From Acidobacteriota bacterium (GTDB taxonomy: Bacteria > Acidobacteriota > Polarisedimenticolia > Gp22-AA2): a stretch of 64,000 nt of DNA. The translations under genes and the position numbers were made by a program. Location of the stretch: the NCBI GenBank assembly GCA_046758905.1, contig JBHIBC010000006.1, positions 6,686 to 70,685 of the forward strand, read 5' to 3'. Of the stretch, positions 1 to 64,000 are shown in pieces (the first letter of the stretch is position 1; every line of letters starts with the position of its first letter). The notes beneath the pieces were generated by a model. It saw only the letters and a list, made by a program, of their open reading frames with translations. It did not search any database and had not been told where the DNA came from.

Positions 1-674
1 CCCCCAACATCGTGTTCTCGGACGCGGACCTCGACGCGGCGGTCCGGGGCGCGCTCAACGGCATCTTCTACAACAAGGGCGAGGTGTGCACCGCGGGATC
101 GCGCCTGTTTCTCGAGGAGAGCCTCCACGACACCTTCCTCGACCGCCTCCAGTCCGCCACCGGCAGGCTCAGGCAGGGTGACCCGCTCGACCCGAAGACG
201 CGCCTCGGACCCCAGGTGAGCGAGGCCCAGATGAACCGGGTGCTGTCGTACATCGAGAAGGGGACGGCCGAGGGGGCCCGCCTCGTGTGCGGGGGATCGC
301 GCGGCCCGGGGCGCGGCTACTTCGTCCGTCCCACGATCTTCGCCGAGGTCAGCAACTCGATGACCGTGGCCCGCGAGGAGATCTTCGGCCCCGTCCTCTC
401 GGTGATCCGCTTCCGCGACGTCGAGGAGGCGGTCCGGGCTGCCAACGACACCTCGTACGGTCTAGCGGCGGCGGTGTGGACGCGGGACATCAAGAAGGCG
501 CACCGGACGGCCCGCCGGCTGCGGGCCGGGACCGTGTGGGTGAACACCTACGGACTGTACGACAGCGCCGTGCCGTTCGGCGGCCGCCGGATGAGCGGCT
601 TCGGCCGCGAGCTGGGACGGCACGGGCTGTTGGAGTACACCCAGACGAAATCGGTCTGGGTCGATCTTTCCTGA
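1..674 (+). CDS. NAD-dependent aldehyde dehydrogenase, C-terminal part (5' truncated by window)
   Basis: PNIVFSDADLD, catalytic [33 protein letters not shown] motifs; reading frame is open to the window edge. Confidence 0.93.
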   Translation, partial: PNIVFSDADLDAAVRGALNGIFYNKGEVCTAGSRLFLEESLHDTFLDRLQSATGRLRQGDPLDPKTRLGPQVSEAQMNRVLSYIEKGTAEGARLVCGGSRGPGRGYFVRPTIFAEVSNSMTVAREEIFGPVLSVIRFRDVEEAVRAANDTSYGLAAAVWTRDIKKAHRTARRLRAGTVWVNTYGLYDSAVPFGGRRMSGFGRELGRHGLLEYTQTKSVWVDLS

Positions 675-702
675 CACCCATAGGGAGAAAGAGGAACGCG
701 AC

Positions 703-1491
703 ATGCCCAACGCTCTGATCACGAGTCGCGTGGAGAACGGGATCGCCATTCTGGAGATGAACGATCCCCCCGCGAACACCTACACCTACGAGATGATGCA
801 GCAGATGGACGCCGGGATCCTGAAGGCGCGCATGGACCCCGACGTCCACGTCATCATCCTGCGCGGCGCCGGGGACAAGTTCTTCTCGGCCGGCGCCGAC
901 ATCAAGATGCTCGCCTCCGCGGATCCGCAGTTCAAGTACTACTTCTGCCTGCACGCCAACGAGACCCTCAACCGTCTCGAGCAGACGCCCAAGCTGGTCA
1001 TCGCGGCTCTGAACGGACATACCGTCGGCGGCGGGCTCGAGATCGCCATGGCGGCCGACATGCGGCTCGCCCGGAAGGACGGCGGAAAGATCGGCCTGCC
1101 CGAGGTGACCCTGGGCGTCCTCCCGGGCACCGGCGGGACGCAGCGCCTGTCGCGCCTGGTCGGGAAGGCTCGCTCCATCGAGCTGATGGCGACCGGCCGG
1201 ACCTACTCGTTCGAGGAGGCGGCGGAGATGGGGATCGTCACCCACATCTTCGAATCCGAGAGCTGGTGGGACCAGGTGATGGCGTACGCGCGCCAGTTCT
1301 GCCCGCCGCAGAAGGCGGCCAGGGCGGTCGGCCGCATCAAGCGCTCCGTCTGCTCGGGCGTCGACCTGCCGCTGTCGGAGGCCCTGGCCCTGGAACGCGA
1401 GCTGCAGCAGCAGCTGTTCCAGTCGGACGACGCCCGGGAGGGGCTCAGCGCCTATGTCGAGAAGCGCACGCCGAAGTTCAAGGGCGCCTGA
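703..1491 (+). CDS. enoyl-CoA hydratase/isomerase (crotonase) family protein
   Basis: FFSAGADI, NGHTVGGGLEIAMAAD, LPEVTLGVLPGTGGTQRL motifs; GAGGAA RBS upstream. Confidence 0.92.
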   Translation: MPNALITSRVENGIAILEMNDPPANTYTYEMMQQMDAGILKARMDPDVHVIILRGAGDKFFSAGADIKMLASADPQFKYYFCLHANETLNRLEQTPKLVIAALNGHTVGGGLEIAMAADMRLARKDGGKIGLPEVTLGVLPGTGGTQRLSRLVGKARSIELMATGRTYSFEEAAEMGIVTHIFESESWWDQVMAYARQFCPPQKAARAVGRIKRSVCSGVDLPLSEALALERELQQQLFQSDDAREGLSAYVEKRTPKFKGA

Positions 1492-1521
1492 GGCGGGGGG
1501 GCCGCGACTCCGGAGGACGCG

Positions 1522-2550
1522 ATGAAGGCCGTCCTGATCCGCGAGCACGGGGGGTGCGAGGTCCTCCGGATCGAGGACCTGCCGCGCCCGAAGGCCGGGC
1601 CCGGCGAGGTGGTCGTGCGCGTCGAGACCGCGGGGATGAACCACCTCGACACCTGGGTGCGGCGGGGGCTGCCCGGCGTGAGGCTGCCGCTCCCGATCGT
1701 GCCGGGGTCGGACGCGGCCGGCGTGGTCGAGGAGGTCGGCCCCGGCGTCGCCGGGACGAAGGTCGGCGATCGCGTGTTCGTGGCCCCCGGCTTCTCCTGC
1801 GGCCGCTGCCTCCACTGCCTCGACGGGGCGGACCCGCTGTGCCGCGACTACGGCATCTTCGGCGAGCACCGCAACGGCACGCAGGCGGAGACCATCGCCA
1901 TCCCGGCGGGGAACGTGCTGCCGCTGCCGGAGGGCCTGACGTTCGAGGAGGGCGCCGCCTTCCCCCTGGTCTTCCTGACCGCCTGGCACATGCTGGTCGC
2001 GCGCGCGCGGGTGCGTCTCGGCGAGACCGTCCTGGTGCACGCGGCGGGCGGCGGCGTGGGGACCGCGGCGGTGCAGATCGCCAGGCTGCACGGGGCGCGC
2101 GTGATCGCCTCCGTCGGCTCGGACGACAAGGCCGGGAGGGTCCGGGCGCTCGGCGCCGACGAGGCGATCAACCACCGCGGCGCCGACCTCGCCGCCGAGG
2201 TCCAGCGGCTGACCGGCAGGCGTGGCTGCGACGTGGTGGTCGAGACCGTCGGCCGGGACACGTGGGAGACGAGCCTCAAGTCCCTGGCCAAGGGCGGCCG
2301 GATGGTGACCTGCGGCGCGACCTCGGGCTACCTGGGGACGACCGACATCCGCTACGTCTTCTTCAAAGGGCTGTCGATCCTCGGCTCGACCATGGGCAGC
2401 CGCGCCGAGCTCCTGAGGATCGCCCGCCTCATGGGGGAGCGGCGCCTCAGCCCGGTCATCGATCGCGTCCTGCCGCTCGAGAGCGTGGCGGAGGGACACC
2501 GCGCGATGGCGGAGCGGTCGGTGTTCGGCAAGATCCTGCTCCGGCCGTGA
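1522..2550 (+). CDS. zinc-binding medium-chain dehydrogenase / quinone oxidoreductase
   Basis: GroES-like N-domain, structural Zn motif CGRCLHCLDGADPLC, Rossmann HAAGGGVG; GGAGG RBS. Confidence 0.9.
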   Translation: MKAVLIREHGGCEVLRIEDLPRPKAGPGEVVVRVETAGMNHLDTWVRRGLPGVRLPLPIVPGSDAAGVVEEVGPGVAGTKVGDRVFVAPGFSCGRCLHCLDGADPLCRDYGIFGEHRNGTQAETIAIPAGNVLPLPEGLTFEEGAAFPLVFLTAWHMLVARARVRLGETVLVHAAGGGVGTAAVQIARLHGARVIASVGSDDKAGRVRALGADEAINHRGADLAAEVQRLTGRRGCDVVVETVGRDTWETSLKSLAKGGRMVTCGATSGYLGTTDIRYVFFKGLSILGSTMGSRAELLRIARLMGERRLSPVIDRVLPLESVAEGHRAMAERSVFGKILLRP

Positions 2551-3347
2551 CCCGGTCCCGGAGATCGCCGGCGCCGGTGTTCCGCAACCTGGCGCTGCGC
2601 TCGGAACGCGGCGTCGCCCTCCTCACCATCGAGCGGCGCGAGGTCCGCAACGCGATCGACGCCGCCACGGTGGAGGAGATGCACCGGGCCCTCGACGCCC
2701 TCGCGTCGGACGGCTCGACCCGCGTGCTGATCCTGACCGGGGCGGGCGGCCGGGCCTTCGCCTCGGGCGCGGACATCCGCGAGCTGAAGAGGCGCCGCGC
2801 CCCGGACGCGCTCCGCGGGATCAACTCCTCCCTGTTCCGGAAGGTCGAGCGGTTCCCCGCCCCCACCATCGCGGCCGTCGTCGGCTACGCGCTGGGGGGC
2901 GGCTGCGAGCTGGCCCTGGCCTGCGACCTGCGGGTCGCCGGGGAGTCGGCGCGATTCGGGCAGCCGGAGGTGGGACTCGGGATCATCCCCGCCGCCGGCG
3001 CGACGCTCCGGCTGCCGCGCATCGTCGGGATGGGGCGGGCGCGCGAGATGATCCTCACCGGGCGGATCGTGGACGCCCGCGAGGCGTTGAGCATCGGCCT
3101 CGTGAACCGGGTCGTCCCCGACCATCGGGTGCTCGATGAGGCGCGCTGTCTGGCCGCCACGCTCGCGTCGAGGAGCCCTCTCGCGCTCCGCATCGCGAAG
3201 GCCGCGCTTTTGGCGTCGGCCTGCGGCCCCGAGGCCGGGGCCCTGGCCGAGGGGCTCGGACAGGCGATCCTGTTCGAGTCGGCCGACCGGGACGAAGGCA
3301 TGACCGCCTTCCTCGAGCGCCGCCCCCCGAAGTTCAGCGGGCGCTGA
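2547..3347 (+). CDS. enoyl-CoA hydratase/isomerase family protein
   Basis: 3' part of ORF 1266..3347; GTG start overlaps upstream TGA (GTGA); FASGADI, GYALGGGCELALACD, GQPEVGLG motifs. Confidence 0.9.
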   Translation: MTRSRRSPAPVFRNLALRSERGVALLTIERREVRNAIDAATVEEMHRALDALASDGSTRVLILTGAGGRAFASGADIRELKRRRAPDALRGINSSLFRKVERFPAPTIAAVVGYALGGGCELALACDLRVAGESARFGQPEVGLGIIPAAGATLRLPRIVGMGRAREMILTGRIVDAREALSIGLVNRVVPDHRVLDEARCLAATLASRSPLALRIAKAALLASACGPEAGALAEGLGQAILFESADRDEGMTAFLERRPPKFSGR

Positions 3348-3348
3348 C

Positions 3349-4206
3349 GTGGTCGTCGACGCGCACCTGCACATCCAGCCGTGGCGACAGTTCCGGCCGC
3401 AGGCCCTCGAGAGGATGTCGGCCGGCAGGGCCGACTTCGACCGGATCCGGCAGCTGTGCGACGACCCCGGCGCGCTGCTGCGCTTCCTCGACGAGCAGGG
3501 GATCGGCCGGGCGGTGCTGGTCAACTACATCAGCCCGGAGGTCACCGGGTTCACGGAGGAGGTCAACGCGTTCGTGGGACGCTACTGCCGGGGACACGAG
3601 GACCGGCTGGTCGCGGTGGGCGGCGTCGATCCGCCGTCCTCCGCCGATCCGGCGGGCGATCTCACGCGCATCGTCGAGGAGCACGGCATCCGGGCCCTCA
3701 AGCTGCACCCGCCCCACCAGTTCTTCCGGGTCAACGCCTACCGCGACGGCGGCGGGCTCGCTTCGCTCGCCGACCTGTACGCCAGGGCTTCGGACCTCGG
3801 GATCCCGCTGATTGTCCACACCGGGACCTCGATCTTCCCGGGCGCCCGCAGCAGGTACGGCGACCCGATGGACCTCGACGATGTGGCGGTCGATTTCCCG
3901 AACCTGACCATCGTGATGGCCCACGGGGGCCGACCGCTGTGGATGGACGTGTGCTTCTATCTGCTCCGCCGACACCCGAACGTCCACATGGACATCTCGG
4001 GGATACCGCCGAAGCTCCTACCGCAGTACTTCCCCCGCCTGGAGGAGGTGGCCGGCAAGACGCTGTTCGGGACCGACTGGCCCGGGCCCGGGGTTCCGGG
4101 CGTGGCGGCCAACGTCGAGGCGTTCAACCGCCTGCCGCTGTCGAGGACCGCCCGCGAGGCGATCCTCTCGGGCACCGCCGACCGGGTTTTCCCGCGCCGG
4201 CGCTGA
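3349..4206 (+). CDS. amidohydrolase family (Amidohydro_2) protein
   Basis: DAHLH, KLHP, VHTG, MAHGG and FGTDWP metal-binding motifs. Confidence 0.88.
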   Translation: MVVDAHLHIQPWRQFRPQALERMSAGRADFDRIRQLCDDPGALLRFLDEQGIGRAVLVNYISPEVTGFTEEVNAFVGRYCRGHEDRLVAVGGVDPPSSADPAGDLTRIVEEHGIRALKLHPPHQFFRVNAYRDGGGLASLADLYARASDLGIPLIVHTGTSIFPGARSRYGDPMDLDDVAVDFPNLTIVMAHGGRPLWMDVCFYLLRRHPNVHMDISGIPPKLLPQYFPRLEEVAGKTLFGTDWPGPGVPGVAANVEAFNRLPLSRTAREAILSGTADRVFPRRR

Positions 4207-4229
4207 GCGCGGGGCATCGCGACGCCGGA

Positions 4230-5003
4230 TCAGGGGATCTCGTCGCGCGCCGCGGCGCCGCGCGAGCGCGAGCCGCCCGGGCCCGGCTCCGACGGGGGAT
4301 CGGGGCCCCAGATGACGCCCGGGTCGGCCGGGAACAGCTCCAGGAGGCGGGCCCGATCGGCCGACCTGATGTGCTGGAACTCGACGCCGACCGCGTACCC
4401 GGCGCCGGTGTCGATGTTCGGCCGCACGGCGCGTACCCGCGCCGTGACCTGGATCGGCTTCTCCTCCGTGTTCCGGTAGATCCGCAGGGGCAGGATCTCG
4501 TCCTGGCGGATGCGGGCCAGCGTCTCGAAGCCCATCCCGGCCTCGCTCATGGAGTTGGAGTAGCCGAGGAACTCGCGGAAGAAGCGACCGCGCGCCACCG
4601 GGAGCACCACCGGGTATCGCGGGTGCCGCCTCAGCCGCATGCCCAGCTCCGCGGTGATCCGGCGCTGCAGTGCGTCGGGAGCGATCGCGGCATCGAGGAG
4701 CTCCGTCGAGCCCGGCTCCCTCAGGAACAGCTCGCCGTCGTCCCGACGCGGCAGCACCAGGATCCGGATCATCCGGGTCCGATCGTCGGCGCGCAGCCTT
4801 CGGCAGACTTCGATCGCCGGCAGCTCGGTGAGATCGTCGGAGAGGACGATGAGATCGGGCCGGTCGGTGAGCGCGATATCGATGAGGACGGACCCGGTCC
4901 CGGCCGAGATCGTCCTGATGCTCGACCGCCGGAGGAAGTGGGCCGGCCCGCTCTCGACCCGCGAACGGATGGTCTCGCTCCAGAGGACTGTCTTGCGGGT
5001 CAA
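4230..5003 (-). CDS. degenerate receiver domain + PilZ domain protein
   Basis: REC-like RPDLIVLSDDLTELPAIEVCRRLR; PilZ motifs RRHPR and NSMSEAG, C-terminal GVEF. Confidence 0.75.
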   Translation of the reverse strand: MTRKTVLWSETIRSRVESGPAHFLRRSSIRTISAGTGSVLIDIALTDRPDLIVLSDDLTELPAIEVCRRLRADDRTRMIRILVLPRRDDGELFLREPGSTELLDAAIAPDALQRRITAELGMRLRRHPRYPVVLPVARGRFFREFLGYSNSMSEAGMGFETLARIRQDEILPLRIYRNTEEKPIQVTARVRAVRPNIDTGAGYAVGVEFQHIRSADRARLLELFPADPGVIWGPDPPSEPGPGGSRSRGAAARDEIP

Positions 5004-5121
5004 CGCCCTGGGCCTCCGCCGCGGCGCACCGCGCCAATCGGAGCTAGCCTAGCACAGGCACCCCCCCGCGGTCCCGCGCGACGACCCCGACCGCCGCGGG
5101 GCCGGGGAGCGGCAGCGGGGA

Positions 5122-7872
5122 TCACGGAGCGACGGCGGCGCCGCAGGCGGCCCCGGGGAGGCCGCGGCGCGTGCCGTCGCTGGCGCGTCCCGGAGAGCCC
5201 TCGCCGCAGACGTCGCTGGCGGTGACGAGATAGTATCGGCTGAAGCTGTCCGCCGGCGTGATGTCGACGTATCGCCCGCCCCGGCCGTCCGGCGTCCCGG
5301 CGATCCCGCACAGCAGCGGGATGTGGGAGGCGAAGTTGCCGATCGATCCCCGGTAGATGTTATAGGCCGGGACGGTCGGACCCTGATCCTCCCACGACAG
5401 GCGGATCTGCGAGCCGACCGGGGTGAAGGTGACCGGCACCGTCGCCCCGGGCGGCGAGACGGTCTCCGGCGGCCCCGGACCGAAAGCGATCCCGGCCAAC
5501 CCGCTCCTGAGGGGCGAGAAGGGCTCGGCGCGATCGGCGACGCCGTCGCCGTCGTCGTCCGGGAGGGCGACGACCCGATTCCCGCCGTCGACGGCGTACA
5601 GGACGTCCGCCTCGTCGAAGGCCAGCCCCCGGCCGGGATCGAGGCTCAGCCCGTCGGCGTAGGTCGTGATGCTGTCGGCCGCCCCGTCGCCGTCCTCGTC
5701 CCGGATCCGATCGATTCGCCCCGCCAGGGTATCGGCGGCGAACACCGTGCCGCGCATGCGGGCCGCGATGCCGCCGTAGCGCGACGTGCCCAGAAGATAG
5801 ACGCCGGAGCGGTCGGCGATGCCGTCGCCGTCCTCGTCGCGGTAGGAGAGGATCGCTCCGGCCCCGCCGTCGTGGAGGGGGTCGAGGACGAACACCGTCC
5901 CCGACTCGTCCACCGCGATCGACTGCACCGCGAGCGGCTCGTCGGTGAATACGGTGGTCCGCTCCGGGGTGAAGTCGTTCCCCGCGTCGAGCATCTCGAG
6001 GACCGTCCCGCCCCCGAACCGGTCCGCCGCGTACAGGATCTCCTGCCCGACGCGCCGGCGGGAGGCGATCGAGGCCGCGTCCGGGAGCCCCGATGGAATC
6101 GAGGTGGACCGATCCGCGACGAAGTCGCCGTCCTCGTCCCACCGCGCCGCCAGTGTGCCCGCGGCCGTGCCCAGCACCACCCCGCCGTCGCGACGCGAGG
6201 CGAGCGCTCCCTGCCCGCTCCCGGCCGACGCGGAGAACAGGGTCAATCCCTCCGCCCGCAGGTCGTCGTCGGCGTCGGAGATCGCCGCGATGTCACCGGA
6301 GTCGTTCGAGCCCGCGTACAGCACCCGTCCCGGGCAGGTGCCGGCCGGGACCTCGGGGGCCGAGCACGTCACCGTCAGGGTGTAGTCGCCCACGGTCGTC
6401 GCATCCGGCCCGCCGTCGAAGCCGACGTCCGAGACCGACGCCACGGCGATGAAGTAGGTGCCGGTCTCGAACAGCGTGAGCCCCAGGATCGGGTCGAGGG
6501 TGCCCGGAGAGTTGTCGGCGAAGGCGAGCTGGGTCCCGGCGGCGTCGAACACCGCCGCGATCGGATCGAGCGTCGAGCCGATGCGCGAGGCGGCGACGTC
6601 GACCCCGAGGGCCGCGGGCTCGGAGATCGCCAGGGCGAAGTAATCCACGTCCTCCAGCGGGAGGATCGACGCCGGCACGACCTGCTCGCAGGCGACCGGC
6701 GTGGCCGAGGCCGACGTGTCGTTGGGCTCGTTCGGGTCCGCGATCGCCACATTGGTCAGGATGTCGATCCCGGTGACCGTCTGTCCGGCCGCGACGCGGA
6801 TCGCGGTCCGCTCGGCCGGCGCGTCGTCCCCCGTCTCGCCGGGACCGTTGTAGAACTCCCAGGGGAAGTCGGTGTCGAAATTGACGAAGGGGACGTTCGA
6901 TTCGGTGAAGGGGTTGGAGGTCCCCACCATCGGCTCGATGCGGATGTAGTAGTCGTCGGGCGGCAGGCCCACCAGGGTGAACTCGCCCCCCGGGCCGCCC
7001 TCCTCGACATCCGAGAGGGCGCCCACGAGGGGCACGTCGGGGGCCGAGGTCGACACCGCCACGACGTGCGCTCCCTTGATCGGCGACAGGTCGGCCCCGT
7101 TCAGCACCCGCCCCGCGATCGTCCCGGTGGTCGACGCCAGCGTCGCGTTGGGGTAGATGAACGAGATCCCCGACATGTCGTCCTGCGACAGGCTGCGCCC
7201 CTGGACCGTGCCGGTGGCGAAGGGGTACATGGTGGCGTGATAGGTGAAGTCGCCAGAGCTGAATCCGGAGACCTGGAGGCCGGTCGCGCTGGAGAAGCGG
7301 CCCGCCATGGGGCTGTGGGCCAGTCCCAGGCAGTGCCCCATCTCGTGCGTGGCGATCTCGCCCAGGTCGAAGGTGACCGGGCCGAGGTCCTGGTTGGGGT
7401 TGGGCGGCGTGGAGGTGCTGAAGACGAACAGCCGCTCGTTCATCACGATGTCGCAGTCGACGATCCGCCCGTTCGCGCCGACGAAGAAGAAGGCCACCGC
7501 GATGGCGCCCCCGATGCGGTTCTGGGAGTCCGCTTCCGCGAAGTAGATCCGGTTCGATCCGTCCTGCGCGACGCCGGCGGATGCGTCGATGGGATCGGAG
7601 AAGTCGAAGGGGATGCCCTCGGTCACGTTGACCTCCGCGGTGGCCACGCTCGACCACCGGGCGAAGCTGTCCCGCAGGGCGGTCAGATCGCTGCCGTCGG
7701 TGATCCGGAAAGAGGCGTCCTGCTCCAGCCTGAAGGTGAGATCGCCCCCCTGCACGAACAGCCCGGCATCGGCGCCGCCCTGGTCCACCAGGTTCGACTG
7801 CACGTAGGCGAGCGCCACGCCGCTTCCGACCAGCGACAGGATGGCCGCGGACAGCGCCCGGCGGCGCATCAC
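5122..7872 (-). CDS. secreted matrixin-family (M10-like) metalloprotease with carboxypeptidase-regulatory-like, PPC and DxDGDG beta-propeller regions
   Basis: signal peptide; HEMGHCLGLAH zinc motif and Met-turn ATMYP; EPNDT...DVDYF PPC-type segment; repeated DEDGDG motifs. Confidence 0.85.
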   Translation of the reverse strand: MMRRRALSAAILSLVGSGVALAYVQSNLVDQGGADAGLFVQGGDLTFRLEQDASFRITDGSDLTALRDSFARWSSVATAEVNVTEGIPFDFSDPIDASAGVAQDGSNRIYFAEADSQNRIGGAIAVAFFFVGANGRIVDCDIVMNERLFVFSTSTPPNPNQDLGPVTFDLGEIATHEMGHCLGLAHSPMAGRFSSATGLQVSGFSSGDFTYHATMYPFATGTVQGRSLSQDDMSGISFIYPNATLASTTGTIAGRVLNGADLSPIKGAHVVAVSTSAPDVPLVGALSDVEEGGPGGEFTLVGLPPDDYYIRIEPMVGTSNPFTESNVPFVNFDTDFPWEFYNGPGETGDDAPAERTAIRVAAGQTVTGIDILTNVAIADPNEPNDTSASATPVACEQVVPASILPLEDVDYFALAISEPAALGVDVAASRIGSTLDPIAAVFDAAGTQLAFADNSPGTLDPILGLTLFETGTYFIAVASVSDVGFDGGPDATTVGDYTLTVTCSAPEVPAGTCPGRVLYAGSNDSGDIAAISDADDDLRAEGLTLFSASAGSGQGALASRRDGGVVLGTAAGTLAARWDEDGDFVADRSTSIPSGLPDAASIASRRRVGQEILYAADRFGGGTVLEMLDAGNDFTPERTTVFTDEPLAVQSIAVDESGTVFVLDPLHDGGAGAILSYRDEDGDGIADRSGVYLLGTSRYGGIAARMRGTVFAADTLAGRIDRIRDEDGDGAADSITTYADGLSLDPGRGLAFDEADVLYAVDGGNRVVALPDDDGDGVADRAEPFSPLRSGLAGIAFGPGPPETVSPPGATVPVTFTPVGSQIRLSWEDQGPTVPAYNIYRGSIGNFASHIPLLCGIAGTPDGRGGRYVDITPADSFSRYYLVTASDVCGEGSPGRASDGTRRGLPGAACGAAVAP

Positions 7873-8552
7873 GGCGCCTCATCCTCCGCCGGGGCTTCGA
7901 GGATGGCGGCCACGTCGCGCAGGAACCGGGACAGCTCCATCGGACCGCGCGGCCTCGGCCGTGGCTCCACCTCGCGGCCGTCCGGGCCGAGGTAGGTCAC
8001 GTTTCCGGTCCGGTCCAGGATCAGGTCGCGGCCGGTCCTCGGGTCGCGCCGGACCTCCACTTTCCCCTGGTTCCACCCGACGACCGCCAACGGCCCGCCG
8101 CCGGCCTTCGCCGCCTCCGCGCCGGCGGGCGCGAGGAACAGGACCAGGCGCTCGCCCTTCGCGAACACCGGCGCCCCGGAGGCGATCATGAACTGCTCCC
8201 CCACCCGCCCGCCGGGCGTCTCCACCACCACCCGCCGGCGCGGCCCTCCCTTGAGCGAGCGCTCGACCTCGATGGTCGCGCGGGTGACGATGATCCGCCC
8301 GTCGGCGCTCCAGCTCGACTCGACCTCCCGCACCGTTCCCAGGACGATCACCCGGGAGTCGAGCACGATCTGCTCGAGGCTCATCCAGGGGACGACCGCG
8401 GCCCCGGCCGGCGCGGGCCGGAACAGGGCCGCCGACATGAGGAGGGCCGGGATGACGAGGGCCGGAGCGGGCAGGCGGCCGCGCCGCCGGGGCCGCGCGA
8501 TGCGCCGCGGCGCCCCAGGCCCGGGAGGGCATTCCAAGTGACGCTTGATCAT
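7869..8552 (-). CDS. secreted hypothetical protein resembling the N-terminal/pro-domain found with matrixin proteases
   Basis: ATG at 8552 with AGGAG RBS; signal peptide; SLEQIV..SRVIVLGTV...IVT..TIEVERSLKG...PGG pattern; 4-bp overlap with the protease gene. Confidence 0.7.
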   Translation of the reverse strand: MIKRHLECPPGPGAPRRIARPRRRGRLPAPALVIPALLMSAALFRPAPAGAAVVPWMSLEQIVLDSRVIVLGTVREVESSWSADGRIIVTRATIEVERSLKGGPRRRVVVETPGGRVGEQFMIASGAPVFAKGERLVLFLAPAGAEAAKAGGGPLAVVGWNQGKVEVRRDPRTGRDLILDRTGNVTYLGPDGREVEPRPRPRGPMELSRFLRDVAAILEAPAEDEAP

Positions 8553-8577
8553 AGACTTACGCTCCTGGCGTCGCGGG

Positions 8578-8606
8578 AATATACCGCCATCGCCGGGGCT
8601 CGGCAA
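8578..8606 (-). promoter_or_regulatory. putative sigma70 promoter
   Basis: TTGCCG-17nt-TATATT on the minus strand about 25 nt upstream of ATG 8552. Confidence 0.4.
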
Positions 8607-8651
8607 CGCGGGGGCAGCCAGCCGGCGCGTGCTTGGCCCCGCAGCGCCGGC

Positions 8652-9011
8652 TCAGCTCGGCCCCGGATAGTCCGCGGTCACCACGGTGTGGATGCCCCCC
8701 CGGACGTTGAAGTCCCCCGTGACCGTCATGCGCCGGGGCCTGAGCAGGCGGACGAGGTCGTCCAGGATCCGGTTGGTGACATCTTCGTGGAAGTGCCCCT
8801 CGCCCCGGAACGACCACAGGTACAGCTTCAGCGACTTGAGCTCCACGCAGAGCTCGGCCGGGACGTAGCGTATCCGTATGGTGGCGAAGTCCGGCTGCCC
8901 GGTTCTAGGGCACAGGCAGGTGAACTCCGGGCACTCGAACGAGATCTCGTAGGGGCGTCCCGGCCGCGGGTTCGGGAACGTCTCCAGGTCCCTCGACGGC
9001 TTGGCCGGCAT
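8652..9011 (-). CDS. queF: preQ1 synthase (7-cyano-7-deazaguanine reductase, type I)
   Basis: [37 protein letters not shown] motifs. Confidence 0.96.
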
Positions 9012-9022
9012 GCGTCGATCCC

Positions 9023-10483
9023 TCACCCGCTCCAGGGGAACCACCAGGACTTCGCGGCTGCGTCGATGTCCCAGTGGACGTGCTTCGTCTGCTGGAACTC
9101 CTCCAGCCCTTCCTCCCCCAGCTCACGCCCCAGACCCGACATCTTCATACCGCCGAACGGCCCGGCGGGATTGTCGACCAGGGGGTCGTTCACCCAGACG
9201 TTGCCCACCTGGATCTCCTCGAAATACCTCCTGACGCGCCGCGGATCGTTGCTGAACAGGCAGGCGCCGAGTCCGTACGCCGAGTCGTTGGCCAGAGCCA
9301 GCGCCTCGTCGAACGTCCCGAAGGAGAAGACCGGAGCGACCGGGCCGAAGATCTCCTCGCGGACCAGGGACGTCCCCCGCCGCACGTTCGCCAGCACGGT
9401 CGGCTCGTAGAAGAACCCCTTCGGCAGGTGGCCCGGCCGCCGGCCGCCGCAGATCACCTCCGCGCCCTCGCGCCGCGCGGCCTCGACCCTTGAGGCCAGC
9501 GCGTCGCGCTCCCGGGCGCCGATGAGCGGAGTCACCTCGCTGCTCTCGTCCATCCCGGGCCCCACCACCAGGCCGCCGGCGCACGCCGCGAGCCGCGCCA
9601 GGAACTCGTCGTGGATCGACCGCTCGACATACACCCGCTCCGCGCTGGTGCAGACCTGGCCGGCGTTGAGGAACGCGGTCCAGGCGACCGCGCGTGACGC
9701 CGCGTCGAGGTCGGCGTCGGCGCAGACGATCGCCGCGTCGCTGCCTCCCAGCTCCAGGTGCAGTCGCTTCACCCGGTCGGCCGCCAGACGGTAGATGTGC
9801 CGGCCGATCGCGGTGCCGCCGGTGAAGGCGATGCAGGGGACGTCCGGGTGGCGGACCAGAGCCTCGCCCACCTCCTTCCCCGAGCCCGTGATGATGTTCA
9901 CCGTCCCCTTCGGGAAGTGATCGAAGACCGCGTGCAGGTCGAGCGTCAGCAGCGGCGTGTGGGAGGCCGGCTTGATCACGACGGTGTTACCCGCCGCGAG
10001 CGCCGGCGCCGCCTTCCAGGCGAGGAGGAGCAGCGGGTAGTTGAACGGGATGATGCACCCAACCACGCCCAGCGGCTCCTTGATCACCAGGTTCAGCTGC
10101 CCCGGCTCCGGGGACGGGACGACACGCCCCCGCCTGTCCCGAATGAGGCCGGCGTAGTAGTCGAAGCAGCTCGCCGCCCAGTCCACGTACCCGCGGTTCT
10201 TGCGGATGGGCCGCCCGGTCTCGCGGGTGAGCGTGACCGCGAACTCCTCGCGCCGCTCCCGCAGCCTGCGGCCCGCCTCGACGAGCATCTCGGCCCTGCT
10301 CCACGCGACGCTCCGCTTCCACCCGGGGAAGGCGGCCTTCGCAGCCGCCACGGCCCTCTCAACCTCCGTGCCGCCGCCCTTCGGGACGACATCGATCGGC
10401 TCCTCCGTCGCGGGATCGACGACCTCGATGGTGGCCCCCGAGCCGCTGTCGGTGAACTGGCCGTTGATCCAGAGCTTCCTCAT
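9023..10483 (-). CDS. NAD-dependent aldehyde dehydrogenase
   Basis: start [10 protein letters not shown] at 10483; [31 protein letters not shown]. Confidence 0.93.
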
Positions 10484-10614
10484 AATGAAGACCCCGCGCC
10501 GCGGAGGCTGCCGCCGCCGCGCCCGTGACCCGCAGGATTTCGAGCGCCCCCATTGTACCCCCGCCGGCCCGGCCGGGAGGCGGCGCGGGCGTTCGGCCCG
10601 AGGGGCCTTCGGTG

Positions 10615-10642
10615 TTGACTGGGGTGGAGTTCGCCGTATCTT
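10615..10642 (+). promoter_or_regulatory. putative sigma70 promoter
   Basis: TTGACT-16nt-TATCTT about 50 nt upstream of ATG 10690. Confidence 0.35.
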
Positions 10643-10689
10643 TTGGGCTCTCGGGCCGGCGCGTCCGGCCTCCGAGGGTCGAGGGGAAG

Positions 10690-12687
10690 ATGAGCTCAGG
10701 CCACCGTCGGATCCGCGCGACCCTGATCGCGCTCGCCCTATCGGCGCCGGCCTCGGGCCCCCTTCCGGCCGCACCGTCCGACGCGGCCAGAGAGCTGCGG
10801 CAGGCGCTGCTGCGGCGCGTGGGCGAGCTGTCCCTGCTGCGGGTGCCGCGCGCGGACCGGGACCTCCCGCAGCCGCGGCGTCCCGACGGGAGCCTCGATC
10901 CGCGCTACGCGATCACCGAGCCGAAGCGCCTGCTCGGCAAGATGCTGTTCTTCGACCCGATCCGGACGAACCACATTCGCCCCGAGTTCGGCGGCGTCGA
11001 GGCGATGGCACAGACGGCCTCGTGCGGCTCCTGCCACCTCGGCGCGGCGGCGGGCAAGGCCGGCCTGCCGATCAACCTGGCGGTCGGCGGGGAGGGCCTC
11101 GGATTCCCGGACCCGTCGGCCGGACGGTTCGTGATCCGCCGCCGCGTGCGGCCCGGCTTGGTGGACATCCTCCCGACCCCGATCGAGCTGGTGGTCGATG
11201 GGGAGGTGGTGCAGAGCGGCCGCTTCGACGCGGTCGATTCGGTCCCGCGCCTGTCGCCGAGCATGGTCGGCTTCGCCTTCAACAACCGCCTGCTCGGCGG
11301 CGGCGTGGCGGGGGAGCCGAGCGGTCCCGGCAAGGCGAACGCGAATCCGGACGGCCTGCCCGCCGGGGAGAACCTGGCCGAGCTCGCCGCCCGGGCCCAC
11401 CGCATGGCCGGGACGCAGAACGACGCGCTGCAGGCGATCCCGGCCTACGTGCGGCTGTTCCGCGAGGCGTACCCCGCGGAGGCGGCGCTGGCCGAGGCGG
11501 CCGGGGAGTTGGGCCTGCTGATCAACGACCGGACCGTGGCGCGCTCCGTCGCGGCCTTCCTGAGGACCGTGGTCACGCGCGACACCCCCTGGGATCGGTT
11601 CCTGGCCGGGGACGACGCGGCGATGACGCGCCGCCAGATCCGGGGGGGCCTGCTGTTCGCCCGCTCGACCGAGGAGGGGGGAGCGAACTGCATCGCCTGC
11701 CACAGCGGTCCGGCGCTCAATAAGACGCTGGGGGACGAGCGCGGAGTGCTGGTGGAGGAGAACTTCCACAACGTGGGGATCGGCGACCACCCCCTCGTGG
11801 ACCTGGCGCGGGCCACCTTGGGAGACCCGTCCCTCAGGGACGTCGGCCGGGCCGAGGCGACCGGCGATCCCGCCGACGCGTTCGAGTTCCGCGCCCCCAC
11901 CCTGCGGCAGCTCCGGGACGGGAGCCGGTTCACCCACTCCGCGGCGTTCCGATCGGTGCGCGAGGTCGTGCTCTACTTCAACGCGGGCATCCCGCAGGAC
12001 TCGGGGGCGGCCGCGGCGGGGAACCTCTCGCGGCTGTTCACGCAGCCCCGCGGAACGACCTATCCGCCGGGGCTGGGCCTCAACCCGGCGCAGATCGACG
12101 CGCTGGTCGATTTCCTGGAGAACGCCCTGTACGACCCGGGCCTCCGGCGTCCCGAGCCCGGCTCCCCCACCCGGCCGTTCGACCCCACCGCCCGCGAGCT
12201 GCGTTACTCGACCGAGCGGCCCGACCTCGCGGCACTCGGGGCGCCCGACGGGCGCATGCCGAGCGGCCTGCCCCCGTTCAACGCCGACCCGCTGTCGAGG
12301 CGGGACCTGGGGCTCGAGCTCCTCGACGTGAGCGGGCGGATCGAGGTGAAGCGGACGGCGATCCGGGCGGGGGCGCCGGCCACGGGCGCGGGGCGACCGC
12401 GCCTGAGCCGGGTCGAGCGCATCACGCTGGTCAACCGCGGCGCCGACCCCATCGACACCGACCTGATGATCGTCCTGCGCGGGCTGACCGAGGGCCTGAG
12501 CCTGGCGAACGCCGACGGGATCTCGATCGCCGTCCCGGAGCCGGCGCTGCCGTACCGGCGCGTGTTTCTCGAGGGCGGAACCTTGGCGCCGGGGGCGAGC
12601 CTCGACCTGCTGCTCCGCTTCTCCGGCTCGCCGCGCCGCCCGCTCGACTACGAGGCCGTGATCCTCAGCGGTCAGGCGGCGCCCTGA
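10690..12687 (+). CDS. di-heme cytochrome c peroxidase / MauG superfamily protein, divergent
   Basis: signal peptide; LGKMLFFD, CGSCH, NCIACHSG, NFHNVG, FRAPTLR, LVDFLENAL; extra C-terminal beta-rich domain. Confidence 0.85.
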   Translation: MSSGHRRIRATLIALALSAPASGPLPAAPSDAARELRQALLRRVGELSLLRVPRADRDLPQPRRPDGSLDPRYAITEPKRLLGKMLFFDPIRTNHIRPEFGGVEAMAQTASCGSCHLGAAAGKAGLPINLAVGGEGLGFPDPSAGRFVIRRRVRPGLVDILPTPIELVVDGEVVQSGRFDAVDSVPRLSPSMVGFAFNNRLLGGGVAGEPSGPGKANANPDGLPAGENLAELAARAHRMAGTQNDALQAIPAYVRLFREAYPAEAALAEAAGELGLLINDRTVARSVAAFLRTVVTRDTPWDRFLAGDDAAMTRRQIRGGLLFARSTEEGGANCIACHSGPALNKTLGDERGVLVEENFHNVGIGDHPLVDLARATLGDPSLRDVGRAEATGDPADAFEFRAPTLRQLRDGSRFTHSAAFRSVREVVLYFNAGIPQDSGAAAAGNLSRLFTQPRGTTYPPGLGLNPAQIDALVDFLENALYDPGLRRPEPGSPTRPFDPTARELRYSTERPDLAALGAPDGRMPSGLPPFNADPLSRRDLGLELLDVSGRIEVKRTAIRAGAPATGAGRPRLSRVERITLVNRGADPIDTDLMIVLRGLTEGLSLANADGISIAVPEPALPYRRVFLEGGTLAPGASLDLLLRFSGSPRRPLDYEAVILSGQAAP

Positions 12688-12696
12688 AGCATCCTC

Positions 12697-12909
12697 TCAG
12701 CGCCGGCGCGCCCTGCGGCCCCGCCCGCGCGGCCGGCCGGGACGCCGCTTGCGGCTGGAGCGCACGCCGCGGCCGGGGGCCTTAGTGAGGCGTCTCTCGA
12801 TTCGCCTCAACCGGGTTTCGATCCTCTTCAGCCGGCCGCCGATCGCTCCCTTCAGGCTTCGGGTGACGACCGCACCCATCGCTCCCACGAGATCCGGTGT
12901 TCGGGCCAT
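12697..12909 (-). CDS. small, highly basic hypothetical protein (70 aa)
   Basis: strong GAGGGAGG RBS; coiled-coil-like RLKRIETRLRRIERRL and Arg-rich tail with KRRPGRPRG. Confidence 0.6.
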   Translation of the reverse strand: MARTPDLVGAMGAVVTRSLKGAIGGRLKRIETRLRRIERRLTKAPGRGVRSSRKRRPGRPRGRGRRARRR

Positions 12910-12999
12910 GAGCCTCCCTCATCGACTCCCTCCGCTGGGGAGGCGCGAGTCTATCATTCCCGGATGCATTCCGCATCCCGCTCCTCGGGGGCCTCCGGC

Positions 13000-15975
13000 C
13001 TAACCGGAGGCCGCCCCGCGCGGACGGCCGCCGCGGGGCAGGTGCTTCTCGACCTCCAGGATCAGGTCCTGGACCCGGAACGGCTTGAGCAGATAGGCGC
13101 GGCCGGTCTTCTCGAAGAAGGCGCGCGTCTCGGCGGACACGGTGTCGCCCGAGGTGAAGATGATGTTCTCGGCGAGGCGCGGGTAGCCTTCCCGGAGCCG
13201 CTCGTACAGCTCCTGACCGTCCATCTCGGGCATCTTGAGATCGCTCACGATCAGGTCGTACGGCCTCGCCGCCAGCGCCTCGAGGGCCGCCTGCCCGCCG
13301 TCGACGGTGACCACCGTGTGCCCGCGTCCCGCGAGCGCGTCCTCGATCATGTCGCGGATCGACGGCTCGTCGTCCACCACCAGGATGGTGGCCGCCGGCG
13401 CCCTCTCCACCGCGGCACGTCGGGCCTCCTCGCGCGCCTCCGGCCCGGAGACCAGCGGCAGCTCTATGGTGAACGTCGTCCCCTCCCCTACCGCGCTGGC
13501 GACGGAGATCTTCCCGTTGTGCTCCTTGATGATCCCGTGACAGATCGACAGCCCCAGTCCGGTCCCCTTGCCGATCGGCTTGGTGGTGAAGAAGGGGTCG
13601 AAGATCTTCTTCAGGGTGTCGGGATGGATGCCGGGCCCGTCGTCGCGGATGGTGACCCGGATGTGGTCTTTGGCCGTCGACGTGCCGATCTCGAGCCCGC
13701 CCTTTCCGTGCGCCTCCACCATCGCCTGCTCGGCGTTGGTGATGATGTTCATGAACACCTGCAGGAGCTGGTTCGGATCGGCGAGCGTCCTCGGGAGGTC
13801 CGGGGTCAGCCGGGTCGACACCTTGATCTTCTTGACCCGGAGGTCGTAGGCCCGCAGCTCGATGGTCTTCCCGAGGACCGCGTTGAGATCCGTCATGACG
13901 CTCTCGGGCTTGTGCTTGCGGGCGAAGGTCAGGAGGTTGCGCACGATGCGCGAGGCCCGCTCGGCCTCGTCGCGTATCCGCGCGACCGACTTGCGGACCC
14001 TCGCGTCCAGATCCTTCTCGAGGAGGATCTCGGAGAAGCCGATCACCCCCGCCAGCGGGTTGTTCAGCTCATGAGCGACGCCGGAGACCAGGTTCCCGAC
14101 CGCCGCCATCTTCTCCGTCTGGAGCAGCTGCTCGCGGATCTGCTTCTCCTCCGTGATCTCCTTGCAGACGTGGATGATGTACAGGCACTGGCCGGCGGCG
14201 TCGAAGCAGGGGATGGCGGTCAAGGCGAACACCCCGCGCTCTCCCTGGACCTCGCGGGCGATGGCCCTGCGGGCCCGGGTGGCCTCCTCGTGAGGACAGC
14301 CGCTCGATCGGCCCATCACCGTCTCCAGGATGTCCCCGCACTCCCGGCCGACGTACGCGCGCGGATCGCCTCCGAGCCGGTCCTGCATCGCCAGATTGGC
14401 GCGCAGCAGCCGCCCGTAGCCGTCGTGGATCGACACCATGTCGGGAATGGCGTCGAAGGTCCTCTCCCACTCCCGCCGCTCGCGCTCGATCTGGTCGGCC
14501 CGCTCCTTGCTCGCCCGGGCGAGCCGGCCGGTCTCCATGGTGACCGCCGCGTGATCCGCCACGGCGCGCACCAGGTCCACCTCCTCGGCGCTCCACTGCC
14601 GGACGCCGGAGGACAGGCCGACGGCCACCAGCCCGATGAACTCCTGGCGGGAGACGATCTTCGCCATGATGAAGCTGCGCAGGCCGAAGGGCGCGGCGGC
14701 CGGGGAGGCCGGGTCCTCGCTCAGGTCGGGGCGCAGGCCGAAGTCGGGAACGTTGAGCGGCTCCCTGGAGAACAGCACCGCCGTCCCGAGGGCGGTGGAG
14801 GAGAACGGGATGGAGCCGCGGGGCTTCAGGGGGGCGAGGCCGTCGGCGCGGTGCTCCACCTCCACGCGGAGGACCGCGCCCGGGTCCCCGTCGCCCTCCT
14901 CGGCGGTGAAGATCACGCAGCGATCGGCGCCTAGGGTTCTGCACAGCTCGACGCTCAGCGACCGGAGGATCCCCTCCATGTCCAGGGGACCGCGCAGCCA
15001 CGAGACGATCCGGTTCAGCACCTCGTGGTGCCCCTTCTCGCGCAGGGTGCGCTCGAGAAGGAGGACGCCGGCGACCGTGCCGGAGAGGTGGGCCGCGAAG
15101 CTCTGTCCCAGCTCCAGGTCGCACGCCCGCGCGCTGCGCTCGTCGCCGTAGCCCAGGACCCAGGCCCCGAGGACCCTGTCCTCGCCCTCCAGGGGGAAGA
15201 CGACCATGGCGCGGATCCCCGCGCCCTCGAGCCACTCGCGCGCCGCCCCGAGCCCCTCCTCGCGCCCCGTGTCGCCGATCAGCCGCGGGCGGTTCGCCGA
15301 CAGCAGGCCGCTGTCGATCGACGAGCCCAGCCAGTCCCGTATCGCCTGGACGAGCGGGGCGGGGCAGCCGGACGAGGCCAGGACCTCCGCGCCCTGGTTG
15401 ACGCCGCGCTGCGCCAGCAGCAGCACGCGGGGCGTGGCCATGAGCGCCCGGGAGGCCTCGTTCACCACGCGCCCTAGGACGTCCCTCTCCCTCACCCCGG
15501 CCAGCTCTCTCGTGAAGGTCGTCAGCGCGGGCCGCTCGCCCGCCCGAGCCGCCCCGGACGGATCGTCCGCCGTCGGGCACGGCTCGCGGTAGGTCAGCAG
15601 GACCAGCGCACCCTCTCCCTCGCTGAGGGACATCACTCGCAGGTCCGCGGGGAAGAGGGAGCCGTCCTTCCGGGAGCAGGAGACGGCCGGGAGAACCGTC
15701 CCCGAGCCGTCCGGGCGCCGGGCGCAGGCGAGGATGCGCTCGAGATCCTCGAGGCCGTGCAGCCGCAGCAGGTCGAGTGTGCCGATGTCGGCCGCGCCGA
15801 AGCCGCTGAGGCGGAAGAACTCGTCGTTCGCCTCGAGCACCAGCCGGGTCGTGAGGTTGACGAGGATCGCCCCTTCACCGAGCCGGTCCATGATCCGGCC
15901 GAGATCGTCGATGCTGATGTCGAGGTGCGAGTCCGGGGCCCTGTCGGGGCGCTCGCCCGCCGCGCTCGTGGTCAA
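13000..15975 (-). CDS. cytoplasmic hybrid sensor histidine kinase (PAS-GAF-GAF-PAS-HisKA-HATPase-REC), NtrB-like
   Basis: AHELNNPL H-box, NIITNA, DDGPG, FFTTKPIGKGTGLGL, C-terminal VVDDE...DLKMP...KPF receiver. Confidence 0.93.
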   Translation of the reverse strand: MTTSAAGERPDRAPDSHLDISIDDLGRIMDRLGEGAILVNLTTRLVLEANDEFFRLSGFGAADIGTLDLLRLHGLEDLERILACARRPDGSGTVLPAVSCSRKDGSLFPADLRVMSLSEGEGALVLLTYREPCPTADDPSGAARAGERPALTTFTRELAGVRERDVLGRVVNEASRALMATPRVLLLAQRGVNQGAEVLASSGCPAPLVQAIRDWLGSSIDSGLLSANRPRLIGDTGREEGLGAAREWLEGAGIRAMVVFPLEGEDRVLGAWVLGYGDERSARACDLELGQSFAAHLSGTVAGVLLLERTLREKGHHEVLNRIVSWLRGPLDMEGILRSLSVELCRTLGADRCVIFTAEEGDGDPGAVLRVEVEHRADGLAPLKPRGSIPFSSTALGTAVLFSREPLNVPDFGLRPDLSEDPASPAAAPFGLRSFIMAKIVSRQEFIGLVAVGLSSGVRQWSAEEVDLVRAVADHAAVTMETGRLARASKERADQIERERREWERTFDAIPDMVSIHDGYGRLLRANLAMQDRLGGDPRAYVGRECGDILETVMGRSSGCPHEEATRARRAIAREVQGERGVFALTAIPCFDAAGQCLYIIHVCKEITEEKQIREQLLQTEKMAAVGNLVSGVAHELNNPLAGVIGFSEILLEKDLDARVRKSVARIRDEAERASRIVRNLLTFARKHKPESVMTDLNAVLGKTIELRAYDLRVKKIKVSTRLTPDLPRTLADPNQLLQVFMNIITNAEQAMVEAHGKGGLEIGTSTAKDHIRVTIRDDGPGIHPDTLKKIFDPFFTTKPIGKGTGLGLSICHGIIKEHNGKISVASAVGEGTTFTIELPLVSGPEAREEARRAAVERAPAATILVVDDEPSIRDMIEDALAGRGHTVVTVDGGQAALEALAARPYDLIVSDLKMPEMDGQELYERLREGYPRLAENIIFTSGDTVSAETRAFFEKTGRAYLLKPFRVQDLILEVEKHLPRGGRPRGAASG

Positions 15976-16179
15976 GATCCGATCCCCTTGTTGGTGGACC
16001 TCCCAGCGGCCGACGGACGTCGATCGCGCCCCGGGCGACCTGCCCCGCCCACCTTCCGGAATATGTGGGCCCCCCGCCCCAAGGTCAACAGCGTCAGGAA
16101 ACCGTCACGCCGCCCGACAGACGGGCTGCGAGGCGCTCTCGACCGGATCCGGCGGCGGGCCGTGGGGAGGAGCTCGGGC

Positions 16180-18246
16180 CTAGACCCCGAACTCGGCGGG
16201 GCTCCAGGTGAGGCCGATCTCGGACGGGGGAGCCATGTAGCCGGCGATGGCCGAGGCGGCGACGACCGGAGGGCTGGCCAGGTATCCCTCGCCCCCGACG
16301 CCCATCCGGTTCTGCCAGTTGCGGTTGAACGTGGTGATGGCGCGCTCGCCCCGCCGCAGGGCGTCGTCGCCCTGACCGAAGCAGGGACCGCACCAGGACT
16401 CCCGGATCACGCCGCCGGCGCTCCGGAAGACAGAGGCGATCGGCTCGCCGCTCAGCCTCGGCTCCGGCGTCTCGATCCGGCGGGCCACCGAGCCGCTCCC
16501 GGGAAAGACGACGAGCCGCACCCCGCGCGCCACCCGCGGGTGGCCGGCGCGGCGGGCCGCATCGATCACCAGGGCGGCGGCGAGCAGGTCCTCGTACGAG
16601 CCGTTGGTGCACGAGCCGATGAGCGCCTTGTCGAAGGTCAGGCGCTCGCGCGCCACCTCCTCCGCGGGGTGGGCGTTGCCGGGACTGAAGGGTCGGGCGA
16701 TCATCGGCACGACCAGGCTGAGATCGAGCACCTCGTCCTTCTCGAACCGCGCCTCCGGCCCGGACACGATCCGCGGGTAGGGGCAGGCGATCCCGCGCCC
16801 GGCGTACCAGGCCTCCGTGATCGCGTCGCGGGCGAAGATGCCGTTCTGCGCCTCCGCTTCGGCCATCATGTTGGCGATCGTGTTGCGGTAGGTCATCGGG
16901 AGCTGTTGCCCGGGGTCCACGAACTCGACCCCCATCCCCTCCGCCTGGGCGCCGCCCCAGCGCCGCAGCAGCTCCAGCACCACGTCCTTGCCCACCACCC
17001 ACGGCTGCAGCCTGCCGGTGAACGTCACCCGCCGCTGCCGCGCCAGGCTGAGGTAGACGTATCCGGTGGCCCAGCCGAACCCCACGGTCGTGCTGCCGAC
17101 GCCTATCCCGACCGCCCCGTAGGCGCCGTAGGCGCGGCTGTGCGAGTCCCCGCCGGGGTACAGGCCGCCGGGGAGGATCAGTCCCTGCTCCGGAAGGTAG
17201 AAGTGGAAGATGCCGGTCCCCGGGGCGGCGTAGTGCGGCGGCTCGATGCCGTGGAGCCGGGCGAACTCCCGGGAGATCGCCGTCTGTCGCTGGTCCGCCT
17301 CCCGCCCCGTGAACACGAAATGATCGCTGACGATCGCCGCCTGCCGGGGATCGATGGCGCGGCCGCCGGTGATCTGGTTGAAGGTGTGGATGGCGAACGG
17401 GGCGGTCCCGTCGGAGGCCGGGAGGAGGTCGGCCCACACCCGCAGGGTGGCGCCCGGGCGGACGTCGGCGTCCCGATCGACCCGGTGGGCGGAGACGATC
17501 TGCTCGGTCAACGTCATCCGGCGCGCCCGTCTCGGGTCGGGGAAGATCACGCGCGGGACGGCGCGGACCGATTCGACGAACTCGCGCCGGCCCACGGCGA
17601 TGATGCCGCCCGATCTGCGGATCTCCTCCTCCTTGGCGGTCAGCGGCAGCGGCTCGTAGGTCCGGCCCCGCGTGACGTTGGCGAGACCGCGCGTCGCGAC
17701 GTCGAAGCTGAACTCGTCGCCGTCGCGCGCCTCCTCCACCGCCTCGGGACATTGCACGACGTGCAGCCCGAGGTTGAGGGCGTTGCGCCGGAAGATGTCC
17801 CCCATGTCGGCGCCGCACACGACGACCATCTCCAGCCCCGCGTCCTCCGCGACCCCACGGAGCCCCGCCGGCGACATCTCGCGCGACGATCCGATGGCGA
17901 ACCGGTCGCCGGCGATCAGGAAGGTCTCGCCCCGGTGGACACGGCTGCGGAAGTCGGGCATCAGGTGACGGAAGGCGCCCGCCTTCCAGCGCTCGTCGAG
18001 GCGCTCGAGGCTCTCGGAGACGCAATCGGAGGCCGGGGTGATCTGGTCGGTGTCGACCGCGTCCCGCTTCCTCCCGGGACGCTCCGGATCCCAGAGGATC
18101 AGGGCTCGGCCCCGGACGACGCGGCGGCGCCCGTCCCCCGCGGGCGGCGCGGCGCGCCGAGCGGCGCTCGTCGCGCTCGACGCGCCGGGCTTCAGCCGGG
18201 CCGGGCGGATGGGCGCCGCAGGCGAATCGCGCCGCCCCGCGCTCAA
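16180..18246 (-). CDS. aconitase-family hydro-lyase: N-terminal LeuD-like swivel domain fused to LeuC-like [4Fe-4S] domain
   Basis: DTDQITPA, GSSRE, IFRRNALNLGL (small subunit), then DHF, DSHS, IGSCTNG, CGPC, NRNW..RMG (large subunit); start codon uncertain. Confidence 0.85.
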   Translation of the reverse strand: MSAGRRDSPAAPIRPARLKPGASSATSAARRAAPPAGDGRRRVVRGRALILWDPERPGRKRDAVDTDQITPASDCVSESLERLDERWKAGAFRHLMPDFRSRVHRGETFLIAGDRFAIGSSREMSPAGLRGVAEDAGLEMVVVCGADMGDIFRRNALNLGLHVVQCPEAVEEARDGDEFSFDVATRGLANVTRGRTYEPLPLTAKEEEIRRSGGIIAVGRREFVESVRAVPRVIFPDPRRARRMTLTEQIVSAHRVDRDADVRPGATLRVWADLLPASDGTAPFAIHTFNQITGGRAIDPRQAAIVSDHFVFTGREADQRQTAISREFARLHGIEPPHYAAPGTGIFHFYLPEQGLILPGGLYPGGDSHSRAYGAYGAVGIGVGSTTVGFGWATGYVYLSLARQRRVTFTGRLQPWVVGKDVVLELLRRWGGAQAEGMGVEFVDPGQQLPMTYRNTIANMMAEAEAQNGIFARDAITEAWYAGRGIACPYPRIVSGPEARFEKDEVLDLSLVVPMIARPFSPGNAHPAEEVARERLTFDKALIGSCTNGSYEDLLAAALVIDAARRAGHPRVARGVRLVVFPGSGSVARRIETPEPRLSGEPIASVFRSAGGVIRESWCGPCFGQGDDALRRGERAITTFNRNWQNRMGVGGEGYLASPPVVAASAIAGYMAPPSEIGLTWSPAEFGV

Positions 18247-18526
18247 GGCAGTGCCCCTGCCGGAGCGAGGTCCCGTCGCGGGATCGGCGGGCCGGCGGCG
18301 GCCCCGATCGAGGCATTGGCGTCCTCATCGCCGCGGCGCCTCATGATCCGCCTCGGCCGATCCCGTCGGAGAGCGCCTCGCAGCGGCGCCTGAGAGTGGG
18401 TCGCATCGATCGCCTGCCCGGACCGGCATTGTAGTCCGTCCCCCCGGACGGAGGAAGATCGACGCCTCGACCCGAAGCCGCCTCTCATCGCTGCCGGCCG
18501 GCGGGGTGAGCGCCCGCGCCCCCGGC

Positions 18527-19690
18527 TCAGTTCAGCCGGCGCCCGTCCGCGGGGTCGAAGAGGTGCAGGCGGGACCGGTCGAACCGCAGCCCGACCCGCT
18601 CCCCGACGGCGACGCGCAGATCCGGAGGGGCGATGCACCTCAGGCGCGGCGGACCCCCGCCGGCCTCCGGCGCGACGTGCACCAGGGTCTCGCTGCCGAG
18701 CGGCTCGATCACGTCCACTCGGCCCACCGCGTCGGCCTCCTCTCCGGACGGCTCGACGATCCGCACGTCGTGCGGCCGGATGCCGAGCGTGACCTCCCGG
18801 CCCTCCGCCAGGGATCCGCGCGGCGTTCCTCCGCCGCCCCTCGGGCCCGCGGGGCTCCCCATCACGGCGCCGGACGGATCGCGTCCCCTCTCGATCTCGA
18901 GGTCCCGGCCCCCGCACTCCGGCCGGACCCGCCCGCCCCCCGGGGAGCGGATCGACCCCCTCAGCAGGTTCATCGAGGGAGCCCCGATGAACGTCCCGAC
19001 GAACTCCGTCGCCGGCTCGCGGTAGACCTCCATCGGCGGGCCGACCTGCTCGACCGCGCCCGCCCGCATGACCGCCAGCCGGTCGGCGAGCGTCAGCGCC
19101 TCCTCCTGGTCGTGGGTCACGTAGAGCATGGTCGCGCTCAGCCGCCCGTGCAGCCGCTTGAGCTCGGCGCGCATCTGCAGGCGGAGGTGGGCGTCCAGGT
19201 TCGACAGCGGCTCGTCGAGCAGGAACGCCCGCGGCTCCCGCGCGATAGCGCGGCCGAGCGCCACGCGCTGCCGCTGGCCGCCGGAGAGCTGCGCGGGCCT
19301 GCGGTCCAACAGCGACGCGAGGCCTAGCGCCCGCGCGACCCGGGCGACACGCTCCGCGATCTCGGCGCGCCGCACGCCGTGCATCCTCAGCCCGAACTCC
19401 AGGTTCCGGCGGACGGTCTTGTGCGGGTAGAGGGCGTAGCTTTGGAACACCATCGCCAGGTCCCGGTCCTGCGGCGGCAGCGCGGTCACGTCCCGGCCGC
19501 CGATCAGCACCCGTCCGCGCTCGGGCGTCTCGAGCCCGGCCACCAGACGCAGCACGGTGCTCTTGCCGCACCCCGAGGGCCCGACCAGAACGACCAGCTC
19601 GCCGTCGCGCACCTCAAGGTCGACGTCCCGCACCGCCTCCACGCCTGCGCCGTACGTCTTGCCGACCGCATCGAGCCTTATGGACGCCAT
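18527..19690 (-). CDS. carbohydrate ABC transporter ATP-binding protein (MalK/UgpC family)
   Basis: [40 protein letters not shown]-terminal TOBE domain. Confidence 0.95.
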   Translation of the reverse strand: MASIRLDAVGKTYGAGVEAVRDVDLEVRDGELVVLVGPSGCGKSTVLRLVAGLETPERGRVLIGGRDVTALPPQDRDLAMVFQSYALYPHKTVRRNLEFGLRMHGVRRAEIAERVARVARALGLASLLDRRPAQLSGGQRQRVALGRAIAREPRAFLLDEPLSNLDAHLRLQMRAELKRLHGRLSATMLYVTHDQEEALTLADRLAVMRAGAVEQVGPPMEVYREPATEFVGTFIGAPSMNLLRGSIRSPGGGRVRPECGGRDLEIERGRDPSGAVMGSPAGPRGGGGTPRGSLAEGREVTLGIRPHDVRIVEPSGEEADAVGRVDVIEPLGSETLVHVAPEAGGGPPRLRCIAPPDLRVAVGERVGLRFDRSRLHLFDPADGRRLN

Positions 19691-19693
19691 CGC

Positions 19694-20515
19694 CTAGCCC
19701 CTGACCGCCCCCGACGTCAGCCCCTGGACGATGCGCCGCTGGAACAGGAAGACCAGGGCGGCCACCGGAGCGCTCGCCACCACGGCCGCCGCCAGGATCT
19801 CACCCCACGGCACCCGGTACTGGCCGCGGAACAGCGCCACCGCGACCGGCACCGTCTGCCGCTCGGGCCCGAGGGTGAACGACATCGCGAACAGGAACTC
19901 GTTCCAGCAGTAGATGAAGGTCAGGATCGCAGTGGTCGCCAGGCCGGGAAGCGCCAGCGGCAGGACCACGTGCCAGAAGACCTCGAGCCGAGTGGCGCCG
20001 TCGACGAGGGCCGCCTCCTCGATCTCGGGCGGGAGCTGGCGGAAGTAGCCGACCAGAAGCCACACGGTCAGGGGCAGCGCGAAGGTCAGGTACGGGAGGA
20101 CCAGCCCCGGGTAGGTGTTGATGAGCCGCAGGCCCCTGAGCAGGAGGTACAGGGGCGGCACGATGGCGATCTGCGGGAACATGCTGACCGCCAGGATCGA
20201 CCCGAGGACCAGAGCCCTGCCGCGGAAGCGGAGCCGGGCCAGCGCGTAGGCGCAGATCGATCCCAGGCCGACGCACAGGGCGGTGGTGGCGCCCGCGACC
20301 ACCAGGGAGTTCCGGATCGGGATCCAGAAGCGCCGCTGCTCGAACAGGGCGCGGTAGTGCTCCAGCACCGGGGCGCGCGAGGGCGGCGACGGGGAGCCGA
20401 ACAGGCGCTCCTCGGGGGTCAACGAGGCGACGGCCGCCCAGAGGGTCGGCAGCACGATCGCGACCAGGAGCGCCGCCGCTCCGGCCCGGGCCAGCGCGCG
20501 CCCCGCCCGGCTCAC
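19694..20515 (-). CDS. carbohydrate ABC transporter permease (MalG-like)
   Basis: GTG at 20515 overlapping upstream stop; EEAALVDGA, WNEFLFA. Confidence 0.92.
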   Translation of the reverse strand: MSRAGRALARAGAAALLVAIVLPTLWAAVASLTPEERLFGSPSPPSRAPVLEHYRALFEQRRFWIPIRNSLVVAGATTALCVGLGSICAYALARLRFRGRALVLGSILAVSMFPQIAIVPPLYLLLRGLRLINTYPGLVLPYLTFALPLTVWLLVGYFRQLPPEIEEAALVDGATRLEVFWHVVLPLALPGLATTAILTFIYCWNEFLFAMSFTLGPERQTVPVAVALFRGQYRVPWGEILAAAVVASAPVAALVFLFQRRIVQGLTSGAVRG

Positions 20516-21444
20516 CGCGCGGCCCCCGTGATCTCCCGCCCGAGCAGGCGGACGTACAGGACCGCGAGGATCAGGCTCACCCCGAACAGGATCCAGGTCA
20601 GCGCCGAGCCGAAACCGAACCTCAGATTCTGCAGGAGCGACTGGAACGCGTACAGCGCCAGCGGCTCGGTGGCGGTCCCCGGCCCGCCGCCCGACAGCAC
20701 GTACACCAGATCGAACACGCGCAGGGCGTCGAGGGTGCGGAAGATGAGCGCCACCAGCAGCGCGGGGCGCAGGTGCGGCAGCGTGACGTGAGCGAACTGC
20801 CGGATGGGGCCAGCGCCGTCGATCCGCGACGCCTCGTACAGCGCCGGGTCGATCGCCTGCAGCCCGGCCAGGAGGAGCAGCGCCACGAACGGCGTCGTCT
20901 TCCAGACGTCCGCCAGGACGATCGGCACCCAGGCGGCCGTGGCGTGGGCCAGCCACGCGAACGGCTCCTCCAGGATCCCGACCCCCATCAGGGCCCGGTT
21001 GACGAGGCCGGCCCGGGCGTCGAACAGGAACCTCCACACCAGGGCCGCCACGACGGTCGGCAGCGCCCACGGGAGGAGCGCCGCCGAGCGCAGCAGGCCG
21101 CGCCCCCGGCGGATGCCGTGCAGCGCCAGCGCCAGCCCGGTCCCCAGGAGGATCTCCAGGGTCACGCTCGCGAGGGTGAAGAACAGGGTGTGCCCCAGCG
21201 CCGCGAGGAAGCGCTCGTCCCGCGCCACGGCGACGAAGTGCCGGAGTCCGACGAACGGCCGCCCGCGCCACGGCATCCGGAGGTCGTGCAGGTGCAGCGA
21301 CTCCCACAGGGTCCACAGCAGCGGCGCCAGCGCGACCAGGGCGATCGCGCCGAGCGCGGGCGCGACCAGCGCCCACGCCAGACGCGCCTCCCCCGTCGAG
21401 CCTCGCCGGCGGCCCGGGTCGGGGCTATCGGGCCGGGTGCGCAA
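20512..21444 (-). CDS. carbohydrate ABC transporter permease (MalF-like)
   Basis: DVWKTTPF, LYEASRIDGA, FDLVYVLSGGGPG. Confidence 0.92.
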   Translation of the reverse strand: MRTRPDSPDPGRRRGSTGEARLAWALVAPALGAIALVALAPLLWTLWESLHLHDLRMPWRGRPFVGLRHFVAVARDERFLAALGHTLFFTLASVTLEILLGTGLALALHGIRRGRGLLRSAALLPWALPTVVAALVWRFLFDARAGLVNRALMGVGILEEPFAWLAHATAAWVPIVLADVWKTTPFVALLLLAGLQAIDPALYEASRIDGAGPIRQFAHVTLPHLRPALLVALIFRTLDALRVFDLVYVLSGGGPGTATEPLALYAFQSLLQNLRFGFGSALTWILFGVSLILAVLYVRLLGREITGAAR

Positions 21445-22720
21445 AGCTCAGACCCGTCTCGTGCAGGAGGTCCCCGATCTCGCGCGCCGCGGAGCGCAGC
21501 GCCTCCGCGGGCGACTCCTGCCGCGTCAGAGCCCGGTGAATCCGGATCTGCAGCAGCTCGGAGAGCTGGGTGTAGACCGGCGTCAGCGGCCGCGGCGTGG
21601 CGCCGAGCACGATCCGCCTGAGCGCCCCGGGGGGCACCGCGACGGCGCGCGCCAGCTCGGGGCTGTCGTACAGCGACGGCCGTGCCGGGTACTGCCCGGC
21701 CGCCCGGGCCCTCTCGAGCATCTGCTCGGGCCGGGTCAGGTACTCGATGACCGCCCAGGCCTGCTCGGGACGGTCGCTGTTGGCGTTGATCGCGAGCTGC
21801 TGCCCTCCCAGCGTCGCGGTCGGCGCGCCGCCGGGTTGCGCCGGCATCGGCGCCACGCCGAACCGCCCCGCCACCGCCGAGCGTTCCGGGTCCTGCAGCA
21901 GGGCGTACGCGTAAGGCCAGTTGCGCATGAGGGCCGCCTCCCCGTTCTGGAATGCCAGCCGGGTCTGCTCCTCCTGCCAGGTCAGCACCGCGCGCGGCAC
22001 GACCCGGTCCCGGTAGATGGCGTCGCGCATGAACTCGAGGGCCCGAACCGCAGCCGGAGCGTCCACCTCCGGGAGCCCGTCGTCGTCCAGGATGCGTCCC
22101 CCGAACCCGCCCAGGTGCTCGAGGAAGGCGCACACCAGACCTTCGTAGCGGGCCCCCTGCCAGACGAACCCGTACGGGATCCCGCCCCGCTCCCTCGCCG
22201 CCGCGGCGAGCGCGAGCAGCTCGTCGAAGGAGTCCGGAGGCGCCCGCATCAGGTCGGTGCGCCAGTAGAGCATCCCCACGTCGACGTACCAGGGCAGGGC
22301 GTACAGGCTCCCGCGCCAGCGGTTCGCCCGCACCGCGGCCGCGAGAAACTCGTCGGCGGGCGGGGAGAAGCGCTCGAGCGACAGCAGCCACCCGGCGGCC
22401 GCGAACTCCGGCGTCCAGACCACGTCGAGCTGCAGGATGTCGGGATCCGGCGCGCGGGCGTTCAGCCACTGCACGTAGAGCTGGTGCCGCCGGTCGGCGG
22501 CGTCGGGGGTGGGACGGGTCTCCACCCGGATCCCCGGATGGGCGTCCATGAAGCGCCGCAGCTGGCTCCGCAGGACCTCGGCCTCGGCGCCCACGGCGCT
22601 GCCCGGGAAGGTCACCACCGCCGCTCCCCCGGGATCCCGCCGGCAGGCCGCGAACCCCGCGGCCGCGAGGAGCAGGGCCGCGAGCGGCCGCAGACGCGGC
22701 CGGCGGCGGGCCGGTGACAT
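21425..22720 (-). CDS. carbohydrate ABC transporter substrate-binding lipoprotein (trehalose/maltose-like)
   Basis: lipobox-like GFAAC; DVVWTPEFA, YEGL, MRNWPY, TLGG motifs. Confidence 0.88.
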   Translation of the reverse strand: MSPARRRPRLRPLAALLLAAAGFAACRRDPGGAAVVTFPGSAVGAEAEVLRSQLRRFMDAHPGIRVETRPTPDAADRRHQLYVQWLNARAPDPDILQLDVVWTPEFAAAGWLLSLERFSPPADEFLAAAVRANRWRGSLYALPWYVDVGMLYWRTDLMRAPPDSFDELLALAAAARERGGIPYGFVWQGARYEGLVCAFLEHLGGFGGRILDDDGLPEVDAPAAVRALEFMRDAIYRDRVVPRAVLTWQEEQTRLAFQNGEAALMRNWPYAYALLQDPERSAVAGRFGVAPMPAQPGGAPTATLGGQQLAINANSDRPEQAWAVIEYLTRPEQMLERARAAGQYPARPSLYDSPELARAVAVPPGALRRIVLGATPRPLTPVYTQLSELLQIRIHRALTRQESPAEALRSAAREIGDLLHETGLSFAHPAR

Positions 22721-22804
22721 CCGCGCGCGCACCCGTGCAGTGTACACTCGAAGCGCCGCCGTGGCCCGCCGGGATCCGGCTGGCCGTGGCCCCGGAGGGC
22801 GGGC

Positions 22805-24010
22805 TCACTCGGCCCGCAGGGCCTCCACCGGATCGAGGGCCGCCGCTCGCCGCGCCGGCAGCGCTCCGCTCAGGAGCCCGACCGCGAACGACAGGACCAG
22901 CGCGCCGACCGCGTACGCCAGCGGGGTGCGCACCGGCAGCCCCGGGAGCAGCAGGTGGAGCAGCCGCGCGATGCCGATCCCGCCGAGGATGCCGACCGCA
23001 CCCCCGACGCCCGCCAGCAGGGCGGCCTGCAGGAGGAAGAAGCCCAGAACCTGTCGCGGCCTCGCCCCCAGGGCGCGCATCAGGCCGATCTCCGCCACGC
23101 TCTCGTTCACCGAGATCCACATCATGGTGAGGATGCCGATGGCGCCGACCACCAGCGATATCCCCCCGATGGCGCCGACGGCGATGGTCACATACCCCAG
23201 GATCTCGTCCAGCACCGAGAGCATCGACTCCTGCGTGGTGATCGTGAAGTCCTCCTCGCCGCCGTGGCGGTCGAGCATCACCCGGCGGATCGCCCGCACC
23301 ACCTCGCGGGTCATCCGCGCGTGACGGTAGGTCACGTCGATCTCGAGCAGGTCGTCGCGGTTGAACAGCCGCAGGGCGGCGGCGACCGGCACGAAGACCG
23401 TGTCGTCCAGATCGATGCTGAGGAAGCGGCCCTTCGGCTCCATCACGCCGATGACGCGGAAGGGCCGCCCGCCGATCCGCACCCGCTCGCCCAGGGGATT
23501 GGCCTCCCCGAAGATCTCGCGCTTCAGCCGGGTGCCGAGGACGGCCACGGAGGCGCCGTGACGCGGGTCGCCGCCCGGCAGGAAGCGTCCCTGGCGGACG
23601 CCGAACTTCCAGACGCGGGGCCCCTCGGAGGTGACCCCGTAGACGAAGACGCGGCGGCCGCGCTCGCCATGCTCGACGCGGGCGTTGCCGAAGGCGACCG
23701 GCAGCGCGGCGTCGACCTCCGGCAGCCGCCTCAGCGCCTCCGCGTCCTCGATCGTCAGCTTGCGGATCGTCCCGGCCATGGCCGCGGGCGACCCGCCCGT
23801 GGTGGTCGCCCTGCCCGGGTTGATGGCGATGAGGTTGGTCCCGAACTGCGTGAACTCGCTGAGGACGAAGGAGCGCACGCCCTCGCCGATCGAGGTCAGC
23901 AGGATGACGGAGGTGATGCCGATGGCGATGCCGAGGACGGTCAGCGCCGACCGGAGCCGGTGCCCCGCCACCGCGCCCCACGACAGCCTCATGACGTCCG
24001 CCCCGCGCAC
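22805..24010 (-). CDS. MacB/FtsX-family ABC exporter permease
   Basis: RLRSALTVLGIAIG, ISLVVGAIGI, EIGLMRALGA, LDPVEALRAE. Confidence 0.92.
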   Translation of the reverse strand: MRGADVMRLSWGAVAGHRLRSALTVLGIAIGITSVILLTSIGEGVRSFVLSEFTQFGTNLIAINPGRATTTGGSPAAMAGTIRKLTIEDAEALRRLPEVDAALPVAFGNARVEHGERGRRVFVYGVTSEGPRVWKFGVRQGRFLPGGDPRHGASVAVLGTRLKREIFGEANPLGERVRIGGRPFRVIGVMEPKGRFLSIDLDDTVFVPVAAALRLFNRDDLLEIDVTYRHARMTREVVRAIRRVMLDRHGGEEDFTITTQESMLSVLDEILGYVTIAVGAIGGISLVVGAIGILTMMWISVNESVAEIGLMRALGARPRQVLGFFLLQAALLAGVGGAVGILGGIGIARLLHLLLPGLPVRTPLAYAVGALVLSFAVGLLSGALPARRAAALDPVEALRAE

Positions 24011-24016
24011 GGCCGC

Positions 24017-25222
24017 CTACGCTCCGGCCAGCGCAGCCACCGGGTCGAGCCGGGCGGCCCGCCGGGCCGGCATGATCCCGAACAGCACGCCGGCCCCCAG
24101 CGAGACCAGCAGCGCGGCGGCGGCGGCCCAGGCCGGCGGCTCCGTCGGGAGGGCCGGGTAGCGCAGCGAGAGCAGGCCCGCCCCGCCGTATCCGGCGGCC
24201 AGCCCCAGCGCGCCGCCGGCGGCCGACAGCAGCGCCGCCTCCACCAGGAAGATCGCCAGGATGGCGCGCGGCGTGGCGCCGAGCGCCCTGAGCAGGCCGA
24301 TCTCCCGCGTCCGCTCCGACACCACCACCAGCATCACGTTCATGATCCCGATGCCGGCGACCGACAGCGAGATGGCCGCGATCCCGGCCAGCGCCAGCGT
24401 CAGGGCCGCCAGGATGCGGGTGAAGGCTGAGAGGACGGCATCCTGGGTCAGCACGGTCACGTCCCGCGCCCCGTCGTGCCGTTCGCGCAGCACCTCGAGG
24501 ACGTCCTCGCGCGCCGCCTCGATCTCCGAGTGCGCCCCGACCTCGATCAGCACCCGGAACAGCGAGCTCTGGTTGAACAGCCGCAGCCCGCTGGCCACCG
24601 GGACGATCACCACGTCGTCCATGTCGATGCCGAGCGATTCCCCCTTGGAGGCCAGAACGCCGATCACCCGGAAGCGTCGGTCGCCGATCCGGATCGGCCG
24701 GCCCAGCGGGCTGGCCGATCCGAACAGCTCCCGCTGCACGGTGCGCCCGATCACCGCCACCGGCGCCGCCCGGCCGGGGTCGATCGCCGGGAGGAACCGC
24801 CCGGCGGCCACCTCGAGGTGCCGCACCCGCAGCAGCTCCGAGGTGCTGCCCAGGACGGTGACGTCGCGCCTCCGGTCGCCGTGCCCCACGCGCGCCGATC
24901 CGACCGCCAGCGGCGCCAGCCGCCGCACGCGCGGGCAGGCGCGCCGGATCGACTCCACGTCTTCGAGGGTCAGGTCGCGCGCCACCCCGCCGATCAGCGG
25001 CCAGTTGCCGGTGGTCTCCGTCCTGCCGGGGATCACGATCAGCAGGTTGCTGCCGAGCGCCGCGAACTGCTTCGTGACGTACAGGCGCGCCCCCTGCCCG
25101 ACGGCGGTCAGGAGGACGACCGCGGTCACGCCGATCGCCACGCCGAGCAGGGTCAGCCCCGATCGCAGGCGATGGCCGCGCAGAGCGCCGAGCGCGAACC
25201 GCACCAGATCGACCCCGCTCAC
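24017..25222 (-). CDS. MacB/FtsX-family ABC exporter permease (paralog of the adjacent gene)
   Basis: GTG at 25222; [27 protein letters not shown]. Confidence 0.92.
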
Positions 25223-25235
25223 CGGCGGCCTCCCC

Positions 25236-25913
25236 TCAGCCCGGCCGGCCGTTCGAGACGATCCGGCCGTCGTCGAGACGCACGACCCGCCGGGCACGGC
25301 CCCCGATCTGCGGGTCGTGCGTCACCACCACCAGGGTCAGGCCCCCGCGGTTCATGGACTCGAGGAGCTCGATGATCTCCCGCCCGGATCTCCGGTCGAG
25401 GTTGCCGGTCGGCTCGTCCGCGAGCAGGATGTCCGGGCTCATCACCGTGGCCCGGGCGATCGCCACCCGTTGCCGCTGGCCGCCCGACAGCTGGTCGGGG
25501 CGGTGGCCCGCGCGGTCGGAGAGCCCGACGTGCCGCAGCGCCTCGTCCACGGCCCGCTTCCGCCGGGCCGGCGGCAGGCCGGCCAGCACCATCGGTAATT
25601 CGACGTTCCCGGCGGCGGTCAACCGCGGCACCAGGTGGAAGAACTGGAAGACGAACCCGATCCGGCGGCTGCGGACCTCCGAGAGATCCCTCTCCGGCAG
25701 GCTCCCGACCTCCCGCCCCCCGAGCCGGTACGAGCCGGAGGTCGGCCGGTCCAGGCAGCCGAGGAGGTGCAGGAGGGTCGACTTCCCCGACCCGGAGGGC
25801 CCCATGATCGCCAGGTAGTCGCCCTCCGGGATCGACAGGTCGATCCCGTCGAGCGCGCGGACGATCTGATCCCCGACGCGGTAGTGACGGCTGACGCCCC
25901 GCAGCTCGATCAT
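25236..25913 (-). CDS. MacB/LolD-type ABC transporter ATP-binding protein
   Basis: start MIELRGV at 25913; [33 protein letters not shown]. Confidence 0.94.
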
Positions 25914-27070
25914 CGACGAGGATGCCCGTCTCCGTCCTGGACCACGGCGCGCGCCCCCTCCCTCACCTCGGCGCGGTCGAGGGAGACGACCACGCGCTCG
26001 CCGGGCCGGAGCCCCTCCCGGATCTCCACGAACTCCCAGTTGCGCAGACCGGTCACGACCGTCCGGCCCTCGAGGCGCCCCCCGTTGTAGACCAGGACCC
26101 GCTCTCCCTCCAGGAGGGCGTACGCGGGGATGCGGAGCACGCCCTCCGCCTTCCTGAGGATGATCTCCACGTCGGCCGAGGTGCCGGGGAGCAGACGGCG
26201 GGCGATCTCCCGGTCCGCGAAGTCGACCTCCACCTCGAGGGTCCGGTTCTGCTCCTCGATGTCCCGCACGTAGGGCGCCACCCGCGTCACCCGTCCCTCG
26301 AACGACTCGCCCGGATACGGGTCGAGGGTGACGCGCGCGGGGAGGTCCGGGGCGACGCGCCCGGCATCCACCTCGTCGAGCGGCGCGCTGATGTAGATCG
26401 ACGTCGGGTCGATGATGTCGTACGCGGGGGGGATCGGCACGGCCGGAGGGGAGGGCGAGACCCACTCGCCGATCTCCGCGTCCAGCTCGGCGACGACCCC
26501 GTCGAACGGGGCGCGCAGCACCGTCTTGTTCAGGTTGGCGCGCGCGAGGGAAACCGCCGCCCGGGCGCTGTCCACCGCCGCCCGGGCCGCCTCGCAGCGG
26601 GCTCGGGCGGCGTCGCGCTCGCTCTCCAGCCGGTCGAGCAGCTCCGGCGAAACGATCCGCCGGTCCTGCAGGTCGAGGTTGCGCTTGAGATCGCGCTCCG
26701 CCAGCTCGGCGTTGAGGCAGGCCTCCGTGGCCCGGGACCTGGCGGTGACCACCTCCCGCTCCGCCAGCCGGAGCGAGGCGCGCAGATCCTCGTCGTTCAG
26801 GCGGAGCAGGACCTCCCCCTTACGCACCCTCGATCCGGGACGCGCGCCGATGTAGGCGACCCGGCCGCCGATCTCCGGGCTGATCCTCGACCGGCGCCGC
26901 GCCTTGACCGTGCCCGCCTTGCTGTTGGTGACGATCTCCTCCACGGCCCCGAGCTGCGCGGCGAACACCCGCACCGGGACCGGGCGGTCCCGGAGCCACG
27001 CGAACCAGATCAGCGATGCTGCCGCCGCGGCGGCCGCCGCCCACGCGGCGGGCCTGAGCCACCTCCTCAT
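25910..27070 (-). CDS. efflux periplasmic adaptor (MacA/HlyD membrane fusion protein)
   Basis: N-terminal TM helix, lipoyl GSRVRKGEVL, coiled hairpin, LRAPFDGVV. Confidence 0.9.
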   Translation of the reverse strand: MRRWLRPAAWAAAAAAAASLIWFAWLRDRPVPVRVFAAQLGAVEEIVTNSKAGTVKARRRSRISPEIGGRVAYIGARPGSRVRKGEVLLRLNDEDLRASLRLAEREVVTARSRATEACLNAELAERDLKRNLDLQDRRIVSPELLDRLESERDAARARCEAARAAVDSARAAVSLARANLNKTVLRAPFDGVVAELDAEIGEWVSPSPPAVPIPPAYDIIDPTSIYISAPLDEVDAGRVAPDLPARVTLDPYPGESFEGRVTRVAPYVRDIEEQNRTLEVEVDFADREIARRLLPGTSADVEIILRKAEGVLRIPAYALLEGERVLVYNGGRLEGRTVVTGLRNWEFVEIREGLRPGERVVVSLDRAEVREGARAVVQDGDGHPRR

Positions 27071-27136
27071 CGTCCCTCCTCGCCATGACCATAACATGGA
27101 CGTTCGCCCCGGCGGAGACGGCGGCGCTCGCGGCGT

Positions 27137-28279
27137 TCAGGGACGCTCGACTCCGTGGTCCGGGGCGGCGCCGTCGACCGCCGGCCGGTGGGCGCACCAG
27201 GGGTCGCTGGCCAGGAAGTCGCCGGTCAGGGCGAACGCCCGCGAGCGGGACCCGCCGCAGATGGCGTTGTACTCGCAGGCGCCGCAGACGCCCAGGAGCT
27301 CGCGAGGGGTGCGCAGCTTGCGGAACATCTCGTTGTCCCTGTAGATGGAAGCGAGGCTCGCGCCGCGCACGTTGCCGGCGCTGATCGGGAGGAAGCCGCT
27401 GGGGAAGACCTCCCCGGTGTGCGACACGAACAGGAAGCCGTTGCCGGCGTTGACCCCGCGCGGGGCCAGGCCGATGGAGCCGCCCGGCCCCTCGGTCCTG
27501 ACGAGCTGCGCGGGAAGCGCCCCCGGACGTCGCGGGGCGCGGTCGCTCCCCTCCCGCTCCTCCTGCTGCGCCACGTACCGGCGGTAGTGCGGCGCCTCGG
27601 TCACCTTGATCAGGAACCGGGCCCGCTTCTGGGCCCGGTACAGGATCGCGAAGGCCTCCTCGCACTGGGCGGCCGTCAGCCCCTGCAGGTCGCTCGCCCG
27701 CCCCATCGGCACCAGGAAGAACACCTCCCAGAAGACGACCATCAGCCGCTCGACCAGCCGGAGCATCGTCTCCAGGTGCGGCAGCGACGCCGCGGTGATC
27801 GTCGTGTTGATCTGCAGCGGCAGGTCCCGGGCGTGGGCCCACTCGATCGCCCGCATCGTCCTGTCGAACGCCCCGGGGGCGCCCCGGAACTCGTCGTGCA
27901 GATCGGCGGTCGGGAAGTCGAGGCTCAGCGCCATCTGGCTCAGCCCGGCCTCCTTCAGCCTTCCGATCGCCCCTTCGGTCAGCAGCCCCGTGGCCGCCGG
28001 GATGGTGGCCATCCTCATCCCCAATCCCGCGCCGCAGCGGATCAGGTCGTACAGGTCCGGTCGCTTGAGAGGGTCGCCCCCGCTCAGGATGAAGATCGGC
28101 GTCCCCATGCCGGCCGCCTGGCGGAGCAGGTCCTCGCCCTCCCCGGTGCTCAGCTCCCGGGGGTGGCGGTGCGGCTCCGCGGAGGCCCGGCAATGGCGGC
28201 AGGTCAGGTCGCAGGCCTGGGTCGTCTCCCAGATGATCAGGAACGGCGTGCGGTCGTAGTCGACGCGACGAGTCTTCAT
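27137..28279 (-). CDS. radical SAM/SPASM protein of the AhbD/NirJ heme-synthesis group (TIGR04053-like)
   Basis: WETTQACDLTCRHCRA (CxxxCxxC), GGDPLKRPDL, TEAPHYRR, SPASM CGACEYNAICGGSRSRA. Confidence 0.85.
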   Translation of the reverse strand: MKTRRVDYDRTPFLIIWETTQACDLTCRHCRASAEPHRHPRELSTGEGEDLLRQAAGMGTPIFILSGGDPLKRPDLYDLIRCGAGLGMRMATIPAATGLLTEGAIGRLKEAGLSQMALSLDFPTADLHDEFRGAPGAFDRTMRAIEWAHARDLPLQINTTITAASLPHLETMLRLVERLMVVFWEVFFLVPMGRASDLQGLTAAQCEEAFAILYRAQKRARFLIKVTEAPHYRRYVAQQEEREGSDRAPRRPGALPAQLVRTEGPGGSIGLAPRGVNAGNGFLFVSHTGEVFPSGFLPISAGNVRGASLASIYRDNEMFRKLRTPRELLGVCGACEYNAICGGSRSRAFALTGDFLASDPWCAHRPAVDGAAPDHGVERP

Positions 28280-28444
28280 CGGGCCGATCCTAGGCCGTCC
28301 GCGCCGCTCCGGGCAACTCTCCCGCGCGGGTGTCGATCGGGCCCGCCGCGAAACGCTTGCGCCGGCATCACGGTGCGGCCACCTGCCCACGCAGGATTTT
28401 CGCCCTGGGGGCGGCGGGGGCCCGAAAAATTCCGCCGCGCGGGC

Positions 28445-28461
28445 CCGGCACGCGCTTTGCG
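28445..28461 (+). promoter_or_regulatory. putative sigma54 promoter
   Basis: CCGGCACGCGCTTTGCG: GG-N10-GC with GGCAC and TTGC elements. Confidence 0.65.
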
Positions 28462-28636
28462 TGCCCGCGCCGCAGGGTCCATAGCCCCGCGGGCGCGAGC
28501 CCGCGAACAGTGCCGGCATTCTGAAAACTACTACAGCACCGCTCAGCGAGCCGGACGGCGGGAGGCGGAAAGCCGCCTGTGGAACCGGGGGATCGGCCCG
28601 CCGCGCCGGGCCCCCCGGCTCGCGCGGGGGCGCGTC

Positions 28637-29872
28637 ATGCGCGACAACCGAGGAGGCCGACGCCGTTCCGCGAGGAGAGGTCCGCTCGTCCTGCTGGCCC
28701 TGGGGCTGGGCACGGCCGCCGCCTACGGCACCAACGCCATACTCTCGGGGTTTCGACAGCACTATCCCACGACGACGATCCCCGACTACACCGTATTGGT
28801 GAGCGGGGACGAGTGCCTCGACTGCCACAGCTCCTCGAAGCGGGCCGATCCCGGCAACGCCTACCGCGAGGACCTGATCGCGACCAAGCTCGACAGAGAG
28901 ATCGACTTCAGCGCGGTGGATTCCCTGGACAGCGACGGCGACGGGGTCCTCAACGCCATCGAGGCGACGCTGCCGCGGGTCGATTTCCCGACCGACATCG
29001 AGGGAGCGCGGCAGGTGGGCTACAACCCCGGGCTCATCGACTGCCCCCCGGACGCGGACGGCGCTCCGAGGCTCGGATACGACCCCGTGTCCATGCGGCA
29101 CATCACCAACGTCCACGAGACCCCGCCCGGCGGGACGGTGTGGTCCAGCGAGATGCCCGGCGCCAACTGCGACGACGGGCTCGACAACGACTGTGACGGC
29201 GTCAGGGACGCCGAGGATCCGGATTGCCTCGCGTCGGGATGCGCGAGCGACGCGGACTGCGACGATGGGCTGTTCTGCAACGGCGGGGAGACCTGCGAGG
29301 CGGGCACCGGTCGGTGTCTCGCGGGGATCCCGCCCGCCGTGGACGACGCGATCGACTGCACCGTGGACTTCTGCGAAGAGGACCTCGACGCGATCGTCCA
29401 CAGCCCGAGCGATGCGCGCTGCGACGACGGGCTGTTCTGCAACGGCGCCGAGATCTGCGACGCGGCCTCGGGCTGCACGGCGGGAACGGCTCCCTGCGCA
29501 CCCGGCGAGGCCTGCGACGAGGAGGAGGACAGATGCGGCGCGGGGGCGCTCGATCTCGACATCGTCGGCTTCCGGGCCCCCCATCGGCTGAGCCTGTCGC
29601 GGCGCGTGCGCGACATCGTCCTGGTGGTGAAGAACGGCGGCGCGGTGGAGGGGACCGCGACGGCCGTCCTGACCAGCGTCAATCCCGACACCGGGGCGAT
29701 GCTCGTCCGGCCGCCGCTGGCCGTCTCCGATCCGGTCGGAGACGGCAGGTCCTCGTTCACCTTCCCCTTCCCGGTGAGCCTGGGCACCGGGACGATCGTC
29801 CACACCGTGACCATCGAGGACGGGGACCCCGATGACGACACGGCGAGCGACATCACGGTCGTGGTCCCGTGA
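28637..29872 (+). CDS. secreted monoheme c protein with Ca-binding DxDxDG motif, Cys-rich repeats and C-terminal Ig-like domain
   Basis: signal peptide; CLDCH; DSDGDG; CDDGLDNDCDG; two CDDGLFCNGxExC repeats. Confidence 0.75.
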   Translation: MRDNRGGRRRSARRGPLVLLALGLGTAAAYGTNAILSGFRQHYPTTTIPDYTVLVSGDECLDCHSSSKRADPGNAYREDLIATKLDREIDFSAVDSLDSDGDGVLNAIEATLPRVDFPTDIEGARQVGYNPGLIDCPPDADGAPRLGYDPVSMRHITNVHETPPGGTVWSSEMPGANCDDGLDNDCDGVRDAEDPDCLASGCASDADCDDGLFCNGGETCEAGTGRCLAGIPPAVDDAIDCTVDFCEEDLDAIVHSPSDARCDDGLFCNGAEICDAASGCTAGTAPCAPGEACDEEEDRCGAGALDLDIVGFRAPHRLSLSRRVRDIVLVVKNGGAVEGTATAVLTSVNPDTGAMLVRPPLAVSDPVGDGRSSFTFPFPVSLGTGTIVHTVTIEDGDPDDDTASDITVVVP

Positions 29873-30029
29873 CGCCGGCCCGCACACCGGCGGACGCGAG
29901 CGTCGAGGCGACCCGCTCGCCGCGGGGCGCGGGTTGAACGGGGCTTTACGTCGAGACCGCCACACCGCCGGCGGGGGCCGGGACCCGCGCCGGCCGGCAA
30001 GCAACGGAGCATGGACAGGGAGGTGTCGC

Positions 30030-30617
30030 ATGCGGTGTTCCTCGGGCTTATCCGGTCTGGCTTTGCTGTCCACCGTCCTGCTCTCGATGCCGCCGCTCCT
30101 GGCGGCGGAGGGAGCACACTCCTACGTGGGCTCCAAGAAGTGCAAGATGTGCCACATCAGGGAGTGGAAGTCCTGGTCCCAGACGAAGATGGCGAAGGCC
30201 TTCGAGCTGCTCAAGCCGGGGATCCGCGGGGAGCAGAAGGAGGCGGCCGGGCTGGATCCCGCGAAGGACTACACCGCGGATCCGGAATGCGTCTCCTGCC
30301 ATTCCACGGGCTACGGGAAGCCCGGCGGCTTCGTGGATCTCGAGACCACCCCCGACCTCGCCGGCGTCGGGTGCGAGATGTGCCACGGCGCCGGGGGAAC
30401 CTACACGCAAAAACAGTACATGAGCCTGCAGAACAAGAACTACAAGAAGCAGGATCTCGCGGCCGTCGGGCTGGTGGGGACGATCACCGCGCAGACCTGC
30501 CGGGGCCTGTGCCACAACAACAAGAGCCCCTTCGTCGGGGAGGACTACGTCTTCGACTTCGAGGCGAGACGCAACCAGGGCGCTCACGAGCGCTTTCCGC
30601 TGAAATACCAGCATTGA
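30030..30617 (+). CDS. cytochrome c554-like tetraheme cytochrome
   Basis: GGAGG RBS; YVGSKKCKMCH, CVSCHSTG, GVGCEMCHG, atypical CRGLCH. Confidence 0.88.
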   Translation: MRCSSGLSGLALLSTVLLSMPPLLAAEGAHSYVGSKKCKMCHIREWKSWSQTKMAKAFELLKPGIRGEQKEAAGLDPAKDYTADPECVSCHSTGYGKPGGFVDLETTPDLAGVGCEMCHGAGGTYTQKQYMSLQNKNYKKQDLAAVGLVGTITAQTCRGLCHNNKSPFVGEDYVFDFEARRNQGAHERFPLKYQH

Positions 30618-30634
30618 CGACGGCGGGCACGAGG

Positions 30635-31243
30635 GTGGCGGCTTCGGGGGGGGCGCTGTCGGGGCGTCGAGCGTCGCCCGGCCCGCCCGTTCGGGGGGCG
30701 CCCGCCGGAGCCGCCAGGCGCGCGCGCGCGGCCGGAGATCTCGGCACCTCCGGGGCAGGCCTGTCGTCTCTGGTGCTGCTCCTCGTGCTCGCCCCGATCG
30801 CATCCTGCGTCCGGCCCGGAGAGGGCGCGCCTGTGGAGCAGCCGATCGCGTTCAGCCACAGGACCCACGCGGGCGATCACGATATCCCCTGTCTGTACTG
30901 CCACAGGTACGCGGAACGCTCGCCCGTCGCCGGCGTGCCCGCCGTCAACATCTGCATGGGCTGCCACGAGATCATCGGCGCGGACAGTCCGGAGGTCCAG
31001 GAGCTGACCGGGTTCTGGGAGCGGCAGGCGCCCATCGAGTGGATCAAGATCCACGACCTCCCCGACTTCGTTCGCTTCACGCACAAGCGTCACGCGCGCG
31101 CGGGGGTGGGGTGCGAGGAATGCCATGGCCCGGTGCCGACCATGGAACGGATCCAAGCGGTCGGCGAGCTGACCATGGGATGGTGTCTCGAATGCCACAG
31201 GGATCGGGACGCGGAGGACGATTGTCTGATCTGCCATCACTGA
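30635..31243 (+). CDS. actA: alternative complex III pentaheme cytochrome subunit
   Basis: QPIAFSHRTH, five CxxCH, LPDFVRFTH, TMGWCLECH; start uncertain. Confidence 0.88.
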   Translation: MAASGGALSGRRASPGPPVRGAPAGAARRARAAGDLGTSGAGLSSLVLLLVLAPIASCVRPGEGAPVEQPIAFSHRTHAGDHDIPCLYCHRYAERSPVAGVPAVNICMGCHEIIGADSPEVQELTGFWERQAPIEWIKIHDLPDFVRFTHKRHARAGVGCEECHGPVPTMERIQAVGELTMGWCLECHRDRDAEDDCLICHH

Positions 31244-31265
31244 ACCGCGCTGGGTCCGGCCCTCC

Positions 31266-34200
31266 ATGAGCTCCGCCATCGACCGGCGAAGCTTCCTGAA
31301 CCTCATGGGCGCGGCGGGGCTCGCCACCTTCACGGGCTGCGGGGGCGAAGCGCCGACCAAGCGGATCGTCCCCCACCTCGTCCAGCCCGAGGGCCTCGTG
31401 CCGGGGGTGACGACCCGGTACGCCTCCGTCTGCGGAGAGTGCCCTGCGGGCTGCGGCATCGTGGTCGCGACCCGCGACGGCAGGCCGATCAAGATCGAGG
31501 GCAATCCGGCTCACCCGAGAAGCCGGGGGGCCCTCTGCGCACGGGGCCAGGCCGCCCTGCAGGGGCTCTACAGCCCCGACAGAGTGAGGCACCCGCTCCG
31601 CAAGCCCGCCCGGGGAGGCTTCGCGAAGACCACCTGGGAGGAGTCGCTCGCCTCCCTGGGGGGAACCCTGCGGGAGCTCGGGAGGGCGGGCTCGCTGGAT
31701 CGGGTCGCGCTCGTGACCCCCCACCTCTCGGGATCGCTCGAGAGACTTGTCCGCATGTGGGTGAGCGAGCACCCCGGCGCGAGCCTTCACCGGCACGAGG
31801 CCATCTCCTACGAGCCGATCGTCAAGGCCGCCGAGATCTGCTTCGGACGAGCCGCGCTCCCGCGCTTCCGGATCGAGGACGCGGATTTGGTGGCATCCTT
31901 CGGCGCCGATTTTCTCGAGACCTGGCTGTCCCCCGTCGAGTATGCCGCCGCCTTCTCCCGCACGCGCGCCTACCGGGAGGGGAAGATCGGGCTGCTGATC
32001 TACATCGGCTCCCGGCACGGGCTCACCGCGGCCAACGCCGACGAGGTCGTCCCGATCAGGCCCGGCACCTGCGGCGCCCTCGCCCTGGGGATCATCAGGG
32101 TGATCCTCGAGGAGCGCCTTCGGAGCCTCCCGGCGCCCGTCGATCGGTCCGCGCTGAACGGTCTCGTCGCACCGTACGACGCGGCGGCGGTGTACCGGAT
32201 CACCGACGTCCCGCCCGACAGGGTGATGAGCCTCGCCCGCCGGATCGCCCGCGCCCCGCGCTGCGTGGCTCTGCCGGGCGGCGTCGAGCACAGCGGCAGC
32301 AACGCGACCGAGAACGCCGTCGCCCTGAACCTTCTCAACTATGTCCTCGGCGCGTTCGGAAGCCTGATAGAGGTCCCCGACGACGGCCCCCTTCCGGCGG
32401 GGCCGGGGCTGAAGGATCTCCCGCGACTCATCGAGAGGATGCGAAGGGGCGAGATCGGGCTCCTCCTCCTGCTCGGTGTGAACCCGGCCTACAGCGTTCC
32501 CGCAGCATCCGGCTTTCTCGAGGGGCTCGAGCGCGTGCGGACCGTCGTCTGCTGCTCCGATGCGTTCAACGAGACCACGGCCGTAAGCGATCTGGTCCTC
32601 CCGATCCATCACCCCCTGGAGGCCTGGGGAGACTCCACGCCGGGAGCGGGCATCTACGGGCTGATGCAGCCCGGGGTGCGTCCTCTGGGGGACTCCAGGC
32701 ATCCCGGCGAGGTGCTCATCGGGATCGCCAGAGCGTCGGGCCTCGGGTCGGGGAAACTCTCCGTCTACGAGACCTACTACGACTTCCTCCTGGACGCCTG
32801 GAGGGAGCTGGCGCAGGCCCGCCACCGGTCGGCGCCCTTCGAGGGCTTCTGGGAGGCCGCCCTGAGACGGGGGGGATGGTTCACCGAGCCGGAGGTCCGG
32901 CCGGTGGCGCTCTCCCCGGACGCGTTCCGGATCCCCTACCGGGAGCCGACGATCGAGGACGCCCCGGGGCCGGACGGCCCGCAGGAGGGGCATGGGGCCC
33001 CCGCCGGGCGCGTCGCCACTCTGATCGTCTACCCGTCGCTCCTGAGGTACGACGGCCGGGGAGCCAACCGGTCGTGGCTGCAGGAGGTCCCGGACCCGGT
33101 GCTCCAGAATGTCTGGGGCAGCTGCGTCGAGGTGTCCACGTCCACCGCCGCCGACATGGGGCTCAGCAGCGGGGACGTGGTCCGGGTCAGCTCGGCCCAC
33201 GGGTCCATCGAGTGTCCGGTCTACGTCTCCGGCCTGGTCTACTCCGGCGCGGTGGCGCTCGCGCTGGGGCAGGGGCACAGGGGCTACGGCCGCGGCGCGG
33301 ACGGGGCCGGGGTGAACGCCCTGGACCTGCTGCCGCTGTCCCAGGACGAGCTGTCCGGGGGGCAGGCCTACCTGAGGGTGAAGGTCCGCCTGCAGAAGAC
33401 CGGCAGGGTGGAGACCATTCCGACCCCTCAGGGCCACCCCTACGACGAGGGCCGGGGCGTCGTCCGGAGCATCAGTCTCGCCTCCATGGTGGAGCTGACG
33501 AGCGGGCGGAGGGGGCGACCCGGCGATGCGGAGCACGGGTTCAGGGACCTCCTGGAGCCGCACGAGCACCCGAAGCACCGATGGGGCATGGCGATCGACC
33601 TGAACGCCTGCATCGGGTGCAGCGCCTGCGTGGTCGCCTGCTACGCCGAGAACAACATCCCCGTCGTCGGCAAGGAGCAGTTTCGGATCGGCCGGGAGAT
33701 GGCGTGGATCCGGATCGAGAGGTTTCTCCGCGAGGATCGCCCGGGAGACACGCGCTTCCTGCCGATGCTCTGCCAGCAGTGCGAGAACGCTCCCTGCGAG
33801 CCGGTCTGCCCGGTCTACGCCACCTACCACACCGAGGAGGGCCTGAACGCGCAGGTCTACAACCGGTGCGTCGGGACGCGGTACTGCGCCAACAACTGCC
33901 CCTACAGCGCGCGGCGGTTCAACTGGTTCAGCTTCCGGTTCCCCGAGCCCCTCAACCTCCAGCTCAACCCCGACGTGACGGTTCGCTCCAAGGGCGTGAT
34001 GGAGAAGTGCACCTTCTGCGTCCAGAGGATCGTCCTGGCGAAGGATCGGGCCAAGGATCAGGACCGGGACGTGAAGGACGGCGAGATCGTGCCGGCGTGC
34101 GCCCAGACCTGCCCGACGAAGGCGATCACCTTCGGCGACCTGAAGGACCCCGACAGCCTGGTATCGAGGAAGACGCGCGACCCCCGGGGCTACAGGGTGT

Positions 34201-34271
34201 TCGAGCACCTCAACACCAAGCCGGCGATCACATACCTGAAGAAGATAACCGCAGGTGACGGACTTGTCTGA
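31266..34271 (+). CDS. actB: alternative complex III subunit B (molybdopterin-oxidoreductase-like domain + Fe-S domain)
   Basis: Tat signal DRRSFL with lipobox Cys; GRPIKIEGNP; CIGCSACVVAC, CQQCENAPC, CVGTRYCANNCP, KGVMEKCTFC. Confidence 0.93.
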   Translation: MSSAIDRRSFLNLMGAAGLATFTGCGGEAPTKRIVPHLVQPEGLVPGVTTRYASVCGECPAGCGIVVATRDGRPIKIEGNPAHPRSRGALCARGQAALQGLYSPDRVRHPLRKPARGGFAKTTWEESLASLGGTLRELGRAGSLDRVALVTPHLSGSLERLVRMWVSEHPGASLHRHEAISYEPIVKAAEICFGRAALPRFRIEDADLVASFGADFLETWLSPVEYAAAFSRTRAYREGKIGLLIYIGSRHGLTAANADEVVPIRPGTCGALALGIIRVILEERLRSLPAPVDRSALNGLVAPYDAAAVYRITDVPPDRVMSLARRIARAPRCVALPGGVEHSGSNATENAVALNLLNYVLGAFGSLIEVPDDGPLPAGPGLKDLPRLIERMRRGEIGLLLLLGVNPAYSVPAASGFLEGLERVRTVVCCSDAFNETTAVSDLVLPIHHPLEAWGDSTPGAGIYGLMQPGVRPLGDSRHPGEVLIGIARASGLGSGKLSVYETYYDFLLDAWRELAQARHRSAPFEGFWEAALRRGGWFTEPEVRPVALSPDAFRIPYREPTIEDAPGPDGPQEGHGAPAGRVATLIVYPSLLRYDGRGANRSWLQEVPDPVLQNVWGSCVEVSTSTAADMGLSSGDVVRVSSAHGSIECPVYVSGLVYSGAVALALGQGHRGYGRGADGAGVNALDLLPLSQDELSGGQAYLRVKVRLQKTGRVETIPTPQGHPYDEGRGVVRSISLASMVELTSGRRGRPGDAEHGFRDLLEPHEHPKHRWGMAIDLNACIGCSACVVACYAENNIPVVGKEQFRIGREMAWIRIERFLREDRPGDTRFLPMLCQQCENAPCEPVCPVYATYHTEEGLNAQVYNRCVGTRYCANNCPYSARRFNWFSFRFPEPLNLQLNPDVTVRSKGVMEKCTFCVQRIVLAKDRAKDQDRDVKDGEIVPACAQTCPTKAITFGDLKDPDSLVSRKTRDPRGYRVFEHLNTKPAITYLKKITAGDGLV

Positions 34272-35598
34272 GCCGCTCCGGCCGGAGCTGACGTACGGGG
34301 AGGTCAACGCCGAGCTGATGCGCACCATCCGGGCGCCCGGACCGGCCTACTACGCCGGGCTGCTCGCGACCCTCGCGGGGTGTCTCATCGGCGCCTACTC
34401 GTGGTGGACGCAGATCTACTACGGCATGGGCGTCACGGGGCTGAACAATCCGGTCGGATGGGGGATCTACATCACGAATTTCGTCTTCTGGGTGGGGATC
34501 GCGCACTCCGGCACCCTGGTCTCGGCCATACTCTTTCTCCTGCGGGCGAAGTGGCGCACCGCGATCTATCGCAGCGCCGAGGCGATGACCGTGTTCGCCG
34601 TCCTGACGGCGGGGCTCTTCCCCCTCATCCACCTCGGTCGGGTGTGGCGCTTCTACTACCTGCTGCCCTACCCGAACGAGAGGCTGCTGTTCCCGAATTT
34701 CCGCTCGCCGCTCTGCTGGGACGTCTTCGCCGTGGTGACCTATCTCACGGTCAGCAGCATGTTCCTCTATCTCGGGATGATCCCCGACCTGGCCGCCTAC
34801 AGGGACCACCACACGGGCTGGAGGAGAAGGCTGTACGGGATCCTGTCCCTACGCTGGAGGGGATCCGGTGAGCAGTGGAGGCACTACTCCAGCGCCTACG
34901 CCTTCTTCGCCGCCCTCGCCACGCCGCTGGTCATCTCGGTCCACAGCATCGTCTCGTGGGACTTCGCCATGTCGGTCCTTCCCGGGTGGCACAGCACCAT
35001 CTTCGCGCCCTATTTCGTCGCGGGCGCCATCCACTCCGGACTCTGCATGGTGATCATCATCCTGATCCCCCTGCGGAGGATGTTCAAGCTCAAGGCGTTC
35101 ATCTCGATCGACCACTTCGAGAACATCGCCAAGCTCATCATCCTGACCGGGATGATCGTCGGCTACGCGTACCTCACGGAGATGGGCATCGCCTGGTACA
35201 GCGCCAACGATTTCGAGCAGGACGTCTTCCTGTACCGCCTGTTCGGGCACTACGCGCCGTTCATGTGGATGATGCTGGTCTTCAACGCGGTGCTTCCCCT
35301 GACCTTCTTCATCCGGAGCGTGAGGAGGAACTTGTTCTGTCTCTTCCTGATCGCGGTGCTGGTCAACATCGGGATGTGGTCGGAGCGGTTCGTGATCGTG
35401 ATCACGTCGCTCGGCCATGCGTTCGATCCCTTCGCGTGGGGGGAGTACCGCATGACCTGGGTCGAGGCGGGGATCACCATCGGCTCCTTCAGCTGGTTCT
35501 TCCTGCTCTTCCTGATCTTCATCAAGATGTTCCCCTGCGTCTCGATCACGGAGATGAAGGAGGCGCTCCCCCGGCCCGCGGGAGCGAGGACGGTCTGA
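34255..35598 (+). CDS. actC: alternative complex III NrfD-like quinol-binding subunit
   Basis: NFVFWVGIAHSGTLVSA, RSAEAMT, HLGR, SVHSIVSWDF, GWHSTIF. Confidence 0.94.
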   Translation: MTDLSEPLRPELTYGEVNAELMRTIRAPGPAYYAGLLATLAGCLIGAYSWWTQIYYGMGVTGLNNPVGWGIYITNFVFWVGIAHSGTLVSAILFLLRAKWRTAIYRSAEAMTVFAVLTAGLFPLIHLGRVWRFYYLLPYPNERLLFPNFRSPLCWDVFAVVTYLTVSSMFLYLGMIPDLAAYRDHHTGWRRRLYGILSLRWRGSGEQWRHYSSAYAFFAALATPLVISVHSIVSWDFAMSVLPGWHSTIFAPYFVAGAIHSGLCMVIIILIPLRRMFKLKAFISIDHFENIAKLIILTGMIVGYAYLTEMGIAWYSANDFEQDVFLYRLFGHYAPFMWMMLVFNAVLPLTFFIRSVRRNLFCLFLIAVLVNIGMWSERFVIVITSLGHAFDPFAWGEYRMTWVEAGITIGSFSWFFLLFLIFIKMFPCVSITEMKEALPRPAGARTV

Positions 35599-35601
35599 GC
35601 C

Positions 35602-36105
35602 ATGAGGCACGCCGGCGTGCTGGGGATCTTCGACGACTTCGACTCCTTCATCCGGGCGCTGAAGGAGCTCAAGGGCATGGAGCCCGACAGGATCGTCACC
35701 TACACCCCGATCCCCTGCCACGAGGTCGCCGAGGCGCTGGACCTGCGGCCGAGCCCCATGCGGTACTTCACCCTGGCCGGCGGGCTGCTCGGCTTCGCCG
35801 CGGGCGCCGCGCTGACGATCTACTGTCCGCTGGCCTATCCCCTGGTCGTGGGCGGAAAGCCGCTGATCTCCGTTCCGCCCTATCTGATCATCGCCTTCGA
35901 GCTGACGATCCTGTTCGCGACGATCGTCAGCGCGATCGGGTTCTTCGTGCTGTCCCCGTTCCGCGAGCCGGGCGCCGCACGAGCCTACGATCCGGGGTTC
36001 TCCGAGGACCGCTTCGGCGTGCTCGTCGCGAGCCGCCGGCTCGGCGCCTCGCGTCTAGAGGATGTGCTGAACCGACATGGGGCGGTGCAGACGCGTATCC
36101 AGTAG
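35602..36105 (+). CDS. actD: alternative complex III subunit D (DUF3341)
   Basis: TYTPIP, VGGKP, FELTIL, YDPGFSEDRF. Confidence 0.9.
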   Translation: MRHAGVLGIFDDFDSFIRALKELKGMEPDRIVTYTPIPCHEVAEALDLRPSPMRYFTLAGGLLGFAAGAALTIYCPLAYPLVVGGKPLISVPPYLIIAFELTILFATIVSAIGFFVLSPFREPGAARAYDPGFSEDRFGVLVASRRLGASRLEDVLNRHGAVQTRIQ

Positions 36106-36592
36106 GGCGCCCGTCCGCGCGGCGTTGCTCGGCGCGGCGTTGCTCGGCGCGGCGCTGATCGCCGGCTGCGGGCCGCCGGAGGGCTGGCCCTGGAGGCGGA
36201 ACATGTTCGATTTCCCCGGGCCGCGCCCGCAGGAGGAGGCCCGGCGGCCCCCGGAGCACGTCCTGGCCGCGGACGGGACGGCCCGCGGCCCGGCGCCCGG
36301 CGCGGCGGGCAGGGGCGGGGCGCGAGGGTCCGTGGAGAGGGGGAAGGTGCTCTTCGAGCGGTACTGCTCGGTCTGTCACGGCCCCCTGGGGACCGGGAGG
36401 GAGCTCACCGAGGACTACCCGACGCCGGATCTGACCGAGGAGGACTACCTGCTGCGATCGGATGGCGACATCTACGCGGTGATCGTGGACGGCGGGCTCA
36501 ACATGCCGAGCTACCGAGATGCGCTCACGGAGCCCGACCGCTGGCTCGTGATCCGCTACCTGAGGACGCTGCAGAGATCCCATGCGAAGTGA
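36077..36592 (+). CDS. actE: alternative complex III monoheme cytochrome lipoprotein
   Basis: lipobox IAGC; RGKVLFERYCSVCHG; MPSY; start uncertain. Confidence 0.85.
   Translation: MGRCRRVSSRAPVRAALLGAALLGAALIAGCGPPEGWPWRRNMFDFPGPRPQEEARRPPEHVLAADGTARGPAPGAAGRGGARGSVERGKVLFERYCSVCHGPLGTGRELTEDYPTPDLTEEDYLLRSDGDIYAVIVDGGLNMPSYRDALTEPDRWLVIRYLRTLQRSHAK
36117..36157 (+). repeat. 15-bp tandem repeat (~2.7 copies) in the actE signal peptide
   Basis: GCGCGGCGTTGCTCG twice plus a partial copy; encodes AALLG AALLG AALI. Confidence 0.7.
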
Positions 36593-37817
36593 TCCGGACC
36601 CGGACATCGATCCCCCGATCGTCAGCGCGGCGCGGTGGCTGAAGGTCCTCCTGATCCTCCTTCTCATCCCCGGCCTCCTGCTCTTCGTCGGGGGAGCCCT
36701 GATGCGCCAGGAACAGAGGATCTGGCAGATCTACCTCGTCAACCTGCTGTTCTGGTCGGGATTCTCTCAGGCCGGCGTGGTGGTCTCCGCCCTGCTGAAC
36801 GTGACGAACGGGAGGTGGGGCAGGAACCTGCGCCACATCATCGCCGGGCTGGCGCTTTTCTCCCCCGTCGCCTTCGTCCTGTTCCTCCTCCTGTTCATCG
36901 GCCGGGAGTCGATCTTCCCGTGGATCGAGAGCCCCGTCCCGGAAAAGTCGGCCTGGCTCGACATCACCCACCTCTTCGTCCGCGAGACCTTCAACCTCCT
37001 CCTCCTGAATATCCTGAACGGCGTGTTCCTCTACTTCTCCTTCCGCCCCGATGCCGGCCTCGTGGTGGCGAGGCGGGGCGCCGGATCGCACTTCCTGCTG
37101 AGGCGCATCAGCTCGGGGTGGAGGGGCCGCGACGAGGAGAGGCGACACTGCGAGATCGCTCTGACGCGGCTGTCGCCGGTCCTGCTGCTCGCCTACGCGA
37201 TCGTCTATTCGCTCGTGGCCTTTGATTTCGTCATGTCCCTGGACCCGCTCTGGTACAGCACCCTCTTCGGCGCCTATTACTTCATCACCAACCTCTACAT
37301 GGGGCTCGCTGGCATCGCGGTCGTCGCCATCGTCCTGCGCCGCGCGTTCGGGCTGGAGGCCCACATCACGGGATCGCACTGTCACGACCTCGGGACTCTG
37401 ATCTTCGCCTTCTGCATGATCGCCCTCGACTTCTTCTGGTCCCAGTACCTGGTGATCTGGTACGGGAACATCCCGGAGGAGATCGCCTTTCTGGTCAGGA
37501 GGATCAACGAGGATCGGTGGCGGCCTTTCACCCTGGCGGTGCTCGGGGCCTGCTTCGTGCTTCCCCTGCTGATCCTCCTGAGCCGCAGGGTCAAGAGAAC
37601 GCCCCGACTGCTGCTGCCCGTCGCCTGCCTCGTCTTCGGGAGCGTGTGGCTCGAGCGATACGTGCTCGTCGTCCCGACCATCTGGCACGGCGAGAGCGCC
37701 CCGTTCGCTCTCCCGGAGCTCGTGGTATCGGTGGCTTTTCTCTCCGGGTTCGTCCTGGTCTACCTCGCCTTTCTCGAGCGGTTCCCCATCCTCCCCTCCG
37801 ACGCGCGGCGGGCATGA
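36582..37817 (+). CDS. actF: alternative complex III subunit F
   Basis: polytopic; AFDFVMSLDPLWYSTLFG, HDLG, SQYLVIWYGNIPEE. Confidence 0.92.
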   Translation: MRSDPDPDIDPPIVSAARWLKVLLILLLIPGLLLFVGGALMRQEQRIWQIYLVNLLFWSGFSQAGVVVSALLNVTNGRWGRNLRHIIAGLALFSPVAFVLFLLLFIGRESIFPWIESPVPEKSAWLDITHLFVRETFNLLLLNILNGVFLYFSFRPDAGLVVARRGAGSHFLLRRISSGWRGRDEERRHCEIALTRLSPVLLLAYAIVYSLVAFDFVMSLDPLWYSTLFGAYYFITNLYMGLAGIAVVAIVLRRAFGLEAHITGSHCHDLGTLIFAFCMIALDFFWSQYLVIWYGNIPEEIAFLVRRINEDRWRPFTLAVLGACFVLPLLILLSRRVKRTPRLLLPVACLVFGSVWLERYVLVVPTIWHGESAPFALPELVVSVAFLSGFVLVYLAFLERFPILPSDARRA

Positions 37818-38000
37818 AGCCAACGCCGCCCGGGGAGCGCAGATTGCGCGCCCTTCCGGGAAGCACGCGTGCAAATTTTTCGCCCGGGAAGTATAATCCC
37901 CCGCATCTCTTACGGCCCACGGGGGACATGATGAGGACCGGAGGAGGCCCCCGGGCCCGCCGCGGGGCAGGAGGCCGGGGCAGAGACGGGGCCCTCGCGG

Positions 38001-38017
38001 CAGGCACGCTTGTTGCA
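38001..38017 (+). promoter_or_regulatory. putative sigma54 promoter
   Basis: CAGGCACGCTTGTTGCA: GG-N10-GC, near consensus. Confidence 0.7.
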
Positions 38018-38078
38018 GTCCTTCAAGTGCGAGTTCCTGCGAAGGCAGCTCCTGCGGCCCGCTGACGAGGGGCGGCGA

Positions 38079-38096
38079 TTGTGAAACATTTCACAT
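38079..38096. promoter_or_regulatory. Rex-type / CRP-type operator palindrome
   Basis: TTGTGAA-ACAT-TTCACAT; one mismatch to Rex TTGTGAAN4TTCACAA, exact CRP core TGTGA-N6-TCACA; AT-rich in a GC-rich background. Confidence 0.7.
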
Positions 38097-38109
38097 ACTG
38101 AGGCGCGCG

Positions 38110-39276
38110 GTGCGGACAGGGTCGAGCCAACGGCGCTGGAGCCGCCTGATCCGGGGGATCCTCCCCCTCCTCCTGATCGCCCTCGCCCCGGCGCCGGGCG
38201 CCGCCGGGGCTGACGGCCGCAGGCGGTCGGACCGGGGCCGGCCGGCCGCCGAGCTGGTGTGGCCCCTCCCTCCCGACCCGCCACGCATACGCTACGTCGA
38301 CTCCCTTCGGGGGAGCTCGAACTTCAGGAAGAAGCCGAGCCGCTGGAGGCGCTTCCTCCTCGGCCCCGAGACCGACCGCGGGATCTCCCTGAGGAAGCCC
38401 TATGGGGTCACCACCGACGCCGCGGGGCGGGTCTACGTCTCCGACACGGGGCTCGGCGCCGTGGTCGTATTCGATCGGGATGCCCGGGAGGTCCGCCTGC
38501 TGGGCCACGAGGGGCGCGTCGGTCTCGTGACGCCGATCGGGCTCGCCCTGGACGAGCGGGGGAGGCTGTTCGTCTCCGACGCCGATCTCGATCGCGTCTT
38601 CTGCTTCGGCGGCGAGGGCGAGGTCCTGCTCTCCCTCGGCAGGGAGGAGGGGCTGCACAACCCCGCCGGCCTGGCCATCGACACCGTGCGCCACAGGCTG
38701 TACGTGGCGGACAGCCACCTCCACCGCATCTTCCTGTACTCGACCGACGGCCTGTATCTGACCGCCTGGGGCTCCCGGGGCCGCGCGGAGGGCCATTTCA
38801 ACTTCCCGACCAACCTGGCCCTGGACGCCGGGGGGAACCTCCACGTCGTCGACACGGGCAACTTCCGGGTCCAGATATTCAGCCCCGACGGCGAGTTCCT
38901 CTCGGCGTTCGGCGAGATCGGGGACGGGCCGGGCCGCTTCCATAGACCCAAGGGGATCGGCCTGGACAGCGAGGGGCACATCTACGTCGCCGACGCCGCC
39001 TTCAACAACTTCCAGATCTTCAACCAGGGGGGGGAGCTCCTCCTCTTCGTGGGGACGCTCGGAAGCGGCCCGGGCAATTTCTGGCTGCCGGCCGGCATCC
39101 ACGTCGACCGCTCGGACCGCATCTACGTCGTCGACCAGATCAACGCGCGCGTGCAGATCTTCCAGTACCTGCCGGAGGCGGGAGCGCTCCCGGCCGGGTC
39201 GGATGCGACCGGGGCCGGCGAGCCGCGGCAGGTCCCACCGGGCCCGCAGCGGTCGGCCGCTGCGCGCCGGCCGTGA
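38110..39276 (+). CDS. secreted NHL-repeat (6-bladed beta-propeller) protein
   Basis: VWP.PP..PRI N-terminus; repeats of P.G.A.D..G.LYVAD. Confidence 0.92.
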   Translation: MRTGSSQRRWSRLIRGILPLLLIALAPAPGAAGADGRRRSDRGRPAAELVWPLPPDPPRIRYVDSLRGSSNFRKKPSRWRRFLLGPETDRGISLRKPYGVTTDAAGRVYVSDTGLGAVVVFDRDAREVRLLGHEGRVGLVTPIGLALDERGRLFVSDADLDRVFCFGGEGEVLLSLGREEGLHNPAGLAIDTVRHRLYVADSHLHRIFLYSTDGLYLTAWGSRGRAEGHFNFPTNLALDAGGNLHVVDTGNFRVQIFSPDGEFLSAFGEIGDGPGRFHRPKGIGLDSEGHIYVADAAFNNFQIFNQGGELLLFVGTLGSGPGNFWLPAGIHVDRSDRIYVVDQINARVQIFQYLPEAGALPAGSDATGAGEPRQVPPGPQRSAAARRP

Positions 39277-39293
39277 CGCCGTCCCCACCCATC

Positions 39294-39310
39294 CCGGCAC
39301 GGCTCTCGCA
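39294..39310 (+). promoter_or_regulatory. putative internal sigma54 promoter for the OmcE-like gene
   Basis: CCGGCACGGCTCTCGCA: GG-N10-GC, 50 nt before ATG 39360. Confidence 0.55.
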
Positions 39311-39359
39311 TATGCGGATAGGCCGCGAATGTATGGATCCACCAAAAGGAGATCGAGTC

Positions 39360-40067
39360 ATGAAGATCAGCCGTCTAACCCTCCTGCCCGGGGCGCTCGC
39401 GCTCGTCGTGGGCGTCCTCACGGAGCCGGCCTTCTCCCAGGCCAACATCATCGACACCAAGCACAACCTGTCCTCGACCGCCGGGGCGGACCAGATCGTC
39501 GACAAGTCGACGGACGAGGATCAGATCTGCGTCTTCTGCCACACGCCGCACCAGGCGAGCCCCAGCGCCCCGCTCTGGAACCACACCCAGTCCACGACCA
39601 TGTCCTACGGGGTGTACGGGTCCTCGACCCTCGACGCCTCGGACATCGCCGACATCGGGGGCGGAACGGACGTCTCGAACCTGTGCATGAGCTGCCACGA
39701 CGGCACCGTGGGCGTGAACGACCTCGGGAACCCCGCCAACGACACGGGCGGGAACCCGACCATGGGGACCGGCAACGAGCTGGACGCCACCGGGAAGATT
39801 CTCGGCACCCGATCGGCCAACCTGTCGACCGATCTGAGCAACGACCATCCGGTCAACTTCACCTACGACGCGGCCCTGGCCACCGCCGACGGCGAGCTGC
39901 AGACGCCGGACTCGGTCGACTTCGTGGACGCCGCCAAGACCGTCCCGCTGTTCTCGGCCAAGGTGCAGTGCGCCAGCTGCCACGATCCCCACGACAACAC
40001 GAATCCTCCCTTCCTCGTCAGATCCAACGTCGGCAGCGGCCTGTGCCTCACCTGTCACGCGAAGTGA
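39360..40067 (+). CDS. OmcE-like tetraheme cytochrome c (candidate cytochrome nanowire subunit)
   Basis: AGGAG RBS; Sec signal; TKHNLS, DQICVFCHTPH, PLWN, CMSCHDG, TDLSNDHPVNF, CASCHDPHDNT..PFL, GS.LCLTCH.K match my recollection of Geobacter OmcE. Confidence 0.85.
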   Translation: MKISRLTLLPGALALVVGVLTEPAFSQANIIDTKHNLSSTAGADQIVDKSTDEDQICVFCHTPHQASPSAPLWNHTQSTTMSYGVYGSSTLDASDIADIGGGTDVSNLCMSCHDGTVGVNDLGNPANDTGGNPTMGTGNELDATGKILGTRSANLSTDLSNDHPVNFTYDAALATADGELQTPDSVDFVDAAKTVPLFSAKVQCASCHDPHDNTNPPFLVRSNVGSGLCLTCHAK

Positions 40068-40153
40068 CGGACGATCGATAGCGGCGGTGAGGCCCCCCGC
40101 CCTCCCGACAGCCGGGGGCGGGCCCACCGCAACCCCCGCATGGACGCCGCCTC

Positions 40154-41896
40154 GTGACAGCCGGCCGAATGGCGACCCTGGTCGCGATCCTGATGATCGC
40201 CGTGGGCGTGGTCTACGCTCAGGGCGATCGCGATCGGTGGGCCGCCGCCGGCCCGTTCCGCTGGAGCGGCGTCGCCGAATGGGAGTACTACGAGAGCGAC
40301 TCCACCTCGCAGGGCGTGGGGACCGACTTCAACTCCTTCCGGCAGAAGTACTCCCTCATGCTGGACGGATTCCTCTGGGACCCGCGCTTCAACCGTTTCT
40401 CGATCGGCCTGGACGGCTACCTCACCGACCGCCGGGCGGACGGCGAGCAGCTCGACTCCGACCGGTTCGGATACCGCGCCCAGAGCACCTTCTTCCCGGC
40501 CCGCCCCTTCCCGCTGCGCCTGTACGCGCGCCGCGCGGTGACCGACGCCACGGGCGCCGCCCTCGTGGACAACGATCGGGAGACGGCCGCATGGGGGGCC
40601 GAGTGGCAGCTGTCCACGCGCAGGGTGCGGAGATTCAGCCTCCTCTTCGACAGGACCACGTTCGAGCTCACCAACCCGATCTCGCTCGAGGAGCGGCGCC
40701 AGACCGGACTGCTCAACTTCATGAGCCGTTTCGGGAACAGCGACGTCTCGTTCCGATACGGCCTGAGCTCCCAGAAGGAGCGGGTCAACGCCACCGATTT
40801 TGAGCGTCACAGCTTCACCCTCACCGACCGGACGGCCTTCGACAACGGCGCGACCCTCCTGGTGAGCGCCTTCCACACCCGCTCGGACGCGCTCTTCTCC
40901 ACGGGCCAGACGGACGATCTGAGGACGAGCCGCTTCTCGAGCCGGGTCGATCTGCCCTGGACGGACGGAGCCCGGCTGGGGTTCAGTTACGATCTCAACG
41001 ACAACAGCGGCCGTTTCCTGGACTCCACGAGCCACGTGGTGAAGGCCCAGGGGCGCTTCAAGATGAACTCCCACTGGGAATCGACGCTCGCCCTCGTGCT
41101 GGGCCGGATCGACAGCCTGACGCCGACGAGCGACATCCAGCAGGACCAGCTGGGCGCCCGCGCCGGTGTGAGTTACGGCCGTGACTGGACGAGGATCGGC
41201 CTCACGGCCACCTACTCGATCGGATACGACAGGGCGGACTTCAACATCGGCCCGGACGCGCGCAGCCTCAACCACCTCGCACAGGTGGACACCCGCTTCT
41301 CCCTGGGGGACGCGGGCGATCTGTTCTCCGCCCTCACCTACAGCGTCGGGGACAACGACACGACCGGGATCGGCTTCACCCTCGACGAGCTCCGCGCGAC
41401 GGTGGGCTGGGAGCGGGCGCTCGACGGGCTCTGGAGGGCGCGGGTGTCGACCACATTTCGCAACACGATCTACGACACCTTCCAGTTCGGGGTGCAGGAA
41501 AGCGACGAGATCAGCCTGCAGGGTTCGCTGAGCCACCCCAGAGGCGGCGTCTCGCTGTCCCTGTCGACGAGCGAGGGCGTCTCCGATTTCCTCCCCGACC
41601 CGGGAAGCGGCTCGCCGTTCCTGCCGGGAACCGACCTGGTCAACGAGCGCGACGTGGCCAGCGCCGGGCTCCACTGGAGGATCCTGCGACGCCTGCGCGC
41701 CCGCGTCCAGGCGCGCGTCGAGAGGCGCCGCTTCACGACCATCGGGAGGGAGGATATTCTCTCCCTCCATCCCGAGATCGAGTACCGTCTCGGCAGCTGG
41801 TCGCTCACGGCCGGTTACTCGCGCTACGAGCGGGAGAACGCGACCACCTTCGAGAACGCGACCTGGCTGCTGAGGGTCACGAGGCGGCTCCTGTGA
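40154..41896 (+). CDS. putative outer-membrane beta-barrel (porin) protein
   Basis: signal peptide; alternating polar/aromatic strands rich in S/T/D/Y/F over ~550 aa; no hemes; lies between cytochrome and NHL genes. Confidence 0.72.
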   Translation: MTAGRMATLVAILMIAVGVVYAQGDRDRWAAAGPFRWSGVAEWEYYESDSTSQGVGTDFNSFRQKYSLMLDGFLWDPRFNRFSIGLDGYLTDRRADGEQLDSDRFGYRAQSTFFPARPFPLRLYARRAVTDATGAALVDNDRETAAWGAEWQLSTRRVRRFSLLFDRTTFELTNPISLEERRQTGLLNFMSRFGNSDVSFRYGLSSQKERVNATDFERHSFTLTDRTAFDNGATLLVSAFHTRSDALFSTGQTDDLRTSRFSSRVDLPWTDGARLGFSYDLNDNSGRFLDSTSHVVKAQGRFKMNSHWESTLALVLGRIDSLTPTSDIQQDQLGARAGVSYGRDWTRIGLTATYSIGYDRADFNIGPDARSLNHLAQVDTRFSLGDAGDLFSALTYSVGDNDTTGIGFTLDELRATVGWERALDGLWRARVSTTFRNTIYDTFQFGVQESDEISLQGSLSHPRGGVSLSLSTSEGVSDFLPDPGSGSPFLPGTDLVNERDVASAGLHWRILRRLRARVQARVERRRFTTIGREDILSLHPEIEYRLGSWSLTAGYSRYERENATTFENATWLLRVTRRLL

Positions 41897-41908
41897 CGGG
41901 GAGGTGAG

Positions 41909-43006
41909 ATGAGCGCGGCCCGCGGGACGCCTGGAGAGGGGCGCCGCGCGCTCCTGCGCGCCGGGGTGCCCGCCTGCGGATGGGCGACGATGCTCCTGCT
42001 CGCGGGGCTCGCCTGCCAGCACAAGGCGCCGCGCGACGAGCTCGCCCTGCCGCGCCTCGTCTGGCCTCCTCCCCCGGCTCCGCCGCGCATCGAGCACATC
42101 GGGTCGTTCCGCGAGCCGTCCGACCTCGGGATCCGCAGGAACTGGCTGTCCCGGCTCTTCACCGCCCTCGCCGGCACGCGGCGGCCGACCGCGATGGTCC
42201 GCCCCTATGGCATCGCGGTGACCCCGGAGGGGCGCATCGCCGTCGCGGACCCGGGCGCGCGCTGCGTGCACCTGTACGATCCGGGCCGGCCGCGTTACCG
42301 CCGGGTGAGGTCGGCGGCGAACCAACGCCTGGTCTCGCCGGTGGGCGTCGCGATCGACCCCCGAGGACGGATCTACGTCGCGGACTCCTTCCGCCGGGCG
42401 ATCTTCCGCTACGGCCCGAAGGGTGAGTGGCTGGACACGCTGGGAGAGGAGGAGGGGCTCGTCAGGCCGACCGGCCTCGCCTTCGAGCCGGTACGCGGGA
42501 TCCTCTACGTGGTCGATACCGGCGGCCATCGCGTCCTGGGCTTCGACGCCGAGGGGAACCGCGTCCTGGAGTTCGGCCGCAGGGGCAGCGGGCCGGGCGA
42601 GTTCAACTACCCCGCCGCCATCGCCGTCGGCCCGTCCGGCGACCTGTACGTCACCGACTCGATGAACTTCCGGGTGCAGGTCCTGGATCCCGGCGGCCGG
42701 TTCCTCGGATCCTTCGGGGGGCCGGGGGACGGCCCGGGAGATTTCGACAAGGCCAAGGGCATCGCCCTCGATGCCGACGGCCACATCTACGTGGTGGAGG
42801 GCCTGCACGACGTGATCCACGTCTACGACGGCGGAGGGCGGCTGCTGACCGTCCTCGGCGGGACGGGGAGCGGCCGCGGTCGCTTCTGGCTCCCGACGGC
42901 GATCACCATCGACGGCGCCGGCCGCATCCTGATCTCCGACTCGGCGAACCGCCGAGTCCAGATCCTGCGCTACCTGGGGGAGCCCGGAGGGCGTTCCGAG
43001 GGATGA
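41909..43006 (+). CDS. NHL-repeat lipoprotein
   Basis: lipobox-like GLAC; VWPPPPAPPRI; six NHL-like repeats; paralog of 38110..39276. Confidence 0.9.
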   Translation: MSAARGTPGEGRRALLRAGVPACGWATMLLLAGLACQHKAPRDELALPRLVWPPPPAPPRIEHIGSFREPSDLGIRRNWLSRLFTALAGTRRPTAMVRPYGIAVTPEGRIAVADPGARCVHLYDPGRPRYRRVRSAANQRLVSPVGVAIDPRGRIYVADSFRRAIFRYGPKGEWLDTLGEEEGLVRPTGLAFEPVRGILYVVDTGGHRVLGFDAEGNRVLEFGRRGSGPGEFNYPAAIAVGPSGDLYVTDSMNFRVQVLDPGGRFLGSFGGPGDGPGDFDKAKGIALDADGHIYVVEGLHDVIHVYDGGGRLLTVLGGTGSGRGRFWLPTAITIDGAGRILISDSANRRVQILRYLGEPGGRSEG

Positions 43007-44778
43007 GGGGAAAGGTCCTGCTCGCCGCGCCTCTGCTTCTGCTGCTCGGCTCGGACGCCGGGCGGGCGGAGGTCACGGCCTCCAAGCACGACCTCTCGGT
43101 GAGCGGGACCGGCTCCATCGTGGCGGTGTCCGAGACCCAGGTGTGCATCTTCTGCCACACGCCGCACAACGCGAATCCCGCCGTTCCCCTGTGGAATCAC
43201 CAGCTCTCGTCCGTGGGGAGCTACTCGACCTACTCGAGCACGACCCTGACGCTCCCGACGCCGCTGCAGCAGCCGACGGGCAGCTCGAAGCTGTGCCTCA
43301 GCTGCCACGACGGCACGGTGGCCCTGGGCCAGACGGTCAACGACGGACTGATCGCGCTCCAGAACACGGGCGCGGGCGGGCGCATGCCGGCCGGCGCCTC
43401 CAACCTGGGGACCGATCTGGCCGACGACCACCCGATCTCGTTCCAGCCCAATCCGGCCAACAGCGAGACCCTGGACCCGCCGAGCGGAGACCCGGTGAGC
43501 CTGGACTCCGCCGGCGAGGTCCAATGCACCTCGTGCCACGATCCGCACACGGAGGACAACGACGCCGTCACCAGGCGATTCCTGGTCAAGAGCAATCAGG
43601 CCTCCGCCATCTGCCTAACCTGCCATCAGCCCGACTTCTGGAGCACCAACCCGACCAGCCATCAGTCCTCGACCGCTGCCTATCTCCCCGCCCAGGGCGC
43701 CCACACCGGGTACACGACGGTGGCGGACAACGCCTGTGAGAGCTGCCACCGCCCGCATTCGGGGAACGAGCCTCAGAGACTGCTGAAATTCGTGGAGGAG
43801 GCGACCTGCGACTCGTGCCACGACGGCTCGGTGGCCTCCAAGGACGTGTCGGCCGATTTCCTGAAGCCGTTTGCGCATCCCACCTTCTCCACGACCCCCT
43901 CGGTCCATGACGCGAGCGAATCGCCGTCGGATCCCACGGCCACCCTGCCCGAGATCAATCCCGGCGCGGCGCGCCACGCCGAGTGTCAGGACTGTCACAA
44001 TCCGCACGCGGCCGTCGGACAATCCGCCGCGGCGCCGGACGCGTCCGGCCGCCTGAGCGGGACCTGGGGGATCGACTCCGACGGGGCGCGGCGCGACCCG
44101 GCGCTCGCCGAGTACGAGATCTGCTACAAGTGCCACGCCGACAGCGCCAACAAGCCGCAGGAGGCGGGCCTGCCGTTCCCGCCCTACACCCAGAGGCAAA
44201 TCGTGCAGTTCAACACGCGGCTCGAGTTCGACCCCTTGAACCCCTCGCACCACGGGGTGGAGGCTCCCGGCGCGAACCCCGACGTGCCTTCCCTTCTCGC
44301 GCCCTACACGACCGCGAGCGTCATCTACTGCACCGACTGCCACAGCAGCGACACGGGCCCGGGCGCCGGCGGGGGCGGGGCCGACGGCCCCCACGGGTCG
44401 ATCTACAATCACCTCCTTGAGAGGAACCTGAACGTCGGGGACGGCAACTCGGGAACCGACTTCTCCAATATGTACGCCCTGTGCTTCAAGTGCCATAGCG
44501 AGGCCAGCATCCTGGGCGATCAGAGCTTCCCCCACCACAAACGGCACATCGATCGGGAGAACTCGTCCTGCATGGTCTGCCACGATCCGCACGGGGTCAG
44601 CGCCGCCCAGGGAAACGGCGTCAACAACTCCCACCTGATCAACTTCGACGTGTCCGTGGTGCTGCCGAACACGAACGGCATCCTCATGTTCGAGGACCGC
44701 GGTACGTTCTCCGGGGCCTGCTTCGTGAAATGCCACAACCGGAACCACGACCCCTCGAAGGGAACCGGTGACTATTGA
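43003..44778 (+). CDS. multiheme cytochrome c (11 CxxCH + 1 CxxxCH) with N-terminal OmcE-like domain
   Basis: ATG at 43003 overlapping upstream stop; SKHDLS, CIFCHTPH, PLWNH, CLSCHDG, TDLADDHPISF, then 8 further heme sites. Confidence 0.88.
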   Translation: MRGKVLLAAPLLLLLGSDAGRAEVTASKHDLSVSGTGSIVAVSETQVCIFCHTPHNANPAVPLWNHQLSSVGSYSTYSSTTLTLPTPLQQPTGSSKLCLSCHDGTVALGQTVNDGLIALQNTGAGGRMPAGASNLGTDLADDHPISFQPNPANSETLDPPSGDPVSLDSAGEVQCTSCHDPHTEDNDAVTRRFLVKSNQASAICLTCHQPDFWSTNPTSHQSSTAAYLPAQGAHTGYTTVADNACESCHRPHSGNEPQRLLKFVEEATCDSCHDGSVASKDVSADFLKPFAHPTFSTTPSVHDASESPSDPTATLPEINPGAARHAECQDCHNPHAAVGQSAAAPDASGRLSGTWGIDSDGARRDPALAEYEICYKCHADSANKPQEAGLPFPPYTQRQIVQFNTRLEFDPLNPSHHGVEAPGANPDVPSLLAPYTTASVIYCTDCHSSDTGPGAGGGGADGPHGSIYNHLLERNLNVGDGNSGTDFSNMYALCFKCHSEASILGDQSFPHHKRHIDRENSSCMVCHDPHGVSAAQGNGVNNSHLINFDVSVVLPNTNGILMFEDRGTFSGACFVKCHNRNHDPSKGTGDY

Positions 44779-45688
44779 GGAAGAAGGGAGGCGGGCCGTC
44801 CACCGACGGGCGGCCGCGACGCTCGCGGCGATCGCGTGCTCGCTCCTGATCGTGATCATCGTGGAGGCGCCGCCGGACGGCGGGGAAGGGATCCGCGCCG
44901 CCGAGGCGCCGGGGGGGACCCCGCATCCCGACCTGGAGGGCGTCGAGGACGCGACCTGCGCCGACTGCCACGAGGACCGGGTGGAGGGCGCCGTGGTGCA
45001 CCCGCCGGCCGCGGCCGGGGAGTGCGAATCCTGTCACGAGTTCGCAGGAGCCGGGGAGGAGACGACCGTCTCGCTGATGCTGCCGGAAGAGGAGCTCTGC
45101 GTGACCTGCCACGAGAACCCCGCCGCCGCCCGAGGGGCCGTCGCGCGGCATCCTCCCGCCGAGGAGGGGGCCTGCACCCTCTGCCACGATCCCCATGCCT
45201 CGGGACTGCCGTTCCTGTTCCGCGACCCGGGGAGCGACATCTGCCTGGAGTGCCACGGCGATGTGGCGGAAGAGCTCGAGCGGCCTCAGGTCCACGGCGC
45301 GGTCCGGAGCCTGGGCTGCCCCGCCTGCCACGACCCTCACGCCTCGCCCGTCCGGAGGCTGCTGCGCCGCGCGGGGAACGAGCTGTGTCTCGAGTGCCAC
45401 CTCGGCACCTCCGGCAGCCACCCCCTGAGCGACGCCGGCGAGGTGCTGCTGTTCGAGAGGTGGCCCGCGGACGCGCGCCTGTTCGACGGCATCCCGAAGA
45501 TCGGGCTGCGGGCGGGGGGCACGGGGCATCCGGTGGCGCGCCACCCCGTCCGGGCGGAGCGCAACCCTCTCCGCGCGGAGGAGCCGTTCTGGTGCGGCAG
45601 CTGCCACCCGCCGCACGGCTCGCTCCGCCGACCGCTTCTCGTAGGGGACAGCGGCGGCAGCTTTTGCCTGCAGTGCCACAAGAAGTGA
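44768..45688 (+). CDS. nonaheme paired-CXXCH periplasmic cytochrome c
   Basis: 9 CxxCH in repeated HxP..CxxCHxPH..LCxxCH units. Confidence 0.88.
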   Translation: MTIEEEGRRAVHRRAAATLAAIACSLLIVIIVEAPPDGGEGIRAAEAPGGTPHPDLEGVEDATCADCHEDRVEGAVVHPPAAAGECESCHEFAGAGEETTVSLMLPEEELCVTCHENPAAARGAVARHPPAEEGACTLCHDPHASGLPFLFRDPGSDICLECHGDVAEELERPQVHGAVRSLGCPACHDPHASPVRRLLRRAGNELCLECHLGTSGSHPLSDAGEVLLFERWPADARLFDGIPKIGLRAGGTGHPVARHPVRAERNPLRAEEPFWCGSCHPPHGSLRRPLLVGDSGGSFCLQCHKK

Positions 45689-45837
45689 CGCGCGCGGCGA
45701 CACCCTCTTGGTCGCCATCTCCACTGCTGGTATCGTTCGCCCCGGAGGTCTCGGCGGGAGGATGAGCGGCCGGCCGGGTTTCAGCATGTAGTCCGCAGTA
45801 CGGGAGGCCGGTGGGAGGGCCCCCCGGGCCGGTCCGC

Positions 45838-45854
45838 CTGGCACGCTGTTCGCA
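45838..45854 (+). promoter_or_regulatory. putative sigma54 promoter
   Basis: CTGGCACGCTGTTCGCA: GG-N10-GC, 35 nt before ATG 45889. Confidence 0.7.
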
Positions 45855-45888
45855 AGTTGGTTCGGGGTCATTCTTCGGAGGAGTGCCC

Positions 45889-46440
45889 ATGAAGCGAATG
45901 GTTGCTCTGCTGGCGGTGTCCGTCGGTGTCGTCCTGGTGCTGTCGTCGCCGCGCCCCTCCCGGGCGGCCGAGCGCGCCTACATCGGCGCCCAGAAGTGCA
46001 AGATGTGCCACAACTCCGCGGCCAAGGGGGCGCAGTTCAAGAAATGGACCGAATCGCGCCACTCGAGGGCGTACGCCACCCTCGCCTCGGAGCGGGCCCG
46101 GAAGATCGCGGCCGGGAGGGGGATTGCAGACCCGCAGAAGGCGGACGAGTGCCTGCGCTGCCACGTGGCCGGACACGGCGCGCCCGCCGAGATGCTGACC
46201 CAGAAGTATTCCCCGGAGGACGGCGTCAGCTGCGAGGCCTGCCACGGCCCCGGCGGCGACTACTGGAAGATGAGCGTCATGAAGGACCCGACGAAGGCGG
46301 TCGCGGCCGGCCTGGTCATTCCCGAGGAGAAGACCTGCACGGCCTGTCACAACAGCGACAGCCCGACCTTCGAGTCGTTCGACTTCGCGACCTACTCGAA
46401 GAAGATCGCTCATCCCAACCCGAAGAAGGCCGCGAAATAA
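45889..46440 (+). CDS. cytochrome c554-like tetraheme cytochrome
   Basis: GGAGG RBS; [32 protein letters not shown]. Confidence 0.88.
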
Positions 46441-46883
46441 TGGCTGGGGAGCGGCCGGGGGGCTCGCGGCGCGGCTTTCTGAACTGGTTTCTCGGGACGT
46501 CGTTGGGCGCGATGTGCGCGTCGATCCTGTACCCGGTGGCGCGCTACATCTCGCCGCCGGAGGTGCCGGAGGCGGCGACCTCCAGGGTCGTGGCCGGGCG
46601 GGTCGGGGAGCTGAAGCCGAACGAGGGGAAGCTGTTCCGCTTCGGGAGCCGGCCCGGCCTGCTGATCCTCACCCGCGAGGGCGAGTACAGGGCCTACGCC
46701 GCGACCTGCACCCACCTCAACTGCACCGTCCAGTTCCGCGGCGATCTGCAGCAGATCTGGTGCGCCTGCCACAACGGCTTCTACGACCTGAACGGCGTCA
46801 ACGTAGCCGGCCCACCGCCGCGCCCGCTCGAGAGGTACGCGGTGCACGTCGCGGACGACGAGGTGGTGGTGACCAGGACATGA
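46440..46883 (+). CDS. Rieske [2Fe-2S] protein (copy 1)
   Basis: Tat-like SRRGFL; CTHLNC and CACHNGFY; GPPPRPL. Confidence 0.93.
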
Positions 46884-47995
46884 CGGTGGTCCCCCGGGGC
46901 GCCCGCGGGCGGCTGCTCGACTGGCTCGAGGAGCGGCTGGGCCTGTCCCTCCTCTTGAAGCTGGGAAGGGAGAAGCACGTCCCGCTCCACCGGCACACCT
47001 TCTGGTACTACATGGGCGGGATGACCCTGTTCCTGTTCGGCCTGCAGGTGCTCACCGGGATCCTCCTCCTCCTCTACTACCGCCCGTCGTCCGAAGAGGC
47101 GTTCGAGAGCGTCCAGTTCATCGTCACCAAGGTCCCCTTCGGCTGGCTCATCCGCAACCTGCACTCGTGGTCGGCCAACCTTCTGGTCTTCGTGCTGTTC
47201 GTGCACATGTTCAGCGTCTACTTCCTGAAGGCCTACCGGCGCCCGCGGGAGGCGACCTGGCTCACCGGGTTCGCCCTGCTGGCCCTGATGCTGGGGTTCG
47301 GCTTCTCGGGATATCTGCTGCCCTGGAACGAGCTGGCGTTCTTCGCCACCCAGGTGGGGACCGAGGTCGCGGGATCGCTGCCGGTCGTCGGCCACTTCGC
47401 GCTGCGCCTGATGCGCGGCGGCGAGCAGGTGACCGGCGGGACGCTGACGCGCTTCTACGGCCTGCACGTGGCGATCCTTCCCGCCCTGACCACCCTGGTG
47501 CTGGCGGCGCACCTGTTCCTGGTGCAGAGGCACGGGATGAGCGAGCCTCCCTCCGTGGAGGCCGAGCGCAGGCGGACCGGCGCGCCGCCGCGCTCGCGGC
47601 CGTTCGTGCCCGGGTTCCTCCTGCGCGACTGCATCGGCTGGTGCGCGGCGCTTGGGATCCTTGCGGCGCTCGCGGCGCTGTACCCCTGGGAGCTGGGCGT
47701 GAAGGCCGACCCGTTCGCGCCGGCGCCGGCCGGGATCCGCCCGGAGTGGTACTTCTGCTGGATGTTCCAGCTCCTCAAGGTCCTCCCCGGCCACGTGCTC
47801 GGGATCGAGGGGGAGCTGTTCGGGATCGGGATGATCACGCTCGGGGGCCTGTTCTGGCTGTTGGTCCCCTTCATCGATCGCCCCGCCGAGGCGAGCGACG
47901 GCGCGCGCGGATGGGCGCTGACGCTGTTCGGCTTGGCGTCCCTCGCGTTCATCGTGGTGATGACCATCTGGGCCTACCTCCCGGCGGGAGGGTGA
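46880..47995 (+). CDS. cytochrome b of a Rieske/cytb complex (copy 1, fused subunit IV)
   Basis: four His ligands (HSWSA..VH; LH..AH), GYLLPW, RPEWY. Confidence 0.94.
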
Positions 47996-47996
47996 G

Positions 47997-49274
47997 ATGC
48001 GACGGGCGCCGCTGATTCTCGGAGGGATCGCCCTGGCGGGCCTGATCGCCTTCGCCGAGGAGCCGCCGCCGGGGGAGCGATCCAAGGTCAACAGCTGCCT
48101 GTCGTGCCACTCCGAGTTCGACGGCGAGCTCCTGGAGCCGACCCTGCACGTCGAGGAGGACGTCCACTTCAAGCGCGGGCTGGCCTGCCATGACTGCCAC
48201 GGCGGCGACCCGTCAGCCGGCCTGGACGGCGACCCCGACGAGGCGCACAGCGCCGCCGAGGGGTTCGCGGGCAAGCCGAGCCGCCTCGACACGCCGCGGT
48301 TCTGCGCCCGGTGCCACTCGGACGCCAACCTCATGAAGGCGTTCAATCCCCACGCCCGCGTGGACCAGTGGAGCGAGTACCGGACCTCCAGGCACGGGCG
48401 GCGCCTCGACAGCGGGGACGACAGCGTGGCGGTGTGCACCGACTGCCACGGGGCGCACGGCATCCGCGAGGTCGACGACCCCCGCTCGCCCGTCTACCCG
48501 ACCAACGTGGCCGAGACCTGCGCCGCCTGCCACGCGGACTCCGAGCGGATGGGTCCGCACGGCCTGCCGACGGGGCAGTACCGGGAATACCGCCGAAGCG
48601 CTCACGCCGCGGCGCTGTACGAGAAGGGCGACACCTCGGCCCCGACCTGCAACGACTGTCACGGCAGCCACGGCGCCGTCCCCCCGGGCGTCGAGAACGT
48701 CAGCAACGTCTGCGGCAGCTGCCACGGGCGCGAGGCGACGCTGTTCCGCGAGATCGAGGAGAAGAAGGACATCAACGTCTCCGCCTGCATCCAGTGCATG
48801 ATCTGCCACGACAACCACGCGGTGCTCCGGCCGACCGACGACATGATCGGCGTCGGAGAGAGGTCGACCTGCACCGCCTGTCATGCTGAGGGCGAGCCCG
48901 CCTACGACGCTGTGGCCCGGATGGGGGGCGCCGTCGTCCGCCTGGCGGGCCGTCTCGAGGAGGCGAACGCGCTGCTCGACGCCGCCGAGCGCGCCGGGAT
49001 GGAGGTGGGGCCGGACCGATTCGCGCTGCAGAAGGCGCGGGACCGGCTGGTCGAGGCGCGCGTGCTGGCGCACAGCTTCGACCTCGAGCGTTTCCTGAAG
49101 GTGACGGCCGAAGGGCTGGAGGCGGCCGACGCCGGCGTGGCGGCCGGCCACCGCGCGTTCGCCGACCTGAGGTTCAGGCGCACCGGGCTGGCCCTGTCGC
49201 TCATCGTCATCGCGGCGGTGATCGTGGCGCTGTGGCTGAAGATCCGGCAGATCGAGGCGCGAACCGCGGAGTGA
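47997..49274 (+). CDS. nonaheme cytochrome c with C-terminal coiled region and TM anchor (copy 1)
   Basis: 9 CxxCH; C-terminal hydrophobic helix. Confidence 0.88.
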   Translation: MRRAPLILGGIALAGLIAFAEEPPPGERSKVNSCLSCHSEFDGELLEPTLHVEEDVHFKRGLACHDCHGGDPSAGLDGDPDEAHSAAEGFAGKPSRLDTPRFCARCHSDANLMKAFNPHARVDQWSEYRTSRHGRRLDSGDDSVAVCTDCHGAHGIREVDDPRSPVYPTNVAETCAACHADSERMGPHGLPTGQYREYRRSAHAAALYEKGDTSAPTCNDCHGSHGAVPPGVENVSNVCGSCHGREATLFREIEEKKDINVSACIQCMICHDNHAVLRPTDDMIGVGERSTCTACHAEGEPAYDAVARMGGAVVRLAGRLEEANALLDAAERAGMEVGPDRFALQKARDRLVEARVLAHSFDLERFLKVTAEGLEAADAGVAAGHRAFADLRFRRTGLALSLIVIAAVIVALWLKIRQIEARTAE

Positions 49275-51442
49275 GGTCCAGATCCCGAGCCGATGCGGCG
49301 CGATCGCTCTTGGCGCTGCTGATGCTGGCGGTGCCGGCCGCCGGCCGGGCGCAGGACGGGGAGGATTGTCTGGCCTGCCACGCCGGGCCGGATCCGACGA
49401 TGCGGCGGGGCGGACGGACCGTCCGGCTCCAGGTGGACCGTGCGGTCCTCGGCCGGTCGGTGCACCGGGATCTCCCGTGCGTCGAGTGCCACGCCCGGCT
49501 GAGCCCGGACGCCCTCCCGCACGCCTCCCCGATGGAGCCGGTCGACTGCAGCGGCTGCCATGGCGACGTCACCGGCACGCACCGCTTCCACCGCCCCGCG
49601 GCCCGGGGTCCAGGCTCCTCGTCCGCCTGCGCCGACTGCCACGGCGCACACGACATCCTGCCGCCGGGAGAGCCGGGCTCGCGACTTCACCCCTCCCGTC
49701 TCGTGGAGACGTGCGGCGACTGCCACCCCGAGGTCGCGGCGCGGTACGCCGATTCCGAGCACGGCCGGCAGTTCGCGGCCGGCGTAACGGGAGCGCCGAG
49801 CTGCGTGGACTGCCACGACCGCCCGATCGTCGAGGCCCGCAGGGGGGGCACCATGGCGGAGCACAAGCTCGTCCAGGAGAGGCTCTGCCTCTCGTGCCAC
49901 CTCGACGACCCCCGGGTCCGGGCCCGCGTGTCGCCCGGCGCGGGCTTCATCTCCGCCTACGAGGACAGCGTCCACGGCAGGGCCCTGGCGGAGGGGAACG
50001 GCGCCGCGGCCAACTGCGTCGACTGCCACGGCAGCCACGAGATGAAGAAGGGGTTCGAGCCGACCGCCCGCGTCAACAAGCGGCACATTCAAAGGACCTG
50101 CGGCGGCTGTCACGCGGCGATCGCCGAAAAGTACGCGGCGAGCGTGCACGGCGTGGCTCTCGCCCGGGGCGAGCACGAATCCCCGGTCTGCACGGACTGC
50201 CACGGCGAGCACGCCATACTGCGGCACCTCGATCCCCGATCTCCGGTGGCGCCCGCGAACGTCTCGGTGCAGGTCTGCTCTCCCTGCCACAGCTCGCTGC
50301 GGCTCGCGGCGAAGTACGGCATCGCCTCCGACCGCTTCAAGACCTTCTCCGACAGCTTCCACGGCCTGGCGATCCGAGGCGGCATGGTCGAGGTCGCCAA
50401 CTGCGCCAGCTGTCACGGCTCGCACGACATCCGGCCCTCCTCCGATCCGGCGTCGAGCATCCACCCGCTGAACCTGAGGGCCACCTGCGGTCGGTGTCAC
50501 CCGGGCGCGGGCAGGCGGTTCGCGGAGGGGACGGTCCACCTCCAGGTGAGCGAGGAGCGGGAGCCGGTCCTCTACTGGATCGCCACCGCCTACGCCGGCC
50601 TGATCGTGGTGGTCATCGGCGGGATGTCCGTCCACAACCTGCTGGACTTCGTCCGGAAGGCGCGCCGGCGGCTGAGGATCCGGCGGGGGCTGGAGCCCGG
50701 GGAGCCGGTCGGTCGGGCCCTCTACCTCCGAATGACCCTCGGCGAGCGACTGCAGCACGGCGCGCTGGTCGGGAGCTTCGCGGTGCTGGTCGTCACCGGC
50801 TTCATGCTGCATTACCCCGACGCCTGGTGGGTGAGGGCCCTGGGTCGACTCAGCGACGAGCCGTTCGACTTGCGCGGCCTCCTGCACCGGATCGCCGGAG
50901 TCGTCATGGTCGGCGCGTCCCTGTACCACGTCACGTACCTGGTGTTCTCGGATCGCGGCCGTCGGTTCCTGCGCGACATCCTGCCGCGGCGCGGCGACCT
51001 GTCCGACGCCGCCGCGGCCCTGCGGTTCAACCTCGGACTGAGCGGGCGCGGCCCGCGCTTCGGGCGGTTCGGGTACGTCGAGAAGAGCGAGTACTGGGCT
51101 CTGGTGTGGGGGAGCGTCCTGATGACGCTGACCGGGATGGTGCTGTGGTTCGAGGAGATCTCCATCGGGCTGCTCACCAAGCTCGGGTGGGAGATCTCCC
51201 GCATCGTCCACTTCTACGAGGCCTGGCTGGCCGCGCTGGCCGTTCTGGTCTGGCACCTCTATCACGTCATCCTGAGCCCGGACGCCTACCCTATGAACGT
51301 CTCCTGGCTCAGCGGCACCCTCAGCGAGGCGGAGATGGCCGCGGAGCACCCGCTGGAGCTGGAGGCGATCCGGGCCCGGCGGGCGGCGGACCCGGGCGCG
51401 GCGCGGCCGACCGCGGGGCGCCGGAGCCCGGAACGGACCTAG
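49271..51442 (+). CDS. CbcL-like protein: 13-heme periplasmic domain fused to FdnI/HydC-type cytochrome b
   Basis: GTG at 49271 overlapping upstream stop; 13 CxxCH; ERLQH, LLHRIAG, EKSEYWALVWG, HFYEAWLA, WHLYHV, EHPLE. Confidence 0.88.
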   Translation: MRSRSRADAARSLLALLMLAVPAAGRAQDGEDCLACHAGPDPTMRRGGRTVRLQVDRAVLGRSVHRDLPCVECHARLSPDALPHASPMEPVDCSGCHGDVTGTHRFHRPAARGPGSSSACADCHGAHDILPPGEPGSRLHPSRLVETCGDCHPEVAARYADSEHGRQFAAGVTGAPSCVDCHDRPIVEARRGGTMAEHKLVQERLCLSCHLDDPRVRARVSPGAGFISAYEDSVHGRALAEGNGAAANCVDCHGSHEMKKGFEPTARVNKRHIQRTCGGCHAAIAEKYAASVHGVALARGEHESPVCTDCHGEHAILRHLDPRSPVAPANVSVQVCSPCHSSLRLAAKYGIASDRFKTFSDSFHGLAIRGGMVEVANCASCHGSHDIRPSSDPASSIHPLNLRATCGRCHPGAGRRFAEGTVHLQVSEEREPVLYWIATAYAGLIVVVIGGMSVHNLLDFVRKARRRLRIRRGLEPGEPVGRALYLRMTLGERLQHGALVGSFAVLVVTGFMLHYPDAWWVRALGRLSDEPFDLRGLLHRIAGVVMVGASLYHVTYLVFSDRGRRFLRDILPRRGDLSDAAAALRFNLGLSGRGPRFGRFGYVEKSEYWALVWGSVLMTLTGMVLWFEEISIGLLTKLGWEISRIVHFYEAWLAALAVLVWHLYHVILSPDAYPMNVSWLSGTLSEAEMAAEHPLELEAIRARRAADPGAARPTAGRRSPERT

Positions 51443-51455
51443 GGGAGGAGATCCC

Positions 51456-51914
51456 ATGCAAGAAGGTCTACGGTCGGAGGGGGAGGGCACCGCGAGGCGG
51501 CGGACGGCCCTGCGCTGGCTGATCCGCGGGTTCCTGTCGCTGTGGGGCCTGGGCGGGGCGTTTCTGGGACTGTCTTTCCTCAGGGCCCCCTCGGCCGAGC
51601 GGCGCCCGAGCGAGAGGCTGGTGCGCTGCGGGCCCGTCTCGACGCTGCCGGTGGGCGGCGCGCGCTTCGTGCGCCACGGGACGCGGCCCCTGTTCGTCCT
51701 GCGCGTCTCGGAGAGCGAAGTGCTGGCGCTGTCCGCCATCTGCACGCACCTGCGCTGCGTGCTTCGGTGGGACCGGGACAGCCAGACGCTCGTCTGCCCG
51801 TGCCACTCGGGGGCCTTCGACCGCGGCGGCAACGTCCTCTCCGGGCCGACGAAGCGCCCGCTGCCGCGCTACGAGGCCGAGGTGCGGGCGGACGAGATCG
51901 TGGTGCGGACATAA
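51456..51914 (+). CDS. Rieske [2Fe-2S] protein (copy 2)
   Basis: RRRTAL N-terminus; CTHLRC and CPCHSGAF; GPTKRPL. Confidence 0.92.
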   Translation: MQEGLRSEGEGTARRRTALRWLIRGFLSLWGLGGAFLGLSFLRAPSAERRPSERLVRCGPVSTLPVGGARFVRHGTRPLFVLRVSESEVLALSAICTHLRCVLRWDRDSQTLVCPCHSGAFDRGGNVLSGPTKRPLPRYEAEVRADEIVVRT

Positions 51915-51927
51915 GGGACGGCCGACC

Positions 51928-53067
51928 GTGGGACGCGCACCGGGACGGGGCATCGCTCGCTCGCTGCTCGGGTGGCTCGAGCAGCGGTTCAACCTGACGG
52001 AGATGTTCTCCTTCCTGACCAGCTTCGGCCTGTTCCCCGCCGAGCTGGACACCCGGCGGCCGCTTCGCGAATCCATCGACGCGGCGCTGCGAAGACCGCT
52101 GCCCTCCTACGCGCGCTGGCCGCGGGTTCTGGGGATCCTGTCTTTCCTGCTGTTCCTCTTCCTCGGGCTCACGGGCGCGATGCTCTCCTTCTATTACCAG
52201 CCGACGGCCTCGGAGGCCTACGGGTCGGTCACCGGGATCGTCAGGGACGTCCGGTTCGGCTGGCTCGTGCACCAGTCCCACCGGTGGGCGGCGCACCTGT
52301 TCCTGCTCATCCTGCTGGTGCGGGTCGCGCGATTCTACTTCCAGGGCCTGTACAGGAAGCCGCGCGAGGCCCTCTGGGTCCTCGCCGTCCTGACGCTGCT
52401 CGTCGCCACCCACGCCGACCTGACCGGCCGCCTCCTGGCGTGGGACGCGCGGGGATACTGGACCACGGTCCGCGCCCTGGAGGTCCTCTACTCCCTGCCG
52501 ATCCTGGGCCCGGCCTTCTCCTACCTCATGGGGAGCGCCACGGTCGACTCGCTGGTGCTGACCCGCTTCTACGTCCTGCACGCCGCGGCCCTGCCGGTGA
52601 TGCTCGGGATCCTGTTCTACTTGCACTTCTCGGGGGTCCGCCGGGTGGGCCTCTCGCCGGCCACCGGCGAGACCCGGTCGGGGCCGGCGGTGCTCCGGGT
52701 CCACCTCTACAATGTCGTGATCCTCGCGGTTCTCCTGTTCGGCACGGTGATCACCCTGGCGATGGCCCTCCCCGCCCCTTTCGAGCCTCCCGCCGACCCC
52801 CTGAGCACCCCGCCGGGCATCCACCCGCCCTGGTACCTGCTCGCCCCGCACGCCCTGCTGGAGTCGCTGCCCCCGATCCTGCCGCGGCCGGTCGGCGGTC
52901 TGCTGCTTGAGCTGATCCTCGCCGCCTTCCTTCTGCTCCCGTTCCTGGACCGTTCCCCCTGGCGGCCGGCGCGCTCGCGCCGCGCGGCACTGGCGCTCAG
53001 CGCCCTGGCCGTCCTCGCCGTCCTCCTGCTGACCCTCTACGGATACCGACTGGAGGTGGCGCGATGA
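51928..53067 (+). CDS. divergent cytochrome b (copy 2), lacking one heme ligand and PEWY
   Basis: YYQPT..EAY.SV, GWLV, TRFYVLH; second helix-B His replaced by Arg; PPWY. Confidence 0.88.
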   Translation: MGRAPGRGIARSLLGWLEQRFNLTEMFSFLTSFGLFPAELDTRRPLRESIDAALRRPLPSYARWPRVLGILSFLLFLFLGLTGAMLSFYYQPTASEAYGSVTGIVRDVRFGWLVHQSHRWAAHLFLLILLVRVARFYFQGLYRKPREALWVLAVLTLLVATHADLTGRLLAWDARGYWTTVRALEVLYSLPILGPAFSYLMGSATVDSLVLTRFYVLHAAALPVMLGILFYLHFSGVRRVGLSPATGETRSGPAVLRVHLYNVVILAVLLFGTVITLAMALPAPFEPPADPLSTPPGIHPPWYLLAPHALLESLPPILPRPVGGLLLELILAAFLLLPFLDRSPWRPARSRRAALALSALAVLAVLLLTLYGYRLEVAR

Positions 53068-54242
53068 TCGCCTGGGCGTTGCTGCTGGCGGCCGCCGCGG
53101 CCGGCCCTTCCGCCGCCTGCACGCTCTGCCATCCCGCGGTCCGGGTCGAGTTCGAGCAGGGCGTCCATCGCCGGGAAGGGGTCACCTGCGTCTCCTGCCA
53201 CGGCGGCGACCCGGGCGCGGTGTCCGTCGAGGCGGCGCACCGGGGCGCCTTCCGCGGCGTGCCGCGGCGCCGCGACATCCCGAAGCTGTGCGCCTCGTGC
53301 CACGCGGACATCGCCCTGATGCGCCCGTACAACCTGCCGGCGGATCAGTACGCCCTCTACGAGACCTCGCGCCACGGCCTGCTGCTCGCGCAGGGCAACG
53401 AGCGGGTCGCGGTGTGCACCGATTGTCACGGGGCGCACGAGATCCGCCGGCCCGACGATCCCAGAAGCAGCGTCTTCCGCCGCAACATCCCGCGGACCTG
53501 CGCCCGCTGCCACGCCGACCCGTCGCGCATGGGAGGCACCGGGCCGCGGGACGACCCCTACCGGGACTACGCCGAGGGCGTGCACGGCCGGGCCTTCCTG
53601 ACGCGGGACAACCTCTCGGCCCCCGACTGCTCCTCCTGCCACGGCGCCCACGGCGCCGCGCCGCCCGGCTTCGGGGACATCGACAAGGTGTGCGGCCAGT
53701 GTCACGCCACGACCCGGGCCTATTTCCTGGAAGGCCCGCACTACGCGGCCATGCGGGAGGCCGGCCTGCCCGAGTGCGCCTCCTGCCACGACCATCACCG
53801 GATCGGGCCGGCCGACCTGTCGGCGCTGGACTCGGCCTGCGTGGCCTGCCACGAGGAGGGCTCGGACCAGCTGGAGGTGGCCGCCGCCATGCGGACGCTG
53901 TTCACCGCGGCGGCCGAGGAGATCGACAGGGCGCGAGCCCTGGTGGAGCGCGCCGCCGCCATCCCCCTCTACGTGGGGGACTACGAGGCCGGCCTCGAGG
54001 ACGCCCGGACGGCCCTGATGGAGTCCTTCCCGGTGATGCACTCGCTCGACGTGCAGCGCGTCCAGGACTTCACGCTGCGGGCGCGCTCGATCGCGACCGC
54101 GATCCAGTCGGAGATCGAGGGCAAGCTCGAGGGCCGCGCGTGGCGGCGGGTCGGGCTGATGCTCTTCTGGTTCTACCTGCTGCTGACGGTCGCGATCCTC
54201 GTCCGCTTCCGCCGGCGCGCGGCGGCGGAGGCCCTCCGGTGA
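53064..54242 (+). CDS. nonaheme cytochrome c with C-terminal TM anchor (copy 2)
   Basis: 9 CxxCH collinear with 47997..49274 (CHGGDP, AVCTDCHGAH, HGA.PPG). Confidence 0.88.
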   Translation: MIAWALLLAAAAAGPSAACTLCHPAVRVEFEQGVHRREGVTCVSCHGGDPGAVSVEAAHRGAFRGVPRRRDIPKLCASCHADIALMRPYNLPADQYALYETSRHGLLLAQGNERVAVCTDCHGAHEIRRPDDPRSSVFRRNIPRTCARCHADPSRMGGTGPRDDPYRDYAEGVHGRAFLTRDNLSAPDCSSCHGAHGAAPPGFGDIDKVCGQCHATTRAYFLEGPHYAAMREAGLPECASCHDHHRIGPADLSALDSACVACHEEGSDQLEVAAAMRTLFTAAAEEIDRARALVERAAAIPLYVGDYEAGLEDARTALMESFPVMHSLDVQRVQDFTLRARSIATAIQSEIEGKLEGRAWRRVGLMLFWFYLLLTVAILVRFRRRAAAEALR

Positions 54243-55975
54243 CACCCGGCGGCGGGCCGGGCCGGCTGCGCGCGCTCCTGCGGAGCGGCTCGCTCAGGAT
54301 GATGGGGCTGAGCGTGGGGCTGGCCGCGGGGCTGGCGCTGGTGGCGGCGGGGACCGCCATGGAGGTGAGCAGCCGGCCCGCCTTCTGCGGCTCCTGCCAC
54401 GTCATGACGCCCTACTACGAGTCGTGGAGGGCGTCGACGCACCGCAACGTCGCCTGCGTGGAGTGCCACATCCCGCCGGGCATCACCGCCGAGCTCCGGA
54501 AGAAGTACGAGGCGCTGGCGATGGTGGCCCGCTACTTCACGGGGACTTACGGGACCAACCCCTGGGCCGAGATCGACGACGCCGCCTGCCTGAGGTGCCA
54601 CGAGCGCAGGCTGCTGAGGGGGCGAGAGCTGTTCGGCGACGTCCTCTTCGACCACTCGGCCCACCTGGCGGGCATGCGCCGCGGCAAGACCCTGCGCTGC
54701 ACCTCCTGCCACTCGCAGATCGTCCAGGGGAGCCACATCACCGTCACCGCCTCCACCTGCATCCTGTGCCACTTCAAGGGGCGGGAATCCGGGACCGGGA
54801 CCGCCCGCTGCACCCTGTGTCACGACGTTCCGGACGCGGAGATCCGGCGCGGGACGCCCACCTTCAGCCACGCCGACGTGGCGCGCTACGGCATGGACTG
54901 CACCTGGTGTCACGCCCGTCCCGAGGGGAGCGACGGCGACGTGCCGCGGGAGCGCTGCCTCACCTGCCACAACGAGCCGGCGCACCTGGCGGAGTACGGG
55001 CGCGCGGCGCTCCTGCACCGAACCCACGTCAGCGAGCACAAGGTCGACTGCATGAACTGCCACCTGGAGATCCGGCACGTGGGGGAGCCCCGGATCGAGC
55101 GCGCCGTGAGCGCCTGCGGCTCCTGCCATCGCGCCGGGCACTCGCCGCAGCTGATGCTCTACAGCGGGATCGGCGGCAGGGGCCTGCAGCCGATGCCGAG
55201 CCCCATGTTCCTGGCGGGAGTGCGCTGCGAAGGGTGCCACATCGCGCTGCCCGGCCGGGAGTCGGAGGTCCACCGCGCCGACGAGGTCTCCTGCATGTCC
55301 TGTCACGGGCCGGGCTACCTGCCGATCTACGAGACCTGGAAGAGGGGCGTCGCGGCGCGCGCCGGCGCGCTGCGGCGGCAGATGGAGCGCACCCGACGGA
55401 GGCTGGACGGCGCGGCCCCGGCCCGGCTCGCCGACGCGCTGTTCAACCTGGAACTGGTGACGCGCGGGCGGGGCGTGCACAACGTCGACTACTCGTTCGC
55501 GCTGCTGGAGAAGGCCCGCGCCGACATGAACGCGGCGCGCGAGTCGGCCGGCCTCTCCGCTCTGCCGCGCCCCTGGCCGGAGGCCGCCGTGGAGTCGCCC
55601 TGCCTGCGCTGCCACCAGGGGATCGAATCCGGCCGGGGGAGGTTCCTCGACCGGGCCTTCCGGCACGACGTGCACCTCGCGCGGGCGCGTCTCGAGTGCG
55701 CGGCGTGCCACCGCCCGCACGAGGAGCGTCCCCCCGGCGAGGTGGTGCGGTTCGGCGCCGGGGGCTGCGCCTCGTGCCACCACCGCGATCCGGCGGCGGC
55801 CTGCGCCCCCTGCCATGCCGGGGTCCGGAGGGGGACGGTGCCGAGCCCGCTGGGGCCGTTCGACCACGCCTTCCACCTCGACGAGATGGAGCTGGACTGC
55901 GGCGGCTGCCACCTGCCGGGACCGGGAGGGAGGCCGCGCCTCGACCGGGAGATCTGCGCCAGCTGTCACGGCTGA
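54239..55975 (+). CDS. NapC/NirT-domain 18-heme cytochrome c
   Basis: GTG at 54239; N-terminal TM helix, SSRPAFCGSCHVM..YY.SW..S.H..V.CVECH; 18 CxxCH. Confidence 0.88.
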   Translation: MTPGGGPGRLRALLRSGSLRMMGLSVGLAAGLALVAAGTAMEVSSRPAFCGSCHVMTPYYESWRASTHRNVACVECHIPPGITAELRKKYEALAMVARYFTGTYGTNPWAEIDDAACLRCHERRLLRGRELFGDVLFDHSAHLAGMRRGKTLRCTSCHSQIVQGSHITVTASTCILCHFKGRESGTGTARCTLCHDVPDAEIRRGTPTFSHADVARYGMDCTWCHARPEGSDGDVPRERCLTCHNEPAHLAEYGRAALLHRTHVSEHKVDCMNCHLEIRHVGEPRIERAVSACGSCHRAGHSPQLMLYSGIGGRGLQPMPSPMFLAGVRCEGCHIALPGRESEVHRADEVSCMSCHGPGYLPIYETWKRGVAARAGALRRQMERTRRRLDGAAPARLADALFNLELVTRGRGVHNVDYSFALLEKARADMNAARESAGLSALPRPWPEAAVESPCLRCHQGIESGRGRFLDRAFRHDVHLARARLECAACHRPHEERPPGEVVRFGAGGCASCHHRDPAAACAPCHAGVRRGTVPSPLGPFDHAFHLDEMELDCGGCHLPGPGGRPRLDREICASCHG

Positions 55976-55977
55976 CG

Positions 55978-57348
55978 TCACCCGGAGACCGGCCGGAACC
56001 TCGCCGTGAAGTGCCTCAGGTACGGCGGCGCCCAGGTGATCTCGACGCCGCGCAGCCGATCGGCCCGGCGCGCGACGTCGGCGCAGATCTCCAGGATCCG
56101 GTCGACGTGGCTCTGGGTGTACACCCGCCTCGGCAGCGCCAGCCGCACCAGCTCCCAGCGCGCCGGCGCGAACCGCCCGTCCTCCTCCCGCCCGAACATC
56201 ACGCTGCCGATCTCGCAGCTGCGGATCCCCCCGGCGAGGTACAGCTCGCAGACGAGCGCCTGGCCCGGATAGCGTTCCCGGGGGATCTGGGGAAGGAAAC
56301 GGCTCGCGTCGATGAACACGGCGTGGCCCCCGGGCGGCTGCACGGTCGGGACCCCCAGATCGTTGAGCCCCTTGGCCAGATACCGGACCGTCGCCAGACG
56401 GTACTCCAGGTACGACTCGTCCAGGACCTCGCGCAGGCCGACGGCGAGCGCCTCCAGATCGCGGGCGGCGCAGCCGCCGTAGGTGGGGAACCCCTCGGTG
56501 AGGATGAGCAGGTTACGGGCCTCCGCGGCGAGCCGGTCGTCGTTCAGTGCCAAAAACCCCCCCATGTTGACCAGCCCGTCCTTCTTGCCGCTGAGGATGC
56601 AGCCGTCGGCCAGCCGGAAGACCTCTCGGGCGATCTCCGCCGCGGGGCGCTCCCGCTGGCCGGGCTCGTAGAGCTTGATGAGATAGGCGTTCTCCGCGAA
56701 CCGGCAGGCGTCCAGGATGAACGGGATGCCGTGGGCCCGCAGGATCTTGGAGCAGGCACGGATGTTCTCGAGGCTGACCGGCTGGCCTCCGCCCGTATTG
56801 TTGGTGATCGTCAGCATCCCGAGGGGGATGCGGTCGCGCCGGCGGCGGCAGAGGTCCTCCAGGCGGTCCAGGTCGATGTTTCCCTTGAAGGGCCTGGTCG
56901 ATCCGGTGTCGGAGGCCTCGCCGACGACTAGGTCGAGCGCCTCGCCGCGGTCGTACTCGATGTTGGCGCGGGTGGTGTCGAAGTGGCTGTTGTTCGGCAC
57001 GACCGAGCCCTCCCTCACGGTGATCTGGAAGAGGATGCGCTCGGCGGCGCGCCCCTGATGGGTCGGGATGATGTGCCGGTAGCCGGTCAGCTCGCGCACC
57101 GCGTCCTCGAAGCGGCGGAACGAGCGCGACCCCGCGTACGACTCGTCGCCGACCATGATGGCCCCCCACTGGGCCGTGCTCATGGCGGAGGTGCCCGAAT
57201 CGGTGAGCAGGTCGAAGGTCACGACCCCGGCCGGCAGGGCGAACACGTTGTAGCCGGCGCGCGCGAGGTGTCCCTCGCGCTCCTCGCGCGTCGTCAGCGC
57301 GATGGGCTCCACCACCTTGATGCGAAACGGCTCGATGATCACGGACAT
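55978..57348 (-). CDS. tnaA: tryptophanase (tryptophan indole-lyase)
   Basis: EPFRIKVVE, DLLTDSGT, GDESYAGS, PLP site SGKKD, EGFPTYGG; LRHFTARF (His as in TnaA, Phe in tyrosine phenol-lyase). Confidence 0.9.
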   Translation of the reverse strand: MSVIIEPFRIKVVEPIALTTREEREGHLARAGYNVFALPAGVVTFDLLTDSGTSAMSTAQWGAIMVGDESYAGSRSFRRFEDAVRELTGYRHIIPTHQGRAAERILFQITVREGSVVPNNSHFDTTRANIEYDRGEALDLVVGEASDTGSTRPFKGNIDLDRLEDLCRRRRDRIPLGMLTITNNTGGGQPVSLENIRACSKILRAHGIPFILDACRFAENAYLIKLYEPGQRERPAAEIAREVFRLADGCILSGKKDGLVNMGGFLALNDDRLAAEARNLLILTEGFPTYGGCAARDLEALAVGLREVLDESYLEYRLATVRYLAKGLNDLGVPTVQPPGGHAVFIDASRFLPQIPRERYPGQALVCELYLAGGIRSCEIGSVMFGREEDGRFAPARWELVRLALPRRVYTQSHVDRILEICADVARRADRLRGVEITWAPPYLRHFTARFRPVSG

Positions 57349-57641
57349 GGTCGCTCCTTCGAATCGATGCCGGGTGTCCGGCGCGGGAGGCGCGTGGCGA
57401 CCCGATCCCCCGCGTCCGGACGGACCGGGCTCCCGGCCGATGATCGCACGGTCGCGTCCGTGCCGGACCACCGGTCGCTCCCGCCGGGGGCCGCCCGCCG
57501 GCGTCGCCGCCCGCGTCCCGGGCGCCCTCACCGGGGCGTCCGCCCGCCGAAAGGAGGCACCCCCTAGCGCGGCTCCCGCGCAAACTCTGCGCCGGCACCC
57601 GCCGGGATCGAAAAATCCGTGTACAATCCTGCTCCGGTACG

Positions 57642-57658
57642 CTGGCATGGGGCTTGCC
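57642..57658 (+). promoter_or_regulatory. putative sigma54 promoter for nifJ
   Basis: CTGGCATGGGGCTTGCC: GG-N10-GC, 30 nt before TTG 57688. Confidence 0.6.
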
Positions 57659-57687
57659 ACCCGACCGGGGTGCAGGAGGTACCGCGC

Positions 57688-60600
57688 TTGAGCGTGGCCG
57701 AGACAGCCGAGGCGGTCGGCGTCGTGAAGGGTCGCGAGGAGACCACCTCCGAGGCGGTCGACGGGAACGAGGCGGCCGCTCGGGTGGCGTACTCCCTGAG
57801 CGAGGTCATCGCCATCTACCCGATCACCCCCTCCTCTCCCATGGGGGAGCTGGCCGACATGTGGTCCGCCACGGGCCGGGCGAACCTCTGGGGGACGGTG
57901 CCCACCGTGGTGGAGATGCAGAGCGAGGGGGGCGCGGCCGGAGCCCTGCACGGCGCGCTGACCACCGGGTCCCTGGCGACGACCTTCACGTCGTCGCAGG
58001 GCCTGCTCCTCATGATCCCGAACATGTTCAAGATCGCGGGAGAGCTCACGCCGACGGTCATCCACGTCGCGGCCCGGTCGGTCGCCTGCCACGCGCTGTC
58101 GATCTTCGGCGACCACAGCGACGTGATGGCGACGCGGGGCACAGGGTTCGCGCTGCTCGCCTCCGGATCCGTCCAGGAAGCGGCCGACCTCGCCTGCATC
58201 GCGCACGCGTCGACGCTGGCCGCGCGCGTTCCCTTCCTGCACTTCTTCGACGGATTCCGGACCTCGCATGAGATCCAGAAGATCGCGACCTTGGGCGATC
58301 CCGACCTGCGCGCGATGATCGACGACAGCTGGCTGCGGGAGCACCGCGCCCGCGGCCTCAGCCCCGAGCGCCCGTCGATCCGAGGGACCGCGCAGAACCC
58401 GGACGTCTTCTTCCAGGCCCGCGAGGCGGTGAACCCCTTCTACCTCGCCTGCCCGGGGATCGTGCAGGCGACGATGGACCGGTTCGCCGGACTGACCGGG
58501 CGCGCCTATCACCTGTTCGACTACGTCGGCCACCCGCGGGCCGAGCGCGTCGTCGTGCTGATGGGCTCGGGAGTCGGCGCAGCCGAGGAGGCGGTGGAGG
58601 CGCGGGCGGGGCGCGGCGAGCCGGTGGGGCTGCTGAAGGTACGCCTGTACCGGCCGTTCTCGGCCGACGCGTTCGTCGCCGCGCTGCCCCCCTCGGTCCG
58701 ATCGATCGCCGTCCTCGACCGGACCAAGGAGCCGGGCAGCCCCGGCGAGCCCCTCTACCTGGACGTGGTCGCGGCGATCGAGGAGACCGCCGCCGCCGGC
58801 TCGGCCCGCTTCGAGAGGCGGCCCCGGGTCATCGGCGGGCGATACGGGCTCTCCTCGAAGGAGTTCACGCCGGCGATGGTCGCCCGGATCCTCGCCGAGC
58901 TTGAGGCCGACAGCCCGAAGAACCACTTCACGATCGGCATCGTGGACGACGTGACCGGCACGTCGCTCGACTGGGACCGCCGGGACGGCGCCGAGCCTCC
59001 CGGGACGGTGCGGGCGGTGTTCTACGGCCTGGGGGCGGACGGCACGGTGGGGGCCAACAAGAACTCGATCAAGATCATCGCCGAGCAGACCGGCAACCAG
59101 GCGCAGGGGTACTTCGTCTACGACTCGAAGAAGGCCGGCTCGGTGACGGTGTCGCACCTGCGTTTCGGTCCCCGGCCGATCCGCTCCACCTACCTGATCC
59201 GATCCGCGGACTTCGTCGCCTGCCACCAGGAGAGCTTCCTCGAGACCATGGACATTCTCGAGGTGGCCGGGCAGGGGGCGACCTTCCTGCTCAACTGCCG
59301 GACCCCTCCCGACCGGGTCTGGGACCGGCTGCCGCGCGACCTGCAGGAGACGATCATCGCGAAGCGGCTGCGGTTGTTCGTGATCGACGCCTACCGGGTG
59401 GCCCGGGAGGCCGGCCTCGGACGGCGGATCAACACCGTGATGCAGACCTGCTTCTTCGCCATCAGCGGGGTGCTCCCGATCGACCGCGCGGTGAGCGCCA
59501 TCAAGGAGTCGATCCGCAGGACCTACGCGAGGAAGAGCGAGCAGGTGGTGGCCATGAACATCGCCGCGGTGGACGCGGCGCTGTCGGCGTTCTCGGAGGT
59601 CCGGGTGCCGCAGCGTGCGACCTCGACCCGCGCGCGGCGGCCCGTCGTGCCCGATTCGGCGCCCGACTTCGTGCGCCGCACCACCGCCGAGATCCTCGCG
59701 GGTCGGGGCGACCTCCTGCCGGTCAGCGCCCTGCCGGTCGACGGCACCTTCCCCACCGGGACGGCGAGGTGGGAGAAACGCAACATCGCCCTGACCGTGC
59801 CGGCGTGGGACGAGCAGTGGTGCATCCAGTGCAACAAGTGCGCGATGGTCTGCCCGCACGCCGCCATCCGGGTGAAGGCCTACCCGGCCGCGGCCGGAGC
59901 GGGGGCGCCCGCGACGTTCAAGAGCATGGAGTGGAGGGGGACCGAGTTCCCCCGAGGGACGAAGTACACCGTGCAGGTCGCCGTGGAGGACTGCACCGGC
60001 TGCGGCATGTGCGTCGAGATCTGCCCCGCCAAGAACAAGACCGAGACGCGCTTCAAGGCGATCAACATGGTCCCTCAGGCCGGCCTGCGCGAGCCGGAGC
60101 GGGACAACCTCGAGTTCTTCCTCGGGCTCCCGGAGGCCGACCGGACGGCGATCCGCGTGGACACCGTCAAGGGGTCCCAGCTCCTCGAGCCGCTGTTCGA
60201 GTACTCCGGGGCCTGCGCCGGCTGCGGCGAGACCCCGTACCTCAAGCTGATGACCCAGCTGTTCGGCGACCGGCTGCTGGTGGCCAACGCCACCGGGTGT
60301 TCCTCCATCTACGGCGGCAACCTGCCGACGACCCCGTGGTCGTCCGACAGGCAGGGGCGCGGGCCCGCCTGGTCGAACTCGCTGTTCGAGGACAACGCCG
60401 AGTTCGGCCTCGGCTTCCGCCTGAGCCTGGACAAACGGGCCGCCCGCGCGCGGGAGCTGCTGCAGCGGCTGCGGCCGCGGCTCGGCGACGAGCTGGTCCG
60501 GGACCTGCTGGAGTCCCGGTCGCGGACCGAGAGCGAGCTCGCGCGGCAGCGCGCCCGCCTCGCCGAGGTCAGGCGGCGCCTGGCCGGGCACGAGGACCCC

Positions 60601-61326
60601 GAGGCGCGCGACCTGCTCTCGGTCGCCGACGCCCTGGTCCGGTCGAGCGTCTGGATCGTGGGCGGGGACGGCTGGGCCTACGACATCGGATTCGGCGGGC
60701 TGGACCACGTCCTGAACTCCGGACACGACGTCAACGTCCTGGTGCTCGACACCGAGGTCTACTCGAACACCGGCGGCCAGGCCTCCAAGGCAACGCCGCG
60801 CGCGGCGTCCGCGAAGTTCGCCTCCGCGGGCAAGGCGGGCCCGCGCAAGGACCTCGTCGGCCTGGCCCTGACCTACGGCCACGTGTACGTGGCCCGCGTC
60901 GCGATGGGGGCCTCCGACGCCCAGACGGTGAAGGCCTTCCTGGAGGCGGAGGCCTACCCGGGCCCCTCGCTCATCGTCGCGTACAGCCACTGCATCGCCC
61001 ACGGCATCAACATGACGCTGGGGATGACGCAGCAGAAGCTGGCGGTGGACTCGGGCTACTGGCCCCTGCTGCGCTACCACCCGGACGAGGCCGACGGCGG
61101 GACGGGCCTGCACCTCGACTCCAAGCCGCCGCGGATCAAGCTGGAGGAGTACGCTTACCGGGAGACCCGCTACCGGATCCTGACCGTCAGCCATCCCGAG
61201 CGGGCCCGGCGGCTCATGGAGCTGGCGCGGCGGGATGTGCAGAGGCAGTGGAGACTGCTGACCGGAATGGCCGCGCCCCGCGCGGCGGGCTCCTCCGGAG
61301 GGGGGTCGTCGTCGCATGGACCTTAG
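57688..61326 (+). CDS. nifJ: pyruvate:ferredoxin (flavodoxin) oxidoreductase, homodimeric type
   Basis: AGGAGG RBS; DGNEA, YPITPSS, MQSEGGAAG, two ferredoxin motifs, GACAGCGE, GGDGWAYDIG. Confidence 0.97.
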   Translation: MSVAETAEAVGVVKGREETTSEAVDGNEAAARVAYSLSEVIAIYPITPSSPMGELADMWSATGRANLWGTVPTVVEMQSEGGAAGALHGALTTGSLATTFTSSQGLLLMIPNMFKIAGELTPTVIHVAARSVACHALSIFGDHSDVMATRGTGFALLASGSVQEAADLACIAHASTLAARVPFLHFFDGFRTSHEIQKIATLGDPDLRAMIDDSWLREHRARGLSPERPSIRGTAQNPDVFFQAREAVNPFYLACPGIVQATMDRFAGLTGRAYHLFDYVGHPRAERVVVLMGSGVGAAEEAVEARAGRGEPVGLLKVRLYRPFSADAFVAALPPSVRSIAVLDRTKEPGSPGEPLYLDVVAAIEETAAAGSARFERRPRVIGGRYGLSSKEFTPAMVARILAELEADSPKNHFTIGIVDDVTGTSLDWDRRDGAEPPGTVRAVFYGLGADGTVGANKNSIKIIAEQTGNQAQGYFVYDSKKAGSVTVSHLRFGPRPIRSTYLIRSADFVACHQESFLETMDILEVAGQGATFLLNCRTPPDRVWDRLPRDLQETIIAKRLRLFVIDAYRVAREAGLGRRINTVMQTCFFAISGVLPIDRAVSAIKESIRRTYARKSEQVVAMNIAAVDAALSAFSEVRVPQRATSTRARRPVVPDSAPDFVRRTTAEILAGRGDLLPVSALPVDGTFPTGTARWEKRNIALTVPAWDEQWCIQCNKCAMVCPHAAIRVKAYPAAAGAGAPATFKSMEWRGTEFPRGTKYTVQVAVEDCTGCGMCVEICPAKNKTETRFKAINMVPQAGLREPERDNLEFFLGLPEADRTAIRVDTVKGSQLLEPLFEYSGACAGCGETPYLKLMTQLFGDRLLVANATGCSSIYGGNLPTTPWSSDRQGRGPAWSNSLFEDNAEFGLGFRLSLDKRAARARELLQRLRPRLGDELVRDLLESRSRTESELARQRARLAEVRRRLAGHEDPEARDLLSVADALVRSSVWIVGGDGWAYDIGFGGLDHVLNSGHDVNVLVLDTEVYSNTGGQASKATPRAASAKFASAGKAGPRKDLVGLALTYGHVYVARVAMGASDAQTVKAFLEAEAYPGPSLIVAYSHCIAHGINMTLGMTQQKLAVDSGYWPLLRYHPDEADGGTGLHLDSKPPRIKLEEYAYRETRYRILTVSHPERARRLMELARRDVQRQWRLLTGMAAPRAAGSSGGGSSSHGP

Positions 61327-62314
61327 CACGCGCTACCTCGGGCTGGAGCTCGGGAACCCGCTGGTCCCGTCGGCGTCGCCGCTGTCGGAATCGATCGACA
61401 GCCTGCGCCGGATGGAGGACGCGGGCGCCTCGGCGGTGGTGCTGCAATCACTGTTCGAGGAGCAGATCGAGCAGGAGGCGCGCACGCTCGACCATTACCT
61501 GTCGCACGGCGCCGAGTCGTATTACGAGTCGCTCAGCTACTTTCCCGAGCAGCCTCACGTCCAATTCGGTCCGGACGAGTATCTCGATCACGTCCGGCGC
61601 GCGCGGGAGGCGGTGGCGATCCCGGTCATCGCCAGTCTCAACGGCAGCTCGGCGGGCGGCTGGACCGACTACGCCCGGCGGATCGAGGAGGCGGGCGCGA
61701 GCGCCCTCGAGCTCAATCTGTACGACATACCGGCCGACCCCCGGGTGAGCTCGGAGGAGGTGGAGTCGCGCCACCTCGAGGTGGTGCGGCGGGTGCGGGC
61801 GGCGGTCCGCCTGCCCCTGGCCGTCAAGATCGGCCCGTACTTCAGCGCCATGGCCCACATGGCGCGGCGTCTGGCGGAGGCCGGCGCCGACGGGCTGGTG
61901 CTGTTCAACCGCTTCTACCAGCCCGACATCCATCTCGAGGAGCTGGAGGTGCGTCCCAACGTGCTGCTCAGCACGCCCCAGGCGATGCGGCTTCCGCTGC
62001 GGTGGATCGCCATCTTGAGCGGCCGGGTGCCGTGCAGCCTGGCGGCGACCGGAGGGATTCACACGCACGAGGACGCCCTGAAGATGGTCCTGGCGGGCGC
62101 CGATGTCACCATGCTGTGCTCGGCCCTGCTGCGGCACGGCATCGACCACCTCGGCACCGTCCTCGAGGGGATGCGCGAGTGGCTGGAGGAGCACGAGTAC
62201 GCCTCCCTCGAGCAGATGAAGGGGAGCATGAGCCACCGCGCCTGCCCGGACCCGACCGCGTTCGAGCGGCTCAACTACATGAGGGCGCTCACCGGGTACC
62301 ACCTGACGCGTTGA
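61316..62314 (+). CDS. dihydroorotate dehydrogenase-like flavoprotein
   Basis: YLGLELGNPL..SASPL, SLFEEQI, ELNLY, LFNRFYQPD, ATGGIH; family commonly found next to nifJ. Confidence 0.88.
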   Translation: MDLSTRYLGLELGNPLVPSASPLSESIDSLRRMEDAGASAVVLQSLFEEQIEQEARTLDHYLSHGAESYYESLSYFPEQPHVQFGPDEYLDHVRRAREAVAIPVIASLNGSSAGGWTDYARRIEEAGASALELNLYDIPADPRVSSEEVESRHLEVVRRVRAAVRLPLAVKIGPYFSAMAHMARRLAEAGADGLVLFNRFYQPDIHLEELEVRPNVLLSTPQAMRLPLRWIAILSGRVPCSLAATGGIHTHEDALKMVLAGADVTMLCSALLRHGIDHLGTVLEGMREWLEEHEYASLEQMKGSMSHRACPDPTAFERLNYMRALTGYHLTR

Positions 62315-62442
62315 ACGGCGGCGCGGGGCGCGACGGACCCGGACCGACGGGTCCCGGGAGCCTGGGGCATGAGTATCCCATCGCTTGACCACGACGGCGA
62401 CGCGATGCGAGGGCGTGCGCGGCCGTCCGGAGGGTTCGAACC

Positions 62443-64000
62443 ATGACGGCAGCGAAGAACGGAACGGTGTGCGCCTGGGTGGACGAGTGCGCGCGGCTGT
62501 GCGAGCCCGGATCGATCGTCTGGTGCGACGGCTCGGAGGAGGAGAAGGAGCGGTTCACGCGCCGGGCCCTCGAGGCCGGCGAGCTGATCGCGCTCAACCA
62601 CGACAGGCTCCCCGGATGCTACCTGCACCGCAGCGCCCCCAACGACGTCGCCCGGACCGAGAAGCTCACGTTCATCTGCTCCCCCGACGCCGGCGACGCC
62701 GGGCCCACCAACAACTGGATGGCCCCGGCGGAGGCCTACGCCCGCCTCGGCGCGATCTTCAAGGGGTCCATGAGGGACCGCACGATGTACGTCGTCCCGT
62801 TCCTGATGGGCCCGTCCGCCTCGCCCTTCAGCAAGGTCGGGGTGCAGATCACCGACAGCCTGTACGTCGCGCTCAACCTCGGCATCATGACCCGCATGGG
62901 CACGGTGGCCCTCGAGCAGCTCGGCTCCTCGGAGGACTTCACCCGCGGGCTGCACTGCCGCGCCGACCTGAACGAGAACCGCCGCTTCATCTGCCACTTC
63001 CCGCAGGACAACACCATCTGGAGCGTCGGCTCCGGGTACGGCGGCAACGCACTGCTGTCGAAGAAGTGCCTGGCGCTGCGCCTGGCCAGCGCCTACGGCC
63101 GCAAGGAGGGCTGGCTGGCGGAGCACATGCTGATCGTCGGGGTCGAGGATCCCGGCGGCGATGTCACTTACATCGCCGGGGCCTTCCCGAGCGCCTGCGG
63201 CAAGACCAACCTGGCGATGCTCGTCCCGCCGGCGCGCTTCGAGGGCTGGAAGGTATGGACCGTCGGCGACGACATCGCCTGGATCCGCCCCGGCGAGGAC
63301 GGGCGGTTGTACGCCGTCAATCCGGAGGCCGGGCTCTTCGGGGTCGCCCCCGGCACCAGCCTGCGCTCCAACCCCAACGCCGTGGCGATGCTCAACCGCG
63401 ACACCATCTTCACCAACGTGGCGCAGAAGAAGGACGGCACCGTCTGGTGGGAGGGGCTCGAGGATCCGCCCGACGAGTGCATCGACTGGCGGGGACGCCG
63501 CTGGACCCCGGCGAGCCCCGAGAAGGCCGCGCATCCCAACAGCCGCTTCACGGTCTCGATCCGCCAGTGTCCCAGCTACTCCGAGGAGTGGAACAACCCC
63601 CGGGGGGTGCCGCTGAGCGCCATCCTGTTCGGCGCGCGCCGGGGCTCGGTCGTCCCGCTGGTCTACGAGTCGTTCAACTGGCAACACGGGACCTACCTGG
63701 GCGCCACGATGGCCTCCGAGACCACGGCCGCCGCCACCGGCAAGGTGGGGGTGCTGCGCCGCGACCCGTTTGCGATGCTCCCCTTCTGCGGCTACAACAT
63801 GGCCGACTATTTCCGCCACTGGCTGGAGCTGGGGGCGCGCCTCGCGCACCCGCCCCGGATCTACCGCGTCAACTGGTTCCGCAGGGACGAGGGCGGGCGC
63901 TTCCTGTGGCCCGGCTTCGGGGAGAACATCCGCGTCCTGCAGTGGATCATCGCCCGCTGTCGGGGCGAGGGGCCGGCATCCGAGACCCCGATCGGCTGCG
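62443..64000 (+). CDS. pckG: GTP-dependent phosphoenolpyruvate carboxykinase (3' truncated by window; absent from the ORF track)
   Basis: manual translation from ATG 62443: WCDGSEEE, DVARTE, GPTNNW, SGYGGNALL, EGWLAEHM, AFPSACGKTNLAM, GDDIAW, RDPFAMLPFCGYN. Confidence 0.96.
   Translation, partial: MTAAKNGTVCAWVDECARLCEPGSIVWCDGSEEEKERFTRRALEAGELIALNHDRLPGCYLHRSAPNDVARTEKLTFICSPDAGDAGPTNNWMAPAEAYARLGAIFKGSMRDRTMYVVPFLMGPSASPFSKVGVQITDSLYVALNLGIMTRMGTVALEQLGSSEDFTRGLHCRADLNENRRFICHFPQDNTIWSVGSGYGGNALLSKKCLALRLASAYGRKEGWLAEHMLIVGVEDPGGDVTYIAGAFPSACGKTNLAMLVPPARFEGWKVWTVGDDIAWIRPGEDGRLYAVNPEAGLFGVAPGTSLRSNPNAVAMLNRDTIFTNVAQKKDGTVWWEGLEDPPDECIDWRGRRWTPASPEKAAHPNSRFTVSIRQCPSYSEEWNNPRGVPLSAILFGARRGSVVPLVYESFNWQHGTYLGATMASETTAAATGKVGVLRRDPFAMLPFCGYNMADYFRHWLELGARLAHPPRIYRVNWFRRDEGGRFLWPGFGENIRVLQWIIARCRGEGPASETPIGC

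Follow-up and report, generated by a model that had tools for sequence, protein, structure and literature searches.

The island occupies 28.6-56.0 kb of the window, by which we mean the whole 64,000-nt stretch analysed, and consists of 23 genes that all lie on the plus strand (Table 1). They fall into three modules with no unrelated gene between them, and a convergent minus-strand gene starts directly past 55975. The first-pass annotation had described the genes as co-directional, which is correct, and had counted 22 of them, which is not; the open reading frame at 46514-47995 is two genes in different frames, a Rieske protein followed by a cytochrome b. Its hand count of haem motifs agrees exactly with our recount of 87 CxxCH (69 across 21 called genes and 18 in the last gene) and two CxxxCH, one in the c554-like gene g2 and the other in the 12-haem gene g13. 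Across the genome, 25 open reading frames carry at least three CxxCH motifs, 156 in total; the island accounts for 10 of these frames and 85 of these motifs, and every frame in the genome with at least nine CxxCH is located inside it. The island is thus confirmed as an observed arrangement of genes, motifs, sites and three modules.

Table 1. Genes and sigma54-type sites of the island, in window coordinates
Feature	Position	Strand	Details
Sigma54-type site, module 1	28446..28460	+	cGGCAC-N5-TTGC; 1 mismatch; 190 nt upstream of first gene
g1, secreted 411-aa protein	28637..29872	+	one CxxCH; two CDDGLFCNG-type Cys-rich repeats; Ig-like C-terminus
g2, periplasmic cytochrome c554-family tetrahaem	30030..30617	+	3 CxxCH + 1 CxxxCH; PF13435 E 9.9e-25
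ActA, pentahaem ACIII subunit	30635..31243	+	5 CxxCH; N-terminal membrane anchor
ActB, molybdopterin-like + 4Fe-4S subunit	31266..34271	+	PF04879, PF00384, PF01568, PF12838, PF13247; Tat-type N-terminus
ActC, NrfD-type quinol-binding membrane subunit	34255..35598	+	PF03916 E 1.4e-26; 10 hydrophobic segments
ActD	35602..36105	+	PF11821 E 5.6e-40
ActE, monohaem lipoprotein	36077..36592	+	lipobox LIAGC (by eye)
ActF, second NrfD-like membrane subunit	36582..37817	+	PF03916 E 9.7e-05, below cut-off; ActC paralogue
Sigma54-type site, module 2	38002..38016	+	aGGCAC-N5-TTGCA; 1 mismatch; 108 nt upstream of first gene
g9, NHL-repeat six-bladed beta-propeller, first candidate scaffold protein	38110..39276	+	PF01436 E 1.1e-28
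g10, OmcE-type tetrahaem nanowire subunit	39360..40067	+	235 aa; signal peptide; 4 CxxCH
g11, large outer-membrane beta-barrel, ~28 strands	40154..41896	+	AF2 pLDDT 82.2; 29 strand elements
g12, NHL-repeat beta-propeller lipoprotein	41909..43006	+	PF01436 E 1.4e-32; LAGLAC lipobox, read by eye
g13, 12-haem cytochrome	43003..44778	+	complete OmcE-like tetrahaem domain (residues ~21-208) + octahaem extension
g14, 9-haem MtrA/DmsE-like cytochrome, candidate barrel insert	44768..45688	+	6r2q_A E 6e-12
Sigma54-type site, module 3	45839..45853	+	TGGCAC-N5-TcGCA; 1 mismatch; 50 nt upstream of first gene
g15, second periplasmic c554-family tetrahaem	45889..46440	+	PF13435 E 2.7e-17; 1bvb E 6.3e-09
Rieske 2Fe-2S protein 1	46440..46883	+	PF00355 E 1.3e-11; PetC anchor
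Cytochrome b 1, fused b6/subunit IV type	46880..47995	+	PF00033 E 6.7e-50; PF00032
g17, nonahaem cytochrome, C-terminal membrane helix	47997..49274	+	would stand in for cytochrome c1
g18, CbcL/MtoC/MtrH-type protein	49271..51442	+	13 CxxCH; HydC/FdnI-like cytochrome b domain
Rieske 2Fe-2S protein 2	51456..51914	+	PF00355 E 1.8e-14
Cytochrome b 2	51928..53067	+	PF00033 E 8e-34; PF00032
g21, second nonahaem cytochrome, C-terminal membrane helix	53064..54242	+	37% identical to g17
g22, 18-haem membrane-anchored NapC/NirT (NrfH/CymA)-type cytochrome	54299..55975	+	PF03264 E 2.6e-12

The ACIII, the OmcE-type subunit, the barrel, the twin Rieske/cytochrome b sets and the CbcL-like and NapC/NirT-like proteins named at first reading all withstood homology tests, and, as had also been stated, the 23 products include no terminal oxidase or known soluble reductase domain by Pfam, NCBIfam or a CxxCK search (0 motifs). 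Module 1 is a canonical ActABCDEF alternative complex III (ACIII), preceded by g1, a monohaem protein rich in Cys, and by g2, a tetrahaem of c554-like type. The protein g1 reaches 22.9 bits against DUF5801, below the cut-off, and has no homologue beside the four nearest ACIII operons; the tetrahaem g2 matches PDB 1bvb (E 1.1e-26), its start and signal peptide being read by eye. The island ACIII is divergent: a comparison with 60 other genomes of the class gave no close orthologue for its ActB, the best identity being 44-45%. Module 3 is an operon of nine genes, in which a c554 and two Rieske/cytochrome b/nonahaem sets are accompanied by a CbcL-like protein with 13 haems and a NapC/NirT-like protein with 18. 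The CbcL-like g18, which starts at 49232 or 49271, matches PF01292 over residues 500-681 (E 4.3e-16), and g22 scores 61.6 bits against TIGR03153, below the cut-off.

Module 2 has the gene content of the canonical six-gene omcE nanowire cluster published in 2026, whose minimal form is given as OmcE and a large barrel together with a pair of multihaem cytochromes and a pair of beta-propeller lipoproteins (PMC13712944). The OmcE homologue g10 matches filament subunit 7tfs_A (PDB 7TFS) over its full length (E 1.7e-39) and 9yuq_N (9YUQ) with E 5.1e-31, and all four CxxCH motifs and four distal histidines align with these solved subunits. A complete OmcE-like tetrahaem domain also opens the 12-haem protein g13, which matches 7tfs_A (E 2.5e-31); this domain shares 41% identity with g10 across 211 aligned positions, the mature OmcE length (E 4e-37). 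This OmcE-like N-terminus is found in orthologues at all six loci that reach the gene; the AF2 model of g13 is poor (pLDDT 57). The product of the 40.2-kb gene, g11, had been proposed to be a beta-barrel, and a confident AF2 model and fold search agree, despite the lack of any Pfam, NCBIfam or PDB sequence match. Foldseek matches it to barrels of the usher, TonB-dependent transporter, LptD and MtrB types, led by the FimD usher (E 8.8e-10) with MtrB at TMq 0.43, and an Atlas structure search returned the MtrB/PioB family (TM 0.60/0.50). The fold does not discriminate among these families because large barrels all match one another at this level. The usher match, together with the absence of sequence similarity to MtrB/PioB, would suit not a cytochrome sheath but a secretion pore or anchor that exports OmcE and mounts the filament, with electrons reaching the filament by another route. 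We consider this somewhat unlikely, since the MtrA-like 9-haem protein g14 (90.4 bits against TIGR03508, below its cut-off of 192.2) is kept in the window and at three of the loci that reach its position (L009, L010 and G105), and the barrel fold, for what it can discriminate, matches MtrB as well.

Each module was said to start with a sigma54-like promoter, and -24/-12 sites are indeed present in all three intergenic gaps. Each of the three departs from the consensus TGGCAC-N5-TTGC at one position and keeps GG/GC. Such sites are no more numerous in the window than chance predicts: 34 with at most two mismatches compared to 41.6 expected, and four with at most one compared to 2.2 +/- 1.5 simulated. 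Their weight comes from placement rather than number, because three of the four sites with at most one mismatch stand in the correct orientation in the island's only three sizeable spacers. Conservation before module 2 is weak, with at most one mismatch at two of six distinct loci (the window and L012) and at most two at three of six. In all four genomes carrying the operon, a counterpart of the module 3 site precedes the c554 gene, at -48 to -59. The genome encodes rpoN and 18 strong sigma54-activator domains, none of the activators within the window.

We consider it fairly probable that the three adjacent operons, each behind a sigma54-type promoter, together form a route that links the quinone pool with the outside of the cell, with the parts arranged as follows. 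The inner membrane would hold five quinol/quinone interfaces, namely the ACIII, two Rieske/cytochrome b complexes, the 13-haem CbcL-type protein and the 18-haem NapC/NirT-type protein, and both Rieske/cytochrome b complexes would use a C-terminally anchored nonahaem cytochrome in place of cytochrome c1. The two c554-family tetrahaems, g15, which opens module 3, and g2, immediately upstream of actA in module 1, are likely soluble periplasmic shuttles. At the outer membrane, the six-gene omcE-type cluster would serve as the conduit: g14 may sit within the ~28-strand barrel g11, and g13 may dock externally through its octahaem part, offering its OmcE-like domain as a base on which g10 would polymerise, with the two NHL propellers (g9 and g12) as putative assembly scaffolds. 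It is the adjacency of the three modules and their shared promoter type that suggest functional coupling.

The modules could instead be coincidental neighbours, in which case module 2 alone would be an extracellular device and the ACIII and module 3 would feed oxidases or soluble periplasmic acceptors. The genome encodes two full haem-copper oxidases elsewhere, and the island ACIII and bc-type complexes could therefore serve oxygen respiration; moreover, each module has its own promoter-like site, and the modules are independently distributed among relatives. In a sample of 401 genomes of the phylum, this one (G000) included, six gave a match to the barrel profile (four of them a strong one), 60 to the 18-haem protein and 198 to the CbcL-like protein, and the three modules occurred together only here. 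No genome other than G000 combined a strong barrel match with an 18-haem match; G049 and G082 have weak barrel matches and 18-haem matches on different contigs. Module 2 recurs in identical gene order, with a g9 orthologue in the matching position, in acidobacterial loci L009, L010, L012, L013 and G105, and partially in L006 and L011; no ACIII, Rieske/cytochrome b, CbcL or NapC homologue lies in the 80 kb around module 2 in G285 or the 60 kb examined in G105. Conversely, module 3 is intact in G324, G219 and G011, where the barrel was not found. Modules 2 and 3 are thus conserved as separate units in these sequences. We nonetheless regard coincidence as quite unlikely. A second ACIII is already present (contig C82) and a third Rieske/cytochrome b shares contig C44 with an oxidase, so the island complexes are extra copies. 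In addition, chains of 9, 13 and 18 haems would be superfluous for reaching a soluble acceptor, the island has no periplasmic reductase gene, and the three units share a strand and an unusual promoter type with no unrelated genes between them.

The coupled route remains our preferred reading, but because modules 2 and 3 stand apart in relatives, a single self-contained system is something we infer at this locus and not a conserved unit. The earlier interpretation thus fares well for its components, its host and its caution on direction, and poorly where it called the system self-contained and novel: the oxidases, second ACIII and third Rieske/cytochrome b lie elsewhere in the genome, the OmcE cluster is already known, and OmcE-like porin-scaffold-cytochrome clusters in Acidobacteriota are described in a 2026 preprint (10.64898/2026.05.27.727921). 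The novelty lies in the three modules standing together, in module 3, which is apparently undescribed so far and has a sigma54 site conserved ahead of it, and in the fusion protein whose OmcE domain is a candidate base for the filament. Side by side in this soil-type bacterium, the three gene sets resemble a complete kit for wiring the membrane to the outside and passing respiratory electrons along it, each part of which is known or occurs separately in relatives. The host is Acidobacteriota and not Geobacterales, as had been judged probable; the five named barrel loci are all Acidobacteriota MAGs, and the named homologues agree.

Direction was rightly left aside at first reading, as the sequence carries no directional signature. 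We lean modestly toward outward flow, in which case a facultative heterotroph would be respiring insoluble Fe(III)/Mn(IV) or organic matter. Run inward, the identical hardware would accept electrons donated by Fe(II)/Mn(II) minerals, by reduced organic matter or by a partner cell, passing them through the OmcE filament and conduit to c554 and on to the NapC/NirT-type and CbcL-type proteins as quinone reductases, with ACIII and Rieske/cytochrome b partly reversed and the two oxidases as a downhill sink. The pairing of c554 with NapC/NirT resembles the route of ammonia oxidisers, in which electrons pass from c554 through cM552 to quinone, and ACIII is named in the literature on neutrophilic iron oxidisers, where it has a proposed role. 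Homologues of CbcL/MtoC/MtrH and CymA occur in Fe(II) oxidisers and reducers alike (PMC6295460), which would also accommodate uptake. Inward flow nevertheless seems the doubtful direction: it has no signature in the sequence to speak for it, and experiments in Geobacter tie OmcE to the reduction of Fe(III) oxide (PMC12307469). An electron-exporting heterotroph is mildly favoured, since RuBisCO, the one CO2 fixation route covered by the search, was not found in this 98.5%-complete genome and the island is flanked by heterotroph-like genes for sugar/ABC transport, dehydrogenases, PFOR and PEPCK.

The island consists of 23 plus-strand genes that run without interruption from 28.6 to 56.0 kb (see table). 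Because the G+C content of the window is about 72%, genes were called by third-position G+C and by homology. The first-pass annotation had counted 22 consecutive plus-strand genes; strand and continuity stand, and the number changes because the ORF at 46514-47995 resolves into two genes, a Rieske gene followed by a cytochrome b gene in a different frame. Its count of 87 CxxCH and 2 CxxxCH motifs was reproduced exactly on recounting (69 CxxCH in the first 21 called genes and 18 in the last), and homology tests showed that it had named the components correctly. The genome (2.9 Mb in 134 contigs, 98.5% complete) encodes 25 ORFs with at least three CxxCH, 156 motifs in total, and the island accounts for 10 of these ORFs, for 85 of the motifs and for every ORF with at least nine. 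An equivalog-level NCBIfam name was found for none of the 10 proteins tried. The window holds no tRNA and no Rfam family, and thus no sign of an integrative element; terminators and sigma70 promoters were not above chance between 36.8 and 56.7 kb.

Positions and content of the features of the island and its flanks
Feature	Position	Strand	Content
Cytochrome c peroxidase/MauG-like protein, upstream of island	10525-12687	+	Di-haem, 2 CxxCH
Hybrid histidine kinase, upstream of island	13000-15975	-	991 aa; GAF, PAS and receiver domains
Module 1	28.6-37.8 kb	+	g1, g2, ActA-ActF
g1	28637-29872	+	Secreted, 411 aa, Cys-rich, one CxxCH
CRP-type palindrome	38080-38095		TGTGAAACATTTCACA; follows the sigma54-like site of module 2 and precedes the g9 start codon
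Module 2	38.1-45.7 kb	+	g9-g14, in this order
g9		+	NHL propeller
g10		+	OmcE homologue, 235 aa, tetrahaem
g11		+	Predicted barrel, 580 aa
g12		+	NHL propeller lipoprotein
g13		+	591 aa, 11 CxxCH and 1 CxxxCH
g14		+	306 aa, nine haems
Module 3	45.9-56.0 kb	+	Nine genes: c554-like tetrahaem (g15), Rieske 1, cytochrome b 1, nonahaem (g17), 13-haem (g18), Rieske 2, cytochrome b 2, nonahaem (g21), 18-haem (g22)
Rieske 1	46440-46883	+	
Cytochrome b 1	46880-47995	+	
Downstream of island	57619-63999		Pyruvate:ferredoxin oxidoreductase (1235 aa), dihydroorotate-dehydrogenase-like protein and GTP-dependent PEP carboxykinase; the first and last were named as markers in the first-pass annotation

The wire cluster in the middle of the island is of a published type. 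The g10 protein matches Geobacter sulfurreducens OmcE (7tfs_A) over its full length (E 1.7e-39, chain residues 9-232 of 232) and Desulfuromonas soudanensis OmcE (9yuq_N) at E 5.1e-31. Its four CxxCH motifs, at residues 57, 109, 204 and 229, are in register with 7TFS, and its KH, TPH, NDH and DPH histidines align with the four further histidines that complete bis-His ligation. A large beta-barrel, beta-propeller lipoprotein(s) and two multihaem cytochromes surround g10 and are kept in relatives, a context that we used as a criterion for the OmcE type following PMC13712944. Judged by homology, ligands and cluster context, g10 is an OmcE-type nanowire cytochrome predicted to form filaments, and in gene content module 2 is the omcE cluster of Desulfuromonadia (Petersen et al. 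2026, PMC13712944), so the high novelty initially claimed for the island was overstated. The available text of that paper lists OmcE homologues with cluster context in five phyla, Acidobacteriota not among them. A cluster of the module 2 type is nevertheless not new in Acidobacteriota, since the accessible part of a preprint reports "EET1" in peat members of the phylum, conserved syntenic porin-scaffold-cytochrome clusters whose OmcE-like and MtrA-like cytochromes have 8-13 haems (Fiorito et al. 2026, 10.64898/2026.05.27.727921). Compared by description, the EET1 clusters and module 2 likely share their general architecture, and the OmcE-like multihaem protein of EET1 may be of the g13 type; the accessible text makes no mention of alternative complex III (ACIII) or of CbcL and describes no adjacent inner-membrane modules. 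Module 2 would differ from the Desulfuromonadia cluster as published in that one of its two accessory cytochromes, g13, bears a whole OmcE-like domain; it also has no glycosylation gene block behind it. The genome also carries a second OmcE homologue on contig C62 (L065:2333-3064), 79% identical to g10 and solitary, with no barrel, propeller or multihaem neighbours. Beside it are two ORFs that match consecutive parts of DUF3179, possibly one frameshift-split gene, and a protein of 947 aa that has a beta-helix and metal-binding motifs of the MopE type.

In our preferred reading, the MtrA-like g14 would sit inside the g11 barrel and carry electrons over the outer membrane. The protein at 40.2 kb, g11, had been called a beta-barrel from sequence, and its confident AF2 model (pLDDT 82.2) agrees: 29 strand elements, or about 28 predicted strands, come after a signal helix. 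Foldseek matched this model to large outer-membrane barrels only (FimD usher, TonB-dependent transporters, LptD, and MtrB at TMq 0.43), and a protein atlas model of g11 resembled the MtrB/PioB family at TM 0.60/0.50. No Pfam or PDB sequence match to g11 was found, nor was the MtrB/PioB signature PF11854, and we therefore do not place it in that porin family, to which its likeness is at the level of fold only. Membership of the MtrA/DmsE decahaem family was likewise rejected for g14, which scores 90.4 against a TIGR03508 cut-off of 192.2 and has nine CxxCH, not ten haems. Because it is similar to MtrA (6r2q_A, E 6e-12), g14 may nonetheless work like that protein without belonging to its family. 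As in MtrCAB (PDB 6R2Q), an MtrA-like protein is encoded beside a large barrel, here MtrB-like in fold, and an outward multihaem protein, whereas the outer partner in module 2 is OmcE-type, not MtrC-type, and g14 has nine haems against ten. Alternatively, g11 may act as a pore for secretion or as an anchor, as the authors of the published OmcE work suggest.

If g14 does conduct electrons through the barrel, they would pass next to g13 and then to the OmcE filament. Residues ~21-208 of g13 form a complete OmcE-like domain that is 41% identical to g10 (E 4e-37) and keeps all ligands, and eight further haem sites follow. The AF2 model of g13, built from a 55-sequence alignment, is poor (mean pLDDT 57, with the N-terminal domain below 50). 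The family is widespread in sequence searches, with matches at E 1e-10 or better for 7889 of the 8000 candidates scored; among the matches listed, all 120 were at least 50% identical to g13. For atlas neighbors that match structurally over the full length, the commonest phylum is Nitrospirota, Planctomycetota, Acidobacteriota, Verrucomicrobiota or Pseudomonadota, and the fused OmcE-octahaem form occurs abundantly among uncultured members of Acidobacteriota, Planctomycetota, Nitrospirota and Verrucomicrobiota. One atlas neighbor with Thermodesulfobacteriota as its commonest phylum covers only residues 210-591, the octahaem part, and is a lead only. We propose that g13 is an OmcE protomer covalently joined to an octahaem module, and that its OmcE-like domain would serve as the filament base, standing as the first protomer of the wire and linking it electrically to the barrel-embedded g14. 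Cytochrome nanowire structures have been solved in few organisms only. The anchoring and electron supply of nanowires are called open in the 2026 OmcE paper, whose available text states that the operons examined encode no anchor- or tip-like OmcE relative (PMC13712944). If true, a g13 base would explain the nucleation, anchoring and electrical feeding of cytochrome nanowires, and a conserved accessory cytochrome of this type offers a concrete, testable candidate for it.

In Geobacter, the genes for inner-membrane quinol oxidases of the CbcL and ImcH types are dispersed. The CbcL-type and NapC-type proteins of the island, g18 and g22, are unlike these in that they are encoded inside one operon with two Rieske/cytochrome b complexes. 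Both Rieske/cytochrome b pairs were confirmed, a Rieske 2Fe-2S protein being encoded together with a cytochrome b that has N- and C-terminal parts; cytochrome c1 is absent from both sets, and behind each pair comes a nonahaem protein that has a membrane helix at its C-terminus, the second 37% identical to the first. The g18 protein combines 13 CxxCH with PF01292 (HydC/FdnI-type cytochrome b, E 4.3e-16, residues 500-681) and five hydrophobic segments in a crude hydropathy scan. This is the architecture given for CbcL/MtoC/MtrH in the available text of PMC6295460, an N-terminal multihaem c part with 3-23 CxxCH and a HydC/FdnI-like cytochrome b with about six helices; the 13 haems, against nine in Geobacter CbcL, lie within that reported range. 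The g22 protein resembles NapC/NirT/NrfH (PF03264, E 2.6e-12) and has an anchor and first haems of the NapC/NirT type. The same available text gives ImcH three membrane helices at the N-terminus, some seven CxxCH and one atypical CX3CH (PMC6295460), and we rejected an ImcH-like identity for g22 because it has one N-terminal hydrophobic segment and no CxxxCH among its 18 CxxCH motifs.

Module 3 recurs gene for gene in two genomes from another family of the same class (58-71% identity in G324 and 59-73% in G219), and a six-gene form occurs in G011, a member of the same family as the host (61-70%). We found no description of module 3, or of the whole three-module combination, in literature outside subscription journals, and module 3 is apparently an undescribed operon. 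It would bundle four quinol interfaces, namely two Rieske/cytochrome b:nonahaem complexes, a CbcL-type and a NapC-type protein, and it may have been brought next to the wire in this genome to serve acceptors over a wide range of potentials. Module 3 could be a useful marker for respiratory versatility in Acidobacteriota. Several CbcL-like homologues elsewhere, among them one at G011:C51:12243-14432, carry one in-frame TGA or TAG inside the matched region, which could reflect sequencing errors, gene boundaries or recoding.

The first module has the features of an ACIII operon, with all six subunits, ActA to ActF, in canonical order and with the expected domains and haem counts: five CxxCH in ActA, molybdopterin-like and 4Fe-4S domains in ActB, an NrfD-like ActC, PF11821 in ActD (E 5.6e-40), a monohaem ActE (one CxxCH), and an NrfD-like ActF that is paralogous to ActC and matches PF03916 only below cut-off. 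The best match to its ActB among 60 other genomes of the class is 44-45% identical, which points to a divergent paralogue, and the genome has a second ACIII on contig C82. No oxidase genes adjoin the island ACIII. The ActABCDEF order is shared by the four nearest ACIII operons among class relatives, none of which has g1 or g2, the genes that precede ActA here. In g1, two acidic repeats rich in Cys (CDDGLFCNG...) are combined with an Ig-like C-terminal part that matches DUF5801 below cut-off. The g2 protein, which has a signal peptide, and g15 at the head of module 3 are tetrahaem proteins of the cytochrome c554 family (E 1.1e-26 and 6.3e-09, respectively, to Nitrosomonas cytochrome c554, PDB 1BVB); for this reason neither is the OmcE-type gene, a role that falls to g10. 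Both are far below the NCBIfam c554 equivalog cut-off (109 vs 400 bits for g2), and, unlike the setting of the Nitrosomonas protein, there is no hydroxylamine oxidoreductase near them. They are most simply read as periplasmic shuttles, which would carry electrons onward from quinol oxidized by ACIII, the two Rieske/cytochrome b:nonahaem complexes and the CbcL-like and NapC-like proteins.

The three modules share a putative promoter of the sigma54 type, with GG and GC elements at -24/-12 spacing. The three best plus-strand matches to TGGCAC-N5-TTGC within the island fall in its three spacers. The number of sigma54-type sites in the window is not above chance, and of its four sites with at most one mismatch, three fall in spacers of the right orientation, which make up ~840 of the 128,000 strand positions. 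A corresponding site stands 48-59 nt before the c554 gene in all four genomes with module 3, and before module 2 a site with at most one mismatch occurs in only two of six distinct loci. We therefore give weight only to the placement of these predicted sites and to their conservation before module 3. The genome encodes rpoN and 18 strong sigma54-activator domains, none of the 18 in the window. The perfect CRP-type palindrome has only one other match with at most one mismatch in the window, against 0.54 expected, and may serve a regulator of the CRP/FNR family as its operator.

Whether these parts form one system or three is addressed by their distribution. A probably acidobacterial, non-Geobacter host had been proposed for the contig, and rightly so: the host does not belong to Geobacterales, the five named loci that match the barrel profile are all from Acidobacteriota MAGs (one labelled Terriglobia), and named homologues of g10, g11 and g13 are mostly from the same phylum. 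In a sample of 401 genomes of the phylum, the host included, the barrel profile matched 6 genomes (4 strongly), the 18-haem protein 60, and the CbcL-like protein 198, mostly over its C-terminal half. The host genome is alone among the 401 in having a strong barrel match together with an 18-haem match; a weak barrel match accompanies an 18-haem match in two genomes, on different contigs. No homologues of ACIII, Rieske/cytochrome b, CbcL or NapC were found around module 2 in 80 kb of G285 (contig C9, which appears to be the same stretch as locus L013 and was counted once) or in 60 kb of G105, and no ACIII or OmcE-module genes were found near module 3 in 50 kb of G324 (the 10-kb operon with ~27 kb before and 13 kb after it). 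The juxtaposition of the three modules is therefore specific to this genome among those examined. Since the modules travel separately in relatives, the earlier view of a single self-contained conduit to the cell exterior goes too far, and we infer their co-function from their adjacency, their common strand and promoter type, and the way in which the parts fit together.

Three points keep their interest: the juxtaposition is unique among the genomes examined, module 3 is conserved and apparently undescribed, and the OmcE-domain fusion is a testable filament-base candidate. That g13 is such a base and that module 3 is an undescribed sigma54-controlled respiratory operon of this acidobacterial class, brought beside the wire, is, taken jointly, a tentative reading that we consider rather unlikely to hold in both its parts. 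The findings extend known systems and do not overturn current understanding; the window is a compact natural example from outside Desulfuromonadia in which a wire cluster lies directly between candidate inner-membrane feeders. In soils and peat, where Acidobacteriota abound, carbon turnover may be influenced by extracellular electron transfer.

The direction of electron flow is not readable from sequence. Outward flow is mildly favored by the heterotrophic flanks of the island, by the lack of RuBisCO, the sole autotrophy marker searched for, in the 98.5%-complete genome, and by the role of Geobacter OmcE with Fe(III) oxide (PMC12307469, available text). Electron uptake would run inward through the same hardware and is a somewhat less likely alternative, to which the pairing of c554-like and NapC-type proteins, the presence of oxidases in the genome and the occurrence of CbcL-type proteins in iron oxidizers (PMC6295460, available text) lend some support. 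Two full haem-copper oxidases are encoded in the genome, and oxygen thus remains a possible sink. A third Rieske/cytochrome b shares contig C44 with one of them, and with these complexes elsewhere those of the island would be surplus to an ordinary aerobic chain, which the C44 pair probably represents. On C44 (about 8-20 kb), the Rieske/cytochrome b lies ~9 kb from the haem-copper oxidase subunit I gene, and between the two is a 994-aa ORF with 8 CxxCH.

What the first reader, a model, noticed from the sequence alone, without database searches (positions are those of the whole stretch)
39294..40067. OmcE-like cytochrome nanowire subunit with its own promoter
Seen: a 235-aa Sec-exported, acidic, Thr/Ser/Asp-rich tetraheme with blocks TKHNLS / DQICVFCHTPH / PLWN / CMSCHDG / TDLSNDHPVNF / PLF / CxSCH..HDNT..PFL / GS.LCL.CH.K. 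From memory, these blocks follow Geobacter sulfurreducens OmcE in order and in length, and omcE there also lies next to an NHL-repeat gene and multiheme genes. A dedicated GG-N10-GC promoter and a strong AGGAG RBS fit a structural subunit needed in excess over its neighbours (inference).
Basis: partly seen in the sequence, partly recalled or inferred. Interest (0 to 1): 0.9.

Follow-up and report, generated by a model that had tools for sequence, protein, structure and literature searches.

The report
OmcE-type cytochrome nanowire gene cluster
This gene encodes a four-heme protein that closely resembles the building block of Geobacter's conductive OmcE filaments and lies among matching export genes in an Acidobacteria-like bacterium, so it extends a known kind of microbial 'nanowire' to a new group rather than revealing a new kind.

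Summary

It is a full-length homologue of both solved OmcE filaments. Against PDB 7TFS it scores E 1.3e-39. Against a stored protein that matches the 7TFS chain at 500 bits over 224 residues, it is 40% identical. Against 9YUQ it scores E 4e-31. All 16 heme-ligand residues are invariant.

The flanking genes match the published minimal omcE cluster:
- two NHL beta-propellers;
- two multiheme cytochromes.

The order NHL-omcE-barrel is the same as in the reference-type locus. The host is an Acidobacteriota-like MAG, a phylum not among the five listed for such clusters.

Polymerisation could not be tested: the complex predictor was unavailable and the heme-free monomer model failed.

The "own promoter" is a two-mismatch sigma-54-like site. 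It is not above chance by itself, but its position is plausible.

One extra finding: the cluster's 12-heme cytochrome starts with an OmcE-type module, which makes it a candidate filament base.

Verdict: a new member of a known kind, of moderate interest.

The parts
38002..38017 (+). sigma-54-like -24/-12 element (AGGCACGCTTGTTGCA, 1 mismatch to the recalled consensus), about 93 nt upstream of the first NHL gene. Possible promoter for the whole cluster.
   Evidence: It is intergenic. rpoN is present in the genome.
38110..39276 (+). NHL-repeat beta-propeller protein 1 (388 aa). It has an N-terminal signal-like stretch with no Cys.
   Evidence: Pfam NHL E 1.1e-28, 4 stretches. It is 37% identical to the NHL gene directly upstream of omcE in the reference-type locus L124.
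39295..39310 (+). sigma-54-like GG-N10-GC element (CGGCACGGCTCTCGCA, 2 mismatches) in the 83-nt gap before the OmcE-like gene
   Evidence: It is not above chance by itself.
39347..39351 (+). AGGAG ribosome-binding site, 8 nt before the ATG
   Evidence: read
39360..40067 (+). OmcE-family tetraheme c-type cytochrome, 235 aa (P0001). This is the proposed filament subunit.
40154..41896 (+). large outer-membrane beta-barrel, 580 aa (575 aa if it starts at the ATG at 40169). No Pfam family. About 28-29 predicted strands.
   Evidence: No Pfam or NCBIfam hit. AF2 with a 30-sequence alignment gave pLDDT 88.9, all-beta. Foldseek: MtrB 6r2q_B TMq 0.45, LptD 0.41-0.42, FimD usher 0.34. Atlas: MtrB/PioB cluster TM 0.60. 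hhalign to the barrels next to reference-type omcE: probability 90.9%, E 1.1e-6, over 54 N-terminal columns only.
41909..43006 (+). NHL-repeat beta-propeller protein 2 (365 aa) with a possible lipobox (…LLLAGLAC…)
   Evidence: Pfam NHL E 1.4e-32. N-terminus. The lipobox was judged by eye.
43003..44778 (+). 12-heme cytochrome (11 CxxCH + 1 CxxxCH, 591 aa). Its first ~210 residues are an OmcE-type tetraheme module. Its start overlaps the NHL2 stop by 4 nt.
   Evidence: 7tfs_A E 2.5e-31; all 16 ligand residues aligned; 47% identity to P0001 over residues 25-234
44768..45688 (+). 9-heme cytochrome (306 aa, paired-CXXCH type). Related to the multiheme genes of reference-type omcE clusters.
   Evidence: Pfam Paired_CXXCH_1 E 6.6e-40. 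It is 33-35% identical to the multiheme genes in L124, L126 and L130.

Best explanation
P0001 (39360-40067) is an OmcE-family tetraheme cytochrome. It most likely serves as the repeating subunit of an extracellular, heme-stacked conductive filament made by an Acidobacteriota-like bacterium.

Proposed path (inferred steps are marked):
1. The precursor is exported by Sec, and four hemes are attached in the periplasm. A cytochrome c assembly family is present in the genome.
2. The subunit passes or is mounted on the ~28-strand outer-membrane barrel encoded directly downstream, helped by the two NHL beta-propeller proteins. This is inferred from the published omcE cluster model.
3. Subunits stack head-to-tail, with one histidine completing a heme of the neighbouring subunit. 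This is inferred from the two solved OmcE filaments and was not tested here.
4. Electrons would come from the quinol-oxidising complexes encoded on both sides (ACIII-like upstream; cytochrome b/Rieske and b561-multiheme fusions downstream) through the 12-heme and 9-heme cytochromes of the cluster. This is inferred.

The direction of electron flow (out to minerals or in from them) cannot be told from sequence.
For: Homology
- P0001 matches both solved OmcE filaments over full length: 7tfs_A E 1.3e-39 (139.4 bits) and 9yuq_N E 4e-31 (111.7 bits).
- 7TFS is named as OmcE in PMC12954529 (figure legend). 9YUQ occurs once in the Petersen paper (term count; the passage was not shown), which reports the D. 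soudanensis OmcE bundle structure.
- P0001 is 40% identical to a protein that matches 7tfs_A at 500 bits. That protein scores 116.6 bits against 9yuq_N. So P0001 is about as close to each proven filament as they are to each other.

Heme ligands
- All 4 CxxCH motifs and the 4 further His (H35, H64, H163, H211) are invariant. This holds in 17 of 17 homologues and in a 9-row alignment that includes reference-type OmcE.

Cluster inventory
- Petersen et al. describe the minimal cluster as two multiheme cytochromes, two beta-propeller lipoproteins, OmcE and a large beta-barrel. The window has all six.
- The order NHL-omcE-barrel is the same in loci L124, L126 and L128.
- The same arrangement, from NHL through a tetraheme to a 580-806-aa barrel (with one extra gene between tetraheme and barrel in L015, L016 and L026), recurs in MAGs titled Acidobacteriota, Nitrospirae, Poribacteria, Pseudomonadota and Gammaproteobacteria (L014-L017, L019, L021, L026) and, without the NHL gene upstream, in L024.

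Phylogeny
- An AU test does not reject one clade of P0001's group plus reference-type OmcE (p 0.646). The constrained tree is 10.8 lnL units better than the free quick search.

Genome context
- Of 21 listed frames with at least 3 CxxCH (GC3 filter), all five with at least 9 lie in this window.
- The Cytochrom_C_asm family is present twice in the genome.
Against: - No test of polymerisation was possible.
- In the free trees P0001 sits in its own well-supported 11-row clade, apart from the reference-type OmcE clade. Deep nodes are weak.
- The barrel is only weakly tied to the barrels next to reference-type omcE. hhalign covers 54 columns. The barrel profile found nothing at E <= 0.01 in the genome that holds the 7TFS-like protein, and gave E 6e-4 and 1e-3 in two others.
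- No glycosyltransferase genes follow the cluster, unlike the Geobacter type.
- Petersen et al. themselves warn that OmcE-like tetrahemes are widely distributed and not all need be nanowires.
- There are no expression data.
Confidence: 0.6

Rival explanations
1. P0001 does not polymerise. It is one fixed component of a porin-cytochrome conduit: the barrel, the NHL 'scaffold' proteins, and the tetraheme, 12-heme and 9-heme cytochromes together carry electrons across the outer membrane to the cell surface only.
For: - The barrel's best structural matches include MtrB (TMq 0.45; MtrB/PioB cluster TM 0.60).
- A 2026 preprint describes Acidobacteriota 'porin-scaffold-cytochrome' clusters with 'OmcE-like' multihemes and treats them as conduits. 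The word nanowire occurs 0 times in it.
- Deng 2018 proposed that NHL propellers stabilise an outer-membrane cytochrome complex (passage).
- P0001's clade is separate from proven OmcE in the free trees.
Against: - P0001 is as similar to the two proven filament subunits as they are to each other.
- It has the same length and the same NHL-omcE-barrel order as the reference-type locus.
- An orphan second copy at 79% identity fits a polymer subunit at least as well as a fixed complex part.
Confidence: 0.28
2. P0001 is a soluble periplasmic electron shuttle. It would work like small tri- and tetraheme carriers, passing electrons between the inner-membrane complexes encoded on both sides and the outer-membrane proteins.
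For: - It is small, acidic and Sec-exported.
- It is embedded between ACIII-like and cytochrome b/Rieske modules.
Against: - There is no sequence relation to the c3/c7 shuttles beyond heme motifs: the Pfam c7 and c3 hits cover only the last ~35 residues.
- There is full-length homology to extracellular filament subunits.
- It is conserved next to an outer-membrane barrel in several phyla.
Confidence: 0.07
3. This rival concerns the promoter sub-claim only. The gene has no promoter of its own and is transcribed with the NHL gene from the better sigma-54-like site at 38002-38017. The 39295 site is then a chance match.
For: - The 39295 site has 2 mismatches, and such sites are not enriched in the window (8 found, 5.74 expected).
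- It is absent upstream of the closest orthologues (L014, L005) and of the paralogue (L002), at up to 3 mismatches. Those upstream regions do not align.
- No sigma-70-type site or terminator was found in 37800-45800.
Against: - 3 of the 8 window sites are intergenic, although only 9.3% of the window is. All 3 lie upstream of + strand genes of this island. My rough binomial estimate is about 0.03, made post hoc.
- A perfect-consensus site lies about 65 nt upstream of the OmcE-like gene of L015, and a 2-mismatch site about 78 nt upstream of reference-type omcE in L124.
- rpoN is present in the genome.
Confidence: 0.45

Closest known systems
OmcE of Geobacter sulfurreducens (GSU0618; filament structure PDB 7TFS)
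   Same: - Tetraheme precursor of nearly the same length (235 vs 232 aa).
- 40% identity over the full length.
- All four CxxCH motifs and four distal His are conserved.
- Gene order NHL propeller - omcE - large barrel, with paired-CXXCH multiheme genes in the cluster.
- The gene name GSU0618 comes from PMC7962754 (passage).
   Different: - A different phylum (Acidobacteriota-like).
- A separate clade in the free trees.
- The barrel is 580 aa rather than about 750 aa and is only weakly similar.
- No glycosyltransferase block follows.
- The cluster also carries a 12-heme cytochrome with an OmcE-type module. No such protein was seen in L124 beyond omcE itself.
OmcE of Desulfuromonas soudanensis WTL (DSOUD_2954; PDB 9YUQ; Petersen et al. 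2026, PMC13712944)
   Same: - E 4e-31 over query 14-235.
- A minimal cluster without a glycosylation block: two multihemes, two beta-propellers, OmcE and a barrel (section 8 of the paper).
   Different: - Whether P0001 forms antiparallel bundles cannot be judged. [quoted passage not shown]
Acidobacteriota 'EET1' porin-scaffold-cytochrome clusters (bioRxiv 10.64898/2026.05.27.727921)
   Same: - Same phylum.
- Porin, scaffold protein and 'OmcE-like' multiheme (8-13 hemes) in one cluster (section 9 read).
   Different: - Those clusters are reported from the orders Terriglobales and UBA7540 and are read as conduits, not filaments.
- I could not compare sequences: none are in the text, and supplements were closed.
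NHL-propeller plus multiheme outer-membrane cytochrome clusters of Desulfovibrio ferrophilus IS5 (DFE_0448-0451, DFE_0461-0465; Deng 2018, PMC5815863)
   Same: [quoted passage not shown]
   Different: That paper places its cytochromes apart from OmcE in a tree (legend only seen).
OmcS hexaheme filament (PDB 6EF8)
   Same: - Insulated heme chain with cross-subunit His ligation.
- OmcE's four hemes superimpose on the first four of OmcS (PMC9473688, passages).
   Different: - P0001 shows no detectable sequence match to OmcS. Only 7tfs_A and 9yuq_N scored below E 0.01 in the PDB search.
MtrCAB porin-cytochrome complex (PDB 6R2Q)
   Same: - A large outer-membrane barrel encoded beside multiheme cytochromes. 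MtrB gives the highest query-normalised TM-score for the barrel model (TMq 0.45).
   Different: - No sequence similarity.
- The cytochromes are of other families.

Membership tests
OmcE family (tetraheme cytochrome filament subunit) | Four CxxCH heme-binding motifs in a protein of about 200-230 mature residues | tested here: met
   CxxCH at C57, C109, C204 and C229. The precursor is 235 aa.
OmcE family (tetraheme cytochrome filament subunit) | Four further conserved histidines giving bis-His ligation of all hemes | tested here: met
   H35, H64, H163 and H211 are invariant in alignment A1 (17 rows) and in A5 (9 rows, including reference-type OmcE). The paper states that these eight positions are the conserved core.
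OmcE family (tetraheme cytochrome filament subunit) | Full-length sequence homology to experimentally solved OmcE filaments | tested here: met
   7tfs_A E 1.3e-39 and 9yuq_N E 4e-31. 94/234 identities, E 2e-48, to the 7TFS-like protein.
OmcE family (tetraheme cytochrome filament subunit) | [quoted passage not shown] This is the criterion Petersen et al. used to select likely nanowire formers. | tested here: met
   compared with L124, L126, L128 and L130. Lipoprotein status of the propellers was judged by eye only. NHL1 has no Cys near its N-terminus.
OmcE family (tetraheme cytochrome filament subunit) | Placement in one clade with proven OmcE subunits | tested here: inconclusive
   The free trees put P0001 in a separate 11-row clade with 96-97 support. 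The AU test does not reject a joint clade (p 0.646).
OmcE family (tetraheme cytochrome filament subunit) | Head-to-tail polymer in which a histidine of one subunit ligates a heme of the next | not testable with these tools
The AF2 monomer without hemes gave pLDDT 40.6. I could not establish which of the four His is the cross-subunit ligand, because Wang 2022 is not held.
OmcE family (tetraheme cytochrome filament subunit) | Extracellular location and conductivity | not testable with these tools
   This needs experiment.
sigma-54-dependent promoter | GG and GC separated by 10 nt within a match to the -24/-12 consensus (consensus recalled, not from a call) | tested here: met
   CGGCACGGCTCTCGCA at 39295-39310, 2 mismatches.
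sigma-54-dependent promoter | Match stronger or more frequent than chance, or conserved in orthologues | tested here: inconclusive
   8 sites found against 5.74 expected. The site is absent upstream of L014, L005 and L002. However, 3 of the 8 sites are intergenic in this island, and similar sites lie upstream of the L015 and L124 genes.
sigma-54-dependent promoter | rpoN in the genome and an enhancer-binding activator | tested here: inconclusive
   rpoN (PF04552) is present, E 1.9e-63. No sigma-54 activator domain was seen among the 35 window ORFs scanned with Pfam. Eight further called ORFs of the window (seven before position 9100, one near 62900) were not scanned.

The most novel reading that the evidence does not exclude
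The 12-heme cytochrome two genes downstream (43003-44778) begins with a complete OmcE-type tetraheme module. That module scores E 2.5e-31 to 7TFS and has all 16 ligand residues.

This protein may be the missing in-operon base (or cap) of the filament. Its N-terminal module would co-polymerise with P0001 subunits through the same heme/His interface. Its eight further hemes would carry the chain through the ~28-strand barrel to the periplasm.

[quoted passage not shown] Reference-type loci indeed lack such a fusion.

Here, and in L014, L017 and L026, the fusion sits in the cluster. Fusion and stand-alone tetraheme co-occur in 40 of the 80 fetched loci.
Probability: 0.25. Interest if true: 0.75.

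Novelty: new member of a known kind. Interest (0 to 1): 0.5.

Why it matters
Cytochrome nanowires have been solved from only a few organisms. For bacteria these are G. sulfurreducens and D. soudanensis (PMC13712944).

A complete OmcE-type cluster in an Acidobacteriota-like genome would extend candidate nanowire producers to a phylum that is abundant in soils and sediments. That phylum is not among the five listed by Petersen et al. The cluster sits in the one region of the genome that holds all five listed frames with at least 9 CxxCH motifs.

The cluster is compact: six genes in about 7.6 kb, with no glycosylation block. That makes it a convenient candidate for heterologous expression.

The OmcE-type module on the neighbouring 12-heme cytochrome gives a concrete, testable candidate for how such filaments are anchored and supplied with electrons. 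The literature states this as an open question.

Tried and rejected
- AF2 monomer of P0001 with a 17-row alignment gave mean pLDDT 40.6. The model was unusable, so no fold search was run on it.
- The hairpin after the omcE stop codon has MFE -43.8 kcal/mol against -39.8 +/- 3.7 for shuffles (z -1.08). This is no evidence for an attenuator or terminator.
- The sigma-70 promoter and intrinsic terminator scan of 37800-45800 found 0 and 0.
- The upstream regions of the orthologues and the paralogue do not align, so there is no conserved promoter block.
- The Geoalkalibacter locus L073 was first taken as a reference cluster. I rejected it because its tetraheme lies beside a 976-aa NHL/FG-GAP-type protein with no barrel.
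- The barrel profile A3 searched in 81 Desulfuromonadia genomes gave 9 hits. The six I fetched are a second cluster type: NHL, 5-heme, barrel, NHL, 12-heme fusion, tetraheme. They are not the reference omcE cluster.
- I considered whether P0001's ninth His (H75, in PLWNH) marks it as the 'anchor' type with nine His. I rejected this because that column is not invariant in A1 or A5 and is R in the reference-type rows L113 and L126.
- Tree: all 74 stand-alone modules were kept, but only 23 of 79 fusion modules (every fourth, plus four chosen). The 142-row FastTree used all modules that passed E <= 1e-10 with at least 150 matched positions.
- Supplementary files were not consulted. The list of homologues behind Fig. 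3D of Petersen et al. and the peat preprint's supplementary discussion may bear on the claim that Acidobacteriota clusters of this exact type are not yet in print.
- That claim rests on four searches: 'OmcE'+'Acidobacteri' (11 papers), 'OmcE-like' (3 papers), 'OmcS'+'NHL'+'nanowire', and 'Thermoanaerobaculia'+'multiheme'+'extracellular electron transfer' (listing only).
Full report
**The feature**

The + strand ORF from ATG 39360 to TGA 40067 encodes 235 residues. AGGAG at 39347-39351 lies 8 nt before the start codon.

- The protein has a hydrophobic N-terminus ending AFSQA, four CxxCH motifs, 8 Cys and 9 His.
- From residue 28 on, the pI is 4.42, with T 10.6%, D 10.6% and S 9.6%.
- Pfam sees only generic heme-motif families, with Paired_CXXCH_1 at E 5.4e-13 on the last 33 residues. 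NCBIfam gives nothing above its cut-offs except the doubled-CXXCH domain.

**Homology to OmcE**

A search of all PDB chains gave two real matches. They were 7tfs_A (E 1.3e-39, 139.4 bits, query 13-235 on chain 9-232) and 9yuq_N (E 4e-31, 111.7 bits). The next hit was at E 0.017.

- 7TFS is the G. sulfurreducens OmcE filament (PMC12954529, figure legends).
- 9YUQ occurs once in the Petersen paper (term count; the passage was not shown). That paper reports the D. soudanensis OmcE bundle structure, PMC13712944.
- Among 81 genomes of the class that holds a Geoalkalibacter MAG, 54 carry a match to P0001 at E <= 1e-20.
- One of those proteins (locus L113) matches 7tfs_A at 500 bits over 224 residues. 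BLASTP of P0001 against it gives 94/234 identities (40%), E 2e-48.
- Petersen et al. report 41% identity between the two solved OmcE subunits (section 8). The L113 protein scores 116.6 bits against 9yuq_N.

P0001 is therefore about as close to each proven filament subunit as they are to each other.

All 16 heme-ligand residues are invariant. These are the four CxxCH motifs plus H35, H64, H163 and H211. This holds in a 17-row alignment of homologues. It also holds in a 9-row alignment containing the paralogue, reference-type OmcE rows and three 12-heme N-terminal modules.

**The neighbourhood**

Genes were called by third-position GC and scanned with Pfam. The cluster, in order, is:

| Coordinates | Product |
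|---|---|
| 38110-39276 | NHL propeller 1 |
| 39360-40067 | P0001 (OmcE-like tetraheme) |
| 40154-41896 | 580-aa protein with no family |
| 41909-43006 | NHL propeller 2 |
| 43003-44778 | cytochrome with 11 CxxCH + 1 CxxxCH |
| 44768-45688 | 9-heme cytochrome |

The 580-aa protein has only 24 relatives at E <= 0.001 among 8000 scored candidates. All are unnamed or 'hypothetical'.

- With a 30-row alignment, AF2 gives pLDDT 88.9 and an all-beta barrel of 29 listed strand elements.
- Foldseek finds large outer-membrane barrels. MtrB has the highest query-normalised TM-score (0.45), then LptD (0.41-0.42) and the FimD usher (0.34).
- The ESM Atlas lists Acidobacteriota hypothetical clusters and an MtrB/PioB cluster at TM 0.60.

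This inventory equals the 'smallest' omcE cluster of Petersen et al.: two multiheme cytochromes, two beta-propeller lipoproteins, OmcE and a large beta-barrel.

**Direct comparison with reference-type loci**

Around the 7TFS-like gene (L124) the genes read: purine genes, ResB- and CcsB-like genes, two multiheme genes, an NHL gene with a lipobox, omcE, a 755-aa barrel, then glycosyltransferase-like genes (the ResB/CcsB and glycosyltransferase labels are by eye, following section 8 of Petersen, and were not family-searched).

- L126 and L128 show the same NHL-omcE-barrel order.
- L130 shows 17-heme, NHL, 8-heme, NHL, omcE.
- The window's NHL proteins are 34-38% identical to the NHL genes of L124, L126 and L130 (about 31% in L128). 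Its 9-heme protein is 32-35% identical to the multiheme genes of L124, L126 and L130.
- The barrel is the weak link. hhalign of my barrel alignment against three reference-type barrels gives 90.9% probability (E 1.1e-6), but only over 54 N-terminal columns.
- No glycosyltransferase block follows the window's cluster, so it is of the minimal type.

**Distribution**

The best 80 come from many phyla.

Most of these 80 matches are the N-terminal module of a 540-900-aa, 11-CxxCH cytochrome preceded by an NHL gene.

- Stand-alone tetraheme and fusion co-occur in 40 of the 80 loci.
- 24 loci have only the fusion, 13 only a stand-alone, and 3 neither. Many loci are cut by contig ends.
- The same arrangement, from NHL through a tetraheme to a barrel (with one extra gene between tetraheme and barrel in L015, L016 and L026), is seen in L014 and L015 (both titled Acidobacteriota), L016, L017, L019, L021 and L026. 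L024 has tetraheme and barrel but no NHL gene upstream.
- L014 shares all six genes with the window, at 53-76% identity.

**Host taxonomy**

The closest named relative is an Acidobacteriota MAG. Fusion modules from two same-family genomes group with a MAG titled Thermoanaerobaculia (support 98). The host is therefore probably of that phylum and perhaps that class; this is inference.

Among 40 relatives, 14 have any match at E <= 1e-3. Seven of those have matches better than 1e-20.

**Phylogeny of the module**

- In a 142-row FastTree, the fusion modules form one group: 74 fusions plus 3 split forms, support 97.
- P0001 sits in an 11-row clade of stand-alones (support 97; 96 in the 97-row IQ-TREE quick tree). 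Nine of its rows were shown to lie next to a barrel gene; L002 is an orphan and L006's locus was too short to tell.
- That clade is separate from the clade holding L124, L125, L126 and L122.
- An AU test does not reject joining these two groups (p 0.646). The constrained tree is 10.8 lnL units better than the free quick search.

Membership of the wider family is firm. Orthology to Geobacter OmcE in the strict sense is open.

**Promoter**

The GG-N10-GC element is real (39296-39309). As a 2-mismatch match to the recalled consensus it is not enriched: 8 sites were found against 5.74 expected.

Evidence for the promoter reading:
- rpoN is present in the genome.
- 3 of the 8 sites are intergenic, although only 9.3% of the window is. 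All three lie upstream of + strand genes of this island, at 38002, 39295 and 45839. The last lies before the likely ATG at 45889 of a c554-like gene.
- A perfect-consensus site lies about 65 nt before the L015 OmcE-like gene. A 2-mismatch site lies about 78 nt before reference-type omcE in L124.

Evidence against:
- No such site lies before the closest orthologues or the paralogue.
- No activator gene was found among the 35 window ORFs scanned with Pfam.

Expression could not be examined.

**What could not be tested**

Polymerisation is the property that makes a nanowire, and it remains inference.
- The complex predictor was unavailable.
- The heme-free monomer model failed.
- The primary OmcE paper is not held, so I cannot say which His is the cross-subunit ligand.

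**A lead beyond the finding**

The 12-heme cytochrome's first ~210 residues match 7tfs_A at E 2.5e-31 and keep all ligand residues.

Petersen et al. discuss the need for an OmcE-like 'anchor' or 'tip'. They found their anchor candidate outside the cluster and state that no tip candidate appears in the OmcE operons. The reference-type loci I examined indeed lack the fusion. The window, L014, L017 and L026 have it in the cluster. In L015 and L016 it is split into a 4-heme and a 7-heme gene.

I propose it as a candidate filament base, with low confidence.

**Verdict**

- The finding is a new member of a known kind, in a phylum without a demonstrated nanowire.
- Related Acidobacteriota clusters have been sketched in a 2026 preprint, but without a filament reading.
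- Interest is moderate.

Noticed in passing
window 29832-37817: An alternative-complex-III-like operon lies directly upstream of the cluster. Its parts are c554/c7-type cytochromes, a 1001-aa molybdopterin-like plus 4Fe-4S subunit, NrfD-like (447 aa), ActD (E 5.6e-40), a monoheme cytochrome c, and a second NrfD-like protein.
   Followed up: partly
window 45889-54242: A run of further respiratory modules follows the cluster: a c554-like tetraheme, cytochrome b (493 aa), a 9-heme cytochrome, a 736-aa fusion of 13 CxxCH motifs with a cytochrome b561 domain, Rieske protein, a second cytochrome b, and another 9-heme cytochrome. Of 21 listed frames with at least 3 CxxCH (GC3 filter), all five with at least 9 are in this window.
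   Followed up: partly
own genome, contig C62:2357-3061 (L002, L127): A second stand-alone OmcE-like gene, 79% identical to P0001. No NHL, barrel or multiheme gene lies on its 16.5-kb contig. It may be an alternative or minor subunit.
   Followed up: partly
window 38002-38017 and 45839-45854: Two one-mismatch sigma-54-like sites. Both are intergenic and upstream of + strand genes: the first NHL gene and the c554-like gene.
   Followed up: partly
L015:12565-14465 and L016:12778-14678: In two loci the 11/12-heme fusion is replaced by adjacent 4-heme (OmcE-type) and 7-heme genes. The 4-heme modules group with the fusion modules in the tree. This suggests gene fission or fusion.
   Followed up: no
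L129:1639-9630 (- strand): A 2663-aa open frame with 57 CxxCH motifs lies directly beside an OmcE-like tetraheme gene in a Desulfuromonadia genome.
   Followed up: no
L106-L111: A second cluster type occurs in Desulfuromonadia: NHL, 5-heme, a 670-aa barrel (read in L107; the barrel frames in the other loci span 578-927 aa), NHL, a 10-11-CxxCH fusion with an OmcE-type module, and a tetraheme nearby. These barrels match the window's barrel profile better (E 3.5e-10 to 2.9e-5) than the reference-type omcE barrels do.
   Followed up: partly
window 54424-56931 and 27155-29872: Two long ORFs (835 aa and 905 aa) have no Pfam family, apart from a weak DUF5801 hit at E 3.9e-4 for the second. The Atlas does not hold the first.
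   Followed up: no
window 13000-15975 (- strand), 10525-12687, 57619-61326: Three other genes: a hybrid GAF-PAS histidine kinase with a receiver domain, a 720-aa protein with a di-haem peroxidase (CCP_MauG) domain, and a pyruvate:ferredoxin oxidoreductase.
   Followed up: no

Follow-up and report, generated by a model that had tools for sequence, protein, structure and literature searches.

How does a filament of OmcE-type cytochromes end, and how is it joined to the cell that makes it? Within the available text of PMC13712944 the start, stop, anchoring and electrical joining of cytochrome nanowires are described as an open question. The question is raised by a gene cluster in the window, the whole stretch of 64,000 nucleotides of an Acidobacteriota genome that was analyzed, in which the stop-free reading frame 43003-44778 (+) encodes a predicted secreted 12-heme cytochrome of 591 aa. 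In an earlier note this protein was taken for an OmcE-domain fusion that could nucleate or cap a filament, while its extension would thread the porin or contact the acceptor.

The gene and its neighbours

The ATG of the 12-heme gene at 43003 shares the sequence ATGA with the stop of the upstream NHL gene (41909-43006), and its own stop is overlapped by the GTG start (44768) of the next cytochrome gene. A longer frame of 783 aa from the GTG at 42427 was rejected as a high-GC artefact, as it overlaps the NHL gene for its first 192 codons, and the start at 43003 yields a normal signal peptide. The gene order between 38110 and 46440 is NHL, OmcE-like, barrel, NHL, 12-heme, 9-heme, 4-heme, and the cluster is flanked by an ACIII operon (31266-37817) and by Rieske/cytochrome b genes (46.5-53 kb). 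The features of interest are:

38110..39276, +, NHL beta-propeller protein 1 (388 aa from GTG; Pfam NHL, E 1.1e-28; codon GC3 0.93)
39360..40067, +, OmcE-like tetraheme subunit (235 aa, four CxxCH), the presumed polymerising unit
40154..41896, +, large outer-membrane beta-barrel (580 aa; ~28 strands in the model)
41909..43006, +, NHL beta-propeller protein 2, probable lipoprotein (Pfam NHL, E 1.4e-32), translationally coupled to the 12-heme gene
43003..43068, +, signal peptide (residues 1-22 of the 12-heme protein, MRGKVLLAAPLLLLLGSDAGRA), read by eye from the sequence
43069..43638, +, OmcE-fold tetraheme domain (residues 23-212, hemes 1-4; non-motif His H29, H55, H143 and H182)
43639..43836, +, junction that resembles the beginning of another OmcE unit (residues 213-278: TSH220QSS, CESCHRPH, CDSCHDGSVA)
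43735..44778, +, eight-heme extension and stop codon (residues 245-591: seven CxxCH and CFVKCH)
44768..45688, +, nine-CxxCH DmsE/MtrA-like cytochrome (306 aa, N-terminal hydrophobic segment), translationally coupled downstream

The two NHL genes and the barrel gene lie where the earlier note had placed them. NHL protein 1 was also matched by the 6-bladed propeller family DUF5128 and has no Cys in its signal region; NHL protein 2 is probably a lipoprotein, judging from a lipobox (LLLAGLAC) read by eye. The nine-heme cytochrome was recognized by Paired_CXXCH_1 (E 6.6e-40) and, under the curated cut-off, by the model for DmsE-family decahemes (TIGR03508, E 1.3e-25). For the barrel, of which 24 homologs were found, no sequence match was obtained in Pfam, NCBIfam or PDB. 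Its AF2 model (pLDDT 82.2) has 29 strand elements and retrieved only generic large barrels with Foldseek (LptD and MtrB, TMq 0.43; the FimD usher first by E-value), so that neither an usher-specific nor an MtrB-specific identity is claimed. Used as a tblastn query, the window barrel was recovered in 2 of 80 loci, the barrels at the same position elsewhere being too divergent for this query. No RNA runs were listed with positions 39360-45688; DNA of the region is present in three runs of one hydrothermal-vent study, of which one may be its source.

The 12-heme protein has eleven CxxCH motifs and one CxxxCH. Its N-terminal part contains, in order, SKHDLS, CIFCHTPH, PLWNH, CLSCHDG, TDLADDHPISF, QCTSCHDPH and FLVKSNQASAICLTCH; the extension contains CESCH, CDSCH, CQDCH, CYKCH, CTDCH, CFKCH and CMVCH followed by CFVKCH, so that the count of seven CxxCH and a terminal CFVKCH made earlier holds for the 591-aa translation. 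Pfam recognized heme-motif families only and no other domain. A lipobox Cys, the defining trait of the outer 12-heme lipoproteins of Geobacter Pcc complexes (OmcB/OmcC type), was not found on inspection of residues 1-47; given a signal peptide without Cys, the protein is not a lipoprotein, in contrast to those of the OmcB/OmcC type. Within an alignment of 58 chosen family members (A1, picked as full length and mostly of the 11+1 motif pattern) the Cys/His triplets of all 12 heme motifs are invariant, as are H29 and H182, and H55, H143 and the junction residue H220 are at least 90% conserved.

The N-terminal domain and its relation to OmcE

That the N-terminus mirrors the OmcE-like neighbour motif by motif, as had been noticed earlier, was borne out: all motifs quoted are present, and residues 6-208 are 40% identical to the 39360-40067 product (BLASTP, E 3e-37). 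In a phmmer search of the PDB the 12-heme protein matched the OmcE filament of G. sulfurreducens (7tfs_A, E 2.5e-31) and OmcE of D. soudanensis (9yuq_N, E 3.2e-22), and the neighbouring subunit matched the same entries (7tfs_A, E 1.3e-39 over residues 13-235; 9yuq_N, E 4e-31). Judged by sequence, the OmcE likeness of the N-terminus far exceeds chance. The four CxxCH are colinear with those of OmcE, and H29, H55, H143 and H182 align with OmcE H35, H64, H163 and H211. The fold agrees as well: in the AF2 model (pLDDT 89.6) residues 28-209 superpose on 7tfs_A with Z 14.5 and an rmsd of 2.1 A (172/202 residues), and Foldseek matched the domain to 7TFS with E 1.3e-10 and a TM (TMt) of 0.70. OmcE (PDB 7TFS; DSOUD_2954, PDB 9YUQ) thus has four heme motifs, four distal His and its fold in common with residues 23-212.

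In a quick tree a branch with SH-aLRT 98 parts 54 free-standing subunits from all 74 N-domains. The former comprise 50 OmcE-type sequences (one of them from a near relative of G. sulfurreducens) and four UetA-like ones, the latter 59 fused, ten split, three UetJ-like and two of a 750-aa form; the rows of the tree, like those of A2, were hand-picked from tblastn matches. The 39360-40067 product falls inside the OmcE/UetA clade, and the N-domains form, at the level of sequence, a lineage apart from the free-standing OmcE/UetA-like subunits. The two lineages also differ in how the chain ends. In 51 of 53 free-standing OmcE-like relatives the C-terminus lies two residues past the fourth heme His, as it does in the 39360-40067 product, and in one more it lies one residue past; nine of ten split N-proteins have a tail of 7-27 residues, and in the fused 12-heme protein the chain runs on for 383 residues past heme 4. 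Being a member of a sister lineage, with eight more hemes and no free C-terminus after heme 4, the 12-heme protein is best regarded as a paralog of OmcE and not as a polymerising subunit.

An interface between the 12-heme protein and the OmcE-like neighbour, expected by the earlier note, is indeed predicted. The complex model reached an ipSAE of 0.75 in three runs (best of three controls 0.00), with at least 94% of the contacts common to the runs and a partner pLDDT of at least 88; of 157 solved complexes 116 reach the mark used, as do 2 of 215 mismatched pairs. The contacts involve residues 22-25, 32, 34, 45-63, 113, 169 and 182 of the 12-heme protein and residues 160-163, 207, 223-230 and the C-terminal K235 of the OmcE-like subunit, so that the N-terminal face of the former is predicted to dock on the C-terminal heme-4 face of the latter. 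This result may only mirror the likeness to the solved OmcE-OmcE interface (7TFS, 9YUQ). H29 is absent from the confidently touching residues. All models are heme-free and the complex model comprises two chains; we infer which OmcE heme takes the His of its neighbour.

The eight-heme extension

Alignment of the OmcE family with residues 213-591 (hhalign, probability 98%, E 1.4e-13) places OmcE 33-118 onto residues 218-278, which indicates that the extension opens with an OmcE-like His arm and hemes 1-2. The remaining matches (probability 93-97%) are short or out of register and mostly carried by the heme motifs. The idea that the whole extension represents two further OmcE repeats was rejected, as only residues 218-278 aligned convincingly after realignment.

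According to the model the extension is a linear eight-heme rod. Residues 92-547 (the region of hemes 2-11) superpose on MtrA of the MtrCAB complex (PDB 6R2Q chain A) with Z 10.4 and an rmsd of 3.9 A (238/265 residues). MtrA is likewise a linear decaheme rod, and in the window a large barrel is encoded alongside; compared with MtrB, this barrel shows only the generic likeness mentioned above. MtrA surfaced only in the VIA wide search, as Foldseek yielded nothing for the extension past 7TFS (next best E 0.43). In terms of sequence family the 12-heme protein is not a member of the DmsE/MtrA group (TIGR03508, 49.6 bits versus a cut-off of 192.2).

Conservation of the locus and split forms

Relatives of the 12-heme protein were found in at least 638 species genomes from many phyla. 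An NHL gene immediately precedes the 12-heme gene in 69 of the 76 related loci whose upstream flank is at least 1.1 kb long. Where this flank reaches at least 7 kb (50 loci), a separate OmcE-like gene is present in 46 loci and absent in the other four. The distribution suggests, on genomic grounds, that machinery of the OmcE type is frequent among uncultured Acidobacteriota, Planctomycetota, Verrucomicrobiota, Bacteroidota/Ignavibacteria and other groups.

In some Desulfobacterota, among them a near relative of G. sulfurreducens, the protein is split into a tetraheme and an octaheme. In all ten split loci that were fetched the NHL, tetraheme and octaheme genes are adjacent, and the octaheme is a separate secreted 8-heme protein that has a signal peptide of its own and, 10-13 residues ahead of the first heme motif, a His (10/10). 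MAFFT places this His at H234 and not at the conserved H220, and the two were therefore not equated. In one locus (L115) a triheme gene follows the split octaheme, and in the Geobacter-like genome the split module lies outside the omcE cluster, beside T2SS-like genes. The split genes are suggestive of gene fission and provide a Rosetta-stone argument for the linkage of the modules of the 12-heme protein.

Relation to Uet and other clusters

The earlier note had linked the cluster to the Uet clusters of Gallionellaceae. The attribution needs correction: according to the accessible text, Uet was defined in Tenderiales and found only later in some Gallionella (bioRxiv 10.1101/2022.05.06.490989; PMC10734462). 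A family-level search around a Burkholderiales MAG recovered the 12-heme protein in 1 of 151, that MAG alone, and no Gallionella Uet locus. The link itself stands as far as homology is concerned. In the cluster uetABCDEFGHIJ of Ca. Tenderia electrophaga, UetJ is an 11-CxxCH cytochrome encoded after an NHL gene, together with a tetraheme and a barrel, as here, and the eleven CxxCH, the signal peptide and the lack of any other domain that characterize UetJ were all found in the 12-heme protein. Two loci from a gammaproteobacterial order (L139 and L140) show the published uet gene order and encode c7 trihemes, an OmcE-like tetraheme and a 793-aa protein with 11 CxxCH. The latter has the OmcE-like N-domain of the 12-heme protein and is 32% identical to its residues 1-499 (E 3e-67), but is ~200 aa longer with many insertions; the comparison with UetJ was made via this protein of a look-alike locus and not via Tenderia's own UetJ sequence. 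No PPIase (UetB), c7 trihemes (UetDEG), cupredoxin (UetF) or ccsAB is encoded between 38110 and 46440, whereas L139 has them, and the cluster in the window is therefore a minimal OmcE-type cluster rather than a Uet cluster. The available text of the Uet papers makes no mention of an OmcE-like domain.

Candidates for the ends of OmcE filaments have been considered before. In the available text of PMC13712944 it is argued that an anchor should be OmcE-like with an extra His and that a tip would be OmcE-like with more exposed hemes, and neither candidate is reported from the omcE operons. The anchor candidate proposed there, Dsoud_2415, is OmcE-like with four hemes and nine His and is encoded outside the omcE cluster, like the split N-proteins of the Geobacter-like genome (compared by description only); the version in the window differs in being fused to an octaheme and in lying inside an OmcE-type cluster. 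Porin-(scaffold)-cytochrome clusters transcribed in peat (EET1, EET3 and EET4) have been described for Acidobacteriota and Verrucomicrobiota (bioRxiv 10.64898/2026.05.27.727921). Compared by text, these are syntenic MHC-porin clusters from the same phyla with OmcE-like and MtrA-like MHC models, and that text, as far as available, mentions neither a fusion with an OmcE domain nor a split form or a capping role. In the OmcE and Uet literature searched, as far as its text is available, neither the fusion nor the split form is described; figures and bioRxiv supplements may bear on it.

A possible role at the end of the filament

From what is seen of fold, paralogy, conserved synteny and split forms, and from the docking face that is predicted, we tentatively propose that the 12-heme protein is a dedicated terminal adaptor. 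It would close the OmcE polymer at one end and prolong its heme chain in the direction of the 28-strand barrel or through it; we regard this as a good possibility that falls somewhat short of probable. The N-terminal tetraheme domain, an old paralog lineage of the OmcE subunit, would have kept the face that docks on the C-terminal heme-4 end of OmcE, including the N-terminal His arm, with His29 as the putative donor. The other face, where the next OmcE would dock, would be taken by the protein's own continuing chain, which appears first to mimic the opening part of another OmcE unit (His arm and hemes 1-2) and then proceeds as a linear MtrA-like rod. With one docking face kept and the other covalently occupied, joining would be possible at only one end of the polymer. 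Further addition of subunits would be blocked there, and the heme chain would be lengthened by eight hemes, or by an estimated ~7 nm. Placed at the cell-proximal end, the adaptor would let the filament end there, and its hemes would continue the chain into the barrel, or across it, in the direction of the periplasmic DmsE-like 9-heme cytochrome, with the co-translated NHL lipoprotein as a possible helper. Of the two activities suggested earlier, capping of one end (the OmcE heme-4 face) is thus favoured and nucleation at either end is not. For the organism in question a role in filaments is a prediction from its genes.

A functional parallel is offered by terminator pilins of the PapH type, paralogs of the major subunit that add via a donor element, lack an acceptor site, and end and anchor the fibre at the barrel. 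The likeness is one of function, without a relation in sequence or fold: the donor here would be a heme-ligating His arm instead of a beta-strand, and the terminator would be fused to an electron-conducting rod. The available text of PMC13712944 raises the analogy with chaperone-usher terminator/anchor pilins too.

A placement at the cell is supported by neighbours of periplasmic type (the DmsE-like 9-heme cytochrome here, the triheme in L115, the c7 trihemes in the uet-ordered loci), by the modelled superposition of the rod on porin-threaded MtrA and by a barrel of ~28 strands in the model. Within its barrel, MtrA has its N-terminus at the periplasmic side, so that the OmcE domain of a colinear rod seated in the same way would face the wrong side, and the DmsE-like 9-heme protein is an at least equally good candidate for the barrel lumen. 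In another reading the 12-heme protein, the barrel and the 9-heme cytochrome constitute an Mtr/Pcc-like complex across the outer membrane that stands alone and plays no part in filaments, the OmcE-like domain being a reused tetraheme module which perhaps binds a single OmcE-like partner. The combination of a barrel with a periplasmic DmsE-like MHC and a 12-heme MHC parallels the Pcc of Geobacter and the Mtr of Shewanella, and the MtrA-like superposition and the four well-flanked loci without a separate OmcE gene fit this reading, as do, within the accessible text of both sources, the term porin-scaffold-cytochrome conduit used for comparable Acidobacteriota/Verrucomicrobiota clusters (bioRxiv 10.64898/2026.05.27.727921) and the modelling of UetJ as an extracellular heme wire (bioRxiv 10.1101/2022.05.06.490989). 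It is nevertheless rather unlikely in our view, considering that the OmcE-type gene retained in 46 of 50 loci has the strictly short C-terminus typical of polymerising subunits, that the N-terminal His is invariant in the N-domain lineage (58/58 chosen sequences) and that the predicted interface has a head-to-tail geometry.

The same one-ended docking geometry would fit the distal tip as well as the base. The 12-heme protein would then be the first unit exported, with its eight-heme rod contacting minerals, electrodes or partner cells, in line with the plain signal peptide without lipid anchor and with the call, in the accessible text of PMC13712944 (mBio 2026), for a tip protein that is OmcE-like and exposes more hemes. 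A fibre that grows from its base needs a free acceptor face, however, and here the donor face is free and the acceptor covalently occupied; the direction of growth is itself taken by analogy from chaperone-usher pili. As the gene is, in addition, coupled or adjacent to genes for cytochromes of periplasmic type, we consider a tip improbable. The position of the cluster between the ACIII operon and the Rieske/cytochrome b genes brings to mind yet another arrangement, in which the 12-heme protein, with its Sec-type signal peptide only and an estimated rod length of ~10 nm that could span much of the periplasm, bridges these inner-membrane quinol oxidases to the outer-membrane complex. The known homologs of the N-domain fold are all extracellular filament subunits, the pairing with the NHL lipoprotein and the barrel is conserved, and an extracellular localisation of UetJ is predicted in the available text of the Tenderiales preprint (bioRxiv 10.1101/2022.05.06.490989), which makes such a periplasmic wire very improbable.

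Implications

Beyond the terminal adaptor as such, one may ask whether the OmcE nanowire, Uet and the porin-scaffold-cytochrome clusters of uncultured Acidobacteriota, Verrucomicrobiota and Planctomycetota are versions of one ancient machine with two cytochrome lineages, a polymerising tetraheme and a terminal adaptor. This we hold to be doubtful. The machine would then be found in hundreds of species from more than a dozen phyla, its two lineages having coexisted since before the phyla diverged, with the adaptor present as a fused 12-heme protein, as a split 4+8 pair or in the long UetJ form. A covalent mimic of the next subunit would occupy the acceptor face and stop polymerisation while the filament is wired through the barrel, and the adaptor would represent the first assembly-control and anchoring element known from any cytochrome nanowire. 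The 12-heme family provides a concrete and widely conserved candidate for the piece that ends the nanowire and connects it to the cell, and, via common components, it ties Uet, the cluster for electron uptake in cathode and iron oxidisers, to the OmcE nanowire system. The occurrence of the family in so large a number of species genomes (at least 638) matters for the question of how common long-range extracellular electron transfer is.

Gene organization of the cluster

The gene at 43003-44778 on the forward strand is an intact ORF of 591 codons. Its product (the 12-heme protein) carries a lipobox-free Sec-type signal peptide and 11 CxxCH motifs, with CFVKCH as the terminal motif. The start codon (ATG) shares bases with the stop of the NHL gene before it (ATGA), and the stop likewise overlaps with the start codon of the following cytochrome gene, so that, judged from the sequence, the three genes look translationally coupled. 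A longer frame of 783 aa, which overlaps the NHL gene, was rejected as a by-product of the 70% GC. The cluster consists of the following genes:

38110-39276, +, NHL propeller (ORF and family scan)
39360-40067, +, OmcE-like tetraheme protein (ORF and family scan)
40154-41896, +, 580-aa protein, modelled barrel (ORF, no family hit)
41909-43006, +, NHL propeller with lipobox-like LLLAGLAC (ORF and family scan)
43003-44778, +, 12-heme protein (translated ORF)
44768-45688, +, DmsE-like 9-heme protein (ORF and family scan)

The 580-aa protein is predicted to form a barrel of around 28 strands (pLDDT 82.2), which resembles large barrels in general only (LptD and MtrB, TMq 0.43; the FimD usher was top by E-value). 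The two NHL proteins differ in that the product of 41909-43006 has the lipobox-like LLLAGLAC and that of 38110-39276 lacks Cys in its N-terminal region. Across loci, the best match tells the NHL protein encoded upstream of the 12-heme gene from the OmcE-adjacent one, which suggests two specialised propellers.

The N-domain resembles OmcE in sequence and in predicted fold

The earlier note had described the N-terminal part of the 12-heme protein as a motif-by-motif repeat of the OmcE-like neighbour, and all motifs that it listed were indeed found in both proteins. Residues 6-208 share 40% identity with the adjacent tetraheme (E 3e-37) and match both solved OmcE filaments, those of Geobacter sulfurreducens (7tfs_A, E 2.5e-31) and Desulfuromonas soudanensis (9yuq_N, 3.2e-22). 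An AlphaFold2 model was made from 58 family members, which we selected as full length and which mostly have 11 CxxCH and one CxxxCH motif (pLDDT 89.6, pTM 0.87). In this model the N-domain takes the OmcE fold, with residues 28-209 matching OmcE at Z 14.5 and rmsd 2.1 Å over 172 residues (Foldseek TMt 0.70). The 7TFS entry was released in 2022, after the training cut-off of the AlphaFold2 weights used, and the match should therefore not be model memory. The modelled region from heme 2 to heme 11 resembles a decaheme that threads a porin, MtrA of the Mtr complex (Z 10.4, rmsd 3.9 Å over 238 residues). This likeness is one of modelled structure; by sequence the protein is not a member of the DmsE/MtrA family (49.6 bits versus a cut-off of 192.2).

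Distribution and synteny of the family

In a word-indexed search, 7976 of the 8000 scored candidates were recovered at E <= 0.001, the best 120 of which were 506-615 aa long and 50-100% identical. When the 50%-identity representatives were searched exhaustively, 480 matched at E <= 1e-30 and 3448 at <= 1e-10; the latter are expected to include plain OmcE-like proteins. Among the listed representatives between 540 and 700 aa long, 69 of 110 have the pattern of 11 CxxCH and one CxxxCH (11+0 in 19, 10+2 in 13); among close relatives of that length it is 70 of 117 (10+1 in 47). At least 638 of 660 pattern-matched stretches from species-representative genomes encode a relative. The MAG titles of the best 80 of these include Acidobacteriota, Vicinamibacterales, Calditrichota, Eisenbacteria, Ignavibacteria, Bacteroidetes, Verrucomicrobia, Planctomycetota/Phycisphaerae, Nitrospirota, Gamma- and Betaproteobacteria, Desulfobulbia, Anaeromyxobacter, Binatia and others. 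A MAG titled Ignavibacterium album likewise yielded a relative. Among sampled relatives of the window genome the distribution is patchy: 7 of 31 genomes (the window genome and 30 sampled relatives) had a match, its own included, and in two of these it concerned the tetraheme part only.

For 76 of the best 80 loci the upstream flank reaches at least 1.1 kb, and in 69 of these an NHL gene immediately precedes the 12-heme gene. The upstream flank reaches at least 7 kb in 50 loci, of which 46 also contain a separate OmcE-like tetraheme gene. In 38 of these 46 the OmcE-like gene is located upstream on the same strand, at a distance of 2.9-7.7 kb. The barrel of the window was recognisable by tblastn in only 2 of the 80 loci. 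One locus (L071, from a MAG titled Woeseiaceae) has a tandem pair of full-length 12-heme genes at 8279-13798, with a separate NHL gene ahead of each.

Fused, split and long forms

Of 401 sampled Desulfobacterota genomes, 45 had a match at E <= 1e-15, and about two dozen encode the protein at full length. In a second group, ORFs of around 750 aa with 11 CxxCH motifs match the first ~350 residues only. A third group encodes the protein in two pieces, with adjacent genes for an NHL propeller, a tetraheme and a 357-470-aa protein in all ten fetched loci (L115-L124). The split tetraheme is equally close or closer to the 12-heme N-domain than to OmcE; the split octaheme has 7 CxxCH and one CxxxCH motif, a signal peptide of its own, and is homologous to residues ~230-591 (E 1e-40 to 1e-50). 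Long variants of 734-817 aa that keep 11 CxxCH and the OmcE-like N-domain, with diverged or insertion-rich extensions, were observed in Desulfobacterota (L126, L127) and in a gammaproteobacterial order (L139-L141). The L141 cluster also encodes an OmcE-like protein with five CxxCH motifs, like the 5-heme OmcE-like family described in PMC13712944.

We compared 128 author-selected tetraheme units, each trimmed after the fourth heme motif, in a quick IQ-TREE search with arbitrary root. A branch with SH-aLRT 98 has on one side all 54 free-standing subunits (50 OmcE-type, including that of Geobacter, and 4 UetA-like) and on the other all 74 N-domains (59 fused, 10 split, 3 UetJ-like and 2 of the 750-aa form). 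Within this quick tree the split N-proteins nest among the fused N-domains. The chain ends 1-2 residues past the fourth heme His in 52 of 53 free-standing OmcE-like proteins; 9 of the 10 split N-proteins have 7-27 additional residues past that point and the fused form has 383.

One split-form genome, G107, encodes an OmcE matching 7tfs_A at E 7e-119 and therefore belongs to a close relative of G. sulfurreducens. It has a true omcE cluster (L125: ResB, CcsB, two DmsE-like MHCs, NHL, OmcE, a 746-aa barrel and glycosyltransferases) and, at a different place, the split NHL-tetraheme-octaheme-triheme module (L115, G107:C1:3051000-3070000), located between lon/clpP/tig-like and T2SS-like (GspE/GspF/PilM-like) genes, as named from ORF reading by eye. 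The module may correspond to the GSU1785-1788 region of G. sulfurreducens. As far as the source excerpts go, GSU1786 appears in a list of periplasmic MHCs and GSU1787 as a c-type cytochrome down-regulated by plasmid. In the part of PMC13712944 available, Dsoud_2415 is an AlphaFold3-derived candidate OmcE anchor, OmcE-like with four hemes and nine His, whose position outside the omcE cluster the authors held against it. By description, that position is what it has in common with the split module of G107.

Predicted docking and proposed place in the filament

According to the portions available of PMC9473688 and PMC12307469, OmcE and OmcS subunits join head to tail, and a His of the neighbour ligates one of the hemes. 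A two-chain model predicted an interface between the 12-heme protein and its OmcE-like neighbour, as the earlier note had proposed (ipSAE 0.75, 0.75 and 0.76; best of three controls 0.00), a mark attained by 116 of 157 solved complexes and by 2 of 215 mismatched pairs. At least 94% of the contacts were common to the runs, with a partner pLDDT of at least 88. They connect the C-terminal face of the OmcE-like protein (160-163, 207, 223-230 and the last residue, K235) to the N-terminal face of the 12-heme protein (22-25, 32, 34 and 45-63). The modelled docking is the geometry expected if the 12-heme protein replaces the next OmcE subunit. Given that OmcE-OmcE filaments have already been solved, the score may reflect mere likeness to these.

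On the opposite face of the N-domain the protein's own chain runs on. A profile comparison aligned OmcE 33-118 with residues 218-278 (probability 98%), which pairs the N-terminal His, heme 1 CxxCHxPH and heme 2 CxSCHDGxVA of OmcE with TSH220QSS, CESCHRPH and CDSCHDGSVA. H220 is at least 90% conserved in the 58 chosen members. Each split octaheme has a His 10-13 residues ahead of its first heme motif, just past the signal peptide, which MAFFT pairs with H234, not H220. Of the non-motif His residues, sixteen are invariant or conserved to at least 90%, which for a protein of twelve hemes is enough to serve all of its own hemes and donate one. The 12-heme protein would add to one end only of the OmcE polymer, block that end, and lengthen the heme chain by eight hemes.

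With respect to which end, we tentatively favour the base over the tip. Taking chaperone-usher pili as analogy, with the free element as donor and the occupied one as acceptor, the protein would sit at the base. The base is also favoured because, in each of the three gene arrangements, periplasmic-type cytochromes are encoded next to the gene or coupled to it, the modelled rod is MtrA-like and a predicted, very wide barrel is encoded alongside. Counting against it, the DmsE-like 9-heme protein may instead reside inside the barrel.

Relation to Uet and omcE clusters

Uet was defined in Ca. Tenderia electrophaga, in the accessible part of the source, as UetA (tetraheme), UetB (PPIase), UetC (barrel), UetD/E/G (c7 trihemes), UetF (cupredoxin), UetH/I (NHL) and UetJ (undecaheme), followed by ccsAB (bioRxiv 10.1101/2022.05.06.490989). 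It was later reported from six Gallionella (PMC10734462, seen in part). In the order containing a MAG titled Thioalkalispiraceae, 28 of 75 genomes had a match, and the gene order of two loci (L139 and L140) is the published Uet order: NHL; OmcE-like tetraheme (phmmer 1e-39); PPIase (Rotamase/SurA_N); a 591-aa protein without family; c7 trihemes; two proteins without assigned family; c7 trihemes; NHL; a 793-aa protein with 11 CxxCH motifs; ResB; and a CcsA-type assembly protein. The 793-aa protein is homologous to residues 1-499 of the 12-heme protein, as far as the tenth heme motif; the identity is 32% (E 3e-67) and there are many insertions. The earlier note had linked Uet to OmcE filaments. 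Since uet-ordered loci contain both an OmcE-like tetraheme and a homolog of the 12-heme protein, the link is supported through these shared homologous parts. The cluster of the window is not itself a Uet cluster.

The "smallest omcE cluster" of Desulfuromonadia, which in the available text of PMC13712944 comprises OmcE, a large barrel, two multiheme cytochromes and two beta-propeller lipoproteins, has exactly the gene set of the window cluster. The cluster type is already known under the omcE cluster and Uet names. The "porin-scaffold-cytochrome" clusters with OmcE-like models of peat Acidobacteriota/Verrucomicrobiota, as far as the seen part of bioRxiv 10.64898/2026.05.27.727921 describes them, are probably a third name. 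PMC13712944 names neither Uet nor Acidobacteriota, and according to it the omcE operons hold no tip candidate. The OmcE/Uet literature searched yielded no mention of a large cytochrome carrying an OmcE-paralog domain, of that domain as an ancient lineage of its own, of its occurrence in fused or split form, or of a junction that mimics a further subunit. For nanowire research the family is of real interest, since it opens the question of anchoring and termination to testing.

Genomic surroundings

The region 39360-45688 was recovered nearly whole in contigs of hydrothermal-vent metagenome runs from one study, of which one run may be the source; no RNA runs were listed among those matching. The same genome (G000) encodes a second OmcE-like tetraheme outside the window (contig C62:2357-3061, locus L002), which is 79% identical to that of the window and stands alone, NHL, barrel and multiheme neighbours all being absent; this protein could be a spare or a variant subunit of the filament. 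Directly upstream of the cluster (31266-37817), ORF reading indicates an operon resembling that of alternative complex III (ACIII), with a 1001-aa molybdopterin-like subunit, membrane subunits and a monoheme protein. Downstream, 45811-56000 contains a 4-heme cytochrome and then two successive Rieske and cytochrome b modules, each with 9-heme proteins encoded after it, as well as a 736-aa protein with 13 CxxCH motifs fused to a membrane domain (49232-51442), which makes it an unusually heme-rich quinol-to-periplasm module adjoining the cluster.
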